IMG/VR virus record: IMGVR_UViG_3300014205_000184
Coordinates: 3,162 to 67,161 of that record
DNA length: 64,000 nucleotides
Direction: 5' to 3' (one strand)
Origin: a virus
Lineage: Duplodnaviria; Heunggongvirae; Uroviricota; Caudoviricetes
Shown here: positions 1-64,000 of the stretch, in pieces
How the letters are laid out: the number at the start of each line of letters is the position of its first letter
Position numbering within the stretch: position 1 is the stretch's first letter
Notes under the pieces: model-generated
Database searches by the model: none
What the model saw: the letters and a program-made list of their open reading frames with translations, nothing else
What the model was told of the DNA's origin: nothing
Program-made: the position numbers and the translations under genes

Positions 1-1
1 A

Positions 2-328
2 AGAGAGTTTTTAAATGGTGATGCTCCGTACTGGAAGTATAATCAAGATGATGACCGTAAAAAGTATGATAGTCCTGATGGTCAAGTCTTAACGAAAGCG
101 TTGCTTGAAGAATTGTATTGGAATAGACAGATGTCAACAGTAGAGATATCCCGTGATTATTTCGGTAATATGATAAGCCCTTCAACAGTCTATACATGGA
201 TGAAGAAATACGGAATACGCAGAAGAACCCCATTCAATCAAATGCTCAGTCCTGATGAGTATGATGAATACCCCACAAGACAGACTCCTCTCCGTAATGT
301 TAAGAATGACAAAAACAGCGATTTTTGA
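2..328 (+). CDS. Homing-endonuclease-like protein, C-terminal fragment (5' end lies outside the window)
   Basis: The frame is open from nt 2 to TGA at 326-328. The tail LYWNRQMSTVEISRDYFGNMISPSTVYTWMKKYGI resembles the C-terminal HTH DNA-binding module of phage HNH/GIY-YIG homing endonucleases. Confidence 0.5.
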   Translation, partial: REFLNGDAPYWKYNQDDDRKKYDSPDGQVLTKALLEELYWNRQMSTVEISRDYFGNMISPSTVYTWMKKYGIRRRTPFNQMLSPDEYDEYPTRQTPLRNVKNDKNSDF

Positions 329-1142
329 TAACTACACAAACTGCATTTTTTATAAGCCATTAAGAAAAGATTTAGTTCTCATACAGTACCCGTGTAACTA
401 ATGGGTGAAAAAAAAGAGCTTTCCCAGGAATACACTTTTTTTTGGGGGTTGCTAGTTATGATATAAGGATGAGAACTAAATTATATCCTAATGGTTTATA
501 AATTTTAAAGTTTATCTAGTTAAAAACGGTCGGAATTGTTAACACTTTAAATATCTTACTTTTTATTCTTCCTTTCCAAAAGTGCGTTTTTTCGTTCTAC
601 AGTCGGAGAGCGTTTTTCTTTAAATGCAACTTAGCCCAAATCTAACTTTTTGACGCTCTCCACACAGGATGGAACCTTACTACTTTACTGTAAATTGAGC
701 AAGCGGTTATACCCTCCCAAACTCCTATACTATATACCTTATCCTATTATATATATATTACTATACCCATCTACCTTAATCTTTCACCGCTAACGCCCGA
801 GACACGAGTATCAAGTATCAAGTATCAAGTACTAAGCACCGCACCTCAACTGTCTACCCTCAAGCACCCTTTATCTTTTACCGATACACTACCACTTTAC
901 TAGTCTTTCACTCTCTAACTAGAGAGTAATCCGTTACTGTCTACTTAGACAGCAACACGGCGTGTCATTCTACACTCGCGCCTCGTGCGTAGGAATATGA
1001 AGCGTTTCCGAGAGACACGAGTATCGAGGCTCGCCTGTTCATTTTCGACTTTTACCCTCAAATTTCAATCCTTGTGTGGCCCAGCTCTAAAATTACTTTT
1101 GTTTGAGCTAAAAAAGAAGGTGAAGATAGTTCACCTAGACGC

Positions 1143-1170
1143 TTGCTTTTTAAAGTATATATGATATACT
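1143..1170 (+). promoter_or_regulatory. Sigma-A-type promoter (TTGCTT-N16-TGaTATACT) upstream of the first gene of the + array
   Basis: -35 TTGCTT at 1143-1148, extended -10 TG at 1162-1163, and -10 TATACT at 1165-1170. Confidence 0.5.
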
Positions 1171-1227
1171 TCTAGTGTAGTAGAAGTATGTAAACGAAAG
1201 TGCAAGCATGAGTTAAAGGAGAATAAA

Positions 1228-1593
1228 ATGCTTACCACCAAAGAGTCAAAGTATGTAAAGATGATGAAAGTTATACAGGAGAAGAATAGCAGAAGAGGAG
1301 CGGATAACCGTGCACGAGGGGAAGCCTTTGAGTTTAGAGTAATGCGTAAGTTCAAGTGTCGGAGTGATGTGATGTGGGTAGTAAGGAGTGCTGGTAGTCA
1401 TAGTATTATAGATATAATTGTGCAGATGAAGAATAAGAAGCAGGTGTGGATAACGTGCAAAACAAATTCTTATACAGAGCCGGGTGAGAGAAGAAAAATC
1501 AGGGAAGCGGTCGAGTGTAAGCCTGATAATGTAGAGGTTAGAGAGTATTATTATAGTTCGCCGAAAGTGATGAGGTATAGGACGATAGGGTAA
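1228..1593 (+). CDS. Hjc/PD-(D/E)xK-like nuclease (archaeal Holliday-junction-resolvase-like fold)
   Basis: RBS GGAGAA. The pattern GEAFEFRV...VVRSAGSHSIIDIIV...WITCK resembles the Hjc core G.fEr...vRsgGS...DiiA...EvK. The active-site E is not strictly conserved. Confidence 0.45.
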   Translation: MLTTKESKYVKMMKVIQEKNSRRGADNRARGEAFEFRVMRKFKCRSDVMWVVRSAGSHSIIDIIVQMKNKKQVWITCKTNSYTEPGERRKIREAVECKPDNVEVREYYYSSPKVMRYRTIG

Positions 1594-1605
1594 AGGAGGT
1601 CATTG

Positions 1606-1771
1606 TGAAAGTAAGAGTTGAGTATAGCAGTATATTTGCGGATAGAGCGTATGTGAGTGAAGTTATAGTAGGAGATTTCAAGTGTCGAGGCAAGAGTAAT
1701 GCGGTTAAGAACGATAGATTTCTAGGTAAGTTAAGTAAGTTAGTTGATGAGTATAATAAGCGAGGTGAGTA
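1606..1771 (+). CDS. Hypothetical small protein (GTG start)
   Basis: RBS AAAGGAGG lies 6 nt upstream of GTG. The ORF fills the gap between flanking genes and ends TAATG-coupled to the next gene. Confidence 0.4.
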
Positions 1772-2284
1772 ATGAGTATAACGCATTTGTTGCCTAGTGA
1801 AGAGATATGGTTGAAGAGCAGTAAAGAGTATAGGCATGATATTAAGGAGAGGTTGACGGAGATAAGTAAGGATATAGGCTCGAGTCCTGATGATAGAAAA
1901 CAGGCGAGTAAGATGTTAATGCAGTATTTCTCTGGGAGTGAGAAGAAGGTCGAGTCGTTGAATGTAAAGCAGTATGAGGCGAGGCCGAGGGGAAGGCAGA
2001 GGGAGTTTATCCCTGTGTTAGTGTGTAAGACGTGTGGGAAGGTTAGTGATAAGGTTATGGAGTATGAAGATGCGGCGCTTGTTAGTGAGAAGAGGAAGAC
2101 GTGGAAGAGGACGATACGGCCTAATTTAAACTTTTATATAAAGGTTAGCGGTAAGAAGCGTAGGAGTCGAAGAATATTCTTTGCGTATAAGATGGTTGAG
2201 TGTATACGGAAGAAGCATAAGTTGACGTTGAGGTATGAAGATAAGAGTATAGCTGATATGGGGTTTGCGTACCGCGGGAAGTGA
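1772..2284 (+). CDS. Hypothetical protein (contains a CxxC)
   Basis: 170-aa ORF, translationally coupled (TAATG) to the upstream gene. No recognisable domain. Confidence 0.55.
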   Translation: MSITHLLPSEEIWLKSSKEYRHDIKERLTEISKDIGSSPDDRKQASKMLMQYFSGSEKKVESLNVKQYEARPRGRQREFIPVLVCKTCGKVSDKVMEYEDAALVSEKRKTWKRTIRPNLNFYIKVSGKKRRSRRIFFAYKMVECIRKKHKLTLRYEDKSIADMGFAYRGK

Positions 2285-2309
2285 TGGGAACGGTGAAAGG
2301 AGATGATGT

Positions 2310-2612
2310 ATGGAGAAGAGTAAAAAGATTACACTTGCTACGCTTAAGAGTTTTATAAGGAAGAATAACGGGAATTTATATATAAATGTTACTTCTGATT
2401 TTAATGGTATGACTGACTGTGTTGAGCAGGTAAGTAATGGTGTAAGTAAGTGCGTATATGAGAATGAGTATGAGAGGTATACTTTAGGAATAAAAGGTGT
2501 TTGGGTGGTGGGTGGTACGAGAAACTATTTTACATCATTTGAGGATGATAAGTTTAAAGGTATAAAAGTATCAAATTGTTGCGGAAGTTTTGTTGTTATG
2601 GTGGTTAAATAA
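2310..2612 (+). CDS. Hypothetical protein
   Basis: RBS AAAGGAGATG. 100-aa ORF. Confidence 0.5.
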   Translation: MEKSKKITLATLKSFIRKNNGNLYINVTSDFNGMTDCVEQVSNGVSKCVYENEYERYTLGIKGVWVVGGTRNYFTSFEDDKFKGIKVSNCCGSFVVMVVK

Positions 2613-2818
2613 GAGGAAGAAGGTGTTAAATGATTAGATACACAAAACATTACCGTATAAAACTTGCGATTGCTCATTTGAAAGATTTCTTTTGTATATT
2701 ATTCTTTAATAAAGAATTCGGGTTTTCTGCCGATTTTTATGAAAAAGAAATTCTATTAGGTATAGATGTTCGTTCAAAACAAAGAACGATAAAATGAGGT
2801 GTGATGTGAAAGGAGAGA

Positions 2819-2980
2819 TATGAAGATGAGCGATAAAAAGAAGTATGAAGTTATTATATGGTGCGATGATAAACAGTGGCTTGTTGAAGCTACTGATAAA
2901 GGATATATACCCGTGGGTATGGTGGATAGGATAGTTGAGATAATGGCGAAACGTGAAATAAAGATAACCAAAACTATATG
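2819..2980 (+). CDS. Hypothetical small protein
   Basis: RBS AAAGGAGAG precedes the ATG. 53 aa. Confidence 0.4.
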
Positions 2981-2993
2981 AAATGAGGAGTGT

Positions 2994-3302
2994 ATGTACG
3001 AACTAATGAGGATTAGTGAAGATGAGTTTCATGTAATTAAGTTTGACCATGGTATGTTCCCCGAGCAGGATTATAGTGTAGTAAAGAAGGGTGTGATAAT
3101 ATCGTGCAATTGCATAGCGGGAAAGATACATAAGGTGTGTAAACACGGAGAATGGGTAAAGAGCGTGTTAAAAGGAAAAGTGAATGAGTTACCTGAGGGG
3201 GTGAAGTTAGTCAGGCAAGTGGATGGGGTTAAGATACGGGATAATTTCTTAAAGAATTTATTAAAAGTAAAAGAAATGAAAAAGAGGAAGGTGAAGGTAT
3301 GA
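2994..3302 (+). CDS. Hypothetical protein
   Basis: RBS GAGGAG. 102 aa. Lys-rich C-terminus. Confidence 0.5.
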   Translation: MYELMRISEDEFHVIKFDHGMFPEQDYSVVKKGVIISCNCIAGKIHKVCKHGEWVKSVLKGKVNELPEGVKLVRQVDGVKIRDNFLKNLLKVKEMKKRKVKV

Positions 3303-3367
3303 AACAAAAAACAAAGTATGTGAATGAGATAAGCGGTCGAATGAAGTTGATATAAAGGAGATGTGAT

Positions 3368-3637
3368 ATGACGGAGATAAAGTATGTATATTGCGAAACA
3401 ATGGAAAATATGGATGCGAGTCTAAAAGATAAGATGAAGATACATAGGTACGTTAAAACATTACAGAAAAGTAACATACAACTTATTGGGGCTTTAAAGA
3501 TGTTTTTAGATAACCCAGTAATCTATAAAGTTTCAGATAAGCAAGACTTAACGGACGAAATGCAGTTTGCAAAGAGGATGATTAGTAAAGCTGAGGACTT
3601 ATTAACAATAATGTTAAAAAAGGACCGTGAAGCATGA
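3368..3637 (+). CDS. Hypothetical protein
   Basis: RBS AAAGGAGATG. 89 aa. Confidence 0.5.
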   Translation: MTEIKYVYCETMENMDASLKDKMKIHRYVKTLQKSNIQLIGALKMFLDNPVIYKVSDKQDLTDEMQFAKRMISKAEDLLTIMLKKDREA

Positions 3638-3757
3638 AAAAGAAACGGTGTAAAAGTTATATAAAAGATATAGGGTGTGTTGCGGGTCAAGGATATCCAT
3701 TAGATGAGGAGTGTAGAGGTCATAAGAATAACGAGTGTCACGAAACAAGGAGTGAAG

Positions 3758-4129
3758 ATGAAGAACCCGGTAGCGTTGTTTATAGAGAGAAGATTAAAAA
3801 ATCAAGAGCGTAAGAATAGGACAGCGGCAGAGTTGATTTCGTGGTATTATTTAGATAAGTATGCGATTGAGTCAAGAGATTTACAGTATAAAAACGCACA
3901 GGAAGAAGTTAGAGCGTTAGGCTTGACGCAGATAAGTGTAAAAGGTAATGAGTTGTGTATTACGTTATCACGACCGGGGATTTTGATAGGCAGAAAAGGT
4001 GAGAATATCGATAAGTTTGAAAGGTATATGAATGATAAAGGCGGGTTTACGAAGATAAAAATTGTAGAAGATAGAGTTATCGGGTGTTCAATACCGTATG
4101 ATTATTCTGATATAGATGAGTTCATGTAA
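3758..4129 (+). CDS. KH-domain RNA-binding protein
   Basis: Internal start with AGGAG 6 nt upstream. The motif GILIGRKGENI is a KH GXXG loop. Confidence 0.5.
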   Translation: MKNPVALFIERRLKNQERKNRTAAELISWYYLDKYAIESRDLQYKNAQEEVRALGLTQISVKGNELCITLSRPGILIGRKGENIDKFERYMNDKGGFTKIKIVEDRVIGCSIPYDYSDIDEFM

Positions 4130-4295
4130 GAAAGGATGTTTCGATGGAATGTATAAAATGGTATTTCACGAGATATTTCAAGACACATTGGTTTAGATAT
4201 ATAATTCATCCAGTGCATAAGAGTGAAGATAATAAGTTTTTTAGGGTGTTGTGGTGGTATAGATATAACTATGACAGTGTAAAAGGAGTTTCAGT

Positions 4296-4538
4296 ATGAA
4301 CAAGTACGAAAAAGAGTTACAGAAATTAAAATCGGATGATGAAGTGTGCGGAGTAATAGAGTACTCTAAAGGGTATAGTAAAATTATTACAGCTGGGCAT
4401 GGGTATCTTGTAGTTCCGAGAGGAGATAAGAATTTCGAGAAAGCGGCTCAGATTTGTGCGTTTGGGTATATAGGTAAACACGCTGTATATCTTGAAGAAG
4501 ATTGTGAATTAGGTGAGTTCTTGAGAGGTGTGAAGTGA
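4296..4538 (+). CDS. Hypothetical protein
   Basis: RBS AAAGGAG. 80 aa. Confidence 0.5.
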   Translation: MNKYEKELQKLKSDDEVCGVIEYSKGYSKIITAGHGYLVVPRGDKNFEKAAQICAFGYIGKHAVYLEEDCELGEFLRGVK

Positions 4539-4717
4539 AAATAAACAAAATATTTTTAAGATATATTTTACAACGTTTACCTATGTATCATGATGAGGTA
4601 TTATCTTTAGAGCAGATTATAAAACATTTTGGGTTAGATGATGATAAAGATTATAACCCAGAAGCGACACAAGAAGAGTTGGTTGAGTATATAATGAATA
4701 AAATAAGTGAGGAGTAA
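4535..4717 (+). CDS. Hypothetical protein (GTG start overlapping the upstream stop)
   Basis: GTGA overlap coupling. 60 aa. Confidence 0.4.
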   Translation: MKINKIFLRYILQRLPMYHDEVLSLEQIIKHFGLDDDKDYNPEATQEELVEYIMNKISEE

Positions 4718-4718
4718 A

Positions 4719-5102
4719 ATGAAATGCGATAAATGCGGATGTGAAGGAGAAATATACATGGTCACGTGCAATAAGTGTAATAGGAGTACACATACTCAGT
4801 TGCCGTGGCATGTGCAGAAAGAAACATTGCCTGAGTTGTATATCGGCTCAAAAAAGGGATTGTGGAGCAATATGATAAAAGTGTTTGCAAGCCCAAGTAG
4901 AAAAGAAGAGGCAAAAGCAAATGCTGAGTTTATAGAACGTGCTTGTAATAACCATTATAAACTTGTAGAAACATTGAATGATATGGTTGAACGATGGGAA
5001 GCTGTAACCTCATTATTTAATGGGAAGGAATATAATAATGTTAGACCTGATACATCAATCATGCTTTGTAAACAAGTAATCGAAGAAGCGGAAAAGAAAT
5101 AA
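4719..5102 (+). CDS. Hypothetical zinc-ribbon protein
   Basis: RBS GAGGAG. N-terminal CDKCGC...CNKC Cys pairs. Confidence 0.5.
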   Translation: MKCDKCGCEGEIYMVTCNKCNRSTHTQLPWHVQKETLPELYIGSKKGLWSNMIKVFASPSRKEEAKANAEFIERACNNHYKLVETLNDMVERWEAVTSLFNGKEYNNVRPDTSIMLCKQVIEEAEKK

Positions 5103-5109
5103 CAAAGCA

Positions 5110-5359
5110 ATAACTGATGGCGTTCACGTAGAAAACGCAAACTATAATGCAAAGGGCAAGCGTTTTACTGATAGATTGAAATTACCGGAGAATTCGGAAG
5201 CTACGAGATAACAAAGTTGCTTAGCAATACGGAGTTATCTTGCCGAACGTGAAATGTGTGATATGACGTAACCGTAGAATTAGATACAAGACCCTACGGA
5301 AAACAATCACACCGTTCTATCGAGAAGCCCTGTTGAGAGTTCGATTCTCTCCAGTTGTT
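5110..5359 (+). ncRNA. tRNA-like / tmRNA-like structured RNA (paralog of the element at 32590-32825)
   Basis: Canonical T-arm GAGAG-TTCGATT-CTCTC at 5335-5351. A 7-bp acceptor pairing joins ATAACTG (5110-5116) to CAGTTGT (5352-5358). A D-arm-like hairpin GCGTT-N9-AACGC follows the 5' strand. The roughly 190-nt internal region is rich in stems. Both strands are non-coding. Confidence 0.5.
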
Positions 5360-5382
5360 GTTCATATAACAAGGAGTTTATA

Positions 5383-5715
5383 ATGAGAAAAGTACAATGT
5401 AATTGGTGTGAAAGTATATTTTACGAAGAAAAGATTACGCTTGATGGTGAAACTGAACATTGCCCAATTTGCAAGATAAGCGGGTATTTAATGGATATAC
5501 GAGATAATAAAAAAATATATCTTGAACCGAGTATGTTACCGCCTAAAAGAGGCTTTGTTTTAACAGGCGAGAAACGAGAACCGAAGAAAGATGAGTGGTA
5601 TTTGAGTGGAGCGATACCCGAGGCGTATCAAGCGTTTAATGATTTAAGTGAAAAGTATTTAATATTAAGAATGGTGAATATAAAGTATGTACCAGGGCAT
5701 TATGAATTAGCTTAA
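5383..5715 (+). CDS. Hypothetical zinc-ribbon protein
   Basis: RBS AAGGAG. Carries CNWC...CPIC. Confidence 0.55.
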   Translation: MRKVQCNWCESIFYEEKITLDGETEHCPICKISGYLMDIRDNKKIYLEPSMLPPKRGFVLTGEKREPKKDEWYLSGAIPEAYQAFNDLSEKYLILRMVNIKYVPGHYELA

Positions 5716-5730
5716 GAAAGGAGAGTTGTA

Positions 5731-6012
5731 ATGGCAAATGAGAAGAAAGGTCAGTTGCGTGTGTGGCATATACCCCAAGTTCCGGGTAAGGCGTTTAAAG
5801 TAAATGTCAAAGATGTAGTTGAGGCGATTAAGATACTGGACATACTTGCGAAGTATGATGATTTTGAGTTTCGAGAGAGAGTAAAACCTGATTATAGTAA
5901 TGTGCAAGGGTTAGAAGAGTTTGACGGTAAAGAGTGGTGTGAGTATTATAATGAAGATGGTCAGAGTATAACAGAAATAGCGGACGAGATGAGTGAAGTA
6001 GAGATAAAATAA
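5731..6012 (+). CDS. Hypothetical protein
   Basis: RBS AAAGGAGAG. 93 aa. Confidence 0.55.
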   Translation: MANEKKGQLRVWHIPQVPGKAFKVNVKDVVEAIKILDILAKYDDFEFRERVKPDYSNVQGLEEFDGKEWCEYYNEDGQSITEIADEMSEVEIK

Positions 6013-6260
6013 TGCTAAATAATAAAAGAGGATTTTTTGAAGAAGACTTATTTAAAATTATATGGGTAATATTGTTATTATCAATAATGTTGACACCCGT
6101 TATAAGTTTATTCAAAGCATCAGTAGAAGTTAAGGTGTATAATTCTAAATATAATACGCATTATACTCCATTTGAGTTTTTATTTGCGAGAGATACGATA
6201 TTAGATTATACAGGTGAAGGTAAACAACAGAAAATCAATTTAAAAGTGGAGAATAAATAA
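6012..6260 (+). CDS. Hypothetical membrane protein
   Basis: ATGA-coupled start. One hydrophobic segment IIWVILLLSIMLTPVISLF. Confidence 0.5.
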   Translation: MLNNKRGFFEEDLFKIIWVILLLSIMLTPVISLFKASVEVKVYNSKYNTHYTPFEFLFARDTILDYTGEGKQQKINLKVENK

Positions 6261-6261
6261 G

Positions 6262-6672
6262 ATGTGTGTCCACAAAGTATTAAGGAATAAACAGTATTAT
6301 GAAAAAGATAAGGTTTATGTTGGGTATAAAATATTGACGTATGAAAAATCAGCGTGTGAAAGAACTGGAAAATATATTACATTGTGTGCGAATAGAGTAT
6401 TGGAACCCAATAAATGGTTAAAAGCAAAACCAGCATCGAGTGATTTAGTATCACGGACATATTTGTATAGTAAAGGGTTTCATGCTTATATGACAAGAAG
6501 ACAAGCGGAGATTGAGTTTGTTAGAAGGGGGTATTGTCGTGATGTTGTTATAAAGAAGGTGTACTTAAGAGATATTGTATGCTCCGGTGAAAATATAGTA
6601 GGTGAAAAGATAATAGTAGCGAATAATATGATGGTGAAAGGTAGAATAAAAATAACAAAAAGGAGATGGTAA
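6262..6672 (+). CDS. Hypothetical protein
   Basis: 136-aa ORF coupled to the upstream stop. Confidence 0.55.
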   Translation: MCVHKVLRNKQYYEKDKVYVGYKILTYEKSACERTGKYITLCANRVLEPNKWLKAKPASSDLVSRTYLYSKGFHAYMTRRQAEIEFVRRGYCRDVVIKKVYLRDIVCSGENIVGEKIIVANNMMVKGRIKITKRRW

Positions 6673-6806
6673 TGACAAAAGAAGAAAGAAAAAAGCATCT
6701 GTATACAATAGCCAATTATCTGATAATGGAGCAGATGAAAGGTATTAAAATTGATGTAGAGGTTAGTGTAGCCATGAGTGCGTTATTGAAAGATGTAGAG
6801 AAATAA
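6672..6806 (+). CDS. Hypothetical small protein
   Basis: TAATG-coupled start. 44 aa. Confidence 0.35.
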   Translation: MTKEERKKHLYTIANYLIMEQMKGIKIDVEVSVAMSALLKDVEK

Positions 6807-6820
6807 CAAAGGAGGATGTC

Positions 6821-7000
6821 GTGTTAGTATCAAAACTGATTAAACAGTTACAGAAGTTACCAGTGGGGAGTAAGATTTCGATGTCAAGTGATGAGGAGTT
6901 AAATAACGTGTTTAAGAATTTTTCTATAGACCAATTAGAAGACAATCTTAAAGAATACATTATTGTGCCTGACGAGTCTTCGTCACAAGAGTGGGATTGA
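6821..7000 (+). CDS. Hypothetical small protein (GTG start)
   Basis: RBS AAAGGAGG 6 nt upstream of GTG. 59 aa. Confidence 0.35.
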   Translation: MLVSKLIKQLQKLPVGSKISMSSDEELNNVFKNFSIDQLEDNLKEYIIVPDESSSQEWD

Positions 7001-7189
7001 TTATGAGTAATATGAAATTCTTTTTTCTATGTGCCGTTATATGTGGCGCACATGGTAATGTGCAATTTTGTATGTTGTTTGCATCGCTTTGGCTGCTTGA
7101 GGTATATGCTTTTTTAGAGGCGAACAAATGAAACAAATTAAAATAAATGAGATGGATAAAATGATGAAATAGAGGAGAGGGGAGTTATA

Positions 7190-7408
7190 ATGTTTAAAAT
7201 AAATAGTGTAGAAGTGTTCGTTACGGCAAAAAAAGACATAAGTGAGAATAGTTTAAGAGATTTGGTTTTAAATCATAAAATCATAAAGTATCTTACAAGT
7301 AACGGTTGTCTTATAGATAATATAGACTTTGATGATTATTTAGGTGGTGGTGAAGCACAGTTTATAGTTACACTTTCATCAGGAGAACAGAATGAAAATA
7401 AAAAATAA
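7190..7408 (+). CDS. Hypothetical protein
   Basis: RBS GGAGAGGGGAG. 72 aa. Confidence 0.5.
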   Translation: MFKINSVEVFVTAKKDISENSLRDLVLNHKIIKYLTSNGCLIDNIDFDDYLGGGEAQFIVTLSSGEQNENKK

Positions 7409-7742
7409 GAAATATCGATTATTGTGGAGCGAACATCATAGTGAAAAGAATTGGGGTGGTAAAGGTGAAATGTCAAGACTGCTATATGATAGTTTAAAAC
7501 ATAAAAAAAGGTTTGTTAGAGTTGACGTTCATAACTCACCGTATGATACTGATAGCGACTGGTTGGAATGTGATATAGAGGTAATGTTTGAAGCTAGAAG
7601 TCTAGCTAAAGCGGTAGAAGTAGTTAAGAAACTCCCACATAATGGGATATATGCGTTGCAAGAAAAGCTCAAACAAGGATGGGCAACTGTATATACAGAA
7701 GAGGATGAACAGATAGATATGCAATTAGAGGAGAAGAAATGA
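7392..7742 (+). CDS. Hypothetical protein
   Basis: 116 aa. The start overlaps the upstream gene. Confidence 0.5.
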   Translation: MKIKNKKYRLLWSEHHSEKNWGGKGEMSRLLYDSLKHKKRFVRVDVHNSPYDTDSDWLECDIEVMFEARSLAKAVEVVKKLPHNGIYALQEKLKQGWATVYTEEDEQIDMQLEEKK

Positions 7743-7960
7743 AACTAAAAGCTCATTGTAAGGAGTGTATCAAAAATGATACATTTAATCATGATATATG
7801 CGTAGGATGTGTGCATAATGATAGGGAGGTGGTTGTGTTTCAAAAGCCGTGTAAAGATTGTCCTGATAAGGGTAGTGGCGTGTGTCAAGAATGTTATTGC
7901 GAACAGTGTCAGCGTGGAACGTGTAGAGGGTGCAATAAAAATCAGGAGTATAAAAAATGA
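7739..7960 (+). CDS. Cys-rich small protein (multiple CxxC zinc-finger-like pairs)
   Basis: ATGA coupling. Carries CKEC...CVGC...CKDC...CQEC.CEQC...CRGC. Confidence 0.5.
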   Translation: MKLKAHCKECIKNDTFNHDICVGCVHNDREVVVFQKPCKDCPDKGSGVCQECYCEQCQRGTCRGCNKNQEYKK

Positions 7961-8175
7961 AACAGTACGAAGGTTCAGTTATAGTTATTATAGGTGGTGT
8001 TGTATCAGAGAATATCCCGTTTGATGACGCTAAGGAAGGAGAGCGTATATTCATTGATAAATGCGAAGAACACGTTAGTAATTGGGATGAGTATAATGGG
8101 AGCGATATAGAGAGTGTGTTAGACGCCGGGCTTGCTGAATTTGGGAGAGGGAGTATATGTTTATCATGGTTTTAA
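7957..8175 (+). CDS. Hypothetical protein
   Basis: ATGA coupling. 72 aa. Confidence 0.5.
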   Translation: MKQYEGSVIVIIGGVVSENIPFDDAKEGERIFIDKCEEHVSNWDEYNGSDIESVLDAGLAEFGRGSICLSWF

Positions 8176-8192
8176 ATAAGAAAGGAGATTAA

Positions 8193-8564
8193 GTGAATAT
8201 TTTATTAGGCTTCGGTAAGGCTCATTTTGATTTAACTAAGAGTAAAGCGAGAGAGTTAGTTGACGCGGTTAAGATGTGTAAAGATGAGCAAACGGTTAAA
8301 GAGTATGCTGAAAAATACGCTGAAAGTTTAGGAACTTATAAGACAGATAAGTATGAGTGGGCGATTTTTAAAATAAGAGAAGTAGCAGTGTTTAGTGGTT
8401 ATTCGCAACAGCACGGGATTATGATTGAAGGTGTTCATTCGCATTATAGAGGTGACCACCCGTTATCATCTGACGGTTTTGCGATGTTAGATGTACACTT
8501 TGCAATGGTGTATATAAATGATGATATTTGGGGTGAAAGAATTTACATATCAACAGGAGAATAA
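8193..8564 (+). CDS. Hypothetical protein (GTG start)
   Basis: RBS AAAGGAGAT precedes the GTG. 123 aa. Confidence 0.5.
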   Translation: MNILLGFGKAHFDLTKSKARELVDAVKMCKDEQTVKEYAEKYAESLGTYKTDKYEWAIFKIREVAVFSGYSQQHGIMIEGVHSHYRGDHPLSSDGFAMLDVHFAMVYINDDIWGERIYISTGE

Positions 8565-8565
8565 A

Positions 8566-8781
8566 ATGACAAGTAAGGACTATGATGTTGTGGCTAATTG
8601 CGTAGCGGCATCATGTGTTGAATTAGAGTTGTATGATAACCAATGCGTAGCTTTAATAAATTGTTTTACCGGGATGTTATCGTTAGATAATTATAGATTT
8701 AGCCCAGAAACATTTCGCACGGTTACAGCGGTTAAAATAAAACAGTATAAAGAAAAACAAAAACAGGAGAGAGTGTCATGA
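8566..8781 (+). CDS. Hypothetical protein
   Basis: RBS CAGGAGAA with TAAAATG. 71 aa. Confidence 0.45.
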   Translation: MTSKDYDVVANCVAASCVELELYDNQCVALINCFTGMLSLDNYRFSPETFRTVTAVKIKQYKEKQKQERVS

Positions 8782-9038
8782 CAAAAAAAGAGTTACTTGG
8801 TGAGCTTAAACTACCTCGAAAAAATTTAAGATTATTGTTAATTCAAGATGCGTTAAAAGCGGTTAATAGTGAACTTAAAGCTAAGGAGTTATATCAGGCT
8901 GTTATGGATAATGATAAGAAATACCTAAAAAATATAGGTATGATTTTAAAAGATTATGTATGGTACATAATACATTGTAGCGACCAAGAATTGTTAATGT
9001 CGGCGCTTGTAACAATAAGAGGAAGGAGTCAGAAGTAA
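8778..9038 (+). CDS. Hypothetical protein
   Basis: ATGA coupling. 86 aa. Confidence 0.5.
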   Translation: MTKKELLGELKLPRKNLRLLLIQDALKAVNSELKAKELYQAVMDNDKKYLKNIGMILKDYVWYIIHCSDQELLMSALVTIRGRSQK

Positions 9039-9427
9039 TGAAAAAATTAGGGATATTTTTATATTTCAAAGCGTTAGAGTTATTAGTTATATGTGGAATT
9101 CTGTCATGGATTTACTTGATTGTAAAATATTTTAAAGAAATTTTTAAGTTTTTATTCTGGGCGAGTTTAACATGGATAGTAATATCTTTAGCGATTGAAG
9201 CTGTGTATCTAGTATTTAGAGGTATACGCTATATAGTTGTAGTTAATATGGCAAGAACGAATTTTTATATTGATTATAAACTAAACCCATTTTCATTTAA
9301 GGGGTTGAATTTAATATCGGAACATAGAGAAGCATATTATGATGATTATAAATACCCTCTAATTAAAGAGCATTGCGGTAAAGGTCATAATATTCTTATT
9401 GTAATAGGGGAAATAATCACATTATAA
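9038..9427 (+). CDS. Hypothetical membrane protein (2-3 TM segments)
   Basis: TAATG coupling. Hydrophobic N-terminal half. Confidence 0.5.
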   Translation: MKKLGIFLYFKALELLVICGILSWIYLIVKYFKEIFKFLFWASLTWIVISLAIEAVYLVFRGIRYIVVVNMARTNFYIDYKLNPFSFKGLNLISEHREAYYDDYKYPLIKEHCGKGHNILIVIGEIITL

Positions 9428-9439
9428 GAAAGGAGACAT

Positions 9440-9610
9440 ATGAAAAAGAAAAAAGCAGTAAGACGCATAGGTATTGTGAATGTGAATTTGCAGTATGTAA
9501 TACCAGAAGAAGAAAAAGACGCTCAAGAGTTTCTTGAGAATATAGAACTACCGAGTGAGTATGTTGAGGACAGTTTTGAAATAGTAAAAATAATAGAGGA
9601 GAAAATCTAA
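9440..9610 (+). CDS. Hypothetical small protein
   Basis: RBS AAAGGAGA. 56 aa. Confidence 0.4.
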   Translation: MKKKKAVRRIGIVNVNLQYVIPEEEKDAQEFLENIELPSEYVEDSFEIVKIIEEKI

Positions 9611-9612
9611 GT

Positions 9613-9795
9613 ATGAACTCTGATTTAGTTAGTATGGGCGGTTTTGCGTTTGCGTTAGATTTAATAAACGAAGGGAAATGCCCAGTGTGTGGAGAAGAAG
9701 TTGAGCGAGAGGATTTTAAAGATGAGTTGAGTAGAAAAGAATTTGATATAAGCGGTCTATGTCAAGGATGCCAAGATAAAACATTTGAGGGATAA
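9613..9795 (+). CDS. Hypothetical zinc-ribbon protein
   Basis: Carries CPVCGEE...CQGC. Confidence 0.45.
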   Translation: MNSDLVSMGGFAFALDLINEGKCPVCGEEVEREDFKDELSRKEFDISGLCQGCQDKTFEG

Positions 9796-9796
9796 T

Positions 9797-10201
9797 ATGA
9801 TACATATTGCAATGACTAAAAGCAAAACATCGTGGGGTAAAAAAATAGAAAAACAAATACCCAAAAAAGATTTAATAGCGGCTGTTAAGCTGTTTATTGA
9901 ATCTTATACCGGGGATAGTGTTGCTATTAAATATGATACCATTGACGATGTAATTTTTGATGAAATAGATACAGATGTTGGTGATTTAATGACGTTTAAA
10001 AGGTTTAAGAGTTCAGTTGATGACGGCTCTTTAATTGATTATGATGGGTATGGTGTATTAGCTACAAAAGATAAGGTGTCTAACGTGTTAGTTTGTCCAT
10101 CGTTATTTAAACGTGACAAAGTAAAGTTAAGTCACGATGGCGAAGAGTTTGATATAGATGAGTTCGATTGGGCGACACACGTTATGTGGTTTAATAAATA
10201 A
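9797..10201 (+). CDS. Hypothetical protein
   Basis: TAATATG coupling. 134 aa. Confidence 0.5.
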   Translation: MIHIAMTKSKTSWGKKIEKQIPKKDLIAAVKLFIESYTGDSVAIKYDTIDDVIFDEIDTDVGDLMTFKRFKSSVDDGSLIDYDGYGVLATKDKVSNVLVCPSLFKRDKVKLSHDGEEFDIDEFDWATHVMWFNK

Positions 10202-10210
10202 AGGAGAAGT

Positions 10211-10429
10211 ATGAATAATGAACCCAAGTTTCATTTTAAAGACAAAGTTGAAGTTGTTAAAGGTTTTTATGCAGGTTTTTCAGGAGAGGTTAGAAATGTA
10301 ATTGATGTATGGCCTAGAAGACGCCGTTATTTAATAGATTTTAAAATTTCAGGTGAGTCATTACCATTGATTGAGTGGATAGATGAAGAAGATATTTCAA
10401 ATAACGTGGTTAAGAAAGGAGTATCATGA
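10211..10429 (+). CDS. Hypothetical protein (possible KOW-like fold)
   Basis: RBS AAGGAGAAG. 72 aa. Confidence 0.45.
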   Translation: MNNEPKFHFKDKVEVVKGFYAGFSGEVRNVIDVWPRRRRYLIDFKISGESLPLIEWIDEEDISNNVVKKGVS

Positions 10430-11145
10430 GTAGAGAACCAGAATGGAATGCGGAGAATATGAATAAGAAGAAAGGTGATACCACTTTAAAAACTTGTGGG
10501 TGGTGCCAATATCAAGGTTGCGGGAGCTATCGGCACAGTTGCATGTTGTCCGGGGATTGTGAGTTAATGAAAAGCTATGGAAATGAGCGAGAGGTTGAGT
10601 TTGATACGGTTTGTAAAATAATTCAGTTATCTCCGGATGATGTTTCAGCCATAATAAAGAGCAAGGAATATGATATAAAAGAATCCGAAAATTCAATTAA
10701 AGAGAGTAAAAAAGAAATAGAGGCTTTACGTAAAATAAAGAAGACGTTAAAGTATAAACCAATGTTAGCAGATAGCAGACCATATAACTATTATAATGTT
10801 AATGATGTGGTGTATACGTATTGTTATGATGGTAACGTATGGAAGAAAGCTAAAGTTGTAGAGGGGTATAGACACCACGATGGTTGTGTGTCGTTTATTT
10901 ATGAGGGCACAATAGTTGAACCGGGACATGCACCCGGGGCTGGATGTGGGAGACCTGAGTTACTAAAAGAAAAAGAGTTTCAATACTTTTCAGAACAGAT
11001 GTCCGGTAAGAAGTTAGATGAATGGTTATCAAAAATTGATTTGAGAACATGGCTGAAGAGTCAAGACCGTATATATAACGGTAAAAAGTTGGAGATTGAT
11101 AGTATCGTAAAAGCGTTTTGCGATTTCATAAATAAGGAGAAATGA
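10426..11145 (+). CDS. Hypothetical protein (Cys-rich N-terminus)
   Basis: ATGA coupling. 239 aa. No recognisable domain. Confidence 0.55.
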   Translation: MSREPEWNAENMNKKKGDTTLKTCGWCQYQGCGSYRHSCMLSGDCELMKSYGNEREVEFDTVCKIIQLSPDDVSAIIKSKEYDIKESENSIKESKKEIEALRKIKKTLKYKPMLADSRPYNYYNVNDVVYTYCYDGNVWKKAKVVEGYRHHDGCVSFIYEGTIVEPGHAPGAGCGRPELLKEKEFQYFSEQMSGKKLDEWLSKIDLRTWLKSQDRIYNGKKLEIDSIVKAFCDFINKEK

Positions 11146-11149
11146 TATA

Positions 11150-11479
11150 ATGATAGTAAAAACGGGTTCTGATATGGGGAATATCAAGATATTCAACGAA
11201 GGCCTGTCTTGCTTTTTTCATAATGGGTATGGAGATGGAATAAATAAAGTCGAGATACGAGAAAAGCCTAGTGCAAGAAATAATGGAGATTTTAAAGAAA
11301 CGAATAAATATGAATTTCTTGGGCATTTTACAGTAAAGAATAAACCAGTGTATTTAGGTGCGTATGATTGTGACGATAGAGTGGCGTATGAGTTTAAGAA
11401 GACGGGTAGATATTGGGTGTATCTTAAAAAAGAGCAATCGTTTTTAATAGAGTATATGGACGAAGAAACGCATTGTTGA
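11150..11479 (+). CDS. Hypothetical protein
   Basis: 109 aa. Confidence 0.5.
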   Translation: MIVKTGSDMGNIKIFNEGLSCFFHNGYGDGINKVEIREKPSARNNGDFKETNKYEFLGHFTVKNKPVYLGAYDCDDRVAYEFKKTGRYWVYLKKEQSFLIEYMDEETHC

Positions 11480-11488
11480 GAGGGTGAT

Positions 11489-11740
11489 ATGATTTTTAAT
11501 TTAAACGATGCTGTGGAGTATATGTTTGCTAATATAAAAACTAAAAGTGAATATGATAAACGTTATTTAAAAAGAAATATAGAAATCGTAAGGCATAGAT
11601 ATGGATTTTACGATGGGTATGCAAAGCCTTTAAAAAAAATTGCCAAACAATTTAGAGTATCTCCGGCAAGAGTTAGACAAGTTGAATCTGACATTTTTAA
11701 AAGGTGTAGAAGTTTTAAAGAAATTAAGGAGTTTTTATGA
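11489..11740 (+). CDS. Sigma-70 region-4-like HTH protein
   Basis: C-terminal IAKQFRVSPARVRQVESDIFKRCR matches the sigma-factor region 4.2 HTH pattern. The protein is only 83 aa. Confidence 0.4.
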   Translation: MIFNLNDAVEYMFANIKTKSEYDKRYLKRNIEIVRHRYGFYDGYAKPLKKIAKQFRVSPARVRQVESDIFKRCRSFKEIKEFL

Positions 11741-11922
11741 GCGGGATGTGTAATGTTTGCGGGTTACATATTGACACTAAAAGAAAAAAGATGTATCATC
11801 CTGAATGCAATGTTAAGCGTTTTAATTATATGTCTTATAGGTACAATAAATGGTATTATAAAAGATACCGTAAAAAACTTCTCTTAAAGAAAAGGTTAAA
11901 ATATGCAAGATGCAAGGAATGA
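11737..11922 (+). CDS. Hypothetical zinc-ribbon protein
   Basis: ATGA coupling. Carries CNVCG...HPECN. Confidence 0.4.
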   Translation: MSGMCNVCGLHIDTKRKKMYHPECNVKRFNYMSYRYNKWYYKRYRKKLLLKKRLKYARCKE

Positions 11923-12076
11923 AAGTGAAGAAATAGCAAATGATTATATCCAAACAAGAAAAAAATATGGTAAGAATAGTATCGAATTAAAAAGATGGAT
12001 TAAGAATAATATTAAGTATGCGTGTATGACAGAAAAAGAAATGTGGAATTTCTTTAAATCTTCTAGTAATAACTAA
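11903..12076 (+). CDS. Hypothetical small protein
   Basis: 57-aa ORF that overlaps the upstream gene's end. Confidence 0.3.
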   Translation: MQDARNESEEIANDYIQTRKKYGKNSIELKRWIKNNIKYACMTEKEMWNFFKSSSNN

Positions 12077-12089
12077 AAAGGAGGGCATT

Positions 12090-12233
12090 ATGCCAAAGAA
12101 TATCAAAGTTAAGAGAGAAGAAGCGGCGAAGAGGCAAGAGGCGTATGATAAGTTAAGTTTAGATGAAAAATTGAAACATGCTGGTAAGAAAGAAACAAAA
12201 AAGATTTTGGCGAAGAAAGAAAATGTTAAATAG
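12090..12233 (+). CDS. Hypothetical small basic protein
   Basis: RBS AAAGGAGGG. 47 aa. Confidence 0.4.
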   Translation: MPKNIKVKREEAAKRQEAYDKLSLDEKLKHAGKKETKKILAKKENVK

Positions 12234-12251
12234 TTAAAAGAGAGGTGAATA

Positions 12252-12527
12252 ATGGAGAGAGATTCAAATATGGTTTATGAGTATGTTAGAGAAAATGTTA
12301 AAAAACACCGAGATATTATATTAAAAGCTATATCAGATGGGTTGCAGGAGGAGAACCGTAACCTTAGAGAACAGAAATGTCAGATTGAAACTGGTCTTAT
12401 AGTATTAGCAGATGAGATAAATGTAAAGAGATTACCTTTAAATTTAAAAGAAGTTGTGTTAGGAAGTCTAGAGAGTTGCACGTCCTTTAAGACAGATATA
12501 CTTTTAAATAAATTAAGAGGAAATTAA
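12252..12527 (+). CDS. Hypothetical protein
   Basis: RBS AGAGGTGAA. 91 aa. Confidence 0.5.
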   Translation: MERDSNMVYEYVRENVKKHRDIILKAISDGLQEENRNLREQKCQIETGLIVLADEINVKRLPLNLKEVVLGSLESCTSFKTDILLNKLRGN

Positions 12528-12824
12528 ATGATTATTCCCGTAAAGAAGTTTAAAGCTATAATGAAGACATTACCGATTAAGCATGAGTATGGGATGAAAG
12601 CGTTTGATGAAGTTGAAAAGAGATTAAAAGGAGTTTGTACTGGTAAGATTATAAGTGTTAACATCCCAGAAGATTACGCTAATTTTTTAGAAGCCGCCCA
12701 TAAACTAGGGCAGTTGTATAGAGTAGCGCAGTTAATATTGTCAAGTAGGAAGACGTTATTGTTTCATTGTGTAGAGTATACACACTCAAAACCAAATAGA
12801 AAGGTCGAGTATGCCAAAGTTTAG
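12528..12824 (+). CDS. Hypothetical protein
   Basis: TAAATG coupling. 98 aa. Confidence 0.5.
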   Translation: MIIPVKKFKAIMKTLPIKHEYGMKAFDEVEKRLKGVCTGKIISVNIPEDYANFLEAAHKLGQLYRVAQLILSSRKTLLFHCVEYTHSKPNRKVEYAKV

Positions 12825-12975
12825 TGTCAAGTTTGTTGTTGTAGATACAACAGATTTCGGGGTAGTTGAAGCGGATAATAAGAAACAAGCTGAAGAAAAG
12901 GTTAGAGATTTCTTTTGTTCAGATATAGCGAAAACTGAAACAGTGGCGAAGTATGTCACGGAGAGGGTAGTATGA
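12811..12975 (+). CDS. Hypothetical small protein
   Basis: 54 aa. Ends ATGA-coupled to the next gene. Confidence 0.35.
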   Translation: MPKFSVKFVVVDTTDFGVVEADNKKQAEEKVRDFFCSDIAKTETVAKYVTERVV

Positions 12976-13241
12976 AAAAAGAAATTTTAGTAAAGTGTCC
13001 ACATTGTGGTGTAAGTTTACTTTTAAAAGGAGCTATTAGAGCTAATGAAAACAGAGACCACATAAGTGACGTGCGAATATCTAAAATTAAGAATAGCGAA
13101 TATTACAAGTTGGATTTTACTGAAGACCACGCTGTAGCTGGGGATTCATATTTTTATTGTATTGACTGTAACGAAGAACTACCTATAACAAATGATGATG
13201 TGATTGAAATGCTAAAACTTTCGAAGAAAAGGAGTAAATAA
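12972..13241 (+). CDS. Hypothetical zinc-ribbon protein
   Basis: Carries CPHCG...CIDCN. Confidence 0.5.
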   Translation: MKKEILVKCPHCGVSLLLKGAIRANENRDHISDVRISKIKNSEYYKLDFTEDHAVAGDSYFYCIDCNEELPITNDDVIEMLKLSKKRSK

Positions 13242-13540
13242 TGTTTTGGTTTAAAAAGAAAGAAGATAAGAATGAAAAGTTGGTATTAGAATTGTTGAGT
13301 AGCTTACAGAAATCACATAATGATTATATGGAGTTAGCGAGGATGCATAGGAGCTTACAAGATAAGTATATTGAGATGTCAGAAAACACCATGATAGCTC
13401 TAAAGCAACTTGAGAAATTCTTAACATTTTTTAGAGAATATATGAAACTTGAACCATCGAATAAGTTCATGTTATTAGCGAAAGAGTATGGGCTTGATAG
13501 TTTACCCAATGCGCATGATGATGAAATGCCTAAAATGTGA
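13241..13540 (+). CDS. Hypothetical protein
   Basis: TAATG coupling. 99 aa. Confidence 0.5.
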   Translation: MFWFKKKEDKNEKLVLELLSSLQKSHNDYMELARMHRSLQDKYIEMSENTMIALKQLEKFLTFFREYMKLEPSNKFMLLAKEYGLDSLPNAHDDEMPKM

Positions 13541-13548
13541 GGTAACTT

Positions 13549-13890
13549 ATGTGGCCATTTAAACAGAAAATTAAAAAGATGAAGATATGGAGAGTTCAAA
13601 ATGACATGGGTGAATGTCCGTATAACTTAATTGATGAAATACTTTGCGATGGGTTTCTTTATAAACATAATATAGATAAAGAGTTTCACCCAAACCCTAT
13701 GAATGATAAAGGTATACAGAGGAATATAGAACCAAATGAAATATGTGGATTCATCAATAGGAAACAAATGTGTAAATGGTTTACACTTGAGGAGTTACAA
13801 AAGTTAAGAAAAGCTGGGTATTACCCAAAGCGTGTTGAAGTTAAGAAGATAACCGCTATTGGTGAATATCAAGTATTAGCGGAGGTATAG
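13549..13890 (+). CDS. Hypothetical protein
   Basis: 113 aa. Confidence 0.5.
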   Translation: MWPFKQKIKKMKIWRVQNDMGECPYNLIDEILCDGFLYKHNIDKEFHPNPMNDKGIQRNIEPNEICGFINRKQMCKWFTLEELQKLRKAGYYPKRVEVKKITAIGEYQVLAEV

Positions 13891-13891
13891 T

Positions 13892-14149
13892 ATGCAGAAT
13901 ATTGTAGGGTTAAAAGTTACAGCGGTGAGAGGAATAATGTCTTCAGACGACAAGAGAGGACACATATATCCACGGTTCATTCTTTTTGGTGATATGGAGA
14001 CATACATAGAACTTGAAGAACAGGACTATTATGATTTTCATGATTGTAGCTCATCTGCTAGGGATATAATAATAAAGAAAAATAAAAAGATGTGGTGGAC
14101 TATATTTAAAGATACTAAACTATACCCCGATTCAAATGTGGATATATAA
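13892..14149 (+). CDS. Hypothetical protein
   Basis: 85 aa. Confidence 0.5.
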   Translation: MQNIVGLKVTAVRGIMSSDDKRGHIYPRFILFGDMETYIELEEQDYYDFHDCSSSARDIIIKKNKKMWWTIFKDTKLYPDSNVDI

Positions 14150-14150
14150 A

Positions 14151-14342
14151 ATGAAAATACAATACGAGGCGTATTATGATTATGTTGATGGGTTACATTT
14201 TAGTGTGGGGAATGTACACTGTTGGGAAGTAGTTAGAGGTTATCGAACGGCACATCTTATAGATGGTATGTATTGTAAACATAAGACACATACTAATCTT
14301 GAAGAGGCGTTATATAGATTAAGAAATGGAGATAATAAATGA
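14151..14342 (+). CDS. Hypothetical protein
   Basis: TAAAATG coupling. 63 aa. Confidence 0.4.
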
Positions 14343-14887
14343 TAGTAACGAGCTTAGAAGTTTTAAAAATAAAGTCAAGAGATACCTCTGTTGAAGAGTG
14401 CCATAGAGAAATGATATTTGAGAGAATGGATGATGAGATAAAGAAAACTCAAGGTCGAGGTATAGGTTTATCCGCAGTACAGATTGGAGTACATAGACGA
14501 GCTTGTGCGATACGCATACCAGAGCAGAAGCGTCAAGACGGTTCTATACTACGTTCAGAGTTGATATTAGATATGATAAACCCAGTGATTTTAGAAGCGT
14601 ATGACCCTATAATATTTCAAAATGAAGGGTGTCTTAGTATGCCCGGAGTTAGTGTTGACACGGATAGATATAATCATATAGTAGCTAAGTGGTTAGATTA
14701 TAATTTAGGTGAAGAACGCACCGCTACGTTTAGTGGTATTGAGGCTGTGTGTATACAGCAGGAAATAGCTCATTGCGAAGGTAAGCTCATCACCGATTTT
14801 CGTCATAAAAAAGTTGAAAGTGTGGGGAGAAACGATGCTTGCCCGTGCGGCAGCGGGCGCAAGTATAAAAAATGTTGCCTAAAATAG
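14339..14887 (+). CDS. Peptide-deformylase-like protein with a variant metal site and a C-terminal SEC-C zinc motif
   Basis: PDF motifs [10 protein letters not shown] and EGCLSMPG are present. The third motif reads QQEIAHCEG in place of QHEIDHL. A C-terminal [13 protein letters not shown] tail resembles the SecA C-terminal SEC-C motif. Confidence 0.6.
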
Positions 14888-14902
14888 TGGCGATAAAACA
14901 AG

Positions 14903-14931
14903 TTGACATTTTAATATATACATGATATTAT
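14903..14931 (+). promoter_or_regulatory. Consensus sigma-A promoter (TTGACA-N17-TATTAT with extended TG)
   Basis: TTGACA at 14903-14908, TG at 14923-14924, and TATTAT at 14926-14931. Confidence 0.55.
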
Positions 14932-14963
14932 GTTTACATAATCGTAAAGAAGAAGTATGTCTA

Positions 14964-14995
14964 ACCGCAGAAAACATCTGCGGTTATTTTGTTTT
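14964..14995 (+). terminator. Intrinsic terminator-like hairpin plus U-tract sitting between the promoter and the downstream gene
   Basis: AACCGCAG-aaaacat-CTGCGGTT is followed by ATTTTGTTTT. It is preceded by a conserved AAGAAGAAGTATGTCTAACCGCAG motif that recurs at 17581-17602. Confidence 0.5.
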
Positions 14996-15017
14996 ATAAT
15001 ACAGAAAGAGAGGAGAG

Positions 15018-15473
15018 ATGCAAGAATTATCCAGGTTTAGTGCGTATACTCATTCAGTTAAGTATAAAGTAATGAGGACCAAAGAAGATGAGTTCAAGAT
15101 TATAAAATATGAGTATGATTATGACAATGGCTATAAACCTAAGTCAGTTTATACTCTACAAAGTATAAAAAATAAATGGGGATGTAGCTGTACCGGGTAT
15201 GCGATGAGAAGTTATTGTAAGCATGAAATGTGGGTTAGAAAAATAATAGCTTCAATATCCGAAAAGACTTTATTAAGTTTACCAGGTGAAGTGTTTTATC
15301 TTAAACAAGATTGTGGAATAGAGCTGATAGATGATTTTTTAAATACGTTACTGTTAAAACATTTACGCAAAAGTGAGGTCAAAAATGAAGGTGCAGAAAC
15401 AGGACAGGTTCAAATTAGAGTACGACACAATGCCGAAGATAACACATCCACGATTTCATATAACCCCTTCTGA
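15018..15473 (+). CDS. Hypothetical protein
   Basis: RBS AGAGGAGAG. 151 aa. Confidence 0.55.
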   Translation: MQELSRFSAYTHSVKYKVMRTKEDEFKIIKYEYDYDNGYKPKSVYTLQSIKNKWGCSCTGYAMRSYCKHEMWVRKIIASISEKTLLSLPGEVFYLKQDCGIELIDDFLNTLLLKHLRKSEVKNEGAETGQVQIRVRHNAEDNTSTISYNPF

Positions 15474-15586
15474 TTTTGAGATATCATCAACGGAGCAATG
15501 TTTAATAGCGTCTGGAGTTATAGTATTCGCTATTGAAAACGTTAAACTTTCGGTAAGAAGTGTGTTTACAAAGAAAGAGGAGAATG

Positions 15587-15898
15587 ATGTTGTATAATAT
15601 ATTATGTGAGATAAACGACAAAAAATGTAATTATTGCAATGCGGTTGATGATAAGAAACGTGTTTTAAAGGTTATGAAGAAGATAAAAAAGATATTCTAC
15701 AACATGATTATACCTGACAGGAAGCCGACAAATTACGATAATGGAAAGAATATCAAAATTATGGCGTATAGAGGTGGTTATAATAACTGCCGAGATTTGG
15801 CGATAAGAAGATTCCGTAAATTTACAAAAATATCGGAAGAACAATTCACAGAACTATCGGGCAATGTCGCTAGAGTTCCAGAAAAGGTAAAGTCATGA
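15587..15898 (+). CDS. Hypothetical protein
   Basis: RBS AAAGAGGAG 5 nt upstream. 103 aa. Confidence 0.5.
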   Translation: MLYNILCEINDKKCNYCNAVDDKKRVLKVMKKIKKIFYNMIIPDRKPTNYDNGKNIKIMAYRGGYNNCRDLAIRRFRKFTKISEEQFTELSGNVARVPEKVKS

Positions 15899-16059
15899 AA
15901 AAAGAAACAATTATACTGATACTTATCATGGAACTTATAATAATATATTTTATATGGAGAGGTGTAGAGAAATACTATAATTGGTATTTTGGGTATAGAA
16001 ATCATTTTAACTATCACAAATCATTAGGTGAATGGGAGAAAAATCATGCAAGAAATTAA
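15895..16059 (+). CDS. Hypothetical small membrane protein
   Basis: ATGA coupling. Hydrophobic core TIILILIMELIIIYFIW. Confidence 0.4.
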   Translation: MKKETIILILIMELIIIYFIWRGVEKYYNWYFGYRNHFNYHKSLGEWEKNHARN

Positions 16060-16198
16060 AGCAGTAGCTATGGTGTTTGTTTTAGGAGTAGTTTTAGGAA
16101 TGTGGGTTCAACATATATTTGAGAGATATATTTTACCTGAAATAAAAAGGATAGAAGAACTGCGTAATGAAAATAAATGTAAATGTTGTGGTAAATAA
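16046..16198 (+). CDS. Hypothetical small membrane protein
   Basis: Hydrophobic core AVAMVFVLGVVLGMW. C-terminal CKCCGK. Confidence 0.4.
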   Translation: MQEIKAVAMVFVLGVVLGMWVQHIFERYILPEIKRIEELRNENKCKCCGK

Positions 16199-16201
16199 AC
16201 A

Positions 16202-16327
16202 TTACACCTCGTAGCGTTTTATCTGGTATGCAGAAAGGGCGCAAGTATACACGCTCAACTCTGACCGTAGGAGCAGTAACCAAGGAAGATAAGACAAGAG
16301 TAAAGCTCGCTAACTGCCGAGGTGTAT
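16202..16327 (+). other. Structured intergenic element closed by a 9-10 bp long-range stem
   Basis: TTACACCTCG (16202-16211) pairs with CGAGGTGTAT (16318-16327). There are internal AGCGT/ACGCT and further stems. The 150-nt gap is non-coding on both strands. Confidence 0.35.
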
Positions 16328-16350
16328 TCAAATTTAAAAGGAGAGTTAAT

Positions 16351-16557
16351 ATGAGCGATATGATAAAGATACCCAAGAAAGAGTATGTTGCGTTACGTAT
16401 GGCGCAGATAATGATTTCAAGACTTGATGCGGGCGGTGTAGATAATTGGGAATGGTACGGTGAGAGTTTAAACCCAGATGGTTACCCCGATTTAGACGCA
16501 ATGCAGGTTGAGATTGAGAAAGAAATAGAAAATTTGGATGAATTATCTCTTAATTAA
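16351..16557 (+). CDS. Hypothetical protein
   Basis: RBS AAAGGAGAG. 68 aa. Confidence 0.5.
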   Translation: MSDMIKIPKKEYVALRMAQIMISRLDAGGVDNWEWYGESLNPDGYPDLDAMQVEIEKEIENLDELSLN

Positions 16558-16568
16558 AGGAGAGCATC

Positions 16569-16850
16569 ATGCGAATAAGTAAAAAATTATATCATCACGC
16601 AAAGACTAGGCTTATTGAACGATATGGGGAGCATAGATTACCAGAAGGTAAAAAAGAGTTTGTATTTAGTTTAAGTAATAATAGGAAGATACATAAAATC
16701 AATGAAGTATACTTTATATGGAGAAAAAGCGATAAGAAAATTATTACATTCTTAACCAAAGAAAATGTTGATAATATATTAAATCACCATAGTAAAAAGG
16801 TCAACGTTAAGGAGATTTCTAATAATGAAAATGAAACTGTGCAAGCATAG
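16569..16850 (+). CDS. Hypothetical protein
   Basis: RBS AAAGGAGAG. 93 aa. Confidence 0.5.
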   Translation: MRISKKLYHHAKTRLIERYGEHRLPEGKKEFVFSLSNNRKIHKINEVYFIWRKSDKKIITFLTKENVDNILNHHSKKVNVKEISNNENETVQA

Positions 16851-16937
16851 AATAACATATTTAAATTTTTGTTTTCTTTGGGGTTGCGAGTGTAGTGGCG
16901 AAGATGATTTGTGTGGAGATAATACAGAGGTGAAGGT

Positions 16938-17159
16938 ATGAATTCAGTTTTAATACGTAACATAACCTATGAACAGTTCACAAGATGGGATAGAGAGAAT
17001 AATCCTCAGTATGATAATGAAGAATATCTTGATTATAAAGAGGTGCACTCTGGTTTAAGCTCAGCGATATGCAGTTATGGGTATAAAGAAACTATTAACG
17101 GTAGAACTTTTTGGTTAAAAAAATGTGATGTTCCAACAATTTATAGGAGGCGTATATGA
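16938..17159 (+). CDS. Hypothetical protein
   Basis: RBS GAGGTGAAGG. 73 aa. Confidence 0.5.
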   Translation: MNSVLIRNITYEQFTRWDRENNPQYDNEEYLDYKEVHSGLSSAICSYGYKETINGRTFWLKKCDVPTIYRRRI

Positions 17160-17350
17160 AAAAACAATCTAATAAACCCATGATATGTAATCTTGAAGTA
17201 TTGTTAATGCCAAATGGAGAGATTATATGTTTAGGGAAGACGTTGGGGTGGTTTAAAGAATTTAAAGAGTTTATTACAAAGAAAACAGATATATCTGGAG
17301 ACAATTCGGGTGAATCTTTTGCAGAAGAAAGTCTGCGAGGTGAGTGGTGA
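17156..17350 (+). CDS. Hypothetical protein
   Basis: ATGA coupling. 64 aa. Confidence 0.45.
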   Translation: MKKQSNKPMICNLEVLLMPNGEIICLGKTLGWFKEFKEFITKKTDISGDNSGESFAEESLRGEW

Positions 17351-17526
17351 CAGAAGCACAAAAAAAGAAGATTGATAGTATGAACCAATTTGAATTATGC
17401 TGTGCGTGGAGATTTGCAGAGTCTGGAGACCCATTATTTCAAGGTGATACAGGTGAATACTTTACTAAAGTCTTAAAAGAAAAAGGCGGGTTCACCCCTG
17501 AAATATCGAAGAGTTTGAAGTGGTGA
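17344..17526 (+). CDS. Hypothetical protein (GTG start)
   Basis: The start overlaps the upstream stop. 60 aa. Confidence 0.4.
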   Translation: MVTEAQKKKIDSMNQFELCCAWRFAESGDPLFQGDTGEYFTKVLKEKGGFTPEISKSLKW

Positions 17527-17535
17527 TTAAAGTTC

Positions 17536-17564
17536 TTTACAAAATAACATTTTCGTGATATAAT
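17536..17564 (+). promoter_or_regulatory. Sigma-A-type promoter (TTTACA-N17-TATAAT with extended TG)
   Basis: TTTACA at 17536-17541, TG at 17556-17557, and TATAAT at 17559-17564. Confidence 0.5.
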
Positions 17565-17594
17565 GTATCTATAAGTGAAAGAAGAAATATGTCT

Positions 17595-25439: not shown

Positions 25440-25654
25440 TACTTGATACATCGGAATATTTTACAACAAAGGAGTTACAGAAATACTTAAAAGAAAATAT
25501 AGGTAAATCATTTAATAGGTTCTATATCTATAAACTTAAAGCGTTAGGGGTGCTAACATCTAAAAAAGTTGGTCATCAGAACTTTTACCCCAGAAGTACT
25601 GTAATAGACTTTATTAGAAACAGAGAAGCAAAAAAAGCGGGATGCAATGCATAG
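25436..25654 (+). CDS. Excisionase/MerR-like HTH DNA-binding protein
   Basis: ATGA coupling. 72 aa. The sequence TTKELQKYLKENIGKSFNRFYIYKLKALGVL matches an Xis-type HTH pattern. Confidence 0.4.
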   Translation: MILDTSEYFTTKELQKYLKENIGKSFNRFYIYKLKALGVLTSKKVGHQNFYPRSTVIDFIRNREAKKAGCNA

Positions 25655-26624
25655 GAATGTATATAAGAGGTCAAGGCTGTGTGAGTTAGACTTTCCGTAT
25701 GACCCATTAACACTTGAATTTTATGAGTTTCAAAAAATATGTTTTGGTGATGTAACTTATACAAAAACATTTTTATGGGATACCCATAACTTTCACAGAA
25801 TTTGTGGGGGGAAGAAGTTTCTAGATATTACCAAAGATGATGTGATTAAGTATAAAAACTTTCTAGAATCGTCAAATCCAAATGGACGAGTATCTAATAG
25901 ATTGCGTAATTACTATAAGGTAAGAGCATTTTTTATATGGTTGAGAAACGAGAAGCAATACCCAATATCAGATGAGGTTGTAGATGAGTTCGTGAAAAGA
26001 GAAGAGTATACTAGACCACCAACTAATAAGTATTATAAAGACATAAGAAGACAAAAGAAGATTGTTGATTTAGGGCAAGTAAACGAAAAAGCTAGTGCGT
26101 TATGGTATTTAATCTTTTCTACAGGGTTACATTTTAAAGAGATTGTTCAGATTAAAAGAGAACATTTACAGTTGGAGCATTGTAGAATACTCACATTTTC
26201 AAGTAAAGGCGAAAAGAAACTCAGATTTATATTACCTGAATGTCGGGATGCGATAAGATTGTATTTACTTAAAGAAACAGTGAATAGTGAGTATCTTTTC
26301 CATGACGCTAACGGTAACAAATCACCATATCATATACTTAAAGATGCGTTTGATACCGTGGTGAGAAAATCAGATAGTAAGTTTTGTATTACAAGCCAAA
26401 AATTCAGAGAAATAGTCACGGTATTATTTTTAAAGAGTGGTATGGATTTAATGTGGGCTAAATATCTTCTGGGGGTTAGTCTAAAGAAAATTCTTCAACT
26501 AAGAAATGCATCGGATTTTAAGATAAGCCCGAGTAGAGAGTATACAAAGTATATAGGAATGCTGTATCAAACGCAACTTTATAAAAAGGTAAAACATGAC
26601 AGACCAGAGACCAAAAACATTTGA
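25647..26624 (+). CDS. Tyrosine-recombinase (phage integrase family)-like protein with degenerate catalytic motifs
   Basis: N-terminal SAM-like domain. The core LWYLIFSTGLHFKEIVQIKREHL...KLRFILPE and the C-terminal LLGVSL...SREYTKY follow the integrase boxes. The catalytic R/H positions are substituted (GLH, QKFRE). Confidence 0.45.
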   Translation: MHRNVYKRSRLCELDFPYDPLTLEFYEFQKICFGDVTYTKTFLWDTHNFHRICGGKKFLDITKDDVIKYKNFLESSNPNGRVSNRLRNYYKVRAFFIWLRNEKQYPISDEVVDEFVKREEYTRPPTNKYYKDIRRQKKIVDLGQVNEKASALWYLIFSTGLHFKEIVQIKREHLQLEHCRILTFSSKGEKKLRFILPECRDAIRLYLLKETVNSEYLFHDANGNKSPYHILKDAFDTVVRKSDSKFCITSQKFREIVTVLFLKSGMDLMWAKYLLGVSLKKILQLRNASDFKISPSREYTKYIGMLYQTQLYKKVKHDRPETKNI

Positions 26625-27573
26625 TGATTTTATAACAAAATCAAATGAGCAGGCTGTTAAAATTTTACGGGATACCGTGAATGCGTGTAAGATAAAACAA
26701 GTTCCATTACCACATATTTTAATATTTGGACCAGCGGGAACAGGGAAGACAACGTTAGCGAATATATGCGCTAATGAAATAGGGAATGTAAGTTTCATAG
26801 ACACGATAGGTTCAGAGTTTAGAAACCAAAAAGATATTATAAAATATTTAATAAAGGTTGCTTCTGAGCAAGACCATGATAAGCGAGTAATATTTTTTAT
26901 AGATGAGGTGCACGATTTAGGTAAAGGGAATATTCAAGAAACGCTGTGGTATCCTGTACTTGAAGATTTTAAGTTTCATCATAATCTAAAAGGTGAGCTT
27001 ATAGATGATTGGTTGATACAAAGTAATATTTTAAAGCTTGAACCATTTACGATAATAGGTGCTACAACAGACCCAGCTTTATTAAAACCTTCTATGCGTG
27101 ACAGATTTCTTGTTCAATGCACATTAAGGGCGTATAGTACTGATGACCTATTTAAAGTTATTAGATTTACGGTAAGTCAACGAGGGTTTAATATTACAGA
27201 TAAAGCCGCTATAACAATAGCGCAGTGTTGCAGAGGTAACCCTAGAATAGGTGTTAACTTGGTGTTAGCTTGTGATAATAAAAGAGTTGTGCAGAGCGGG
27301 AAGATTATCACTAAGGAGATAGTTGAGTGTGTGTTGCATGACTTAAAGATAGATAAGAATGGTCTTAATCAAAATGATTTAGTTATACTTAGAACACTTA
27401 AAAACTCTCCAAAAGGTGTAGGTATAAGCACATTAGCTGGGATTGTGAATTTAGATAGAATAACACTTAGCGATATGCACTTAGACTATTTAGGAAGGAT
27501 GGGGTTACTTATAACTACGCATAGAAGATTTATAACAGATAAAGGAATAAAGTATTTAAGGAGTAAGAGATGA
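26596..27573 (+). CDS. ruvB: RuvB-like AAA+ Holliday-junction branch-migration ATPase
   Basis: Carries RPKTFDDFI, Walker A LIFGPAGTGKTTLANICANE, Walker B IFFIDEVHDL, sensor TIIGATTDPALLKPSMRDRF, and a winged-helix tail GNPRIGVNLV. Confidence 0.7.
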   Translation: MTDQRPKTFDDFITKSNEQAVKILRDTVNACKIKQVPLPHILIFGPAGTGKTTLANICANEIGNVSFIDTIGSEFRNQKDIIKYLIKVASEQDHDKRVIFFIDEVHDLGKGNIQETLWYPVLEDFKFHHNLKGELIDDWLIQSNILKLEPFTIIGATTDPALLKPSMRDRFLVQCTLRAYSTDDLFKVIRFTVSQRGFNITDKAAITIAQCCRGNPRIGVNLVLACDNKRVVQSGKIITKEIVECVLHDLKIDKNGLNQNDLVILRTLKNSPKGVGISTLAGIVNLDRITLSDMHLDYLGRMGLLITTHRRFITDKGIKYLRSKR

Positions 27574-27737
27574 ACATTAAGATTAGAGGTATGTGGTTAC
27601 CTTTGCTAGTAACGCTGTTAATTTGGGTGTTAGGGTTTATTCTAACAGTAAAGTTAATTGGTGGAGTTAAAATATATAAACCGATAAAACACTTTTGTAT
27701 GGAAGAAGTTAATTGCAATATTAAAACTGTTCAGTGA
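27570..27737 (+). CDS. Hypothetical small membrane protein
   Basis: ATGA coupling. Hydrophobic core MWLPLLVTLLIWVLGFILTV. Confidence 0.4.
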   Translation: MNIKIRGMWLPLLVTLLIWVLGFILTVKLIGGVKIYKPIKHFCMEEVNCNIKTVQ

Positions 27738-27750
27738 AAGGATAAACATA

Positions 27751-28323
27751 ATGGCTGTGCTTTCTTTTGGGAATAGAAAATTACCTAAAGATATAGCGAT
27801 ATTCAATTTACCTAGGTTAATTACATGTACGGACTCAACTGAATTATGCAGGAAAGTGTGCTACGCCAAAAAAGCCGAAAGAGAATGTTTTCCGGCATGT
27901 AAACCACAAAGAATGAGGAACTTATTTCTTAGCTATCGGCATGACTTCGTAGAGTCCATGATAAAAGAAATAAGTGGTAGTGGAAGAAAAAAAGTCAGAA
28001 TACATGAAAGTGGGGATTTTTATAATCAAGAGTATTTAGAAAAGTGGTTTAAGATTATAAGAGCGTTACCAGATGTAATATTCGTAGCGTATACAAAATC
28101 AGTTTTAGAATATAAAAATAAACCCAATAATATGATTTTATTCTTTAGTGCAGATAATTCAACGATGTTATGGAACATGATGTGGTATAAAGAGAATAAA
28201 TATAAGAACGCTATGGCGTATATTGACATGGAAATGGGTGAACATTGCCCCGGTAGTTGTAAAACATGTGATAGATGTTATCATAAAGAAACAGCGGTTG
28301 ACACAGTATTTAAACAGCATTAA
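27751..28323 (+). CDS. DUF5131 (phage Gp37/Gp68 family)-like protein
   Basis: Carries CTDSTELCRKVCYA (the C...C...CYA motif) plus KVRIHESGDFYNQEYLEKWFKIIRALPDVIFVAYTKS, which matches the family core. Confidence 0.5.
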   Translation: MAVLSFGNRKLPKDIAIFNLPRLITCTDSTELCRKVCYAKKAERECFPACKPQRMRNLFLSYRHDFVESMIKEISGSGRKKVRIHESGDFYNQEYLEKWFKIIRALPDVIFVAYTKSVLEYKNKPNNMILFFSADNSTMLWNMMWYKENKYKNAMAYIDMEMGEHCPGSCKTCDRCYHKETAVDTVFKQH

Positions 28324-28337
28324 ACTAAAGGAGATTT

Positions 28338-29042
28338 ATGTTTAAGAAGTTAATACAAAAGTTACGCAATAGAAGTAAGTATGCTTTTAAGTCTGGGTGG
28401 GGGAATGTAGCTACCCCATTATCGCAATTAGCAGTAGATATTTCCAGTCCAGGCCCTAATCAAATAATACAATGGAGTAATGGAACTGTTGGATTTTCAC
28501 CCGATATGCCATTAGATAATCGTATAGATAAAAAACCCGTTGAAGTTTATCGTGAGATTGTATCTGAAATACCAAAGATAAATCTATCCGATTTAGATGG
28601 ACAGATTAAACTAGTTCGTAAACGGCTTAACATGTTCAGTGAATTGGGATTAAGTGCTGGTGATGAAAAGGAGGCGTTAATATATCTTAATGCTAGAAAA
28701 AAATTAAGTAAAGTTGTCACTAAGTTTGCGTGGGCGACAACTAACCAAAAATTAATTGAGAGATTATGTTCAATATATAAACTTCGCATTGTGATTTTTG
28801 ATAGTTATTACAAGAATGTTCCAATGGAAGCTGTTGATGAACTTGAGAAATTTCTAGATGCATGGGTTTTAGTGCGAAAAGATAAACCACAATTTAAGCT
28901 CATTATAGATGAAGGTGGAAAAGAAACAAAGAAAGACCCGATATTATTAGCTCCATCACCATTTGGAAAATGGTATTATATATTAGGGGCGTGGGATAAG
29001 GAAGTTGAAATAGTCGATGATTTAATATATAACGGTAAATAA
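28338..29042 (+). CDS. Hypothetical protein
   Basis: RBS AAAGGAGAT. 234 aa. Confidence 0.55.
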   Translation: MFKKLIQKLRNRSKYAFKSGWGNVATPLSQLAVDISSPGPNQIIQWSNGTVGFSPDMPLDNRIDKKPVEVYREIVSEIPKINLSDLDGQIKLVRKRLNMFSELGLSAGDEKEALIYLNARKKLSKVVTKFAWATTNQKLIERLCSIYKLRIVIFDSYYKNVPMEAVDELEKFLDAWVLVRKDKPQFKLIIDEGGKETKKDPILLAPSPFGKWYYILGAWDKEVEIVDDLIYNGK

Positions 29043-29100
29043 GGAGTCTACATTATGAATCGCATATTAGGAGGGAAATTTGTGATGACCAGAGGTGAAA

Positions 29101-29670
29101 AATGAATTATTTTTTCACATCTGACCATCACCTCTGATTGGGCACTACAATATAATCCGGTACTGTAATCGTCCATTTAAAGATTTAGAGCATATGAACT
29201 CGGAGATTATACGTAGACACAATGAACGTGTAAAACCAGAAGATATCGTATACTTCTTAGGTGATTTTTGTTTTCGTTCTAAATCGGAACGAGGCGAAGG
29301 TGACCAGTATAAAGCTGATTACTATTTAAAACATCTTAACGGTAAATTTATCTTTATACAAGGTAACCACGATAGAAACAATACTGTTAAGACTAATATA
29401 ATGAAACTGGTTATACATCATGCAGGATACGATATCTGTCTTTTACATAACCCAGAATATGCAGATATGAGATATAATATTAACTTTGTTGGGCATGTAC
29501 ATGAAAAATGGATGTGTAAAAGAGTAAGAAGCGGAGAAACGTTTACTGATTTAATTAATGTAGGATGTGATGTGCATAACTTTTATCCTCAAACATTTGA
29601 AGATTTAATGGGGAAGTATCATCAATGGAGGAGAAATGAAGACAAGAAAATACTCAATAAAACCAACTAA
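29101..29670 (+). CDS. Calcineurin-like metallophosphoesterase interrupted by an in-frame TGA at 29134-29136 (possible pseudogene, recoding, or a sequencing error)
   Basis: MNYFFTSDHHL-[TGA]-IGHYNIIRYCNRPFKDLEHMNSEIIRRHNERVKPEDIVYFLGDF...GNHD...GHVHE. The conserved N-terminal DxH motif lies upstream of the stop in the same frame. Confidence 0.5.
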
Positions 29671-29887
29671 GAAGCAACTTGCTATAATTAAAGCATATTG
29701 GGAAGCGTTGAAAACATATGAAGATATGTTTATGATAAAAGTTAATCATTTATCAGATGAAATGTCGAAAGATGCTAGGATTAAAGGATTGATTTTTTTT
29801 AAAACAGATGGGTGTTTTGCAGGAGTTGGCAATGAAAAAAGAACAATGAAACTTATAAATTCTTGGGAATTATCGGAGAGGGGATAA
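29636..29887 (+). CDS. Hypothetical protein
   Basis: 83 aa. Overlaps the upstream gene's end. Confidence 0.45.
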   Translation: MKTRKYSIKPTKKQLAIIKAYWEALKTYEDMFMIKVNHLSDEMSKDARIKGLIFFKTDGCFAGVGNEKRTMKLINSWELSERG

Positions 29888-29888
29888 T

Positions 29889-30161
29889 ATGAAATGGAAA
29901 GCAACGATAGAGAAGACGGGTAATGGCTATATTTTAACAACTAGCGAAGGTAAAGAGTCTAATATACTGGTGTTTAATGAACCTGACGCTAATGATGAAA
30001 CTAATCGTGACCACTTTATAAGTGTATTGTATGAGCTTATAGATTATTTCAGTGAGGGCGGTCAAAAATATGACAAGCGAAGAGTTAAGGTGTGCTATAC
30101 TGTAGGCGATGGGCACGAGTTAAAAGATGCTTCAAAAGATGTAAAGTTTGATGTAATATAA
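29889..30161 (+). CDS. Hypothetical protein
   Basis: TAATATG coupling. 90 aa. Confidence 0.5.
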   Translation: MKWKATIEKTGNGYILTTSEGKESNILVFNEPDANDETNRDHFISVLYELIDYFSEGGQKYDKRRVKVCYTVGDGHELKDASKDVKFDVI

Positions 30162-30171
30162 AGGAGGAATT

Positions 30172-30552
30172 ATGTATCATAGAGAGTTTATTAAAGCTAG
30201 AAATATTAACGGTAAACAGTATAGAGATGAGAAAAGCGGTAATTTAGTTGAGTATTGTTCTCATAGTTATATGCTAAAACCACAATGGGTTGATATTACA
30301 GAAATGCATGAAGAATTTATTCCGCAAAATAAGAAAGCATTTGATGGTTTTGTGGGGATATGTGTATTTTGTGGAGATATAACTCATATTCAACCAGAAA
30401 ATGTTTTATCAGAAGAGAGATATGAGAAAGAACTTAATAGATTAGTTTTGGAGATTAGTACAGAAGAGCAAAAATTTAAAGAGGATAAAAATGCGAGACC
30501 AAAAAAGAATAAAAAGAATATTAAGTCTAGTAAAAATAGTGTGGGAGCGTAA
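30172..30552 (+). CDS. Hypothetical protein
   Basis: RBS AAGGAGGAA. 126 aa. Confidence 0.55.
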   Translation: MYHREFIKARNINGKQYRDEKSGNLVEYCSHSYMLKPQWVDITEMHEEFIPQNKKAFDGFVGICVFCGDITHIQPENVLSEERYEKELNRLVLEISTEEQKFKEDKNARPKKNKKNIKSSKNSVGA

Positions 30553-30691
30553 CCCCGATTTAAGACTTATGCAAATACTGGGTAATTTATTCGGGCCCAA
30601 TTCACCTGATAATTACTATAAAGAAGATGAAGAATTGGAGTTCTTACTTAGAAGTGTATATATAAAAGAGATAAACGAAGAAAAGAGGTAA
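30491..30691 (+). CDS. Hypothetical small protein (start uncertain; possibly GTG at 30539)
   Basis: The ORF overlaps the 3' end of the upstream gene. Its real start is probably internal. Confidence 0.3.
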   Translation: MRDQKRIKRILSLVKIVWERNPDLRLMQILGNLFGPNSPDNYYKEDEELEFLLRSVYIKEINEEKR

Positions 30692-30693
30692 AT

Positions 30694-30861
30694 ATGTGGC
30701 AAAAAGTACCAGGAGAACCAAGATGTTTTCTTACTGAAAGGTTATCAGTTCCAGGTGGTTGGATTGTGCGTTCTTCATTTGTTGACCCGAGAGATTCATT
30801 TGCGGATAGCTGTGTACATCAAATATTTATAGAAGATAAAGAGCATGATTGGGTTATTTAA
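30694..30861 (+). CDS. Hypothetical small protein
   Basis: TAAATATG coupling. 55 aa. Confidence 0.4.
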   Translation: MWQKVPGEPRCFLTERLSVPGGWIVRSSFVDPRDSFADSCVHQIFIEDKEHDWVI

Positions 30862-30876
30862 AAAATAATAGTAGAG

Positions 30877-31326
30877 GTGATTATGTGTTTCAGCAAAGGA
30901 AGAATAAATAATAAAGAGAAACAAGCTGTAGCGGGTAATTGGGGACATCCTGGAAAATTTACTAAACAACATACTAAAATAAGTGACCCTCTTATACCAG
31001 AAAAAGATATGAGTGGTCGTGCGATTAAGAAGAAAAAGAAACAGAGAAGAGTATATAAATCTCCATATGAACACTGCCCATTTTGTGAAACAGAATTACC
31101 AATAGATGAAAAGAAACTTGAAGAAGATAGAATAAAATTTGGGAAAATGTATTATAGAATGTATATACCATCTTTTGGGTACCGAGCAAAAGAATGCCCA
31201 AATTGTAAAGCGAAAGAAGTAATTGAATGCCCGGCATGTAAACGACATACATGGATGAATTTAGAAGGAACATATAAACACATGGGGTTAGGTTGTGGGT
31301 TTAACGGCAAAAGAAAATATAATTGA
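30877..31326 (+). CDS. Hypothetical zinc-ribbon protein
   Basis: Carries CPFCE...CPNC...CPACK. Confidence 0.5.
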   Translation: MIMCFSKGRINNKEKQAVAGNWGHPGKFTKQHTKISDPLIPEKDMSGRAIKKKKKQRRVYKSPYEHCPFCETELPIDEKKLEEDRIKFGKMYYRMYIPSFGYRAKECPNCKAKEVIECPACKRHTWMNLEGTYKHMGLGCGFNGKRKYN

Positions 31327-31442
31327 GAGGGGGGGAGTTGTGGTAAGACTAGTGATTCTAGGGGACTTGATTATCGTAGTGTTTATTTTATGGCTAGCGG
31401 TTTGTGCGTATAAATGGTTAATAAAACGAAAGGGAAAGTAAA

Positions 31443-32579
31443 ATGAGAGATGAAGATTCAAGCGTAAAAGGTATTGTGATTCTAGTAGGTATTGTTTGTG
31501 CGATTGTGCTTTGTTGTGTATTGTTATTTGGTGGATTTTTTGCTTTTGTTTCATTAAAAGGTAATGAAGTCGCAGTTGTTCAGAATTGGCAAGGTGTTAA
31601 AAATGAAATTCTCGTTTCCGGAATGCACTTCTATAATAACTTTATAGATGATGTATTTGTGTATGACATAGGAACGCAGAAAATTACATTTGATGAAATG
31701 AACACAAAATCAGTAGACTATAATCCTGATGCAGAATACCCACGTATACTTATGGATATAGGTGAAAATGGTGGTCAGAAAGTTACTGTTGGGATGTCTG
31801 TAAATTATCATCTTAACCCTGCTAAAATAGTTACGTTGCATAAGCAGGGTATTGGCAAGACGTATGAATCAGTTGTTCTTAAGAGAGAAATAATAGATGT
31901 GGTTAACGAAATTGCACGTCCTCGTAATGCATTAGAGATATACTCTGGGTCTGGATTTGTGAAATTTAAAATGGATGTTGAAAAAGCTCTTGAAAGCAAC
32001 CCTGTTCTTAAAGACAGAGGACTTGAAATAGAGAATACGATTATCTACAAAATTCATTTAGACCCACAGTATGAAAATGAAATAGCGCAGAAACAGATAG
32101 CACAGCAACAGGCTTTGAGAAAACAGGAAGAAACAAAAGCGGCGCAAGAAGAAGCTAAGAAGATATTTGCGCAAGGACAGTCAGTTGTTGAGAAAGCTAG
32201 ACAGGAAGCAGAAGCGTCTAAGGTATCACAAATAACTAACGCTGAGGCTAATGCAAGACAAGAAGTTCTTAAAGCGGAAGCTGAAAAAGCAAAGCGAGTG
32301 CTTGAAGCTGAAGGTAATAGAGATGCTAATTTAGCAAATGCTTCAGGTGTTCTTGCTTTAGGAAAAGCGGAAGCAGAAGTAGCTACATTAAAACGTGATG
32401 CTTTATACGCCGGTGAATCTGGGTCACGTAAAGCATCAGTTGAAATAGCTGGGTTGCAAGCTGAGAAGTTAAAAGGTATGTTGAATGGGTGTAGCGTAAT
32501 TTCAGAAAAAGCGTTGTATAATATGGGTAAAGCTACGGGTATGTATACCGTAAGTGTTGATGATAAGAAAACAGAATAA
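31443..32579 (+). CDS. SPFH/band-7 (stomatin/prohibitin/HflKC-like) membrane protein with a long C-terminal coiled coil
   Basis: N-terminal TM IVILVGIVCAIVLCCVLLFGGFFAF. The SPFH core is GNEVAVVQNWQGVKNEILVSGMHFYNNFIDDVFVYD. An Ala/Glu/Lys-rich coiled coil follows. Confidence 0.6.
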   Translation: MRDEDSSVKGIVILVGIVCAIVLCCVLLFGGFFAFVSLKGNEVAVVQNWQGVKNEILVSGMHFYNNFIDDVFVYDIGTQKITFDEMNTKSVDYNPDAEYPRILMDIGENGGQKVTVGMSVNYHLNPAKIVTLHKQGIGKTYESVVLKREIIDVVNEIARPRNALEIYSGSGFVKFKMDVEKALESNPVLKDRGLEIENTIIYKIHLDPQYENEIAQKQIAQQQALRKQEETKAAQEEAKKIFAQGQSVVEKARQEAEASKVSQITNAEANARQEVLKAEAEKAKRVLEAEGNRDANLANASGVLALGKAEAEVATLKRDALYAGESGSRKASVEIAGLQAEKLKGMLNGCSVISEKALYNMGKATGMYTVSVDDKKTE

Positions 32580-32589
32580 ATAATTTATA

Positions 32590-32825
32590 GTAGTTGTGGC
32601 GTTGCATGGTGAAAACGCTGAGTTTTCGTATTTTCAATTGTATAGACAGCGTGTGTGTAGGCTGACAATCACCGATAACACAAGCAGGGCGAGGGTCTTA
32701 AACATTGTGACCATTAAAACACTGCCCATATAAATCATCATATGGGGATTCATCTCAAAGATGAGCGAGAGGGTTGGGTAGCTCAAAAAACTCTATACTA
32801 AAGCAGGTTCAAATCCTGCCAACTA
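32590..32825 (+). ncRNA. tRNA-like / tmRNA-like structured RNA (paralog of the element at 5110-5359)
   Basis: T-arm GCAGG-TTCAAAT-CCTGC at 32801-32817. A perfect 7-bp acceptor joins GTAGTTG (32590-32596) to CAACTAC (32818-32824). The D-like hairpin GCGTT-gcatggtga-AACGC lies at 32599-32618. An anticodon-stem-like helix joins GAGTTTT (32620-32626) to AAAACTC (32785-32791), enclosing about 160 nt. Confidence 0.5.
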
Positions 32826-32847
32826 CTATTTTTATAAAAGGAAAAAC

Positions 32848-33540
32848 ATGAGTTTAAAAAAATCACATGGGAACATGTATGACTGGGTGACACATATGCA
32901 TAGTCATTTAGGTGGTAAATGCCCACATGAATGTTCATATTGCTATGTACAAAAGAATAGATTTGGTGTTAGTGAACGCTATCAAGGTGATGTTCGTTTT
33001 TTAGATAACGAACTTAAAGTTAATTATGGTGTTGGTAATACCATATTTATTGAACACATGAATGATATGTTCGCTAAAGAAATTAAAGATGAATGGATAA
33101 TGAAGATATTAGAGCATTGTAATAAGTATAGAAACCAATATGTGTTTCAAACAAAAAATCCAATGAGAGCGAATAAGTTTATAGACTTATTCCCTAAGAA
33201 GTATCTTTTTGGTACAACAATTGAAACTAACAGAGATGTTGATGTTAGTAAAGCCCCAAAACCAATTGATAGATATAATGGTATGATGTCTTATAAACAT
33301 AAAACAGATACGTTTATAACACTAGAGCCTATATTGGACTTTGATGTAGATATTTTGTCAAAGTGGATTATAGATATAAAACCATTATTTATCAATATTG
33401 GAGCTGACAGCAAGAAATGTGGGTTAAAAGAACCTTCTGCGGATAAGATAAAAGAATTAGTTAATATCTTGCAGAAGAATGATATAGTAATAAAGAAAAA
33501 GGTTAATTTAGAAAGGATATATGAAAATACTTCAGACTAG
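32848..33540 (+). CDS. DUF5131 (phage Gp37/Gp68 family)-like protein, second paralog, with a CxxxCxxC cluster
   Basis: Carries GGKCPHECSYCYV plus TIFIEHMNDMFAKEIKDEWIMKILEHCNKYRNQYVFQTKNP, which is collinear with the 27751 paralog. Confidence 0.5.
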   Translation: MSLKKSHGNMYDWVTHMHSHLGGKCPHECSYCYVQKNRFGVSERYQGDVRFLDNELKVNYGVGNTIFIEHMNDMFAKEIKDEWIMKILEHCNKYRNQYVFQTKNPMRANKFIDLFPKKYLFGTTIETNRDVDVSKAPKPIDRYNGMMSYKHKTDTFITLEPILDFDVDILSKWIIDIKPLFINIGADSKKCGLKEPSADKIKELVNILQKNDIVIKKKVNLERIYENTSD

Positions 33541-34204
33541 ACGTGGGATAACAGAGATTAGAAATCTATTAAATTATCTTTCAGATAAAGACGCATTTAT
33601 CTGTGGTGGGTACGTGAGATATTGCGCATCACCATTAAAGAATCCAGTTGAAGCTACTGATGTTGATGTATATTGTAAAGATGAGGAAACGTTTGAGGTT
33701 CTTAAAAAGCATTTTGCTAATGTTGGTCTTGAGATAAGATATGAGAATCACATGGCTTTAACATATAAAGCTATGAAAGATGATGGGATATATTCGTATC
33801 ATCCACCTATACAGCTTATAAAACCCGTTAAAGAGGGCGCAATAGTAGCTAACGGCGATATGGGGAGTATACTTGAGAACTTCGATTTTACAGTAATACG
33901 ATGTGGACTGATTAATGCAGATAATGCTATGGTAGATGATGATTTTGAAGAAGATGAAAAGAATAAATTCTTAAGGATTAAGAATATACATTGTCCAATA
34001 TCGTCTACGTTACGTTTCATGAAGTATGCGAGAAAAGGGTATTTCACAAGACCAATGCAAGTTGTTAAATTGTTTTTAGATTGGGATGGTAGAACACCCG
34101 AGTATCGAGCGAAATTAATTGAAGGGTTGAACACTTCGGCGAGTGGTAAAGAAATGACACGGGAAGAGATTGATGAGCTAGAAGCATTATTGAGAATAGA
34201 TTAA
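33521..34204 (+). CDS. Minimal nucleotidyltransferase (pol-beta superfamily)
   Basis: Carries FICGGYVRY...ATDVDVYC, the G[GS]-x(9-13)-D-x-[DE] motif. Confidence 0.5.
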   Translation: MKILQTRRGITEIRNLLNYLSDKDAFICGGYVRYCASPLKNPVEATDVDVYCKDEETFEVLKKHFANVGLEIRYENHMALTYKAMKDDGIYSYHPPIQLIKPVKEGAIVANGDMGSILENFDFTVIRCGLINADNAMVDDDFEEDEKNKFLRIKNIHCPISSTLRFMKYARKGYFTRPMQVVKLFLDWDGRTPEYRAKLIEGLNTSASGKEMTREEIDELEALLRID

Positions 34205-34414
34205 AGTTTCGCCGTGGGTGACCCCCTGAGAATACGTTAAAGCGTAAAAGCTGGTGAAGTTTAATTTCGAGTTAAACTTAAGCTAGCCGTTACTCTTGCA
34301 TGTCAATGCCGGCGTTCGATAAGGTCTTTGCAACACTCATCAAAGACATAAAAGAAAAGGATGAGGACGGGTTAGCGGGAACGTATAAAAACCGCACCAT
34401 TAAGAAAGGTAATT

Positions 34415-35386
34415 ATGATAGAAAAACAAATGGCTGAAGAACGTAGAATATTAGAGATAATATCCGGTTCATATTTATATGGAACGCAGACTGAAACCTC
34501 TGACAAAGATTTTGTCGGAATTTTTATTCCAGACGTAGAGCATATTTTAGGATTTCAAAAATGTGAAGAAGTTGACCTATCGGTGATTGAGAAAGATTCA
34601 AGCGGTAAGAATACAGTTAATGCAGTAGACAGAAAATTTTATGAATTCAGGAAATTTATTAAACTAGCAATGGAGAACAACCCTAATATTCTTGAAATAT
34701 TGTTTGTGAATAAAGAGGACACGTTGTTTGTGAATGATTTCGGAAAAGAACTGTTAGAAATGCGTCATATGTTTCCGTATAGAGGTCTAAAAGCTAAGTT
34801 TTTAGGGTATGCGTTCAGTCAAAAGCATAAAATGGTTATTAAAAAAGATAACTATTTTAATCTTATGCTTGCATATGACTTCCTAAAGAAACAAGATAGT
34901 AGGAAGTTTCTATTAGAAGTAGTATTATCATCAATGCGACCTAATTTTATAACATTTGGGCATGATGAAGCGCATAATATAAAGAACGTTATTATAGGTG
35001 ATTTACAATTACCACCATCAAAAACAGTTCAAGAAACATTGAAAGTGTTAGAGTATCGAATGTCGAGTATCGGTAATCGTGAAGAGTTATTATTAAAATA
35101 CGGTTATGATGTGAAGTTCGGTTCCCACCTTGTGCGTCTTATGTTAGAAGGAATCGAGTTACTTAAAACTGGTGAATTAGTGTTTCCATTAAAAGAGCGT
35201 CAGATGATACTTGATATAAAGAATGGTAAGTGGGCGATGAGTAAAATATTAGATTTTAGTAATGAGTTAGAGAAAGAAATTGAAGATTTGGCAATAAGTT
35301 CTAAATTACCGAGTAGACCAAGAACTGATGAGTTAGAAGAGTTTGTTATAAATAAGTTATCTCAAATAGTAAAGGAGCGAGAATGA
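34415..35386 (+). CDS. Nucleotidyltransferase, RlaP-like (PF10127-type; RtcB-associated family)
   Basis: Carries ISGSYLYGTQTETSDKDFVGIF, the GS-x9-SDxD NTase motif. A roughly 300-aa helical remainder follows. Confidence 0.5.
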   Translation: MIEKQMAEERRILEIISGSYLYGTQTETSDKDFVGIFIPDVEHILGFQKCEEVDLSVIEKDSSGKNTVNAVDRKFYEFRKFIKLAMENNPNILEILFVNKEDTLFVNDFGKELLEMRHMFPYRGLKAKFLGYAFSQKHKMVIKKDNYFNLMLAYDFLKKQDSRKFLLEVVLSSMRPNFITFGHDEAHNIKNVIIGDLQLPPSKTVQETLKVLEYRMSSIGNREELLLKYGYDVKFGSHLVRLMLEGIELLKTGELVFPLKERQMILDIKNGKWAMSKILDFSNELEKEIEDLAISSKLPSRPRTDELEEFVINKLSQIVKERE

Positions 35387-35625
35387 TATCTTTAAAAATA
35401 ACCAAAAATGTTATGCACATAATAGCCGCAAGAATCTTAGGCGTTATATATATAACAGCATTATTTATATACTTAGCATGTTCAATAATATTAATATTGG
35501 ATAAAGAATGTTTTATTAAAGTCTTATTAGGGGTTTTAGTTTTTATACCAGTCATGAGAATGTTGTGTCATGACTTACCATTGTTTAAACAGTTTTGGAA
35601 AAACTGTTATAAGGAGATTTTATGA
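35383..35625 (+). CDS. Hypothetical membrane protein
   Basis: ATGA coupling. Two hydrophobic segments. Confidence 0.45.
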   Translation: MISLKITKNVMHIIAARILGVIYITALFIYLACSIILILDKECFIKVLLGVLVFIPVMRMLCHDLPLFKQFWKNCYKEIL

Positions 35626-35843
35626 GAATAAGAGTTGAAGAAGTGGTGAAATTTATTGTAGCTCTGATAATAGCTTTATCTGTATGTAAATTAGCTCATG
35701 CTGGTCTTGTAGATATGATGCAGAGAGAAGGGCAGACTAATCAATTAGAGTTAGATAATAAGCTTATGATTGAAAACAATAAATTATTGGAAGAGATACT
35801 GAGTGAATTAATAAAAATAAATAAAAATAGTAATAATATATGA
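35622..35843 (+). CDS. Hypothetical protein (N-terminal TM or signal anchor)
   Basis: ATGA coupling. 73 aa. Confidence 0.45.
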   Translation: MRIRVEEVVKFIVALIIALSVCKLAHAGLVDMMQREGQTNQLELDNKLMIENNKLLEEILSELIKINKNSNNI

Positions 35844-36517
35844 ACAAACGTCAGATACTTAGACAAGTTTTAAAAAAAAGATGTAAAAAGTGTCATTGTA
35901 TAATTGATGATAGAAATAAACGTGGTTTCTGTGTCAAACATACAAATTTTTCAAGAGAGAGAAATTCTTTTTGGGGGATGAAGCATAGTAAGAAAACAAA
36001 AAATATAATGAAGCAACATCATCAAGATTTTCACGGAGAAAACAATCCTTTTTTTGGTAAAAAGCATACTAGAAAATCTATTAATAAAATGCGAAAATCA
36101 CATAAGAGTAACTGGTTAAAGTATGATACTAAAAAAAGAAATAAAATATTATATAATCTTATTACATCTAGTAGAAAAACAAGAGGAACTAAAATAGAAA
36201 AAATTATATCAAATTTTTTAAATATTTTGAATATAAAACATAGAAGACATGTACAAATGGGATTATATAACGTTGATTTTTTAGTAGATAAAAAATTTAT
36301 TATAGAATGTTTTGGTGATTATTGGCATTTTAATCCAAAATTTTTCAATTCAAATAATAAAATTAAAAATAAGCATAAGAAAGATAAGATTAAAAAAGAA
36401 ATACTAATAAAGAAAGGGTATAAATATCTTGTGTTATGGGAATATGATATTAATAATCAATTTGATGTCGTAAGAAATAAAATAAGGAGTTTTTTAAATG
36501 TTAAAAATACTATCTGA
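35840..36517 (+). CDS. Free-standing homing-endonuclease-like protein (NUMOD3 DNA-binding repeats plus a Vsr/DUF559-like PD-(D/E)xK nuclease)
   Basis: Carries FWGMKHSKKTKNIMKQ and FFGKKHTRKSINKMRKS (NUMOD3). C-terminal LYNVDFLVDKKFIIECFGDYWH is the DUF559/Vsr-type D...E.K core. Confidence 0.55.
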   Translation: MNKRQILRQVLKKRCKKCHCIIDDRNKRGFCVKHTNFSRERNSFWGMKHSKKTKNIMKQHHQDFHGENNPFFGKKHTRKSINKMRKSHKSNWLKYDTKKRNKILYNLITSSRKTRGTKIEKIISNFLNILNIKHRRHVQMGLYNVDFLVDKKFIIECFGDYWHFNPKFFNSNNKIKNKHKKDKIKKEILIKKGYKYLVLWEYDINNQFDVVRNKIRSFLNVKNTI

Positions 36518-37805
36518 GAATCTAAGAATCCCGATAAAATTATGGATAAGCAATATAGAAAACGGAGCCTTGGAACAAGCATGTAACTCTGCAAATCTAC
36601 CTTTTGCATTTCATCATATTTCAATAATGCCCGACGCTCATCAGGGTTATGGCGTTCCAATTGGGTCAGTTTTAGCGACAGATAGAGTAGTAATTCCAAA
36701 CGCAGTGGGTGTGGATATAGGTTGTGGAATGTGTGCAGTAAAGACTTCACTAAAAGCTGAACAACTAGATAAAGAAACTTTAAAGACAATAATGGGCAAG
36801 ATACGAGAAGCGATACCCGTAGGTAACGATAAAGATGGTAGACACGCTAAGAAACAAGATGAAAGTTTAATGCCTGTTCCTAAAAATTTAGGAGAATATA
36901 TTACAACAGAAAATCTCTTAATAAGAGATTATCCGATAGTATCTCAACAGTACGAATCAGCATTAACACAAATTGGCACTCTGGGCGGCGGCAATCATTT
37001 CATCGAAATACAAAAAGATAAAGAAGATAATGTTTGGATAATGATACATTCAGGGAGTAGAAATTTAGGGCATAAAGTAGCAACGCATTATAATGAGTTA
37101 GCAATTAAATTAAATCGTATGTGGTGTTCATGTGTTCCTACGGAATGGGAATTAGCATTTCTTCCAATAGAAACAGAAGAAGCTAAAAGTTATATGCGTG
37201 AAATGCAATATTGTGTGGATTTTGCGTTAGCTAATAGAAGTTTAATGATGGATAGAATAATAGATGTATTTGAACAAATTTTAATAGGTTTTGGACAAAA
37301 TCAAGTCCAAAATATTATATTTTCTAAAGCTATAAACATAGCTCATAACTACGCATCTTGGGAAAATCATTTTGGGAAGAATGTAATTGTTCATCGTAAG
37401 GGTGCTACATTAGCAAGAAAAGATACTATAGGTATTATACCGGGCTCACAAGGCACGAAGAGCTATATCGTTAAAGGTCTAGGTAATGTCGATAGTTTTA
37501 TGTCGTGTAGTCATGGTGCAGGACGTCTTATGAGCAGAACAAAAGCATGTAATGAATTAAATTTAGAAGATGAGATAAAGAAGCTTGACGACCAAGGAAT
37601 TGTTCATGGTATAAGAACTAAGAATGATTTAGATGAGGCGAGTGGTGCGTATAAAGATATAGGCGAAGTAATGAATAACCAAGTTGATTTAGTGGAAATA
37701 ATAACTGAGCTTCAACCATTAGCTGTTATTAAAGCTACAACTAATAAGGTTACCACGAAGGATGTTTTAGAATATTCAAAATCTATAAGTAATTTTTTAA
37801 AATAA
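36498..37805 (+). CDS. rtcB: RtcB RNA 3'-phosphate/2',3'-cyclic phosphate ligase
   Basis: RBS AAGGAG. Carries MPDAHQGYGVPIGSV, VGVDIGCGMCAV, and GTLGGGNHFIEIQ...IHSGSRNLGHKVATHY. Confidence 0.75.
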   Translation: MLKILSENLRIPIKLWISNIENGALEQACNSANLPFAFHHISIMPDAHQGYGVPIGSVLATDRVVIPNAVGVDIGCGMCAVKTSLKAEQLDKETLKTIMGKIREAIPVGNDKDGRHAKKQDESLMPVPKNLGEYITTENLLIRDYPIVSQQYESALTQIGTLGGGNHFIEIQKDKEDNVWIMIHSGSRNLGHKVATHYNELAIKLNRMWCSCVPTEWELAFLPIETEEAKSYMREMQYCVDFALANRSLMMDRIIDVFEQILIGFGQNQVQNIIFSKAINIAHNYASWENHFGKNVIVHRKGATLARKDTIGIIPGSQGTKSYIVKGLGNVDSFMSCSHGAGRLMSRTKACNELNLEDEIKKLDDQGIVHGIRTKNDLDEASGAYKDIGEVMNNQVDLVEIITELQPLAVIKATTNKVTTKDVLEYSKSISNFLK

Positions 37806-37806
37806 T

Positions 37807-37930
37807 TTAACTCTCTGTCTCGCTAGGAGTGTTTCTTAGTAGAGATATAAACTTAGGCGAGAATCGCCTCTCGATGGGCATACTGATACAATCCTGCCAC
37901 CTAAGTGCTGAAGGGATTGCAGAGAGTTAA
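37807..37930 (+). other. Structured intergenic element immediately downstream of rtcB, closed by an 11-bp long-range stem (candidate ncRNA)
   Basis: TTAACTCTCTG (37807-37817) pairs with CAGAGAGTTAA (37920-37930). Internal hairpins include GGCGA-gaa-TCGCC. Further stems (GTGAG...CTCAC, CCGA...TCGG) continue to 38030. The 250-nt gap has no ORF. Confidence 0.4.
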
Positions 37931-38055
37931 AGTTTCCAGTAGCACCGCAAGGGAAGGCTCTTGTCTAGACTACTAGTGTGTTGACCGAGCATGAATGGGA
38001 AGTGAGAGCACCTCACATCGGTCCCGTATTTAAAACAAGAAAGATGAGGTGAATT

Positions 38056-38532
38056 ATGGAGATTAAGATTGAACTTAACAAAGATGAAATGTTGAAGTTA
38101 TGTGAGAAAGATAAAAACTTTCAAGTCTATATTCAACAAGCGGCGCTTAATTATTTAAGAAACTGTAAGTTAAAACCGTTAATGAGAGATGAGATTGTGA
38201 GAGAGGTTGAGCAATATAAAAATGATTTAAAGAGGCATGTTAAAGAAATTCTTCCTCAAATGGGTATAACTCGCGGAAGTGGATGGAATAATAATTCGAT
38301 ATATCTAAGTGAAGAACTTGGGAGAGATATACGTGCAAAAATTATTCAAGAGATGGAATTTATAATAACTGATATTGTTAGTAAAGAATTATCTAAAGTA
38401 TCAAAAAAAATGGACGAAGATATAAAAATGTGGAATTCTCATATAGAACGTAAATGTAAGGATAGTATAACATCTAAAACCATAGAAAACATAGCAAAGT
38501 CGGTTATAGAGGAAAAATTTAAAGGAAAATAA
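38056..38532 (+). CDS. Hypothetical protein
   Basis: RBS AAGATGAGGTG. 158 aa. Confidence 0.55.
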   Translation: MEIKIELNKDEMLKLCEKDKNFQVYIQQAALNYLRNCKLKPLMRDEIVREVEQYKNDLKRHVKEILPQMGITRGSGWNNNSIYLSEELGRDIRAKIIQEMEFIITDIVSKELSKVSKKMDEDIKMWNSHIERKCKDSITSKTIENIAKSVIEEKFKGK

Positions 38533-38533
38533 T

Positions 38534-39547
38534 ATGAATTGTGCTGAAATATGTTTTGAAGTTGCAAAGATAATACCCGAATCTTTTTTGGTAGGTGGAG
38601 CTGTACGAGATACACTGCTCAATAAAGAACCAAAAGATTTTGATTTTGCGACGCCTCTATCCCCAGATGAAATAGAAACCGCTATACAGAATTCTGGTAG
38701 ACATGCGTACTCAATCGGAAAACGTTTCGGGACTGTGGGAGTTAAAATAAACGGAATTATGGTTGAAATAACAACGTTTCGTTCTGAGAAATATGAAGAA
38801 GGAAATCGTAAACCACAAGTTGAGTTTGTGAAAGATATAAACTCTGACTTATCTAGACGGGACTTTACCATAAACGCTATGGCTAGAACAGTCCTACCCG
38901 AAAGAGAGTTCATAGACTTGTTTAATGGGCAAGAGGATATGAAGAATAAGGTTATACGATGCGTTGGGAAGCCCAAGGACAGATTTAAAGAAGACCCGTT
39001 ACGTATGCTTCGAGTAGCACGTTTCATGTCCCAATTAGAGTTTGAGGTACATCCAGACACAGAGGAAACAGCGTTTGAGATGAGTTATAAGATATTAGAA
39101 GTAAGTAAAGAGAGATGGTGTCTTGAGTTAGATAAGCTACTTATGACATTAAAACCTAGTTTAGGGCTTGATTTTATGATGAGAACAAGACTTATGAACT
39201 TTATGATACCAGAACTATCTTTACAGTATAGCTATAATCAAAACTCCCCGTATCATAGCCGTGATTTGTGGGAGCATACGAAATATGTTGTAGATAATGT
39301 AGGATGTGATATAATGTTACGTTGGGCGGCACTCTTGCATGATATAGCGAAACCTTTTGTTAGATATGATAACAACAAGGGGTATAGCAATTACCTCAAA
39401 CATGACATGTTAGGTAAAGAAATGGTTATACGTCTTGCGTATTATCTTAAATGGTCAAATGAACGGCGTGAAGTAGTGAGTAATTTGGTGTTAAATCATA
39501 TGCTAGACACATCGCCGCTTAAAGAAGCTGATGAGAAAGGGAAATAA
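38534..39547 (+). CDS. cca: CCA-adding tRNA nucleotidyltransferase (class II) with a C-terminal HD domain
   Basis: Carries LVGGAVRDTLLNKEPKDFDFAT, RRDFTINAMA, and the HD motif AALLHDIAKPF. Confidence 0.7.
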   Translation: MNCAEICFEVAKIIPESFLVGGAVRDTLLNKEPKDFDFATPLSPDEIETAIQNSGRHAYSIGKRFGTVGVKINGIMVEITTFRSEKYEEGNRKPQVEFVKDINSDLSRRDFTINAMARTVLPEREFIDLFNGQEDMKNKVIRCVGKPKDRFKEDPLRMLRVARFMSQLEFEVHPDTEETAFEMSYKILEVSKERWCLELDKLLMTLKPSLGLDFMMRTRLMNFMIPELSLQYSYNQNSPYHSRDLWEHTKYVVDNVGCDIMLRWAALLHDIAKPFVRYDNNKGYSNYLKHDMLGKEMVIRLAYYLKWSNERREVVSNLVLNHMLDTSPLKEADEKGK

Positions 39548-39915
39548 TGAAAGTAAAAATAAAGCACGAAAATATTCTTAGAGCGATTGATTATCTTGAG
39601 AGGATAGGGTGGTTAATAAAAGGAGAAGATGCTCTAGAAGATAAAAAAGCTGTTAAAGAATTTGCGAAAGCTGTGGCTATAGCGTCTATAGACATAGAAG
39701 TAGATATAGATATGATAGGTATTATTAAAAAGGAGATTGACATGAGACCCAAAAAGAAACGGTCAGACCACACTTGTGGGGAATGTTCGTATAGAGATTT
39801 GGGGACAGATACGCATTACGTGTGTCACAATAATCTAATTAAGAAGTTGGCGGGTAGAAATGTTGTGAGAGTAAACAAAAATAGAAATCATTGCGTAGCG
39901 TTTAAGAGTAAGTAA
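39547..39915 (+). CDS. Hypothetical protein (C-terminal CGEC...C.H zinc-binding-like)
   Basis: TAATG coupling. 122 aa. Confidence 0.5.
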   Translation: MKVKIKHENILRAIDYLERIGWLIKGEDALEDKKAVKEFAKAVAIASIDIEVDIDMIGIIKKEIDMRPKKKRSDHTCGECSYRDLGTDTHYVCHNNLIKKLAGRNVVRVNKNRNHCVAFKSK

Positions 39916-39925
39916 AGGAGAGAGA

Positions 39926-40543
39926 ATGAAGATAATAAAACCAAGCGTTGAGTTACTTTGGGCAACACCCAATGCTATTGAAGCAATTGAAAGAGCCGGG
40001 AGAACGTGCTATAAGTCAGAAGATAAAATTACTGAGGATAGCGCAAATAAGTTTGTGGAGATGTTAATAAAGCGTGGTCATGAAGCTATGATAGAACATG
40101 CTTCGGCTTCATTGTTGTTTGTTTGTGATAGAGGTGTAACACATGAAATAGTACGACACAGGATGGCAAGTTACGCACAAGAAAGCACCAGATACTGTTC
40201 TTACGCTAGTGCAAAATTTGGAAGTGAAATAACGGTGATTGAACCACCAGATTTAACAATGCCTCAGTATGAAGTTTGGGAAGCTAGTATGAATGAGAGC
40301 GAACAATCATATTTAGATTTAATTAAATTAGGAGTTACTCCGCAAATAGCAAGAGGTGTTTTACCTAATAGTCTTAAAACAGAGATTGTTGTTACAGCTA
40401 ACTTTAGAGAGTGGAGACATATATTTAAGTTACGAACAGCGAAAACAGCTCATCCTCAAATGAGGGAAGTAATGAATATAGCGTTTGATATGTTAGTTAA
40501 AGAATTCCCGATTGTATTCGCTGATTTAAAACAGGAGATATAA
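39926..40543 (+). CDS. thyX: Flavin-dependent thymidylate synthase (ThyX-like)
   Basis: Carries the ThyX signature VRHRMASYAQESTRY (RHR-x7-S). Confidence 0.65.
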   Translation: MKIIKPSVELLWATPNAIEAIERAGRTCYKSEDKITEDSANKFVEMLIKRGHEAMIEHASASLLFVCDRGVTHEIVRHRMASYAQESTRYCSYASAKFGSEITVIEPPDLTMPQYEVWEASMNESEQSYLDLIKLGVTPQIARGVLPNSLKTEIVVTANFREWRHIFKLRTAKTAHPQMREVMNIAFDMLVKEFPIVFADLKQEI

Positions 40544-40709
40544 TGGAAATTATAATTGATGAACCGCAAATAAAAGAAGCGATACTTTGTTATTTAATAA
40601 CAAAAGGATACCCATTTGGTGATGGGGTTTATTCTCCCAATGATATAAAAATGGTTGTGAGTCAAGTTGATTATAGGGTTTCAGCAGAAATTGAGGTGAA
40701 AGATAAATG
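40544..40709 (+). CDS. Hypothetical small protein
   Basis: TAATG coupling. 54 aa. Confidence 0.4.
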
Positions 40710-41408
40710 AAACATTTCGTGATAGGCGATATACACGGCGGTTATAAATCTATGATGCAGTGTTTTGAACGAGCAAAGTTTAACTATGAAGAAGACGAAC
40801 TTATCGTTCTAGGAGACGTTGTAGATGGATGGCCTGATACGTATAAATGCGTAGAAGAACTTCTTAAAGTTAAAAACCTAATATTAATATTAGGTAACCA
40901 CGACGCTTGGGCATTAGAGTGGTTTTTATATTCTGATGCTCCTTCACTTTGGACTGGGCAAGGCGGTTGGGCGACGATACATTCATATAACAATGCGGAG
41001 AATATATGTGTTCCACAATCGCATATAGACTTTTTCAGAAACGCTGTTTACGCTTATGTAGATGATAAGACAAATACACTGTTCGTTCATGGCGGTATCG
41101 ATTGCGATAAAGATATAACAGAACAGTCAACGGAACGAATGATGTGGGATAGAGAGTTACTTGAATGCGCATATTGGAGACATAAAGAAAATCCTAAATA
41201 TAAGTTCTCTAAGTATAATGAAATATATGTTGGGCACACAACAACGTTCTATTTTCAAACAGATAAACCTATGTTCGTGTGTAATGTCATAGGCGCCGAC
41301 ACGGGCGGGGGCTACGAGGGATATCTTACGATAATAGACCGAGACACGAAACAATACTGGCAATCGGACAAGTTAGATTCACTATACCCAGGTGTAAAAG
41401 GGAGATAA
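40707..41408 (+). CDS. PPP-family Ser/Thr phosphatase / ApaH-like metallophosphoesterase
   Basis: Carries GDIHGGY, GDVVDGWPD, and GNHDAW, the GDxHG...GDxVDRG...GNHE motifs. Confidence 0.65.
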   Translation: MKHFVIGDIHGGYKSMMQCFERAKFNYEEDELIVLGDVVDGWPDTYKCVEELLKVKNLILILGNHDAWALEWFLYSDAPSLWTGQGGWATIHSYNNAENICVPQSHIDFFRNAVYAYVDDKTNTLFVHGGIDCDKDITEQSTERMMWDRELLECAYWRHKENPKYKFSKYNEIYVGHTTTFYFQTDKPMFVCNVIGADTGGGYEGYLTIIDRDTKQYWQSDKLDSLYPGVKGR

Positions 41409-41409
41409 T

Positions 41410-41619
41410 ATGAATTGTTTGCTGATTAAAAAATGGATATTATGTAATATATATGATAGACATGCATGGATGCATCTTGGAGCGAGGACTTTATACGGAG
41501 AACGTATAGAAGAGTGCCCATGGTGTAAACGTATGAGATATGATGTTGATGATAAAAAGCGTGAAAAGTTTAGAGAAGAACTATATAGTAAATTAAAAGA
41601 AATGTGGAGTAAGAAATGA
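41410..41619 (+). CDS. Hypothetical protein
   Basis: TAATATG coupling. 69 aa. Carries CPWCK. Confidence 0.45.
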   Translation: MNCLLIKKWILCNIYDRHAWMHLGARTLYGERIEECPWCKRMRYDVDDKKREKFREELYSKLKEMWSKK

Positions 41620-41759
41620 AACATAATTTTACATCTTTATATGATATGCGCCATTTCGCAGAGGATAAGTTGGACCATCCTGGAGACCGACTTAAGTTTT
41701 TTGGATGGACGGAGACATTCGGCTCTACATCTGGTCCGTGTGGTGGTTATGGTGGCTAA
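41616..41759 (+). CDS. Hypothetical small protein
   Basis: ATGA coupling. 47 aa. Confidence 0.35.
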   Translation: MKHNFTSLYDMRHFAEDKLDHPGDRLKFFGWTETFGSTSGPCGGYGG

Positions 41760-41762
41760 ACT

Positions 41763-41888
41763 ATGACAGAGTTTGACGTAATTGCGTTTCTTGACCCGTT
41801 CACTCACAATGTCGTTATGTTTTGTTCTGATGAATGGAAGATTGTAAGAGGTGTGAAACCATCTAAAATACTAAGGTGGAATTTATGA
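41763..41888 (+). CDS. Hypothetical small protein
   Basis: 41 aa. ATGA-coupled to the next gene. Confidence 0.3.
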   Translation: MTEFDVIAFLDPFTHNVVMFCSDEWKIVRGVKPSKILRWNL

Positions 41889-42046
41889 AACACTTCTCTA
41901 AAAAAGATATGAAAGCAATAAAAAAGATGTTAGACAAACGACTAAAGTGTAAACATGGAGAATACTACGGGGATTTTAATGGAGTTAGATGTAAGAAATG
42001 CGGAGTTAGAATTTCAGATAATACAATAAAATTTGAGGGGTTTTAA
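41885..42046 (+). CDS. Hypothetical small zinc-ribbon protein
   Basis: Carries CKHGEY...CKKCG. 53 aa. Confidence 0.4.
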   Translation: MKHFSKKDMKAIKKMLDKRLKCKHGEYYGDFNGVRCKKCGVRISDNTIKFEGF

Positions 42047-42337
42047 ATGGAAAATACAAACAAAAGTATTTATTTATTAAAAGAACTAGAAAATGTTGTA
42101 AGAAAATCAATGAAAAGTCAATCTTCAATGTTCCTTAGCGATGAAACAGCTATGGATTATGTTCGAGTAGATGGGTTGCTTGATTTTGAAGTGATTGCAC
42201 GGACAATATATGACTTTTATATCGCTAGAGGCGTGAGATTAATGAAAGATATGTCCGTAAAAAGTATTTATTTTGATGTTGATAAAAATGATATATATAC
42301 AAGTGGTTATAATCAAGCTATGGTAGATATAAATTAA
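42047..42337 (+). CDS. Hypothetical protein
   Basis: TAAATG coupling. 96 aa. Confidence 0.5.
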   Translation: MENTNKSIYLLKELENVVRKSMKSQSSMFLSDETAMDYVRVDGLLDFEVIARTIYDFYIARGVRLMKDMSVKSIYFDVDKNDIYTSGYNQAMVDIN

Positions 42338-42352
42338 AACTATAAGGTAATT

Positions 42353-42673
42353 ATGAAAAAAGATAAAATTAGAAAAAGAACTCTAGATGAAGCGGAAAAT
42401 ATTATTAAAGACTTACAACAAAAACTTTGGGCAAGAGATAAGGTATTAAGTAATATGCGAATGGCTTTATATTATGCAAAAAAGTTTTTGAAAGAAGTTG
42501 AATGCGAGTTAGATGGTATGTGGTATCACGGTATAGATGGTTCTGATTTACTTGTTTCTAAAGACGAATTATTTGACACTGTGCAGAATAAAATAATAAC
42601 GGCAAAATTAGTCCGAGGGATGAATGTAATAGATAAACCATTATTAGAACTTAAACAGTTTATAGGATGGTGA
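42353..42673 (+). CDS. Hypothetical protein
   Basis: 106 aa. Confidence 0.5.
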   Translation: MKKDKIRKRTLDEAENIIKDLQQKLWARDKVLSNMRMALYYAKKFLKEVECELDGMWYHGIDGSDLLVSKDELFDTVQNKIITAKLVRGMNVIDKPLLELKQFIGW

Positions 42674-42677
42674 TAAA

Positions 42678-43055
42678 ATGATACCTACGCAGTATGAGAC
42701 AAATGAGTGCATAGAAGAAGTAGAGATACGTTGTCCTACTTGTCATAGCAATAATACGCAATTAGATGATAAAGCTGATTCTAATGATATTAGAGAATGG
42801 TATTTATGTTTAGAGTGTGGAACGGTTTTCATAAATAACCATGATGACAATATTAAATGTTGTAAAATGAGCAATAGAATAGATTACGCTATTAACCAAC
42901 TAGAAATAAAGGGCAATGGTTCAAACACGGCTATACAGTTAGCTATCGCCGCATTAATGGTAATGAAAGATATGGAAAATAACCCAGACATAAGTACGAT
43001 TGATGGAAAGTTTTGGATTGATAAGTTCAATTCATATATAAAAGGGGATAAATGA
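42678..43055 (+). CDS. Zinc-ribbon protein whose C-terminal domain is paralogous to the 43462 gene
   Basis: Carries CPTCHS...CLECG. The C-terminus ends ...DKFNSYIKGDK. Confidence 0.5.
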   Translation: MIPTQYETNECIEEVEIRCPTCHSNNTQLDDKADSNDIREWYLCLECGTVFINNHDDNIKCCKMSNRIDYAINQLEIKGNGSNTAIQLAIAALMVMKDMENNPDISTIDGKFWIDKFNSYIKGDK

Positions 43056-43270
43056 AAATATCAGATGCTAGAAAATTATGTAAAAAAATGTTAGATGATA
43101 GAGAATTGTCTAAAGATGGATTAGCAAAACAGGAAAGACGAGATAAAGTTGGACTACACTTTTATGTAATACAAGAAATACGTCATGCAGGGTATGCAAA
43201 GTTTACTAGTTATGATGGAGATACAGTAGCTTGCCCTAAACATACTAGCGTAAGAAGAATAGTGGTGTAA
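43052..43270 (+). CDS. Hypothetical protein
   Basis: ATGA coupling. 72 aa. Confidence 0.5.
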   Translation: MKISDARKLCKKMLDDRELSKDGLAKQERRDKVGLHFYVIQEIRHAGYAKFTSYDGDTVACPKHTSVRRIVV

Positions 43271-43298
43271 TAACCACAGATTGTAATTATGATAAAAA

Positions 43299-43436
43299 AT
43301 GGAATATTATATTGTGATTTTTGTGAACAAGAGATGGGCAAAGCACTTGAGATAAAAGAATATCCCGATGGTATATTCTGTTCAGATGAATGTCGTTATG
43401 AATTTGAAACGGGCCATCCCGGAGAAGAATACTAAC
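43299..43436 (+). CDS. Hypothetical small zinc-ribbon protein
   Basis: Carries CDFCEQ...CSDECR. 45 aa. Confidence 0.35.
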
Positions 43437-43461
43437 TGAAATCAGAGAGGAAAGAGCGAGT

Positions 43462-43668
43462 ATGAATAAAATTGAAAGCGCAGTAAAGTTTTTCTCAACA
43501 TATCCATTTTTTATTGGTAATGATGATGTTGGTGGAACTGCTCTTGCGGCGTTGATGATTATAGAAGATATAGAAAAGCAAAAAGATAATATAAGTGGAG
43601 GACATTTCGATTTAAATAGTAAAGAGATTCTTGATAAATTCAATTCATATATGAAAGGAGATAAGTAA
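43462..43668 (+). CDS. Hypothetical protein (paralog of the C-terminal domain of the 42678 gene)
   Basis: Shares TALAALMIIEDIE... and ends ...DKFNSYMKGDK. Confidence 0.45.
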   Translation: MNKIESAVKFFSTYPFFIGNDDVGGTALAALMIIEDIEKQKDNISGGHFDLNSKEILDKFNSYMKGDK

Positions 43669-43925
43669 TGAGTACCGAGTATCGAGTTCCAGATGAAATA
43701 AAGCGTGTCCCGAAGTTATGTATGGACTGTGTGTGGTCAGAAGTTGATTCTTTAGGAAATTGGAGTCAAAAATGTTTTAACCCCAAAGTTGTTATGAAAG
43801 ACCATTGGGCTTTAGCGCATAATCGTGGTGGTCAACCTTATGGCTCTGATTGTAGTGAAGAACGAAGCAAGTTACTTTTTGCTCCGTGTGGACAAAAAGG
43901 CAAACTTTGGGAGAAACGACCATAA
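43668..43925 (+). CDS. Hypothetical protein
   Basis: TAATG coupling. 85 aa. Confidence 0.5.
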   Translation: MSTEYRVPDEIKRVPKLCMDCVWSEVDSLGNWSQKCFNPKVVMKDHWALAHNRGGQPYGSDCSEERSKLLFAPCGQKGKLWEKRP

Positions 43926-43936
43926 GGAGTTATAAC

Positions 43937-44185
43937 ATGGGCATGTTCGATAGTATATATTTTAACTGTACTTGCGGTGAAGAGTTAGAAGCTCAAAGTA
44001 AGAGTGGAGATTGTTGCCTTAACTGTTATCCTAATACATCAGTACCAATAAGTGTTGCTATAGACGCTAATAGACATTCTCCGTATAAGTGCAAGTGTGG
44101 TAAAGAGTGGGAGTTTGATGAAAGTGTAATTCCTAAACAAAATATGCATATTAATCTACCAATTAAAGAGGTTGTATGCGAATAA
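43937..44185 (+). CDS. Hypothetical zinc-ribbon protein
   Basis: RBS AAGGAG. Carries CTCGEE...CLNC...CKCGKE. Confidence 0.5.
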   Translation: MGMFDSIYFNCTCGEELEAQSKSGDCCLNCYPNTSVPISVAIDANRHSPYKCKCGKEWEFDESVIPKQNMHINLPIKEVVCE

Positions 44186-44335
44186 AAATATGGGGGACTG
44201 AAGGGATATTATATAGAAGTCTTGCTGTTGTCGTGTACTTCTTAGCTCCATTGCTTATTTGGATATATTTAATTGCAGAATGGTTATATAAAAAATCTAA
44301 AATAAGATACTTATTAAAGAAATTCAAAGGAAAAC

Positions 44336-44476
44336 ATGTTAGGTAAAAGTTTAATGTATCTTTTATTAGCGCAGTATGTTATAATAACGATTGTGTTCAT
44401 ATGTGAAAGACAATGGAATAAAGTATTATATTGGGTAGGTGCGGGAATGATACAATGGTCAGTAATTAAAATGTAG
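44336..44476 (+). CDS. Hypothetical small membrane peptide
   Basis: 46 aa with a hydrophobic core. Confidence 0.3.
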   Translation: MLGKSLMYLLLAQYVIITIVFICERQWNKVLYWVGAGMIQWSVIKM

Positions 44477-44485
44477 AAAGGAGTT

Positions 44486-44914
44486 ATGCAAACATTTCTT
44501 CCATATAAAAATTTCAATAAAACAGCTCGTTGCTTAGATTATCGTAGACTAGGAAAACAGCGTGTTGAGGCATGGCAAATATATCAAGCTATTAACGGTC
44601 AATCCGGGTGGCGTAATCATCCAATAGTTAAAATGTGGAGCAAATATAAAAATGCGTTATTGATTTATGGTATGACAATGTGCATTGAGTGGAGTAACCG
44701 TGGTTATGAAGACAACATGTATAGTAGATTTCACCACGAACTAATGCGAAATCTTGAAATTTGTAAAGAACGAGTTGAATTTCCTAAATGGATGTATAAA
44801 AATAAGTTCATAAGAAGTCACAGAAGTAATCTTTTGAGAAAAAATAAAGAGTATTATAGTAAGTTTAAGTGGGTCGTACCCGATAACTTACCATATTACT
44901 GGGAAAGGAGTTAA
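44486..44914 (+). CDS. Conserved hypothetical protein
   Basis: RBS AAAGGAG. 142 aa. The N-terminus is MQTFLPYKNFNKTARCLDYRRLGKQRVEAWQI. Confidence 0.55.
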   Translation: MQTFLPYKNFNKTARCLDYRRLGKQRVEAWQIYQAINGQSGWRNHPIVKMWSKYKNALLIYGMTMCIEWSNRGYEDNMYSRFHHELMRNLEICKERVEFPKWMYKNKFIRSHRSNLLRKNKEYYSKFKWVVPDNLPYYWERS

Positions 44915-44916
44915 TC

Positions 44917-45789
44917 ATGGCCTATATGCACATAGATAACCTCTACAAGAATCAAACGATACTAATGTTTAAAAGGTGTTACGCAATGGAGAAGATACAC
45001 GGAACAAGCGCACACATATCATGGCGTAATGGTGAAACTGTTCAGCTTAGATTCTTTTCTGGTGGGTGTAATTACGAAAATTTTGTAAAGCTATTTAACC
45101 AAGAGTTCTTAACTGAAAAGTTTAAAGAAATAGGTGTAGAGGATATTATAGTTTTCGGTGAAGCTTATGGCGGTAAACTTCAAGGCATGTCACATACATA
45201 TGGTAAAGACTTGAAATTTGTTGCTTTTGATGTTAAAATCGGCGATTGTTGGTTAAACGTTCCAAAAGCAGAAGCGATAGCAAAGCAATTGGGGCTTGAG
45301 TTTGTTCACTATGTAGAATCAAGTACGGATATCGAAGAGTTAGATAAACTTAGAGATAGTACATCTATACAAGGCGTTCGTAATGGTGTTAATACCTCAG
45401 AGCCAGCTGAGGGCATTGTATTACGCCCTCTTGAAGAATTCAGAACGAATAACGGTGAGCGTGTCATAGCGAAGCATAAGAATGATTTGTTCAAAGAGCG
45501 TGAACATCAACCTAAAGTTACTGGTGAAAAGCTTGAAATATTAACTGAAACAAATAAAGTAGCTGATGAATGGGTTACAGAAATGCGGCTATCGCATATT
45601 CTCGGTAAAATGCAAAGCTATAGCATAAACGATACGCCAGAGATAATTAAAACTATGATTGAAGACGTGAGTAGAGAGGCTAAAGGAGAGATAATTGAGA
45701 ATAAAGATGTGAGAAAAGCTATTGGTAAGAAGACGGCTATTATGTTTAAGCAAAGATTACAAGATGCGTTACATGCAAACACGAACTAA
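44917..45789 (+). CDS. ATP-dependent RNA ligase, Rnl2-like (covalent nucleotidyltransferase superfamily)
   Basis: Motif I MEKIHGTSAH (KxHGT), motif III IIVFGEAYGG, motif IV FVAFDV, and motif V EGIVLRP...VIAKHKN. Confidence 0.65.
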   Translation: MAYMHIDNLYKNQTILMFKRCYAMEKIHGTSAHISWRNGETVQLRFFSGGCNYENFVKLFNQEFLTEKFKEIGVEDIIVFGEAYGGKLQGMSHTYGKDLKFVAFDVKIGDCWLNVPKAEAIAKQLGLEFVHYVESSTDIEELDKLRDSTSIQGVRNGVNTSEPAEGIVLRPLEEFRTNNGERVIAKHKNDLFKEREHQPKVTGEKLEILTETNKVADEWVTEMRLSHILGKMQSYSINDTPEIIKTMIEDVSREAKGEIIENKDVRKAIGKKTAIMFKQRLQDALHANTN

Positions 45790-45800
45790 AAAGGAGAGTT

Positions 45801-45983
45801 ATGAGCGAGAAAGTTAATGAGTTAAAAAGATACGAATTAGTTGGCGGTGGGTGGGTTAAGTTTACAGAAGCAGAAGTAAAGTCTATTTTTCCGTGTCAAT
45901 GTGGGAGATGTGGCAATACAATAGTTATACTTGAAAATGGTAAAGAGTTTCATTTGAAAGGTGAGGTGATTTTAAATGGATGA
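45801..45983 (+). CDS. Hypothetical protein (CQCGRCG)
   Basis: RBS AAAGGAGAG. 60 aa. Confidence 0.45.
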   Translation: MSEKVNELKRYELVGGGWVKFTEAEVKSIFPCQCGRCGNTIVILENGKEFHLKGEVILNG

Positions 45984-46365
45984 AAAACTGCAACAAAAAC
46001 TATATGATGATTTCCCTAAGATATTTAGACAACATACATTGCCTATGTCGGAGACTTGTATGTGTTGGGGTGTGGATTGTAGCGACGGTTGGGAATGGTT
46101 GATACGTAATCTCTGTTCCCAGTTACAATGGGATATAGATAACAATGGGTATCCACAATTAGAAGCATCACAGATAAAGGAGAAGTTTGGTACACTTCGC
46201 TTTTACGCTGACCATTCAAATGAGAAACAACAGGCGATGATAAGTTTTGCTGAATCATTAAGTGCTGGTATATGTGAAACATGTGGGACTACAAAAAATG
46301 TTAAAACAAATGGTAAAGGATGGGTAAGAACACTATGCGAAAACTGCCGAAAAGAAGAAAAATAA
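45976..46365 (+). CDS. Hypothetical zinc-ribbon protein
   Basis: Carries CETCG...CENC. 129 aa. Confidence 0.5.
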   Translation: MDEKLQQKLYDDFPKIFRQHTLPMSETCMCWGVDCSDGWEWLIRNLCSQLQWDIDNNGYPQLEASQIKEKFGTLRFYADHSNEKQQAMISFAESLSAGICETCGTTKNVKTNGKGWVRTLCENCRKEEK

Positions 46366-46367
46366 GC

Positions 46368-46505
46368 ATGAAGAAGTACAACGAGATAATGGCTGAAATA
46401 ATAGCTAAAGGTGGACCCGTTAATGAAACTCTTATAGAGTTGCTTGAGGAAGCGGGGAAATACGACATATCGGGGAATATATGCAAGAAAAAACAACACA
46501 AATAA
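46368..46505 (+). CDS. Hypothetical small protein
   Basis: 45 aa. Confidence 0.35.
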   Translation: MKKYNEIMAEIIAKGGPVNETLIELLEEAGKYDISGNICKKKQHK

Positions 46506-46912
46506 AATTGTGGGGGTTAGTCTTAATATCACTGTTGTTCATAATAAATGTTAGTTTATGGGGGGAGGGCCGAAACTCAATAAATAAGTATGATGATATA
46601 ATAGCCGATATAAGAAATTCACTTGGAATAAATAAACAATCGCATGTTAATGTGAATGTTGTATATCTAGAAAACACGCTTGAGATTTCTAAAAGAATAG
46701 GGAAACAAAGTTTGGCGTATTACTCGCCTATAGAGAAGACTATTTATATGTCAAAACATAATAAGTCAACTGGAGTTTTGATACATGAGCTTACACATGC
46801 GGTTATATATGATACTTTTACCGAAAAAATACCATCTGAAATGCAAGAAATTATTTGCTGTAAAATGGAGGATAGATTAAAAAGTAAGTATTATTTTAGA
46901 AAGGAACAATAA
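46481..46912 (+). CDS. Small HExxH zinc-metallopeptidase-like protein with an N-terminal TM or signal sequence
   Basis: Hydrophobic WGLVLISLLFIINVSLW, then LIHELTHAVIYD (HExxH). Confidence 0.5.
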   Translation: MQEKTTQIKLWGLVLISLLFIINVSLWGEGRNSINKYDDIIADIRNSLGINKQSHVNVNVVYLENTLEISKRIGKQSLAYYSPIEKTIYMSKHNKSTGVLIHELTHAVIYDTFTEKIPSEMQEIICCKMEDRLKSKYYFRKEQ

Positions 46913-47118
46913 TGACGCAAAAATATGGGTATCAAAATCTATTAAATCCTTCATATGACTTAAGCAAGTTTAGAGGGATAAAAAGATTATCAGATGGTTC
47001 TGATAAAATTAAGAAAAAATCTAAGACATGTAAATGTGGAACAAAACTCAATCAGTATAACAAAGGTAAAAAATGTCATAAATGCATTAAAAATGATTTA
47101 ATGAGCGTTTATCCTTGA
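46912..47118 (+). CDS. Hypothetical protein (CKCG...CHKC)
   Basis: TAATG coupling. 68 aa. Confidence 0.45.
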   Translation: MTQKYGYQNLLNPSYDLSKFRGIKRLSDGSDKIKKKSKTCKCGTKLNQYNKGKKCHKCIKNDLMSVYP

Positions 47119-47143
47119 CAAATAGGTCGCAATATGATATAAT
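47115..47143 (+). promoter_or_regulatory. Consensus sigma-A promoter (TTGACA-N17-TATAAT with extended TG)
   Basis: TTGACA at 47115-47120, TG at 47135-47136, and TATAAT at 47138-47143. Confidence 0.55.
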
Positions 47144-47180
47144 GTATTTACAATAATCGCAGAAAGGATAAATATTATTT

Positions 47181-47441
47181 ATGAGTAAGAAATATGTATT
47201 TGAAACAGCAGTAACCCCTCTAGCGGCATTCATTAAAGCAAAATACCAAGCAGAAATAGAATTTAGCTCTAAAGTAAAAATTGAAGAGAACGGACAAAAG
47301 AGGGTAATCTTCATTTTTGAGAGCGATACTCTTGATTTTACTAATATAGAGAGCGTATTCTTGTCTTCATTTGCGAATACGTTCCACAATGAGCTTATGA
47401 CATTAAAGAATATAGTAAGAACTTTAACATATAATAAATAA
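47181..47441 (+). CDS. Hypothetical protein
   Basis: RBS AGAAAGGAT. 86 aa. Confidence 0.5.
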   Translation: MSKKYVFETAVTPLAAFIKAKYQAEIEFSSKVKIEENGQKRVIFIFESDTLDFTNIESVFLSSFANTFHNELMTLKNIVRTLTYNK

Positions 47442-47448
47442 GGAATAT

Positions 47449-49149
47449 ATGATATCTCTAGAATTAGATGAACGAGATAATAACTACCTTCTACTAAGAT
47501 GTAAATTTCAAGATAAAGAAAAAGCAAAATCAGTTAACGATGCAACGTGGGATAAGGAACGTAAAGCATGGCGGTTCCCAGCCACATTTGCTAAGGTGAA
47601 AGCATTAAAACAAGTATTTCCGGAGATACTTGTAAGTAAACAAGCCAATGATGTTGTTGAGAAAAATAGACTAACTAATGAAACAGCCATTAAAATAAAA
47701 CAGTTATCGGACTGTGACATTGTACTTCCAAAACTTAAAACAAAGCTGTTCAATTATCAAAAAGTCGGTGTAATGTTCATGCTTTGCAGAAATGAGGCGG
47801 GGAATTTTAGTGAACTTGGGACTGGAAAAACACTTCAGACATTAGCTACCATAATCTCTCGAAAAGAGAATGTTGAGATTAAAAAATGTTTAGTTGTAAC
47901 TCCGGCTTCTCTTAAGTATAACTGGCGCAATGAGATAGAAAAACATACTTATGAAAAAAGTGTTATAGTAGATGGCTCAAAAAAGAAACGTATGGAGCAA
48001 TATCAAGAGTTCAAAGATGCTAATGATATATTATTTCTTGTTATAAACTATGAACTACTTAGAGCTGATATTGATTTAGTTAGTAAGTATCTTATCTTAG
48101 ATGCGATTGTACTTGACGAATCAATAAAAATAAAGAATTCGGAAGCCTTGCAGACAAAGGCTGTTAAGAAGCTCTCAAAATTAAAATATAAATATATCCT
48201 TTCAGGGTATCCAATAGCTAATAACTTAGAAGACATACATAGCCAGATAGATTTTTTAAAGCCGGGGCACATGGGAAGTTGGTGGTCGTTTGAAGACAAT
48301 TACATAATACGTGGGTATTTTAAAAATATAGAAGGCTACAGAAATATAGAGCATTTAAAGAAGAGGTTAGACCCTCTCTATATAAGATTTCTCAAGAAAG
48401 ACGTGCTCGATTTACCTGAAAAGATTTACGAGAAACGAGAAGTGACACTTGAAAAAGACCAAATGATGGCATATAATCAGATGCGTGATGAAATGATTGT
48501 ATATGTAGAAAAATTAAATGAAAAAGAAATCATATCACAGACCAGAGATATTCTTGTTAAGTTAATACGCTTGTCTCAAATAACATCAGGGTTTATTTCG
48601 GATGAAAAATTTGAGAGTATGCACAACTTTGAGAGCAATGCTAAACTCCCAGTATTAGAAGATATAGTAGATGAGGTTGTTAAAAATGATAAACCTATAG
48701 TAATATGGTGTAGGTTTCTTAACACGGTTAAACTTATAGCGGACAAGCTTTCAAAGAAGTATAATGTTGCGGTTATTACTGGCAGTACTCCAACTAAAGA
48801 AAGACAAGAGATAGTAGATAATTTTCAAGATGGTAAGATACAAGTGTTTATCGGGCAGATACTTGCGTGTGGTATGGGGTTAAACCTGTTCAAAGCTGAC
48901 TGTGAAGTTTTCTTTGAAAAAGCGTTTCTGTCGCCATCAAGTGTTATTCAAGCGGAGGAACGTATTCACCGGATAGGCCAGAAAAATAATGTCACTATCA
49001 TATCTTTATTAGCAAAGAACACACTTGATGAAAGATGGGAAAAAATGTTACTCAAGAAACGAGAAATATCAGAGCAAATTTTAGACGATAAAAAAGTCGT
49101 ACTCGATAAACAAATAATTATGGATTTTTTGAAAGGCGAAGATGATTAA
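47449..49149 (+). CDS. SNF2/Rad54-family superfamily-2 helicase
   Basis: Carries LFNYQKVGVMFM, motif I ELGTGKT, motif II VLDESIKIKN (DExx), and the HELICc motif GGMGLNL...QAEERIHRIGQ. Confidence 0.7.
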   Translation: MISLELDERDNNYLLLRCKFQDKEKAKSVNDATWDKERKAWRFPATFAKVKALKQVFPEILVSKQANDVVEKNRLTNETAIKIKQLSDCDIVLPKLKTKLFNYQKVGVMFMLCRNEAGNFSELGTGKTLQTLATIISRKENVEIKKCLVVTPASLKYNWRNEIEKHTYEKSVIVDGSKKKRMEQYQEFKDANDILFLVINYELLRADIDLVSKYLILDAIVLDESIKIKNSEALQTKAVKKLSKLKYKYILSGYPIANNLEDIHSQIDFLKPGHMGSWWSFEDNYIIRGYFKNIEGYRNIEHLKKRLDPLYIRFLKKDVLDLPEKIYEKREVTLEKDQMMAYNQMRDEMIVYVEKLNEKEIISQTRDILVKLIRLSQITSGFISDEKFESMHNFESNAKLPVLEDIVDEVVKNDKPIVIWCRFLNTVKLIADKLSKKYNVAVITGSTPTKERQEIVDNFQDGKIQVFIGQILACGMGLNLFKADCEVFFEKAFLSPSSVIQAEERIHRIGQKNNVTIISLLAKNTLDERWEKMLLKKREISEQILDDKKVVLDKQIIMDFLKGEDD

Positions 49150-49564
49150 TAAAAAAATCACAAAAGTAAAAGTTGATGTAACGCTTGAAGATTTAAATGC
49201 CGAACTTTTAGAGTTTCTATTTAATTTTTATGAAAAAGATTATAAGAAACCAAGTGAACTTATTGAGTTTATATTTAAAGCGGGTATATCATACGTACAT
49301 GGGCAATGTGTAGGTAAGTCTATAGCTGAAAAAATGGCTGATATTTTCGGGGTAATACCCGTAGTTGTAGGAAGTAAGACTGATAATGAAGTAGTTATAG
49401 ATAAAATATTTTTCAATGGTCAACTTACTGATTTTATGACTAGTAAAGAAGGCTTTAAATTACTGATAAGAGTAGCAAGCGTTCCTAATAAGCAACAAGT
49501 TAAACCGCATACATTATGTGTAATGTTGAAAAATAAACCTATCAAATGGAGAAAAGGAGAGTAG
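49142..49564 (+). CDS. Hypothetical protein
   Basis: ATGA coupling. 140 aa. Confidence 0.55.
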   Translation: MINKKITKVKVDVTLEDLNAELLEFLFNFYEKDYKKPSELIEFIFKAGISYVHGQCVGKSIAEKMADIFGVIPVVVGSKTDNEVVIDKIFFNGQLTDFMTSKEGFKLLIRVASVPNKQQVKPHTLCVMLKNKPIKWRKGE

Positions 49565-49565
49565 A

Positions 49566-50027
49566 ATGGACGAGACAATACTAAAGCTAACAGAAGAGCT
49601 TATGTCTATTAAAGACGAACTATCAAAAGTATCTCTTTTAAAGACTGAGCTAGAGGAGAAAAAGAAGAAGGCAGAGTATGCTTTATTTAATGAAATGGAG
49701 ACATGTGATATACACTCATTTAAGCATGATGTTTATGGAACAGTTTATAAATCTCATAGAATATTCTGTAAGATAATCGATATTGATAAAGCTTGTAATT
49801 TCTTTAAAGAAAAAGGTGTGTATGATGATATCATGAAGTTAAAACCTACTTTAGCAAGATTGAATAAGTTAATGCAGACAGAGTATATAGATAAAATAGA
49901 ACCTGTTCCTGAACTTGAAATAGGAGTTCAAGCCACTCTTGTTCCAATGATAGGGAATAGAGGTAACAAAAAATTAGGGGGAGGTGATGCTGACAACAGT
50001 ATGAGTAGCGAAGAAGTAGCTTATTAA
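49566..50027 (+). CDS. Hypothetical protein
   Basis: TAGAATG coupling. 153 aa. Confidence 0.55.
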   Translation: MDETILKLTEELMSIKDELSKVSLLKTELEEKKKKAEYALFNEMETCDIHSFKHDVYGTVYKSHRIFCKIIDIDKACNFFKEKGVYDDIMKLKPTLARLNKLMQTEYIDKIEPVPELEIGVQATLVPMIGNRGNKKLGGGDADNSMSSEEVAY

Positions 50028-50064
50028 CTCGATAAAGGTGAAAACAGTGAAAACGGAGGAAAAG

Positions 50065-50820
50065 ATGAGTGCAAAAAAAGAAGAAGGTATGTTTAGTGAT
50101 GAAAAAGGAATTGTTAAAAAAGAAGAGACAGCAGTAGCAACAGTAGAAACTAGGGCTACTGGAACAGAGAGCGTTCATGCAGAAGATGTTCAAATCCCAA
50201 GGTATAGACTTATACAAGCAACATCGAAAGAAGCTGAAGATGGTACAACAAGACCTGGGACGATAAAACATTCAACGAGTGGGGAAGAGTTTCAAGCAGT
50301 GCAAGTCATACTAATATCTATGGTTAAAAATAGAGTTATGTTTGACCCAGAGAATCGTAGAGGCGGTCCGATATGCAGAAGTTTTGATTTAGTTAAAGGT
50401 TCAGGATGCGAGTGCGGTTGCGATGATAATTGTCGTAAGTGTGAATACGCAAAGGGTTTCCCATCACAGTGTAACATAATGTATAACTATCCTTCATTTA
50501 CAACAGATGCTATTGGGAAAGATTTAATGCCTACGATATTGACATTTATGAAGAGTTCAGTTCCTTGTGCGCAAAAGATAAATGCTAGTGTTATAGGTAA
50601 AGTTCCAGCTAAACCGTTCTGGTGTTATGTGTGGGAGATAAGTTCTGTGAAGAAAGAGTATAAAAAGGGACGAAGTGCTTTCACATACAATGCTAAACAG
50701 GTTAGAGAGACAACAGAAGAAGAAGCTAAGTGGGCTAAGACAATCTATGATACGTTCTTCAAAGATGAAGCGTTAGCGAGACAGCGTGTAGCGGAAGAGA
50801 TACAGGAAGAAGAAGTCTAA
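50065..50820 (+). CDS. Hypothetical protein (Cys cluster CECGCDDNCRKCE)
   Basis: RBS ACGGAGGA precedes the ATG at 50065. A GTG at 50038 is an alternative start. Confidence 0.5.
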   Translation: MSAKKEEGMFSDEKGIVKKEETAVATVETRATGTESVHAEDVQIPRYRLIQATSKEAEDGTTRPGTIKHSTSGEEFQAVQVILISMVKNRVMFDPENRRGGPICRSFDLVKGSGCECGCDDNCRKCEYAKGFPSQCNIMYNYPSFTTDAIGKDLMPTILTFMKSSVPCAQKINASVIGKVPAKPFWCYVWEISSVKKEYKKGRSAFTYNAKQVRETTEEEAKWAKTIYDTFFKDEALARQRVAEEIQEEEV

Positions 50821-50829
50821 ACTAAACAT

Positions 50830-50875
50830 AACGGTAGGCGAATGTGCGAGCGTTCGTCTACCGTTATTATATTAT
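50830..50875 (+). terminator. Terminator-like hairpin downstream of the 50065 gene
   Basis: AACGGTAGGCGAA-N9-TTCGTCTACCGTT is followed by an A/T-rich tract without a clean U-run. Confidence 0.35.
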
Positions 50876-50889
50876 AAAAATAGGAACGC

Positions 50890-53800
50890 ATGGAAAATTC
50901 ATTAGAAAATACAAAAAATGAAATTATATCTAAGATAAACCTTGAGGAATTTTTCAGAAAGAGTGTAACAAAAGTAACGAATGTATCTTCCGGTAATAAA
51001 ATGTTGTGCTGTTGCCCATTCCACGATGATAGTACTGCGTCAATGAGTGTAGACTTAAAAAGTGGGTTGTGGAACTGTTTTGGATGTAGCGAAAAAGGAA
51101 GTGCGTTTGACTTTTATTCAAAGATAAATAAATGTGATTTTAATACAGCTCTAGAAGCAATGGCTAAAGAAACAAACACTTCGCTCAATAGAAAACCACC
51201 AAAAAAAGAAGAGACGCTTGATAAGAAAATAGCTGAAGACTTCCATAATTTTTTACTAAGTTCACAAACTCATTTAGATGCTTTTGTAGCTAAGAGAGGT
51301 ATCAACCTTGATACTATAAAAAAGTTTATGATTGGTTACGATATCAAAATGAATAGATATACTATACCAATTTTTAATGAAAAAGATGAGTTAATGAATA
51401 TTAGGAAGTATGATATGAATTCTCAGAATAGAGGATTCAAGATGTTAAACTACTCAAGACCACTTTTAGACGAAAATGGTGTTGTGCAAAAAGATAAAAA
51501 TGGTAAAGTCATACAAGAGTGCAAATGGGGAACTGTAAGGCTGTTTAATATTAAGAAACTTCTTGATAGAAAAGATATTATAATTTCTGAAGGCGAAACT
51601 GATTGCATGATAGCTGAACAGAATGGGTTTGATGTTGTCACCGTGACATGTGGCGCAGGGACGTTCAAGCAAGATTGGGCTAAACTCTTCAAAGATAAAA
51701 ATGTATACATCTGTTATGACTTAGACATGGCTGGTAAGAAAGGAGCGATGCGTGTTGCTTCTTTTTTAAGAAATCATTCCGCATCTGTTAAAATTGTGAC
51801 ATTACCTAGTGAGCTAGGTCAGGGCGGAGATATAACTGATTTTTTCGTTAAGTTCAAACATACTGCTCAAGAGTTTTTTGAATATGTCAAAAACGCAAAA
51901 GATTATGAAAAGATAGTTGAAGAAGAGGAAGAGATTTTTGATATACGTTTACCTGAAACAACACACGCTAAGTATAAAGGCAAGAAGATAAGAACTGAAG
52001 TGTTAGTTAACGGTAAAAGCGAACCTGCTTATATGATACCTTCACGCATTGTATTTTATTGTCATGGTTCAAAGAAGAAGTGCGATAAGTGCGTTATGTT
52101 AGACCATAACTGTGAATATGAATATCTTGTTGACCCTAAAAAACCAGAAGTGCTAGACTTAATAAACATTTCAAAGGAACGACAAGAATTTGCGATGCGT
52201 AGAATTATTGGTGTAACATGTGAAGAGTGTAAGATAGAACTTCCAGAAGATGAGTTTATAAATGTTGAAGAAATACGAGTTGTTCCAAAAGTAGATATGA
52301 ACGTTACTAGTACCGATTATGTTGAAAAAACAGTATATTATATCGGTGAGGGTATAAAAACAAATCAACACCACATCATAGAAGGGTACGTTTTCCCAGA
52401 ACCTAGAAAACAATTATCTACGATTATAGTAGAAAAAGCAACACCGTCAATGGATAGTATTGAATCATTTGAGATTACCGATGATATAAAACAAAGATTA
52501 AAAATATTTCAAGTACAACCGGGGCAGAAAATATCAGATAAGATAAAAGAAGAATATACTGACTATGAGCGTAACGTACATCATATTTGGGGAAGACATG
52601 ATATGATGTTAGCTTTTGATTTAGTTATGCACTCACCTTTATATATGAAATATGATAATGAGATTATAAAAGGTTGGGTAAACGCATTTATAATAGGTGA
52701 TACAGCTACTGGGAAAACAGAACTGATATCTAAAATGCGTGAGCATTACGGTGTTGGAGAGCGTATCGGCGGTCAAGGTTTAACAATACCCGGGTTACTT
52801 GGAACTGTCATACAAATGGACAGCGGGCGTTGGGCATTACGCTGGGGCTTGCTCCCCATGAACGATAAAAGGGCTCTCATTATCGAAGAAGTTACAGATA
52901 TGCCACAAGATATAATGGAAAAATTAACAGATGTTATGTCAAGCGGTATAGTATCTGTAAACAAAGCTAATGGTAATGAAAAGACAAATGCTAGAACTAG
53001 ACTGTTATTCGTTAGTAATACGAAGCGAGGCGCGAAGCTCGAATCATACGGAGACGGTCCTTCTGCGATACGAGAAATTATAACTAAAGATGAAGATATA
53101 AGAAGAATGGATTTTATACTTACGATAGCGAAGCATGAAGTTGGTGCAGAGCTTATAAATAGGTCAATAGATAATGTTCCACAAGTTCCTCATGTTTACA
53201 CATCACCGGCATGTAGGGATAGAATTATGTGGAGATGGTCAAGACGCCCAGAACAAGAGGTGTTTAATAAAGATGCAGAGTTAGAAATCTTTAAAGTATC
53301 AGAAAGAATGTTAAGTAAATATCACGATAAATTCCCACTTATAGAGACTGGTGATACTAAAAATAAGATACGCAGACTTTCACTTTCATTAGCTGGGTTC
53401 TTAGTATCAACGGATGAAAACTTTGAGAATGTAATAGTTACAAAAGAGCATGTATTGTTTATAGAGTGGTGGTTAAATAGTATATATTGCAAAGCCTCGA
53501 TGGGGTATGACTTATACTCAGAAGACGCTAAAAGAAAGTATAATTTAACAGAAAAAAGAAGACAGTCCCTTATTGAAGGGTTTAAGATGCTTCCAGAGTG
53601 GGAGACTTTACTGAAAGTACTTTGGGAGTCACAAACATTCAGAAAACTTGATGTTTATGACAGAGTAGGATATAAAGATAAAGATTCAGTGAGAATAGTA
53701 TTTAAATGGATGTCGCAAAATTGGTTGATACGTGCTTTAGGAAGTTATGGGTATAGAAAAGAAAATAACTTTACAACCATATTAAGAGATTTAGTTCAAG

Positions 53801-53982
53801 AAACAGCTACTGTTTCTTCAGAAGATGATGTATATTTACCAGATGCGGCAACTGAAAAAACAACAGATAACAAAAAAAGACATGCTGATACTAAAACAGC
53901 TAAAGAAACACCCGTTGATTTTAATGAGAATGTTAGAGTTGGAGTGGAAAAGAATTCAGATGGATTGTTTGAAGGGGAATGA
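50890..53982 (+). CDS. DNA primase (CHC2 zinc finger plus TOPRIM) fused to a P-loop NTPase (helicase-like) domain
   Basis: Carries CCCPFHDDSTASMSVDLKSGLWNCFGC (the DnaG-type zinc-binding domain), the TOPRIM segment IISEGETDCMIA...ICYDLDMAGKKG, Walker A IIGDTATGKTE, and Walker B ALIIEEV. Confidence 0.7.
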   Translation: MENSLENTKNEIISKINLEEFFRKSVTKVTNVSSGNKMLCCCPFHDDSTASMSVDLKSGLWNCFGCSEKGSAFDFYSKINKCDFNTALEAMAKETNTSLNRKPPKKEETLDKKIAEDFHNFLLSSQTHLDAFVAKRGINLDTIKKFMIGYDIKMNRYTIPIFNEKDELMNIRKYDMNSQNRGFKMLNYSRPLLDENGVVQKDKNGKVIQECKWGTVRLFNIKKLLDRKDIIISEGETDCMIAEQNGFDVVTVTCGAGTFKQDWAKLFKDKNVYICYDLDMAGKKGAMRVASFLRNHSASVKIVTLPSELGQGGDITDFFVKFKHTAQEFFEYVKNAKDYEKIVEEEEEIFDIRLPETTHAKYKGKKIRTEVLVNGKSEPAYMIPSRIVFYCHGSKKKCDKCVMLDHNCEYEYLVDPKKPEVLDLINISKERQEFAMRRIIGVTCEECKIELPEDEFINVEEIRVVPKVDMNVTSTDYVEKTVYYIGEGIKTNQHHIIEGYVFPEPRKQLSTIIVEKATPSMDSIESFEITDDIKQRLKIFQVQPGQKISDKIKEEYTDYERNVHHIWGRHDMMLAFDLVMHSPLYMKYDNEIIKGWVNAFIIGDTATGKTELISKMREHYGVGERIGGQGLTIPGLLGTVIQMDSGRWALRWGLLPMNDKRALIIEEVTDMPQDIMEKLTDVMSSGIVSVNKANGNEKTNARTRLLFVSNTKRGAKLESYGDGPSAIREIITKDEDIRRMDFILTIAKHEVGAELINRSIDNVPQVPHVYTSPACRDRIMWRWSRRPEQEVFNKDAELEIFKVSERMLSKYHDKFPLIETGDTKNKIRRLSLSLAGFLVSTDENFENVIVTKEHVLFIEWWLNSIYCKASMGYDLYSEDAKRKYNLTEKRRQSLIEGFKMLPEWETLLKVLWESQTFRKLDVYDRVGYKDKDSVRIVFKWMSQNWLIRALGSYGYRKENNFTTILRDLVQETATVSSEDDVYLPDAATEKTTDNKKRHADTKTAKETPVDFNENVRVGVEKNSDGLFEGE

Positions 53983-54350
53983 TTATGCACACATTTGATA
54001 AAATGTCAGTTTCAGAATTGATAAGGTATCATAAGTTATATTTGAAAAAAATACAAGAGTTCGAGCGTGATACACCAGATTATAATATAGTTGTTATAAA
54101 ACTAGAAGCGATAGAATCGTTGTTGCGTAAAAAAAGACCTTCTTATTTTATTCAAAAAGAAGAAGAAATATTTGAGAGTATATATGATAAGAATTACACA
54201 CTACAGCAAGCTGGTTCAATACTTAACGTATCAAGACAAACTTTAGTAAATTGGGGTAAGAAAAATTTAATTAAAGTTATAAAAGTAGGTAGTAAATCAT
54301 ATATCCCCAAAATAGAACTAGATAAGGTTACTAGCAGTGGCACTATTTAA
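53979..54350 (+). CDS. Hypothetical protein (possible HTH QAGSILNVSRQTLVNW)
   Basis: ATGA coupling. 123 aa. Confidence 0.5.
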   Translation: MIMHTFDKMSVSELIRYHKLYLKKIQEFERDTPDYNIVVIKLEAIESLLRKKRPSYFIQKEEEIFESIYDKNYTLQQAGSILNVSRQTLVNWGKKNLIKVIKVGSKSYIPKIELDKVTSSGTI

Positions 54351-54807
54351 TTGTTTAAGTTGTAATATAAAACAAGAAGTTTCTGATTTTGTATTTGAAA
54401 AATTCCCAAATTCAGAAGTATGTTGTCAGAAGTGTAACAAACCTATGAAAGGTAAGAAACCTATGAGTAAGCAAGTAGAGGCTATTATTAAAGAGGGTAA
54501 ACACCCTGAGGACCCTAGACCAGACTTAAAAGAAGATGCTTTTATATGGAAAGAACTTTTGAAAAGATTTTGGAGTTTAAATAAAGAATTATATTACGCT
54601 TTTCATGCTTTACGTATAGGTGAAAGTAAATTAACACTTCTAGCTGATGATGTAAGATTTACATTTTCAAAAGAATATACAGAAGAGTTCGTTAATAAAG
54701 TAAGGAATGAATATCTTAATCCTAATAAAGATATAATAATAATAACACTAAAGCGTTTGGCTAATGATTTGAATAAAGAAAAGACGCTCGAAGATTGTCC
54801 ATTTTAA
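54337..54807 (+). CDS. Hypothetical protein (N-terminal CLSC...CCQKC zinc ribbon)
   Basis: 156 aa. Confidence 0.5.
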   Translation: MALFNCLSCNIKQEVSDFVFEKFPNSEVCCQKCNKPMKGKKPMSKQVEAIIKEGKHPEDPRPDLKEDAFIWKELLKRFWSLNKELYYAFHALRIGESKLTLLADDVRFTFSKEYTEEFVNKVRNEYLNPNKDIIIITLKRLANDLNKEKTLEDCPF

Positions 54808-54816
54808 GAGGAGAGT

Positions 54817-54960
54817 ATGAATATACAATGGGATGTAGTTGAAAGATTAGTACATTTTATGGGGTGGATTGTACTTTATATTTGGACTGTTAAATTATTA
54901 ATGTTAATGATTTCAACAGTATTCGTTAAGTTTTGTCATCACTGCAAAAGAAAGGTGTAA
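54817..54960 (+). CDS. Hypothetical small membrane protein
   Basis: RBS GAGGAGAG. 47 aa. Hydrophobic. Confidence 0.35.
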   Translation: MNIQWDVVERLVHFMGWIVLYIWTVKLLMLMISTVFVKFCHHCKRKV

Positions 54961-54962
54961 CC

Positions 54963-55466
54963 ATGATTTTAGGACTTAGTGGAAAAATGCAATCAGGTAA
55001 GGATACGGTAGCATTATATTTAATGAAGAAGTACGGATTTCATAGAATAGCATTCGCAGATAGATTGAAAGAGTTAGCCACAAATTATTTTAATTGGGAT
55101 GGCGAGAAAGATGACCATGGACGCAAACTCTTACAAGATATTGGGATGAAATTAAGAGAGATTCGAGATGATATTTGGGTAGATTGCGTGTTACGTAAAG
55201 TGAACGACAAAAAAAATATAGGAAAGAATTATGTAGTGACTGATGTTCGCTTCGCTAATGAATTTAAATTATTAATATTAAGCGGTGCTAAAATATTCAG
55301 AATCGAACGTAAACTTGACAGAGATAAAGAGTGTGATAAGCACCCATCGGAAACAGACTTAGATAATGAACAGTTTAGCGATATCATATATAACGATGGA
55401 ACTATAAGTGAATTATATATATCAGTAGACATGATTCTGTCGAAATATAACAATGAACTATCATAA
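54963..55466 (+). CDS. Deoxynucleoside monophosphate kinase (T4 gp1-like P-loop kinase)
   Basis: RBS AAAGGTG. Carries ILGLSGKMQSGKDT, close to the T4 dNMP kinase P-loop FLSGVKRSGKDT. Confidence 0.55.
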   Translation: MILGLSGKMQSGKDTVALYLMKKYGFHRIAFADRLKELATNYFNWDGEKDDHGRKLLQDIGMKLREIRDDIWVDCVLRKVNDKKNIGKNYVVTDVRFANEFKLLILSGAKIFRIERKLDRDKECDKHPSETDLDNEQFSDIIYNDGTISELYISVDMILSKYNNELS

Positions 55467-55480
55467 ACTTTAAAATTAAA

Positions 55481-56308
55481 ATGAATAAAATAATAAAAAA
55501 TAACATAACTTTTCATTATGCGAAAATAAAAATGAAATGTGATTTTTGTAAAAAAATTATTCATGTTATGAGGTGTCATTATTTAAAGAATAAATATCAT
55601 TTTTGCAATAGAAAATGTTGCGATAATTGGCGTTCCAAAAATATCAATGGTCCAAAACACCCTAATTATAAAGAAAAAATTGAAGTTCATTGTAATAATT
55701 GTAATATAAAAATTAACATTTACCCCTATAAAGTAAAAAGAGACGAACATCATTTTTGTAATATTAAGTGTTATGCGATGTGGAAATCAAAAAATATTAT
55801 AGGGGATGAGCACCCAAATTATGTAAAAAGAATTAGAATAAAATGTACAGGATGTGGTAAATATTTATTTCTGACTAAGAAGAGTGTTAATGTAAGTAAG
55901 CTCCGTTTTTGTTGCAATGAATGTAAATATAATTTTCAAGCATCTAAGAAAAGCTGGACGTATATTCATGGGCAAGGAAACAAACCTTATCCACTTACGT
56001 TTAATGGAAACTATAAAGACTATATTAGAAAACGAGATAAATATCATTGTCAACGTCTAGGATGTAAAATGACACAAAAAAAACATTTAAAACTATACGG
56101 ACAAAAACTGCCAATTCATCACATAGATTATAATAAAAATCAAGTAGAAGAAAGAAGATTGATTACATTATGCAGAAAATGTAACGGCGAAGTTAATGCA
56201 AACACTGATTATTGGTTTGCGTATTTTAGTTATATATTAAAACGTCTTTATGAAAAGAAAGGAGAAAAAAATGGTTATTTATTTAGCAGGTATGATAATC
56301 GGGGATAA
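55481..56308 (+). CDS. HNH homing endonuclease with three tandem N-terminal zinc-finger repeats
   Basis: Three repeats of C..C...HFCN.KC...W.SKNI.G..HPNY. C-terminal HNH HCQRLGC...HHIDYNKNQ...LITLCRKCN. Confidence 0.6.
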   Translation: MNKIIKNNITFHYAKIKMKCDFCKKIIHVMRCHYLKNKYHFCNRKCCDNWRSKNINGPKHPNYKEKIEVHCNNCNIKINIYPYKVKRDEHHFCNIKCYAMWKSKNIIGDEHPNYVKRIRIKCTGCGKYLFLTKKSVNVSKLRFCCNECKYNFQASKKSWTYIHGQGNKPYPLTFNGNYKDYIRKRDKYHCQRLGCKMTQKKHLKLYGQKLPIHHIDYNKNQVEERRLITLCRKCNGEVNANTDYWFAYFSYILKRLYEKKGEKNGYLFSRYDNRG

Positions 56309-56762
56309 GATTAAAGAATGTCTAGAATGGAGATTACACATACGCAAACACTATCTTCTTAAGGGGTGGAATTTGGTTTTTTTAGACCCGCTTAATACTA
56401 AAGTGGAGTACAAAACTATAACAGCAGATGGATTAAAATCTGAAATTCCAGCTAAATCATTATTCGCTCGTGATTATATGGGGATAAAAAATGCTGATAT
56501 AGTTATAGCTAATTTAGATGAATTTAATCAAAAACGTCCACCAGTTGGTACTCTATCAGAGATAGCTTTAGCTTGGACAATGAACAAGCCAGTGATAGTT
56601 ATATCTGATAAAGAGCATTACGTGGAACATCCATTTATAAAGGAATTTGCATCACAAATAGTTTCAAGCGTCGATGAACTTCTTAAACAAAAAATAATAG
56701 ATTATTACTTTGGCGGAATCAATAATGCAGTGTATAATGAAGATGTTATAAAGGAGATATGA
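56271..56762 (+). CDS. Nucleoside 2-deoxyribosyltransferase-like protein
   Basis: RBS AAAGGAG. Carries VIYLAGMIIG...ADIVIANLDEFNQKRPPVGTLSEIALAWTMNKPVIVI, the NDT-family pattern. Confidence 0.5.
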   Translation: MVIYLAGMIIGDKIKECLEWRLHIRKHYLLKGWNLVFLDPLNTKVEYKTITADGLKSEIPAKSLFARDYMGIKNADIVIANLDEFNQKRPPVGTLSEIALAWTMNKPVIVISDKEHYVEHPFIKEFASQIVSSVDELLKQKIIDYYFGGINNAVYNEDVIKEI

Positions 56763-57025
56763 TGCCCTATATAAAACCAGAAGATAGGTCCAAATTCACG
56801 GAATTAGTACATGCTTTATATGATGTATATAAACCAGAAACACCAGGAGAATTGAACTACGCTCTTACGTTAGTAATACAATCTTATCTATCGGGTAAGA
56901 AAGAAAGTTACGGGGTATATAGCGAAGTTGTAAGTGCTTTAGAATGTTGTAAGTTAGAGTTTTACCGTAGAAAAGTTAGCCAACTCGAAGCAACTAAAAT
57001 CAAAGAAAATGGCGATGTCTATTAA
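56759..57025 (+). CDS. Hypothetical protein
   Basis: ATGA coupling. 88 aa. Confidence 0.5.
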   Translation: MMPYIKPEDRSKFTELVHALYDVYKPETPGELNYALTLVIQSYLSGKKESYGVYSEVVSALECCKLEFYRRKVSQLEATKIKENGDVY

Positions 57026-57045
57026 CTTTGGAGGAGAATTATGAA

Positions 57046-57246
57046 ATGATACTTAGATTTACTAATGTTGTAGAAACTGTAAAAAAACTAGAGGGTAGAA
57101 AGAATAGAATAACGATTAACAAGACTGAAAAAACAAGGCTTGAGCGTATGTATGAAAAGCTTGATAGATTTAAGAATGTATTAAGTCATTGGCAATCAAG
57201 AATAGAAAGACTACTTTATAGGTATCAAGACGACAAAAAGGATTAA
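57046..57246 (+). CDS. Hypothetical protein
   Basis: RBS GGAGGAG 8 nt upstream. 66 aa. Confidence 0.45.
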   Translation: MILRFTNVVETVKKLEGRKNRITINKTEKTRLERMYEKLDRFKNVLSHWQSRIERLLYRYQDDKKD

Positions 57247-57247
57247 T

Positions 57248-57391
57248 ATGAAGAGTAAAAGCATGATGAAACGCATACGAGTACAGCGTAGAGCTAAAGA
57301 AGAAGAGAAAAATAAACTTAAAAAAAACATTGAGACATTTCACTATGAGGTGAAAGACGAAAATTTAATTAAAGTAAAAGGAGGAATTTAA
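57248..57391 (+). CDS. Hypothetical small basic protein
   Basis: 47 aa. TAAATG-coupled to groES-like. Confidence 0.35.
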   Translation: MKSKSMMKRIRVQRRAKEEEKNKLKKNIETFHYEVKDENLIKVKGGI

Positions 57392-57715
57392 ATGAGAGAA
57401 AAGATTCAAATTATCCCACAAAACGAGAGAGTTCTGGTTGAACCTATAGAAGTAAAGAATACTACAGAAAGTGGGTTGGTGATAGTTTCAGGAGGGGAAG
57501 ATAAAATACCAACAACGTTCGGGACGATACTTGAAGTATCTGAAACGATGAAAGAGTTTTATAGTATTGGAGAGACGATTTACTATAACGCAAAAGCTGG
57601 GGTACAGTTTAGATTTGGAGGTAAAAATTTAGTGCTTTTAACAAAAGGCGAGATTCTCGCTAAAATTAAAGTTGATAACTTAGCACAACAGATAGACGCA
57701 AGAGACTTAGCGTAA
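57392..57715 (+). CDS. groES: GroES-like co-chaperonin (Cpn10)
   Basis: The segment RVLVEPIEV..ESGLVIVSGGE...GTILEVSE...GETIYYNAKAGVQFRFGGKNLVLLTKGEILAKI is collinear with bacterial GroES. Confidence 0.55.
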   Translation: MREKIQIIPQNERVLVEPIEVKNTTESGLVIVSGGEDKIPTTFGTILEVSETMKEFYSIGETIYYNAKAGVQFRFGGKNLVLLTKGEILAKIKVDNLAQQIDARDLA

Positions 57716-57734
57716 TCTTTTAATAAGGAGAAAT

Positions 57735-58172
57735 ATGTTTGATAAGGTTATAAAGTTTACTGTTTTTGGAGAACCTCAGTCTAAGTTACGGGCTAAAGCT
57801 AGAATTAATAGAAAATCTGGGACTGTGTATATGTACACTCCAGAAACAACTCGAAACTATGAAGAAGGCTTCGCAGGGCAATCATTAAAAAGTAAACCTG
57901 ATAGTTTAATACTGGGCCCAATAAAGATTATGGTTAGTATTTATAGAAGCCCCCCAAAATCTCTATCTAGAAAAGATAGAGAACTTTTAGAGAGTGGGTT
58001 GTTATTCTGCATTAAGAAGCCTGACTTGGACAATTATATAAAGATTTGTCTAGATGCGATGAGGGGGATATACTTTTTAGATGATAATCAGATTATCGAG
58101 TTTCTTCCTAAAACTGGAAAATATTATAATTCAAATCCTAGAGTTGAAATTGAGTTACATTTTGACAAATAA
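57735..58172 (+). CDS. rusA: RusA-like Holliday-junction resolvase
   Basis: Carries FTVFGEPQSKLRAK...PDLDNYIKICLDAMRGIYFLDDNQII, the RusA D..DN..K..lDal pattern. Confidence 0.5.
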   Translation: MFDKVIKFTVFGEPQSKLRAKARINRKSGTVYMYTPETTRNYEEGFAGQSLKSKPDSLILGPIKIMVSIYRSPPKSLSRKDRELLESGLLFCIKKPDLDNYIKICLDAMRGIYFLDDNQIIEFLPKTGKYYNSNPRVEIELHFDK

Positions 58173-58187
58173 AATAAGGAGAATAAA

Positions 58188-58421
58188 GTGTTTGAGAAAA
58201 TTCTAGCAGGGATATTTTCAATAATATTAATCGCTATTGTTTTAGTGTTTATTATCGCATTGATATTACCGTCTATATTTTTAATATTTTTAACCCCAAT
58301 ACTTTTCTGGGTTTTATTTAATTATATAGCGCCAATATTTCATCTATTACCAATATCTTTCGTTCAAGCATTGGTTATAGTTGTCTTATTAAGTTTGGCC
58401 GCATCAATATTTAAGAGGTAG
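58188..58421 (+). CDS. Hypothetical small membrane protein (two TM segments; GTG start)
   Basis: RBS AAGGAGAAT precedes the GTG. Strongly hydrophobic. Confidence 0.45.
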   Translation: MFEKILAGIFSIILIAIVLVFIIALILPSIFLIFLTPILFWVLFNYIAPIFHLLPISFVQALVIVVLLSLAASIFKR

Positions 58422-58424
58422 TGA

Positions 58425-58847
58425 ATGAATAAAGTTAAACCAATAGAAAGAGACGCTGTTGAAAGAGGTTGCACGATAAAACATAAAACCGCATGTACAA
58501 AATTATTTATAACTGTAAATCATAATTCAAATAACGAAATTTTTGAGTGCTTCATCACCCCAGGGAAAGAGGGTGGATGTCATGCTTGTTTATCTGCAAT
58601 AGGTGCGCTAATATCATTGGCACTAAGATATAATGTACCAATTAACGATATTATAAAACAATTAAAAGGAATTAGATGCAAGGCATGCACTATGAGTTTA
58701 CATAATGAATTGGAACAAATAAAGCAAAAAAATAATGGTGTATTGCAAAAAGATTTTAAATCAGAGATACATTTTAGTTGTCCGGACGCAATTTCAAAAG
58801 CACTGTTATTTTCACATAACAAGATGAAAGATAATGAAAAAAAGTAA
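58425..58847 (+). CDS. Hypothetical protein
   Basis: 140 aa. Confidence 0.5.
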   Translation: MNKVKPIERDAVERGCTIKHKTACTKLFITVNHNSNNEIFECFITPGKEGGCHACLSAIGALISLALRYNVPINDIIKQLKGIRCKACTMSLHNELEQIKQKNNGVLQKDFKSEIHFSCPDAISKALLFSHNKMKDNEKK

Positions 58848-59547
58848 GATAAACAGATGCTTGGATTGTAGATGTAAAATTACTAAAAATGCAAAAAGAT
58901 GCATTGGCTGTGCAAGAAAAATACTTGGCGTAAAATTATCATTAAAATTTAAAGGTGAGAATGGTCCAAACTATAAAGATGGAAGAAGTCTAAAAAAATA
59001 TTATTACTATTGTGTCGATTGTGGTAAAAAATTAAACAGTCACTCTTTCTGGAGTAAATCTAAAAGATGTGCACATTGCTGTAAGGTTGGGGAAAATAAC
59101 CCCGCATACAAACATGGTAGAACATTAGTGAAATCTTATTGTAGCGATTGCGATAAACTATTAAACAGTCAGGCTTTTCTATATGGCCACAAAAAATGTT
59201 TACAGTGTTCTTTGTTAGATAAAAATATGAAGCAAAAAGTATTTGACACCGACATAGAATTAAAATTTAAAGATGAGCTGATAAAAAGGGGCATATCTTT
59301 TAAGCATCCATATAGGATTAAGAGTCACCCCGTAGATTTTTATATTCCAAGATATAACTTAGTAGTTGAATGCGATGGTTATTACTGGCATCATAAGCCT
59401 GGCGCTGAAGAGAAAGATGCAAGACATAATACAATGATGCGCAATAAAGGTTATTTCGTCAAAAGATTAAAAGGTGAAAATATATTAAAAGAAAAAATTA
59501 ATTACGATAAAATGTTTGAACGATATAAACAACTAATAGGAGGATAA
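58834..59547 (+). CDS. Free-standing homing-endonuclease-like protein (zinc-finger repeats plus a Vsr/DUF559-like nuclease)
   Basis: Repeats C.DC...LNS..F....C..C. C-terminal HPVDFYIPRYNLVVECDGYYWH. Confidence 0.55.
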   Translation: MKKSKINRCLDCRCKITKNAKRCIGCARKILGVKLSLKFKGENGPNYKDGRSLKKYYYYCVDCGKKLNSHSFWSKSKRCAHCCKVGENNPAYKHGRTLVKSYCSDCDKLLNSQAFLYGHKKCLQCSLLDKNMKQKVFDTDIELKFKDELIKRGISFKHPYRIKSHPVDFYIPRYNLVVECDGYYWHHKPGAEEKDARHNTMMRNKGYFVKRLKGENILKEKINYDKMFERYKQLIGG

Positions 59548-59551
59548 AATT

Positions 59552-60649
59552 GTGAGTAAAATTTACAAAAACAACAAGTGTTTAAACTGCGGGGAAATCT
59601 ACACTGGGGCTGGCGGTAAATACTGTTCTCAAAAATGTTCAATTTTAGCTCGACAAAACAACAAAACATCATCTAATTCTAATTCTCCAATATTAAGAAT
59701 GGAGATTATTAAACAAATACGAGATGAGGGGAGATATTTATCGGATATAGCAAAAAGCATTAATATAAACGAATCAATTGTTGCTGATGTCGTAAAATCT
59801 TTAAAGAATTCAGGTTACACGATTGAAACACAAGGTAGTTTCGTTAAGTTATTAGACGGAATACCAGTCGAAAAAAATTCTAAAATAAAACATAAATTTG
59901 ACGTTGGAATAGAGCATGAATTTGGGGTTGTATCTGATACACATTTAGGGAGTTATAATGAACGTCTCGACGTTTTGGAACATGCTTATGATGATTTTAA
60001 AAATAGAAAAATAGAAACAGTCTTTCATGCGGGGAACATTGTTGAGGGTGAAGCAAATTTTAATAAATATGACATAAGAGTGCATGGTATAACAGACCAA
60101 ACACTCTATTGTATAGACCACTATCCACAAAGAGAAGGAATAACTACCAATTTTATAACTGCGGATGACCACGAGGGATGGTGGTTTCAAAGAGAAGGTA
60201 TAGACTTTGGTAGATACTTACAACTCGAAGCCTCTGAGCATGGAAGAAAAGATTTAATACACTTAGGATATCAGGAAGTTGATGTGGAATTAAAGTCCGA
60301 AAAAGGTAGTAGCATTATGAGATTAGTGCACCCTGGTGGAGGAAGTTCATATGCTATTAGTTATGCTCTTCAGAAACTTGCCGAATCCTACCAAGGGGGA
60401 GAGAAGCCAAATGTTATTTTGTCGGGGCATTGGCATAAATCCGGAGTATTTTACCCTAGAGAAATACATAGTGTGCTATGTGGTTGTGTCTGTGACCAAA
60501 GTAGATTTATGAGAAAACTAAAATTACAAGCTCATGTAGGTTATTATATTATTAAAATAAAACAGTCAGATATCGGTATAATCACAGAGTTCACCGCGAC
60601 ATTTAAACCTTTCTTTGATAGAAACTTCTATATAAAGAAAAGCATATAA
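59552..60649 (+). CDS. Calcineurin-like metallophosphoesterase with an N-terminal zinc ribbon and HTH
   Basis: Carries CLNCG...CSQKC, an HTH LSDIAKSININESIVADVV, and then FGVVSDTHLGS...VFHAGNIVEG. Confidence 0.55.
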   Translation: MSKIYKNNKCLNCGEIYTGAGGKYCSQKCSILARQNNKTSSNSNSPILRMEIIKQIRDEGRYLSDIAKSININESIVADVVKSLKNSGYTIETQGSFVKLLDGIPVEKNSKIKHKFDVGIEHEFGVVSDTHLGSYNERLDVLEHAYDDFKNRKIETVFHAGNIVEGEANFNKYDIRVHGITDQTLYCIDHYPQREGITTNFITADDHEGWWFQREGIDFGRYLQLEASEHGRKDLIHLGYQEVDVELKSEKGSSIMRLVHPGGGSSYAISYALQKLAESYQGGEKPNVILSGHWHKSGVFYPREIHSVLCGCVCDQSRFMRKLKLQAHVGYYIIKIKQSDIGIITEFTATFKPFFDRNFYIKKSI

Positions 60650-60657
60650 TAATTAAG

Positions 60658-61104
60658 ATGAACTATTATAATCTTATGCGTTATTATATAGGTGTAATAA
60701 AACATAAATATTTTGTTATGTTGTATATGTTACAAGTATGTAATAAACTTATAATACGAAGTTTAAGACACGACCTTAGCAAGTTTTCGTACATTGAGGC
60801 TAATGGTTTTCACAATAAACTCGGTACTTTAAGTAAAACGCAATATGGTACTAAGGAGTATAATGAATTATTAGATAGTGAAAAGCCTACATTACAGCAC
60901 CACTATTCTAGAAATTCGCATCATCCTGAATTCTATGGTGGAGATATAGGCAAAATGAGTATGCTGGACTTAATCGAAATGCAAATGGATTGGCGAGCAT
61001 CCTTAAAAAAGAATATTAACGGTAATATTGAAAGAAGCTTTAAGATAAACAAAGAGAGATTTAATATTTCAGATGAGATGATACGTTTATTAAAAACATT
61101 GTGA
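60658..61104 (+). CDS. Hypothetical protein
   Basis: 148 aa. Confidence 0.45.
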   Translation: MNYYNLMRYYIGVIKHKYFVMLYMLQVCNKLIIRSLRHDLSKFSYIEANGFHNKLGTLSKTQYGTKEYNELLDSEKPTLQHHYSRNSHHPEFYGGDIGKMSMLDLIEMQMDWRASLKKNINGNIERSFKINKERFNISDEMIRLLKTL

Positions 61105-61119
61105 GGTTTAGGTGATGTC

Positions 61120-61308
61120 ATGGCGAAATCAAAAGAAGTGAGAATAAAGTGTAGAAGAACGTGGAGTATGAGCCCGGTGACAAGAATATGCCACTCTAGA
61201 AAACCGTATGATAGAAACAGAAAGAAGCAAGAGGATATAAAATTATTAGAAAGTGAGTTAATAGATGAAGAAGAGCAAGAAGAAGATTGGGATTATACAG
61301 AAGAGTAA
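61120..61308 (+). CDS. Hypothetical protein with an acidic C-terminus
   Basis: 62 aa. Confidence 0.4.
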   Translation: MAKSKEVRIKCRRTWSMSPVTRICHSRKPYDRNRKKQEDIKLLESELIDEEEQEEDWDYTEE

Positions 61309-61468
61309 AGATTGTGAAAATTATTTAAGCGGTTTTTGTTTAAAAGATATTGATGGGGGGAGAGTGTGGAATTGTACCGCAAGTAAACAGATAAGAGTAA
61401 AGTTATGTCTTAAGGGTAGACCAGATGTTGATTTTAGTTGCCCATACCCCAAGCTAGAGGAAGATTAG
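61265..61468 (+). CDS. Hypothetical protein
   Basis: 67 aa. Overlaps the upstream gene. Confidence 0.35.
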   Translation: MKKSKKKIGIIQKSKDCENYLSGFCLKDIDGGRVWNCTASKQIRVKLCLKGRPDVDFSCPYPKLEED

Positions 61469-61469
61469 T

Positions 61470-61647
61470 ATGGATGATAATTGTAAAAAAGTCACAACCC
61501 CTTTTAGTGCAATAAGTTATATAGAATTAAAAGGTAATAATTATGAGCATCATTTCGTAATTACTTGTCATACAAACAATATGGAATCAGCTAAAAAGAC
61601 CATTGATTTTTTAATAGATAAAGAAATCGAGAAACAAAAGGTATGAT
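61470..61647 (+). CDS. Hypothetical small protein
   Basis: 58 aa. Confidence 0.35.
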
Positions 61648-61649
61648 TT

Positions 61650-61826
61650 ATGACCTCACCACATATCGTATGCAGAGCTTGCGGAGCAACAGCAATATGT
61701 TGTTGTCTTATTATAGAAGATGAAGTGTGCGGATATATCTGTCCATATACATGCTTACAGTGTGGCTATGTTGAGTTGAGAGAAGAAGCTCTTGAGCGTA
61801 AAAAAAATAGATTAAAAACAACTTGA
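61650..61826 (+). CDS. Hypothetical small Cys-rich protein
   Basis: Carries CRACG...CCC...CGYICPYTCLQCGY. It is the last gene of the + strand array. Confidence 0.4.
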   Translation: MTSPHIVCRACGATAICCCLIIEDEVCGYICPYTCLQCGYVELREEALERKKNRLKTT

Positions 61827-61851
61827 CAAAGCATCAATTATGTGATATACT
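61823..61851 (+). promoter_or_regulatory. Consensus sigma-A promoter (TTGACA-N17-TATACT with extended TG) directly upstream of a terminator
   Basis: TTGACA at 61823-61828, TG at 61843-61844, and TATACT at 61846-61851. Confidence 0.5.
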
Positions 61852-61902
61852 ATATGTGAGTAAGAAAATCACAAGTCTTACTTTAGTCTCCTTTCTGTGT
61901 GA

Positions 61903-61941
61903 GCGGGCGCCGTACTCCTTTCCGGCGTCCGCTATTTTTTT
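61903..61941 (+). terminator. Rho-independent terminator at the convergence point of the + and - gene blocks
   Basis: GC-rich hairpin GCGGGCGCCG-tactcctttc-CGGCGTCCGC followed by TATTTTTTT. Confidence 0.6.
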
Positions 61942-62686
61942 AATCGTTTTTTAAAGTCGCTACTAAGAGCTTAGTTGTTGAGTCCTGTTTTCTAGACATA
62001 GCTGTTAAAAAACTAGCCTTGAGACCACTTACAGCATTATAAACATCGGTTGCTCTAGCTAACATTGCTTTTGAACTAGCTATTGTCGCAGATTTTGTAG
62101 TATCAGAATCAGATAGTGACTCGGCAGTACTTACCACTGCTTGAGCTGTTTTCATTGTAGCCTCAGCAGAGGCAATTGATATATTAATAGCTCCTAACCC
62201 CTCATCAATACTTTTGACAATTAAAGCCGCATCATCATGCAACCCATCATACTCTTCTGTCTTAGCCTCTAAGTCAGCCTTAGCTTTTTCAATCTTAGGT
62301 TTAATTACCTTATTCCACCATACCGTGATTATAGGCCATAGACCAAGATACGCTAACACAACTATAATTACAATAGCTATAGCGCCTAACTTCCAAAACT
62401 TCTCCCATAACGTCTCGGGTGGTTCAGTAGCCACTGATTGATATGACGTGTCGCTATATTTATCTTTAACAGGTATAAGCTTATCAGGATGTTGTGGGTC
62501 AACTTGATACAACGTCCTTTCACTTTGTATTACACGGCTTGCTTTAGTTTGATTTTTATCTCCGCTAACGATACTATTAATCCCCTTACCTATATTTGGG
62601 ACAGCAAAATAGCTTATCAGCCCTATAACTCCTATAATCGCTACTAGTTCAAAACCTGTAAAACCTTTTTTATTCTTCATTCGCAT
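61940..62686 (-). CDS. Membrane protein with a type IV pilin-like N-terminal signal
   Basis: RBS GGGGGTAGAGAG precedes the ATG. The N-terminus MRMKNKKGFTGFELVAIIGVIGLI matches the class III prepilin motif G|FTxxE. A second TM segment and an Ala/Ser-rich C-terminal half follow. Confidence 0.5.
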   Translation of the reverse strand: MRMKNKKGFTGFELVAIIGVIGLISYFAVPNIGKGINSIVSGDKNQTKASRVIQSERTLYQVDPQHPDKLIPVKDKYSDTSYQSVATEPPETLWEKFWKLGAIAIVIIVVLAYLGLWPIITVWWNKVIKPKIEKAKADLEAKTEEYDGLHDDAALIVKSIDEGLGAINISIASAEATMKTAQAVVSTAESLSDSDTTKSATIASSKAMLARATDVYNAVSGLKASFLTAMSRKQDSTTKLLVATLKND

Positions 62687-62702
62687 CTCTCTACCCCCCA
62701 TT

Positions 62703-62966
62703 TTATTTTCTTGAAAATAACTTAACAAAAAACTCTTTAATCTTTAACAGAAACTTCTTTATTTTATCCATTACACTCTCCTGTTTATCGTCATTCTCGA
62801 TATCGTCAAGCTCTTCTTTTGTCACCAATATAGCATGAGCTTGACATTTTCTATTTGTACATTTTATTATCCAACATATCCTTGTTCTTTTTTTTACTAA
62901 CTGACTGTGGCATACCCAGCATTCTATATTTTTAACTATATTACTGCATAGTCTCTCCATACGCAC
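62703..62966 (-). CDS. Hypothetical Cys-rich protein
   Basis: 87 aa. Carries CWVCH...C...C.NRKC. Confidence 0.45.
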   Translation of the reverse strand: MRMERLCSNIVKNIECWVCHSQLVKKRTRICWIIKCTNRKCQAHAILVTKEELDDIENDDKQESVMDKIKKFLLKIKEFFVKLFSRK

Positions 62967-62972
62967 CTCAAT

Positions 62973-64000
62973 TTAGTTTGCATAAAGCGGTATTTTATAA
63001 TTAGTTCCGTCAACGTCAATAGTTAAATATTTCTTTATCTGCGTAGGCGGTACACCTCCAGTACCAGTTGACGCTCCTGTTACTAAATCATTTAATCCTC
63101 CATTAACTCTTAACCAAACCCCAGCACTAGTCGTATTTGTTATCTTAAAAGGGGTACTCGCTGACCAATTTATTATTTCAATAGAGCTCCCAGTATTGTA
63201 CATCTTAAACCCATACGAAGGGGCGAAAGCGGCTCCAGTCATATATGATGTCTGCTCATAATTGACTTTATATGCGTTATTATAAACAAAGAAGTTCTGT
63301 TTATTAGTAACACTAGATGAAGAAGTTACATATGTGCTACCTTCGTAATAATTAGCTCCCGCATTACGGATAGTGACATACACATTATTATTAAAGTAAC
63401 ACCACGACCACTGTTCATTTAAAGCATTTGTTGTTGATAACTGTAACAATGAATAAACACTGCCGCCAGGGAATATAGATAAAGCTGTTGCTGTATTTAC
63501 AGGAGTTGTTGTAGTAGATATCCTTACCCAATATTTAGTAACGCTATTAACAGCTACTGTACCCCAATTAGTAGGAAGTGTAAATTCTATTCTACCATTT
63601 GATTTAAAATTACCTGTATTATCAACAAGTGCATTCGTTGTAGCTACTAACTGCACCCAAGAAGCACCATTATAGTATTCAACTTTTAAACTATAATTAT
63701 CACCCTTACCTGATAAGTTTAAATCTATAGCATTAAACGTTGATGATAAACCAAGATATAGATAACTAGACGTAGTTCCCATTAAACTAAACGCTATACC
63801 TTCTTCAGAAGATGCTTCCGTTGTGTTATCAGTATACGTATAACCATCATATAAATATACTTTATCAAATGTTGTATACAGTATTTGCCCCGCTGAACCT
63901 TTATACGTCATCTTTCTATCATTATAGTACATCTCATTAACAGTATTATGTCTATAATTAGTAAAAGGTATACTCCATATAGAATATCCCGTCTCAGCTT
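62973..64000 (-). CDS. Structural protein, tail-fibre/receptor-binding-like (Ser/Thr/Asn/Tyr-rich); the N-terminus may lie beyond the window
   Basis: Long - strand ORF of compositionally biased beta-rich sequence (NTTSAGVWLRVNGG..., GTGGVPP). It starts at or beyond the right edge. Confidence 0.45.
   Translation of the reverse strand, partial: AETGYSIWSIPFTNYRHNTVNEMYYNDRKMTYKGSAGQILYTTFDKVYLYDGYTYTDNTTEASSEEGIAFSLMGTTSSYLYLGLSSTFNAIDLNLSGKGDNYSLKVEYYNGASWVQLVATTNALVDNTGNFKSNGRIEFTLPTNWGTVAVNSVTKYWVRISTTTTPVNTATALSIFPGGSVYSLLQLSTTNALNEQWSWCYFNNNVYVTIRNAGANYYEGSTYVTSSSSVTNKQNFFVYNNAYKVNYEQTSYMTGAAFAPSYGFKMYNTGSSIEIINWSASTPFKITNTTSAGVWLRVNGGLNDLVTGASTGTGGVPPTQIKKYLTIDVDGTNYKIPLYAN

Follow-up and report, generated by a model that had tools for sequence, protein, structure and literature searches.

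A tRNA-like RNA element with a large insert in a Caudoviricetes virus, and related elements in metagenomic phage contigs

What occupies a 268-nt gap between two protein-coding genes of a Caudoviricetes virus, when both ends of the gap read like parts of a tRNA? The window analysed here is the whole 64,000-nt stretch of IMG/VR record IMGVR_UViG_3300014205_000184 (positions 3,162 to 67,161). The gap is flanked by an SPFH/Band-7 ORF upstream (31443-32579) and a DUF5131 ORF downstream (32848-33540), and it is filled by an element, named el1, that starts 10 nt past the SPFH stop codon and ends 21 nt ahead of the DUF5131 start codon. The initial annotation described a tRNA-like domain split by a large insertion, which is correct, and the shell can be read directly; it offered a tmRNA, an intron-containing or permuted tRNA and a tRNA-mimicking sRNA as identities, and only the last of them survived testing. 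tRNA mimicry by non-coding RNAs is already known from tmRNA, bacterial Y RNAs and T4 RNAC. The parts of el1 are as follows.

32590..32826, plus strand: el1, complete tRNA-like RNA gene, 237 nt (direct sequence reading; identical copies in loci L256 and L257)
32590..32596, plus strand: 5' acceptor strand GTAGTTG (sequence reading)
32597..32618, plus strand: U8-G9 and D arm GCGTT-GCATGGTGAA-AACGC (sequence reading)
32619..32802, plus strand: interior ("payload"), 184 nt (fold predicted)
32803..32819, plus strand: T arm GCAGG-TTCAAAT-CCTGC (sequence reading)
32820..32826, plus strand: 3' acceptor strand CAACTAC (sequence reading)

The two acceptor strands pair 7 of 7, as had been claimed, and their starts are 230 nt apart rather than 228. 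The T arm is the textbook arm described earlier and abuts the 3' acceptor strand as in tRNA. The D-arm hairpin with its GG was likewise confirmed (stem strands 32599-32603 and 32614-32618), but its loop has 10 nt and not 9; this arm matches the signature GTGGCGTT..GGTGAAAACGC of the family described below and resembles the D arm of class II tRNA-Leu. Position 3-70 is A-U. The 3' acceptor strand is followed by U (TATTTTT...), so no CCA is encoded, and the acceptor pairing runs 3 bp on into the flank (ATA/TAT).

A strict descriptor, consisting of the T arm, an abutting 7/7 acceptor closure and a D hairpin with GG, matched el1 in the real window, and dinucleotide-shuffled windows gave 0.02 matches per window, with any match in 4 of 200 shuffles. 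A chance origin of the tRNA-like shell of el1 is thus excluded. The fold of the whole element was not significantly more stable than that of shuffled sequences (z = -1.7), and the same was true of the interior alone (z = -1.0). The interior opens with a conserved UGA, closes with a conserved AAA junction and contains local hairpins such as CCCATAT..ATATGGG at 32725-32746. Two mutually exclusive basal helices can be drawn for it: helix A, GAGTTTT (32620-32626) with AAAACTC (32787-32793), and helix B, GTATAG (32640-32645) with CTATAC (32793-32798). Helix A had been described as an anticodon-stem-like helix enclosing about 160 nt; its complementarity is in the sequence, but the anticodon-stem-like role was not confirmed, and helix B fits the family pattern as well or better. 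No diverged copy of el1 exists that could discriminate between the two, every database copy being 100% identical.

The same window carries a second copy of this architecture in the 280-nt gap 5103-5382.

5110..5358, plus strand: el2, second copy of the el1 architecture, 249 nt (sequence reading)

Its acceptor is formed by ATAACTG (5110-5116) and CAGTTGT (5352-5358), with A-U at position 3-70, and a 3-nt linker separates the acceptor from the D arm GCGTT-CACGTAGAA-AACGC (5120-5138), whose loop has no GG. The T arm GAGAG-TTCGATT-CTCTC (5335-5351) is preceded by the junction GTT, unlike the usual AAA. The 196-nt interior gave z = -2.5 against shuffles and could not be aligned with that of el1 (MAFFT). 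No CCA is encoded in either element, whereas the phage's own tRNA-Met and tRNA-Pro encode ACCA.

The Rfam and ARAGORN checks suggested earlier were run on el1 and recognised no tmRNA, tRNA, group I intron or Y RNA. ARAGORN at default settings called no tRNA or tmRNA gene in the window, and its tmRNA mode gave nothing even under relaxed settings. With introns allowed, ARAGORN was again blank at default, and relaxed settings produced nothing better than a poor, forced model, "tRNA-Arg(tcg) with a 150-nt intron". Rfam found no match in the whole window at gathering thresholds; at E<=10 the region 32400-33000 gave only opposite-strand junk, with no match to the tmRNA clan, tRNA, group I intron or Y-RNA models. 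A blastn search of the el1 region against 50,697 GenBank phage genomes had no match, and shell-only and D-arm-only queries of GenBank phages returned only ordinary tRNA T arms or coding sequence. Two leads, a "tRNA-OTHER" of Salmonella phage bobsandoy and an unannotated tRNA-like sequence in Klebsiella phage VLCpiM5a, were examined and are not family members. When the GTDB representative genomes were scanned for the D-arm pattern, all 23 matches were random or coding.

Pattern scans of IMG/VR and metagenome contigs recovered about 35 related elements in metagenomic phage contigs, all with the same shell. The whole elements measure 67-249 nt and their interiors about 15-196 nt, el1 and el2 being the largest found. 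The shared shell begins with a 7-bp acceptor with an invariant G7-C66, then U/C8-G9, followed by a D arm in which GCGTT and AACGC, or a compensated variant of this stem, enclose a loop of 7-10 nt that usually contains GG. Its 3' part consists of an A-rich (usually AAA) junction, a 5-bp T stem and a TTCRAWT loop abutting the 3' acceptor strand. el1 fits this description throughout, and el2 fits it with its 3-nt linker, GG-less D loop and different junction. The family is absent from Rfam 15, the 50,697 GenBank phage genomes and the GTDB representatives, typical members are not called by ARAGORN, and the Rfam tRNA model reaches its gathering score only in the shortest members (85 nt, 31.1 bits; 70 nt, 35.6 bits). 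Among catalogued families (Rfam 15, ARAGORN), none combines a strongly conserved D/T elbow, a covarying acceptor and an insert of hypervariable size replacing the anticodon arm. A shell covariance model (R1) cannot bridge long interiors and splits el1 into two partial matches; its one extra match, 17435-17505, is inside an ORF and is noise.

The check across homologues proposed in the initial annotation showed that the acceptor, D and T stems are all maintained by compensatory changes. In the acceptor helix 98.8% of the cells were paired and six of the seven pairs were changed on both sides; none of 500 shuffles was as good, and slid alignments were only 33-51% paired. The D stem stayed paired throughout (100%) while C-G was replaced by U-A and U-A by G-C, and members recovered through the D arm alone had the T-stem variants ACAGG/CCTGT, GTAGG/CCTAC and GAGAG/CTCTC. 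The D-loop and T-loop sequences are strongly conserved. This shell is more conserved than recognition by RNase P or the CCA-adding enzyme requires, which hints at a specific partner. Short members are conserved in nine contigs of 60-128 kb with a covarying acceptor, and since the 67-70-nt members are nearly payload-free, the shell alone must have a function. No member encodes CCA, and the acceptor sequences and discriminator bases vary among members, so that they share no aminoacylation identity. The closing helix of 22 members out of 32 extends 2-4 bp past the 7-bp acceptor. This would place the discriminator position of the precursor in a base pair, an unusual arrangement for an RNase P substrate; the ends may lie elsewhere, or the element may remain embedded in mRNA.

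The interiors are the variable part. On average they folded more stably than shuffled sequences (mean z = -0.95, p = 0.0009), and many members have a hairpin immediately next to the T arm, in the manner of a long variable arm. The payload motif AAAGTCRTAAAAA recurs under different acceptors in L270, L281, L298 and L300, and insert length differs between copies in the same genome that share one acceptor (L150, L272 and L261); several genomes carry multiple intact copies. All contigs with the exact proteins of this phage are the same phage with identical elements, so that the payloads of el1 and el2 offer no variation in which covariation could show. Antisense targets of the payload within the window were limited to complementary 11-13-mers at chance level.

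Members typically lie about 10 nt past a stop codon and 20-50 nt ahead of the next RBS and start codon, and all ORFs that recur beside members in more than one locus have the same orientation as the element. Around el1 and el2 no promoter or terminator was found above background; L277 has its own near-consensus promoter immediately upstream, and L275, L260 and L266 lie in or beside tRNA arrays. No conserved neighbour protein was found among the member loci. The 15 DUF5131 homologue loci in IMG/VR had no shared neighbour genes and no upstream element, and the DUF5131 gene product had nothing between 100% and 66% identity in a large protein database.

The RNA-repair neighbours noticed earlier (RlaP, RtcB, a CCA-adding enzyme and RNA ligase) are real in this phage, but they are not a family-wide property. 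The RtcB gene is 3.7 kb downstream of el1, yet a scan of 80 RtcB-bearing viral loci (1.36 Mb) gave one possible member, L173, and no RNA-repair genes were found near other members within the flanks examined. Of this set, the following gene bears on the 3' end of the elements.

38534..39547, plus strand: phage CCA-adding enzyme with PolyA_pol head, RNA-binding and HD domains (assigned by domain content)

By an inferred association, its product could be the enzyme that matures the 3' ends of the elements, which encode no CCA.

Could the element then be a known kind of RNA? A divergent or mini tmRNA, rescuing stalled ribosomes with a tag-encoding insert, would share the overall order of acceptor, large insert, T arm and acceptor, and the likeness extends to the end-formed acceptor helix, the T arm abutting the 3' strand, a structured insert at the anticodon position and a UUCUGG in the family D loop that resembles the D-loop analogue of tmRNA. 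However, the negative ARAGORN and Rfam searches are joined by an A3-U70 in el1 and el2 instead of the G-U alanine identity pair (position 3-70 varies family-wide), by acceptor sequences that vary freely, and by a true 5-bp D stem with compensatory changes, which tmRNAs do not have. We agree with the initial annotation that there is no convincing tag frame: neither a tag nor a conserved reading frame nor an encoded CCA is present, and inserts of 15-21 nt are too short for a tag. Moreover, genuine mini-tmRNAs (G3-U70, encoded CCA) occur as separate genes beside family members in related contigs, so the tmRNA option is largely refuted and hardly credible. A permuted tRNA, or a tRNA with an intron (group I, or spliced by proteins and joined by RtcB), that decodes after processing is very improbable. 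The nearby RtcB gene, the forced tRNA-Arg(tcg) model and a possible anticodon stem GAGTT/AACTC in el1, at the canonical 1 nt from the D arm, speak for it. But other members have no equivalent stem there, the reconstitution in el1 is ad hoc and would leave a variable region of 9 nt, and the acceptor is not conserved as that of an isoacceptor would be. The insert-free members of 67-70 nt still lack a canonical anticodon arm (5-bp stem, 7-nt loop), no splicing endonuclease was seen, the family is unlinked to RtcB, and Rfam at E<=10 and ARAGORN with introns at default matched no tRNA or group I intron. The same missing linkage weighs on a bacterial-type Y RNA (YrlA/Yrn1-like) that would tether Ro60 within an RtcB repair module, a reading with a very slight chance. 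Bacterial Y RNAs are non-coding, have tRNA-like D and T arms without decoding, adjoin rtcB in Salmonella and occur in some phages (PMC4201824), and el1 is close to RtcB. YrlA is also a precedent for the preferred reading given below, since RNase P cuts its tRNA-like module and CCA is added to it (PMC4201824). The ends of YrlA, however, sit in the Ro-binding stem and its acceptor is a closed hairpin, whereas here the ends close the acceptor, and the family has a hypervariable insert in place of the anticodon arm. No TROVE/Ro60 domain was found in window ORFs of 400 aa or more, Rfam gave no Y-RNA match, and the Ro-binding motif GNCGAA is inconsistent in the family, being absent from el1 and present in el2 by chance only.

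Two further explanations concern function rather than class. Decay into a functionless pseudo-tRNA, or a recombination scar, would agree with the lost anticodon arm, the heterogeneous interiors and the imperfect acceptors of L261, L298 and L299; we consider it quite improbable, as compensatory changes keep three helices over about 35 contigs, the loops of the D and T arms are strongly conserved in sequence, several genomes hold multiple intact copies, and short members are kept in the nine 60-128 kb contigs with acceptor covariation. A cis-acting element for operon punctuation or in a 5'-UTR is unlikely as well, but its chance is appreciable. In such a role the fold would stay in the polycistronic mRNA or be cut on one side only, giving no free RNA, and would make the stability of the upstream cistron independent of that of the downstream one, or shield the 5' end of the downstream mRNA. 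The tight placement of el1 between co-oriented genes, the RBS and start codon that come within about 20-50 nt after el2, L296, L297, L299, L150B and L173, the background-level promoter and terminator signals around el1 and el2, and the closing helix that often runs beyond the tRNA boundary are all consistent with it. On the other hand, a 70-nt shell would suffice for punctuation, which leaves large, conserved, structured payloads, several per genome, unexplained; the downstream genes are unrelated among phages, L277 has a promoter of its own, and some members are inside tRNA arrays.

Our preferred reading, to which we give about an even chance, is that el1 and el2 are stand-alone non-coding RNA genes of a phage tRNA-mimic family, excised and stabilised by tRNA enzymes and carrying a variable payload. 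For el1 and el2 we infer transcription, excision, CCA addition, stability and any trans-acting role. The element RNA would be co-transcribed with the flanking genes, and its shell would fold into a tRNA-like elbow with a coaxial acceptor/T stack. Because of this fold, we propose that RNase P and a 3' endonuclease or exonuclease of the RNase Z type would release the element from the transcript. A CCA-adding enzyme, of which the phage encodes one, could then finish the 3' end. The product would be a nuclease-resistant, tRNA-shaped particle unable to decode, in which the shell would serve as a chassis for processing and stability, possibly also as a decoy for tRNA-binding factors, and the variable insert would provide a lineage-specific function.

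The D arm also suggests where the shell came from. The 5' part of the family shell, G7-U8-G9-GCG-(11-12-nt loop with UGG)-CGC, is very similar to phage class II tRNA-Leu (GTGGCGGAATTGGCAGACGC), and on this likeness derivation of the family from tRNA-Leu is probably the best reading; differences from phage tRNA-Leu are that the family has no anticodon arm, no conserved A73 discriminator and no encoded CCA. Ponchon and Dardel reportedly engineered, in 2007, a "tRNA scaffold" for recombinant RNA in which the cargo replaces the anticodon arm and tRNA enzymes process and stabilise the chimera. The design principle is the same as that proposed for the family, but the scaffold is man-made. A tRNA-Leu-derived chassis might act as a natural scaffold in which tRNA-maturation enzymes of the host and the phage excise, CCA-cap and stabilise structured RNA grafted at the site of the anticodon arm, with several different payloads per genome on one chassis, a possibility that we put forward tentatively. 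If it holds, payloads might serve as aptamers, or as decoys or sponges that act on host factors or defence nucleases, and el1 and el2 would have the largest payloads of all carriers found to date.

Other possible phage-encoded counterparts are RNAC (species 1 RNA) and RNAD, stable RNAs from the tRNA cluster of T4 to which no function has been assigned (PMC3014915, PMC9697503). Both are non-decoding and 119-139 nt long. RNAC has a large interior and a terminal canonical T arm CCGGG-TTCGAAT-CCCGG, which abuts CGTTTCG; this strand pairs, but for two U-U mismatches, with CGATTCG at the 5' end. However, when compared by eye, RNAC had no recognisable family D arm (GTGGCGTT..AAAACGC) or AAA junction. 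It also belongs to the tRNA array of T4, unlike el1 and el2, which are flanked by protein-coding genes.

Should tRNA enzymes indeed excise and stabilise the elements, phages would have evolved a modular system for RNA display. The elements could then also account for long-puzzling RNAs, T4 RNAC among them, and would provide natural scaffolds on which to express RNA. If, on the contrary, the shell is a decoy for tRNA-binding host factors, the family bears on the arms race over tRNA-targeting defence systems, a question for which this phage is notable because of its unusually rich tRNA and RNA-repair toolkit. Gaps of about 270 nt in phage genomes, in which standard annotation shows nothing, can now be given to a recognisable class of RNA genes.

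Direct reading of the window agreed with the initial annotation apart from one-base miscounts: a 237-nt tRNA-like RNA gene, here element 1, lies in the 268-nt gap between an SPFH/Band-7 ORF (31443-32579) and a DUF5131 ORF (32848-33540). A strict descriptor of this architecture gave 0.02 matches per dinucleotide-shuffled window (any match in 4 of 200 shuffles). A descriptor search of the window found a second copy, element 2.

32590-32826 (+), element 1
32590-32596 (+), element 1, 5' acceptor strand GTAGTTG, then U-G
32599-32618 (+), element 1, D arm with 5-bp stem GCGTT/AACGC and 10-nt loop containing GG
32803-32819 (+), element 1, T arm GCAGG-TTCAAAT-CCTGC
32820-32826 (+), element 1, 3' acceptor strand CAACTAC, without spacer from the T arm, pairing 7/7 with the 5' end
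5110-5358 (+), element 2, 249 nt, same architecture, in a 280-nt gap

The interior of element 1 was read directly as U-G-A after the D arm, 184 nt, and AAA at the end, and the 3' flank, TATTTTT, lacks an encoded CCA. The minimum-free-energy fold retained the acceptor and T arm, with a stability not significant against shuffles (z = -1.7). Element 2 consists of acceptor ATAACTG/CAGTTGT, a nearly identical D arm (GCGTT-CACGTAGAA-AACGC), a 196-nt interior and T arm GAGAG-TTCGATT-CTCTC; the two interiors were not alignable and had only short words such as ACAATCAC in common. At 32770-32789 (+), within element 1, AGGGTTGGGTAGCTCA resembles a canonical tRNA 5' part (GTAGCTCA being positions 8-14) and pairs 5/7 with the 3' acceptor strand, which gives an alternative, shorter T-arm closure; it may be a duplication vestige or chance.

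With the D-arm motif common to both elements as query, we retrieved L094 (157 nt) and L143 (105 nt) from IMG/VR and the metagenome contig L150, which carried two complete copies, of 206 and 215 nt, and a third cut off by the contig end. A T-arm-side query (AAAGCAGGTTCRAATCCTGCC) retrieved 31 viral loci, most of which were family members, and a consensus D-arm query (GGCGTTCTGGCGAAAACG) added members with different T stems. About 35 distinct elements had the tRNA-like part, or shell, in common, and together with the second copy and the shell read in element 1 they bear out the proposed tRNA-like domain with a large insertion. The shell has a 7-bp acceptor with invariant G7-C66, then U/C8-G9, a D arm GCGTT..AACGC or the compensated GTGTT..AACAC and GCGTG..CACGC, an A-rich junction, and a canonical T arm contiguous with the 3' acceptor strand; CCA is encoded by none of the roughly 35 elements. 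Total lengths were 67 nt (L294), 70 (L260 group), 85, 105-128, 136-185, 206/215, 237 and 249 nt, elements 1 and 2 being the largest found. The 70-nt member (L260 7-79, minus strand) was kept in nine contigs of 60-128 kb (the others being L264, L271, L274, L278, L279, L282, L285 and L286), with compensatory acceptor variation between contigs; since the anticodon-like loop is only 6 nt, ARAGORN labelled this member 'tRNA-??? (aa)'.

Covariation was then found across the family in the acceptor, D and T stems. In an alignment of 23 member shells, the acceptor helix was 98.8% paired and 6 of 7 pairs had changed on both sides, where the compared positions were set by the flanking D and T arms and not by pairing, although some elements had been delimited by 7/7 closure. 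These values were reached in 0 of 500 shuffles, and slid controls were 33-51% paired. The D stem was 100% paired, with swaps C-G to U-A and U-A to G-C, and members found without a T-arm reference had the T-stem variants ACAGG/CCTGT, GTAGG/CCTAC and GAGAG/CTCTC. These changes reflect constraints on single-stranded RNA and speak against a pseudo-tRNA relic or a purely DNA-level feature.

The closing helix ran 2-4 bp past the 7-bp acceptor in 22 of 32 members (about 14% expected by chance), by 3 bp in element 1 and 4 bp in element 2, so in the precursor the discriminator position is base-paired. Excision is compatible with this, since leader removal frees N73, and so is an element that stays embedded in its mRNA. 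We regard such a cis-element as unlikely, and the extended helix is the main reason for rating it no lower.

Other identities were also considered. ARAGORN found no tRNA or tmRNA in the whole window and, with introns allowed at thresholds of 80-90%, only a poor forced 'tRNA-Arg(tcg) plus 150-nt intron'; Rfam 15 gave no match in the whole window at gathering thresholds, and at E<=10 only opposite-strand noise in 32400-33000. A tmRNA was ruled out by A3-U70 in place of G3-U70, a true D stem, the missing encoded CCA, the lack of a detector match and inserts too short for a tag in several members, and also because genuine mini-tmRNAs, with most of the central domain missing, adjoin family members as separate genes:

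L150 525-645 (-), mini-tmRNA, 121 nt, above the Rfam tmRNA gathering score, with G3-U70 and encoded CCA, between two family copies
L293 1893-1991 (+), mini-tmRNA, 99 nt, above the Rfam tmRNA gathering score, on a phage contig that also has a family member

An intron-containing tRNA was likewise dismissed, since there is no group I core or tRNA match, insert-free members lack an anticodon arm with 5-bp stem and 7-nt loop, and the acceptors vary, unlike those of an isoacceptor. A YrlA-type Y RNA was rejected because no TROVE/Ro60 domain was found in window ORFs of 400 aa or more, the topology is opposite to that of YrlA, whose ends sit in the Ro-binding stem (PMC4201824), and the suggested Rfam check gave no match for element 1. 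What was left of the earlier options is a tRNA-mimicking sRNA, and we class the family among these. Of characterised RNAs, T4 RNAC is the closest analogue; its large interior is framed by a T arm and an imperfect acceptor, and its role has been unexplained for decades. In its 5' part, G-UG-GCG-(loop with UGG)-CGC, the family is very similar to phage class II tRNA-Leu, e.g. GTGGCGGAATTGGCAGACGC, and one element possibly links true tRNA-Leu to the family:

L173 15107-15275 (+), 169 nt, canonical tRNA-Leu D arm GTGGCGGAATTGGTAGACGC, family T arm, interior of about 110 nt, 4 kb downstream of an RtcB gene

The cultured Klebsiella phage VLCpiM5a has, just past its annotated tRNA array, an unannotated tRNA-like stretch of about 95 nt (L304 340-436; ON602736.1 ~64087-64183) with acceptor TTTCGG/CCGAAA and T arm ACAGG-TTCGAAT-CCTGA, which was rejected as a member.

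The family was absent from Rfam 15, and was not found in 50,697 GenBank phage genomes; a search of GTDB representative genomes with one D-arm variant did not find it either. tRNA-mimicking ncRNAs are a kind already known, and the combination of conserved D/T elbow, covarying acceptor and size-variable insert is not in the catalogues searched. Unnamed tRNA-like candidates appear in a broad survey of structured viral RNAs (PMC10690425), the family possibly among them.

In constrained folds, many members had 3-21 nt of single-stranded junction behind the D arm, frequently opening with UGA, and then a hairpin domain with its 3' strand directly against the AAA ahead of the T arm. The counterpart in element 1 is GTATAG (32640-32645)/CTATAC (32793-32798). 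The anticodon-stem-like helix GAGTTTT/AAAACTC described earlier is present in the sequence, but it is crossed by this pair, which fits the family pattern, so the two helices are alternatives or a pseudoknot. The mean stability of the interiors exceeded that of shuffles (mean z = -0.95, p = 0.0009; element 1 -1.0, element 2 -2.5). No diverged copy of element 1 was found (L256, L257, L289 and L290 are the same phage, 100% identical), and the nearest DUF5131 relatives were at most 66% identical. Payload motifs recurred under different acceptors, e.g. AAAGTCRTAAAAA in L270, L281, L298 and L300, and same-genome copies had one acceptor with different payloads (L150, L272, L261). In the payload of the member at L295 ~11149-11284 (+), a 20-nt unit is perfectly duplicated in tandem (GGGTGTGAAATAGCACTAAT twice; interior z = -3.3).

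RNase P, RNase Z and CCA-adding enzymes read the coaxial 7+5-bp acceptor/T stack and the D/T elbow. Because the shell has these determinants, and M. smegmatis YrlA is a precedent for a non-tRNA substrate of tRNA enzymes (PMC4201824), we propose that elements 1 and 2 would be cut from the operon transcript, would receive CCA, possibly from the phage enzyme at 38534-39547, and would persist as tRNA-shaped, non-decoding RNAs. Processing and stability, perhaps with decoy activity as well, would come from the conserved shell, and the specific function from the variable interior. The existence of 67-70-nt members indicates that the shell is useful by itself, and the D- and T-loop sequences are more conserved than structure requires, which suggests a specific partner.

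The phage contig to which the window belongs is at least 130 kb long (ENA ERZ27247358 k141_2474397), and canonical tRNA-Met and tRNA-Pro lie just upstream of the window, both encoding ACCA, unlike elements 1 and 2. Downstream of element 1 come DUF5131, a Gad2-family protein, RlaP, an HNH/NUMOD3 endonuclease, RtcB, a CCA-adding enzyme, ThyX and a metallophosphoesterase, with an RNA ligase farther on:

33521-34204 (+), Gad2 protein, 227 aa, precomputed Pfam Gad2 (PF26128) match, directly downstream of DUF5131 in the same block as the RNA-repair genes
35840-36517 (+), HNH-type homing-endonuclease-like ORF, NUMOD3 and Vsr/DUF559 domains, its end overlapping the RtcB start (36498)

Gad2 is presumably a Gabija anti-defence family, and the second ORF may be a free-standing mobile endonuclease beside the repair ligase. 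The RNA-repair neighbours noted initially are real near element 1 but not family-wide: no neighbour protein was conserved across the family, no RtcB, CCA enzyme or RlaP was present in the covered flanks of other members except L173, and 80 RtcB-bearing viral loci gave only that one possible member. The repair neighbourhood therefore belongs to this phage, not to the RNA family.

All ORFs recurring beside members in more than one locus were co-oriented with the element, and the distance from the preceding stop codon to an element was about 10 nt, that from the element to the next RBS and start codon 20-50 nt; some members were in or beside tRNA arrays. No promoter or terminator above background flanked element 1 or 2. 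A near-consensus promoter (TTGACA-17 nt-TAATAT, L277 ~4660-4708, plus strand) lies about 17 nt upstream of a 139-nt member with a divergent D arm, which indicates that at least some members are probably independent transcription units.

By the gene calls of the parent contig, gene-free stretches of about 900-1000 nt occur at window ~330-1230 (L289 8558-9456), L289 3599-4639 and L289 7269-8206; neither descriptors nor the shell model found a member in the first, and an Rfam scan of L289 1-10100 gave only the two tRNAs. At 23604-25439 (+), a DNA N6/N4 methyltransferase ORF is split by an intein with HNH and HTH (Pfam Intein_splicing, HNH_3, N6_N4_Mtase). At 17536-17660 (+), within a gene-free stretch upstream of a 465-aa ORF, there is a near-consensus sigma-70 promoter (TTTACA-17 nt-TATAAT) and then two strong hairpins, AGCCGCAG..CTGCGGCT and GAACGGAT..ATCCGTTC.

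What the first reader, a model, noticed from the sequence alone, without database searches (positions are those of the whole stretch)
32848..45789. Dispersed RNA-repair toolkit (RtcB, CCA-adding enzyme, Rnl2-like ligase, RlaP-like and minimal NTases, phosphoesterases, two DUF5131 proteins)
Within about 13 kb the phage encodes the following:
- RtcB (36498-37805)
- a class II CCA-adding enzyme with an HD domain (38534-39547)
- an Rnl2-family RNA ligase (44917-45789)
- an RlaP/PF10127-like nucleotidyltransferase (34415-35386)
- a second minimal nucleotidyltransferase (33521-34204)
- a PPP-family phosphatase (40707-41408)
- two DUF5131 paralogs (27751-28323 and 32848-33540)

The paralog at 32848 has a radical-SAM-like CxxxCxxC cluster. 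The unusual structured RNAs described above lie in the same region.

Taken together this suggests a multi-pathway tRNA healing and sealing system. Such a system would counter host anticodon nucleases or toxin RNases. The tRNA-like RNAs could be its substrates, decoys, or cofactors.
Basis: partly seen in the sequence, partly recalled or inferred. Interest (0 to 1): 0.55.

Follow-up and report, generated by a model that had tools for sequence, protein, structure and literature searches.

The report
Phage RNA-repair gene cluster, partly overstated
An uncultivated phage of about 130 kb really does carry four RNA end-repair enzymes (RtcB, RlaP, a CCA-adding enzyme and an Rnl2-like ligase) within 11 kb.

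Summary
Every ORF named in the finding exists at its stated coordinates. Four are solid RNA-repair enzymes:
- RtcB (36498-37805), with all catalytic residues intact.
- RlaP (34415-35386), translationally coupled to RtcB.
- A class II CCA-adding enzyme with an HD domain (38534-39547).
- An Rnl2-like ligase with the Rnl2 C-terminal domain (44917-45789).

Phage kits of exactly this make-up are already described (Iyer et al. 2021, PMC7824862).

The periphery does not hold up as RNA repair:
- 27751-28323 is GP88, not DUF5131, and is not a paralog of 32848-33540 (hhalign probability 2.3%).
- DUF5131 is a radical-SAM enzyme whose closest fold is spore photoproduct lyase.
- The 227-aa protein is a minimal CCA/PAP-type nucleotidyltransferase of the Gad2 (anti-Gabija) Pfam family. 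Its homologs sit among replication genes.
- The PPP phosphatase is lambda-PPase/ApaH-like.
- No polynucleotide kinase was found.
- ThyX, DenV and a homing endonuclease are interspersed.

Homologs of the peripheral genes in 62 viral loci are not linked to RNA-repair genes.

The "tRNA-like RNAs" are real. Two copies in the window and three homologs elsewhere share a covarying acceptor stem, a D arm and a T arm around a variable core, and they lack an encoded CCA. Neither Rfam nor ARAGORN recognises them.

Verdict: new member of a known kind, modest interest.

The parts
34415..35386 (+). RlaP-family Pol-beta nucleotidyltransferase. It is the first gene of a run of overlapping ORFs that ends with RtcB.
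   Evidence: PF10127 4.5e-17. phrog_388 'nucleotidyltransferase' 4.4e-66 over the full length. GS...DKD motif read in the translation. RlaP lies within 10 kb of RtcB in 7 of 80 related viral loci.
35383..35843 (+). Two small ORFs (80 and 73 aa; hydrophobic on reading the sequence) between RlaP and the endonuclease gene. Each overlaps its neighbour by 4 nt.
   Evidence: Coordinates, translations. No family hits were sought for them.
35840..36517 (+). Free-standing NUMOD3 + Vsr/DUF559-type homing-endonuclease-like gene. It overlaps the RtcB start by 20 nt.
   Evidence: PF07460 8.6e-6 and PF04480 4.9e-5. A homolog sits directly upstream of RtcB, with RlaP further upstream, in L055. A paralog lies at 58834-59547.
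36498..37805 (+). RtcB 3'-phosphate/5'-OH RNA ligase.
   Evidence: PF01139 6.4e-116, profile positions 1-425 of 426. The alignment to P. horikoshii RtcB 4dwr conserves DxGCG, GNHF, HSGSR, AHN and SHGAGR. 700 phage records carry a homolog.
38534..39547 (+). Class II CCA-adding enzyme (head, neck and HD domains).
   Evidence: PF01743 5e-36, PF12627 7e-10, PF01966 1e-7. TIGR02692 2.5e-81, below the equivalog cut-off. GGAVRD, DFDF, RRDFT, EDPLR and HD motifs read.
44917..45789 (+). Rnl2-like ATP-dependent RNA ligase. It starts 3 nt after the stop of DenV.
   Evidence: PF09414 1.2e-14. phrog_548 7.6e-33. TIGR02307 9e-16 over profile positions 82-315 of 326. T4 Rnl2 2hvq aligned through motif V and the C-terminal domain; motif I EKIHGT present.
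33521..34204 (+). Minimal class II (CCA/PAP-type) nucleotidyltransferase, head and neck only, of Pfam family PF26128 'Gad2'. Its membership of the RNA-repair set is not supported.
   Evidence: Precomputed PF26128 hit. More than 500 homologs with invariant CGGY.R...D.D, NFDF and IHCP motifs. AF2 model pLDDT 91.7. Foldseek top hits are PAP I 3aql, A-adding 1vfg and CCA enzymes. Neighbours in 47 viral loci are replication genes.
32848..33540 (+). DUF5131 radical-SAM enzyme. It overlaps the next gene by 20 nt. A link to RNA repair is not supported.
   Evidence: PF07505 1.7e-7. Invariant C25, C29 and C32. Model pLDDT 90.3; top fold match is spore photoproduct lyase 4fhg (E 1.2e-4, TMq 0.60). Some sources name homologs 'DNA repair photolyase'. 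No RNA-repair neighbours in 15 viral loci.
40707..41408 (+). Lambda-PPase/ApaH/PrpA-like binuclear metallophosphatase, in one gene run with CCA and ThyX. A role as an RNA 3'-end phosphatase is possible but untested.
   Evidence: PF00149 3e-16. phrog_246 NinI-like 1e-45. PDB 1g5b 1e-7. ApaH 5e-17 and PrpA 2e-14, both below cut-offs. Found near RtcB in only 1 of 80 loci.
27751..28323 (+). GP88-family protein with Cys clusters. It is not DUF5131 and not a paralog of 32848-33540.
   Evidence: PF17338 3.4e-32 with no DUF5131 hit. BLAST E=7. hhalign probability 2.3%.
32590..32826 (+). tRNA-like RNA 1: 7-bp acceptor stem, U8 G9, D arm, a core of about 160-190 nt, T arm, no encoded CCA. It lies immediately upstream of DUF5131.
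   Evidence: Fold z-score -2.4. Only the T arm matches the Rfam tRNA model. Scan results. Acceptor covariation across 5 family members. Deleting 157 nt gives an ARAGORN tRNA-Leu(CAA).
37806..38055 (+). GC-rich (45%) structured intergenic region between RtcB and the CCA gene run. Nature unknown.
   Evidence: GC content. (13-bp closing stem, z-score -2.3). No Rfam match. No sequence homolog in 129 loci apart from the phage's own contigs.

Best explanation
The window is the early / nucleic-acid-metabolism arm of an uncultivated phage of about 130 kb and 33% GC. The host is presumably bacterial.

Inside this arm, four genes form a genuine RNA end-repair set of a kind already catalogued in large phages.

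Inferred mechanism:
- Host anticodon nucleases or toxin RNases leave 2',3'-cyclic-phosphate (or 3'-phosphate) and 5'-OH ends. RtcB seals such ends directly, using GTP.
- RlaP is co-transcribed with RtcB. It adds back one or two nucleotides to trimmed 3'-OH ends.
- The CCA-adding enzyme rebuilds damaged tRNA 3' CCA ends. Its HD domain may remove 2',3'-cyclic or 3'-phosphates.
- The Rnl2-like ligase seals 3'-OH/5'-phosphate nicks in duplex regions.

The genes are organised as three separate overlapping-ORF runs:
- RlaP > two small ORFs > endonuclease > RtcB.
- u158 (the unassigned ORF 38056-38532) > CCA > u122 (39547-39915) > ThyX > u55 (40543-40710) > phosphatase.
- DenV > Rnl2.

They are not one operon.

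The remaining genes the finding lists are independent accessory genes that happen to lie in the same variable region. These are DUF5131, GP88, the Gad2-family minimal NTase, the lambda-PPase-like phosphatase and the small phosphoesterase.

What is shown: gene identities, catalytic motifs, folds, gene overlaps and neighbourhood statistics. What is inferred: every substrate and the anti-nuclease role.
For: Family assignments with intact catalytic motifs.

Gene overlaps of 4-20 nt from RlaP to RtcB, and adjacent or overlapping genes (no more than 10 nt apart) from 38056 to 41619.

RlaP is the one partner that recurs near RtcB in independent viral contigs: 7 of 80 loci. L014 keeps RlaP, the phosphoesterase, CCA and RtcB within 10 kb, and L017 has CCA next to RtcB.

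Literature:
- Phage kits combining RtcB, Rnl1/Rnl2, RlaP, CCA enzyme and phosphoesterases are described, with this same interpretation (PMC7824862 section 3.4.9).
- RlaP adds 1-2 NMP to damaged RNA 3' ends and restores aminoacylation of repaired tRNA (PMC12776372).

The phage has canonical tRNA genes with encoded CCA about 8 kb upstream of the window. The CCA enzyme is therefore not needed for their primary maturation, which favours a repair role.
Against: No experiment bears on this phage.

No polynucleotide 5'-kinase or other dedicated healing enzyme was found in about 60 ORFs scanned across the 64 kb; only a dNMP kinase turned up. The Rnl2 branch therefore lacks its usual feeder.

The CCA and Rnl2 proteins score below NCBIfam equivalog cut-offs.

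Co-localisation is loose. Non-RNA genes (ThyX, DenV, the endonuclease) are interleaved, and most claimed partners are absent near RtcB in relatives.

The host and its nucleases are unknown.
Confidence: 0.65

Rival explanations
1. The enzymes serve RNA biogenesis rather than repair. They would process the phage's own tRNA-like RNAs (RNA1 at 32590-32826 and RNA2 at 5110-5358). The CCA enzyme would add the CCA that these RNAs lack. RtcB (with RlaP) would rejoin the halves after the large central insert is excised, making this a protein-dependent tRNA-splicing-like pathway in a bacterial virus.
For: RNA1 and RNA2 have tRNA-type acceptor, D and T arms but no encoded CCA, whereas the phage's canonical tRNAs encode CCA.

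Removing one contiguous insert gives ARAGORN-valid tRNAs: 157 nt from RNA1 and 171 nt from RNA2.

The inserts are not recognised as group I introns.

Related viral contigs carry tRNA genes with inserts. ARAGORN in intron mode makes 14 of its 117 calls with an insert. Rfam tRNA hits L111 7902-8029 and L054 8034-8179 both contain inserts. L034 17210-17385 lies inside a tRNA array.

RNA1 lies 1.6 kb upstream of RlaP.
Against: No splicing endonuclease was found.

The splice boundaries chosen by brute force obey the group I rule of U at -1 and a terminal G. [quoted passage not shown]

The shortest family member (L270, 105 nt) is not a tRNA even when introns are allowed. This suggests a tRNA-like RNA family rather than split tRNAs.

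Homologous RNAs occur in contigs that share no proteins with the window. The 13.4 kb around the L270 copy has no RNA-repair genes.
Confidence: 0.12
2. There is no functional system. The block is a hypervariable accessory region where unrelated counter-defence and repair genes accumulate, each acting alone. The Gad2-family NTase would act against Gabija-like defence. DUF5131 and DenV would repair UV-type DNA lesions. ThyX would serve dTMP supply. The ApaH/lambda-PPase-like enzyme would act on Ap4A, Np4-capped RNA or phosphoproteins. RtcB, RlaP, CCA and Rnl2 would be independent acquisitions.
For: Neighbourhoods of the NTase homologs (47 loci) and DUF5131 homologs (15 loci) contain no recurrent RNA-repair genes.

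No megablast match to any of 50,697 phage records, and only distant, non-syntenic relatives in IMG/VR.

The DUF5131 fold is nearest to spore photoproduct lyase.

PF26128 is named after an anti-Gabija protein.

Homing endonucleases and an intein mark the region as mobile-element-rich.
Against: The RlaP-to-RtcB overlap chain and its recurrence in 7 of 80 loci argue that at least this pair is a functional unit.

Four RNA-end enzymes within 11.4 kb is the pattern reported for phage RNA-repair kits.
Confidence: 0.4
3. The ligases act mainly on DNA or on DNA-RNA junctions, as part of the surrounding DNA-repair and replication functions (DenV, RuvB-like, SNF2, RusA, PdeM-like phosphoesterase).
For: The Rnl2-like gene directly follows DenV. 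The small phosphoesterase resembles the ligase-associated DNA-damage-response enzyme PdeM. Many DNA-metabolism genes surround the block.
Against: The RtcB, RlaP, CCA and Rnl2 families are all characterised as RNA-specific: RlaP accepts only RNA (PMC12776372), and PF09414 and TIGR02307 are RNA-ligase families. No DNA-ligase-specific domains were found.
Confidence: 0.05

Closest known systems
Phage RNA-repair kits catalogued by Burroughs & Aravind 2016 and Iyer et al. 2021 (RtcB and/or Rnl1/Rnl2 + RlaP + CCA-adding enzyme + phosphoesterases/PNK + phage tRNAs)
   Same: The same enzyme families in one phage. RlaP is adjacent to an RNA ligase. A CCA enzyme is present. Calcineurin-like and HD phosphoesterases are present. 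The phage also carries tRNA genes.
   Different: No polynucleotide kinase, HAD phosphatase, 2H or cRec phosphoesterase was detected in the 64 kb. The genome is about 130 kb, below the jumbo-phage range, and has no close sequenced relative.
Bacterial rtcBA / RlaP operons (Pseudomonas rtcB-rlaP-rtcA; E. coli rtcBA)
   Same: RtcB and RlaP are encoded in one co-directional unit.
   Different: No RtcA cyclase and no RtcR regulator. The gene order is RlaP first, with two small ORFs and a homing-endonuclease-like gene inserted before RtcB.
T4 Pnk-Rnl1 anti-PrrC healing-and-sealing pathway, and T4 Rnl2
   Same: An ATP-dependent ligase with the Rnl2 motif I lysine and C-terminal domain. T4 also encodes an RlaP (NrdC.11).
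   Different: No Pnk or Rnl1 homolog was found. The sequence scores far below the Rnl2 equivalog cut-off (58 against 197 bits).
Gad2 (Gabija anti-defence 2, PF26128)
   Same: The 227-aa protein carries a precomputed PF26128 hit and has a nucleotidyltransferase fold, as predicted for Gad2.
   Different: It is 227 aa against about 400 aa. There is no BLAST-level similarity to any record in the phage collection. The anti-Gabija function is untested, and the mechanism of Gad2 itself is unknown.
tRNA genes with divergent group I introns (Patescibacteria); T4 stable RNAs C/D and bacterial Y RNA (YrlA) tRNA-like modules
   Same: RNA1 and RNA2 have tRNA-like ends, escape ARAGORN and RF00028, and allow splice boundaries with U(-1) and a terminal G. 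The link between tRNA-like RNAs and RtcB loci is a known theme, from my own knowledge of the Salmonella rsr-yrlBA-rtcBA operon.
   Different: No group I core was detected. The shortest homolog cannot be turned into a tRNA. No Ro/TROVE protein was found. The topology, with the RNA ends in the acceptor stem, differs from YrlA.

Membership tests
RtcB RNA ligase (PF01139) | Full-length match to the family profile above the curated cut-off | tested here: met
   388.5 bits against a cut-off of 27; profile positions 1-425 of 426.
RtcB RNA ligase (PF01139) | Metal-binding Asp/Cys/His residues and the His nucleophile (P. horikoshii D95, C98, N202/H203, H234, H329, H404) | tested here: met
   The alignment to 4dwr shows GVDIGCGM, GGGNHFIE, IHSGSRNLGH, AHN and SCSHGAGR. 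The residue numbering is from my own knowledge.
RtcB RNA ligase (PF01139) | GTP-dependent joining of 3'-P/2',3'>P and 5'-OH RNA ends | not testable with these tools
   Needs biochemistry.
RlaP (PF10127) | Pol-beta NTase domain match with the G[GS]...DxD motif | tested here: met
   63 bits against a cut-off of 23, though only profile positions 21-144 of 249. phrog_388 matches over the full length at 4e-66. 'SGSYLYGT...SDKDF' read.
RlaP (PF10127) | Genomic association with an RNA ligase gene | tested here: met
   Same overlapping gene run as RtcB. The association recurs in 7 of 80 RtcB loci.
Class II CCA-adding enzyme | Head domain with GGxVRD, DxD, RRD and EDxxR motifs plus the neck (RNA-binding) domain | tested here: met
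   PF01743 at 124 bits and PF12627 at 39 bits. Motifs read.
Class II CCA-adding enzyme | Score above an NCBIfam equivalog cut-off, which would separate CCA-adding from A-adding, CC-adding and poly(A) polymerase enzymes | tested here: not met
   The best hit, TIGR02692, scores 273.7 bits against a cut-off of 438.8. PcnB also hits at 8e-44. The specificity (CCA, A or poly(A)) is therefore inferred, not established.
Rnl2 RNA ligase family | Covalent nucleotidyltransferase domain with the motif I lysine (KxxG) | tested here: met
   PF09414 at 55 bits against a cut-off of 27. 'EKIHGT' aligns with T4 Rnl2 'EKIHGT'.
Rnl2 RNA ligase family | Rnl2-specific C-terminal domain | tested here: met
   Query residues 163-261 align to T4 Rnl2 residues 203-304. 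TIGR02307 is covered over positions 82-315 of 326.
Rnl2 RNA ligase family | Equivalog-level score (TIGR02307) | tested here: not met
   58.3 bits against a cut-off of 197. 'Rnl2-like' is the safe label.
DUF5131 / radical SAM (for 32848-33540) | PF07505 match, a conserved CxxxCxxC motif and a radical-SAM partial TIM-barrel fold | tested here: met
   31.4 bits against a cut-off of 28.9. C25, C29 and C32 are invariant. Foldseek hits are SPL, LipA, SuiB and RlmN.
DUF5131 (for 27751-28323) | Any detectable homology to PF07505 or to 32848-33540 | tested here: not met
   Only PF17338 GP88 hits. BLAST E=7. hhalign probability 2.3%.
Gad2 (PF26128) for 33521-34204 | Match to the family profile | tested here: inconclusive
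   The hit is listed only among the precomputed Pfam hits. The local Pfam copy returns nothing, and tblastn against 50,697 phage records finds nothing.
Gad2 (PF26128) for 33521-34204 | Inhibition of Gabija defence | not testable with these tools
   Needs infection assays.
Heal-and-seal pathway (T4 Pnk-Rnl1 / Pnkp-Hen1 type) | A polynucleotide 5'-kinase partnered with the ATP-dependent ligase | tested here: not met
   None found among about 60 ORFs scanned with Pfam; the only P-loop kinase is a dNMP kinase at 54933-55466. The roughly 66 kb of the phage outside the window were only partly seen.
PPP / lambda-phosphatase family (40707-41408) | Metallophos domain with GDxHG, GDxxDxG and GNH[DE] motifs | tested here: met
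   PF00149 at 60.7 bits. 'IGDIHGG', 'LGDVVDGW' and 'GNHD' read. Full-length match to 1g5b.
Group I intron (for the inserts in RNA1 and RNA2) | Match to the catalytic-core covariance model RF00028 | tested here: not met
   No hit at E<=10 in 300-nt searches. Divergent tRNA introns are known to escape this model.
tRNA (for RNA1 and RNA2) | Complete cloverleaf recognised by ARAGORN or Rfam RF00005 | tested here: not met
   No genes found, even with the intron option. Only the T arm matches RF00005, at 13.6 bits.

The most novel reading that the evidence does not exclude
The phage encodes a previously undescribed family of tRNA-like RNAs. They share acceptor, D and T arms around a variable core of about 50-200 nt, with no anticodon arm and no encoded CCA. 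Two copies lie in this window, and three homologs lie in contigs that share no proteins with it.

These RNAs could be the dedicated clients of the adjacent enzymes. One possibility is CCA-tagged decoys or sponges for host anticodon nucleases that RtcB and RlaP keep resealing. Another is split tRNAs matured by a protein-dependent splicing route in a bacterial virus.
Probability: 0.1. Interest if true: 0.75.

Novelty: new member of a known kind. Interest (0 to 1): 0.3.

Why it matters
Phage RNA repair is a recognised counter-defence against host tRNA-cleaving immunity. This phage adds a divergent example from an unsampled lineage, with RtcB at most 68% identical to any IMG/VR relative.

The useful outcome here is a corrected parts list. 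Four genes are credible RNA-repair enzymes. Five others should not be annotated as such.
- One of them belongs to the anti-Gabija Gad2 family and has a CCA-enzyme-like fold. That hints at an RNA or nucleotide substrate for Gad2.
- Another is a radical-SAM enzyme closest in fold to spore photoproduct lyase.

The tRNA-like RNA family is the one element that could turn out to be new biology.

Tried and rejected
- ARAGORN (with and without introns, and in tmRNA mode) and Rfam at gathering and at E<=10 found no known RNA in the block or in the RNA1/RNA2 stretches.
- The tmRNA reading of RNA1 was rejected. There is no G3:U70, I could read no tag ORF in the sequence, and neither ARAGORN nor Rfam gives a hit.
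- A bulge-helix-bulge (archaeal intron) reading was not supported by inspection of the junctions.
- blastn and nhmmer of ten intergenic regions (the five in the block among them) against 129 loci found only the phage's own contigs.
- Megablast of the block against phages found nothing.
- tblastn of the minimal NTase against phages found nothing.
- Burroughs & Aravind 2016 could not be read because it is not held.
- I tried to walk the 130-kb contig beyond the window end. Two look-ups failed and one gave 10 kb of minus-strand genes without tRNAs.
- The first D-arm pattern scan of viral contigs was mostly chance matches: 1 real hit in 120.
- Enrichment of the small phosphoesterase near RtcB (11 of 80 loci) was rejected as evidence, because its rate near unrelated NTase loci is similar (4 of 47).
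- The idea that RtcB's 22 non-conserved C-terminal residues signal an intron was dropped, because the catalytic core aligns to the end of P. horikoshii RtcB.

Full report
**Context.** The window has 33% GC and strong positive GC skew, and almost every gene is on the + strand up to about 61.8 kb. It carries phage-type genes:
- a primase-MCM helicase fusion, an SNF2 helicase, RusA, a RuvB-like ATPase and an integrase-like protein;
- an intein-containing DNA methylase, peptide deformylase and a dNMP kinase.

Identical proteins lie on a 78-kb Logan contig, on JGI contigs of sample 3300037067, and on a 130,247-bp ENA contig. On that ENA contig the window spans roughly 13.3-77.3 kb. There is no megablast match among 50,697 phage records. 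The closest IMG/VR RtcB is 68% identical, and synteny with the related loci is poor.

**Observation.** All eight ORFs the finding names are present at the stated coordinates.

*RtcB (36498-37805).* It matches PF01139 end to end (6e-116). It aligns to the P. horikoshii structure with every metal-binding residue and the nucleophile histidine conserved.

*CCA-adding enzyme (38534-39547).* It has the PolyA_pol head, the RNA-binding neck and an HD domain. Its best NCBIfam hits are CCA enzymes (2.5e-81), but it is below equivalog cut-offs and PcnB also hits.

*Rnl2-like ligase (44917-45789).* It matches PF09414, phrog_548 and TIGR02307. It aligns to T4 Rnl2 through motif V and the C-terminal domain, and has the motif I lysine.

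*RlaP (34415-35386).* PF10127 and phrog_388 at 4e-66.

*Phosphatase (40707-41408).* A binuclear metallophosphatase, closest to lambda PPase, ApaH and PrpA.

*DUF5131 (32848-33540).*
- The CxxxCxxC motif is invariant.
- A confident model (pLDDT 90.3) is nearest to spore photoproduct lyase, followed by other radical-SAM enzymes.
- This matches the placement of DUF5131 next to SPL in RadicalSAM.org (PMC9477430) and the name 'DNA repair photolyase' that some sources give homologs.

*Minimal NTase (33521-34204).*
- It has no hit in the local Pfam copy, but it carries a precomputed PF26128 'Gad2' hit.
- It belongs to a family of more than 500 metagenomic proteins with an invariant GG...DxD motif.
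- Its model (pLDDT 91.7) matches the head and neck of class II CCA/A-adding enzymes and of E. coli PAP I.
- It also matches small uncharacterised phage nucleotidyltransferases.

*The one wrong item.* 27751-28323 is GP88 (PF17338). It has no detectable relation to DUF5131.

**Organisation.** The genes do not form one operon.
- Overlaps of 4-20 nt link RlaP, two small ORFs, a NUMOD3/Vsr-type endonuclease gene and RtcB.
- A second run, with gaps of no more than 10 nt, links an unknown 158-aa ORF, CCA, a 122-aa ORF, ThyX, a 55-aa ORF, the phosphatase and a 69-aa ORF.
- The Rnl2-like gene directly follows DenV.
- These runs are separated by intergenic regions of 190-270 nt. Four of them are clearly richer in GC (39-45%) than the genome, and some fold better than shuffled controls.

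**Comparative test of the 'toolkit'.**
- Within 10 kb of 80 RtcB homologs in viral contigs, a profile search found RlaP in 7 loci and the small phosphoesterase in 11. CCA was found in 1 (plus a fragment in L017), Rnl2 in 1, the PPase in 1, DUF5131 in 1, GP88 in 2 and the minimal NTase in none.
- The phosphoesterase is about as common near unrelated loci (4 of 47), so it carries no signal.
- In 47 loci holding a homolog of the minimal NTase, the recurrent neighbours are primase, helicases, a RecA-like protein and DNA polymerase.
- In 15 loci holding a DUF5131 homolog there is no recurrent partner and no RNA-repair gene.

Only the RtcB-RlaP pair therefore behaves as a conserved unit. L055 even keeps the endonuclease-like gene between them.

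**Missing part.** No polynucleotide kinase, HAD phosphatase, 2H phosphoesterase, archease, Hen1 or Ro protein was detected in about 60 ORFs scanned across the window. The Rnl2 branch therefore has no identified 5'-kinase. The HD domain and the lambda-PPase-like enzyme are candidate 3'-end healers by analogy only. That analogy rests on my own knowledge of the phosphoesterase activities of the E. coli Cca HD domain and of the C. thermocellum Pnkp / lambda phosphatase.

**Literature.** Iyer et al. 2021 describe phage kits that combine RtcB, Rnl1/Rnl2, RlaP, CCA-adding enzymes, calcineurin-like or HD phosphatases and phage tRNAs. They interpret these kits as counter-measures to host tRNA cleavage. 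RlaP was recently shown to add 1-2 nucleotides to damaged RNA 3' ends. Gad2 is an anti-Gabija protein with a predicted nucleotidyltransferase fold and an unknown mechanism.

**The RNAs.**
- At 32590-32826, just upstream of DUF5131, lies an RNA with a 7-bp acceptor stem, U8 G9, a D arm (GCGUU...GAAAACGC), a T arm (GCAGGUUCAAAUCCUGC) and no CCA. These ends enclose about 160-190 nt.
- A second copy with the same D-arm sequence lies at 5110-5358.
- Pattern scans recovered homologs of 105, 157 and 206 nt in a metagenome contig and two viral contigs that share no proteins with the window.
- Across the five RNAs, all 35 acceptor-stem cells pair. Six of the seven positions covary, while the D arm is invariant. 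Acceptor pairing was part of the selection, so the pairing itself is partly circular. The co-occurrence of motif, T arm and complementary ends is still far above chance by my estimate (about 0.1 false positives expected in 115 loci).
- Deleting one insert gives ARAGORN-valid tRNAs with group-I-compatible boundaries. Divergent tRNA group I introns are known to escape RF00028 and ARAGORN.
- Against that, the 105-nt member cannot be made into a tRNA.
- The 13.4 kb around the L270 copy holds no RNA-repair genes.
- The phage's canonical tRNAs (Pro, Met) encode their CCA.

I conclude that the RNAs are real and unclassified. Any link to the enzymes is untested.

**Verdict.** The block is a new, divergent member of a known kind of phage RNA-repair kit. 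The claims about DUF5131, GP88, the minimal NTase and the phosphatases as parts of that kit are not supported.

Noticed in passing
window 32590-32826 and 5110-5358; L270 (about 105 nt, minus strand, D arm at 12304-12328); L180 1271-1427; L314 (206 nt, minus strand): A family of tRNA-like RNAs that is absent from Rfam and invisible to ARAGORN. Members share a covarying 7-bp acceptor stem, U8 G9, a conserved D arm (GCGUU-N6-7-GAAAACGC) and a T arm. None has an encoded CCA, and the central domain of 52-200 nt cannot be aligned between members. They may be tRNAs interrupted by divergent introns, or a new class of tRNA-like RNA.
   Followed up: partly
window 34205-34414, 37806-38055, 41620-41875: Intergenic regions with 41-45% GC in a 33% GC genome. 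37806-38055 has a 13-bp closing stem, a fold z-score of -2.3, and an internal 56-nt element with a perfect 7-bp acceptor-like stem. There is no Rfam match and no homolog in the loci fetched up.
   Followed up: partly
window 29102-29670: The small metallophosphoesterase (phrog_547, PdeM-like) is frameshifted. Its N-terminal 'MNYFFTSDHHL' with the metal-binding DxH motif is in one frame and ends in a stop. The rest (IGHYNIIRYCNRPFK...) continues in the frame of the 29194 ORF. Homologs in L066, L014 and L028 are continuous, and the Logan contig has the same sequence as the window. It is a pseudogene, a programmed frameshift or an assembly error.
   Followed up: partly
window 18053-21182: A 465-aa protein with no family hit is followed by a JAB-like protein (a weak Prok-JAB hit) and a ThiF/E1-like protein. 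This looks like a possible ubiquitin-like conjugation or deconjugation module in the phage.
   Followed up: no
window 23604-25439: An N6/N4 DNA methyltransferase interrupted by an intein that carries HNH and HTH domains.
   Followed up: no
window 35840-36517 and 58834-59547; L055 9336-9980: Two paralogous Vsr/DUF559-type (one also NUMOD3) endonuclease genes. The one that overlaps the RtcB start has a homolog in the same position, between RlaP and RtcB, in a distant viral contig. That is unusual for a purely selfish homing endonuclease.
   Followed up: partly
L021, L028-L030, L034 17210-17385, L054 8034-8179, L088-L092, L111 7768-8029: Viral contigs fetched through RtcB or the minimal NTase carry tRNA genes with inserts of 34-188 nt (14 of 117 ARAGORN calls in intron mode). 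One lies inside a tRNA array. None of the seven loci scanned with Rfam is flagged as a group I intron.
   Followed up: partly
window 33521-34204 (family A1): The Gad2-family minimal NTase has more than 500 metagenomic homologs at 50-65% identity. Even so, tblastn finds no hit in 50,697 deposited phage genomes. The family ends in a near-invariant C-terminal '...LEALMRID'.
   Followed up: partly
window 14339-14887: A phage-encoded peptide deformylase fused to a C-terminal SEC-C zinc motif. Together with sigma-70 region 4 proteins and RusA, it points to a bacterial host.
   Followed up: no
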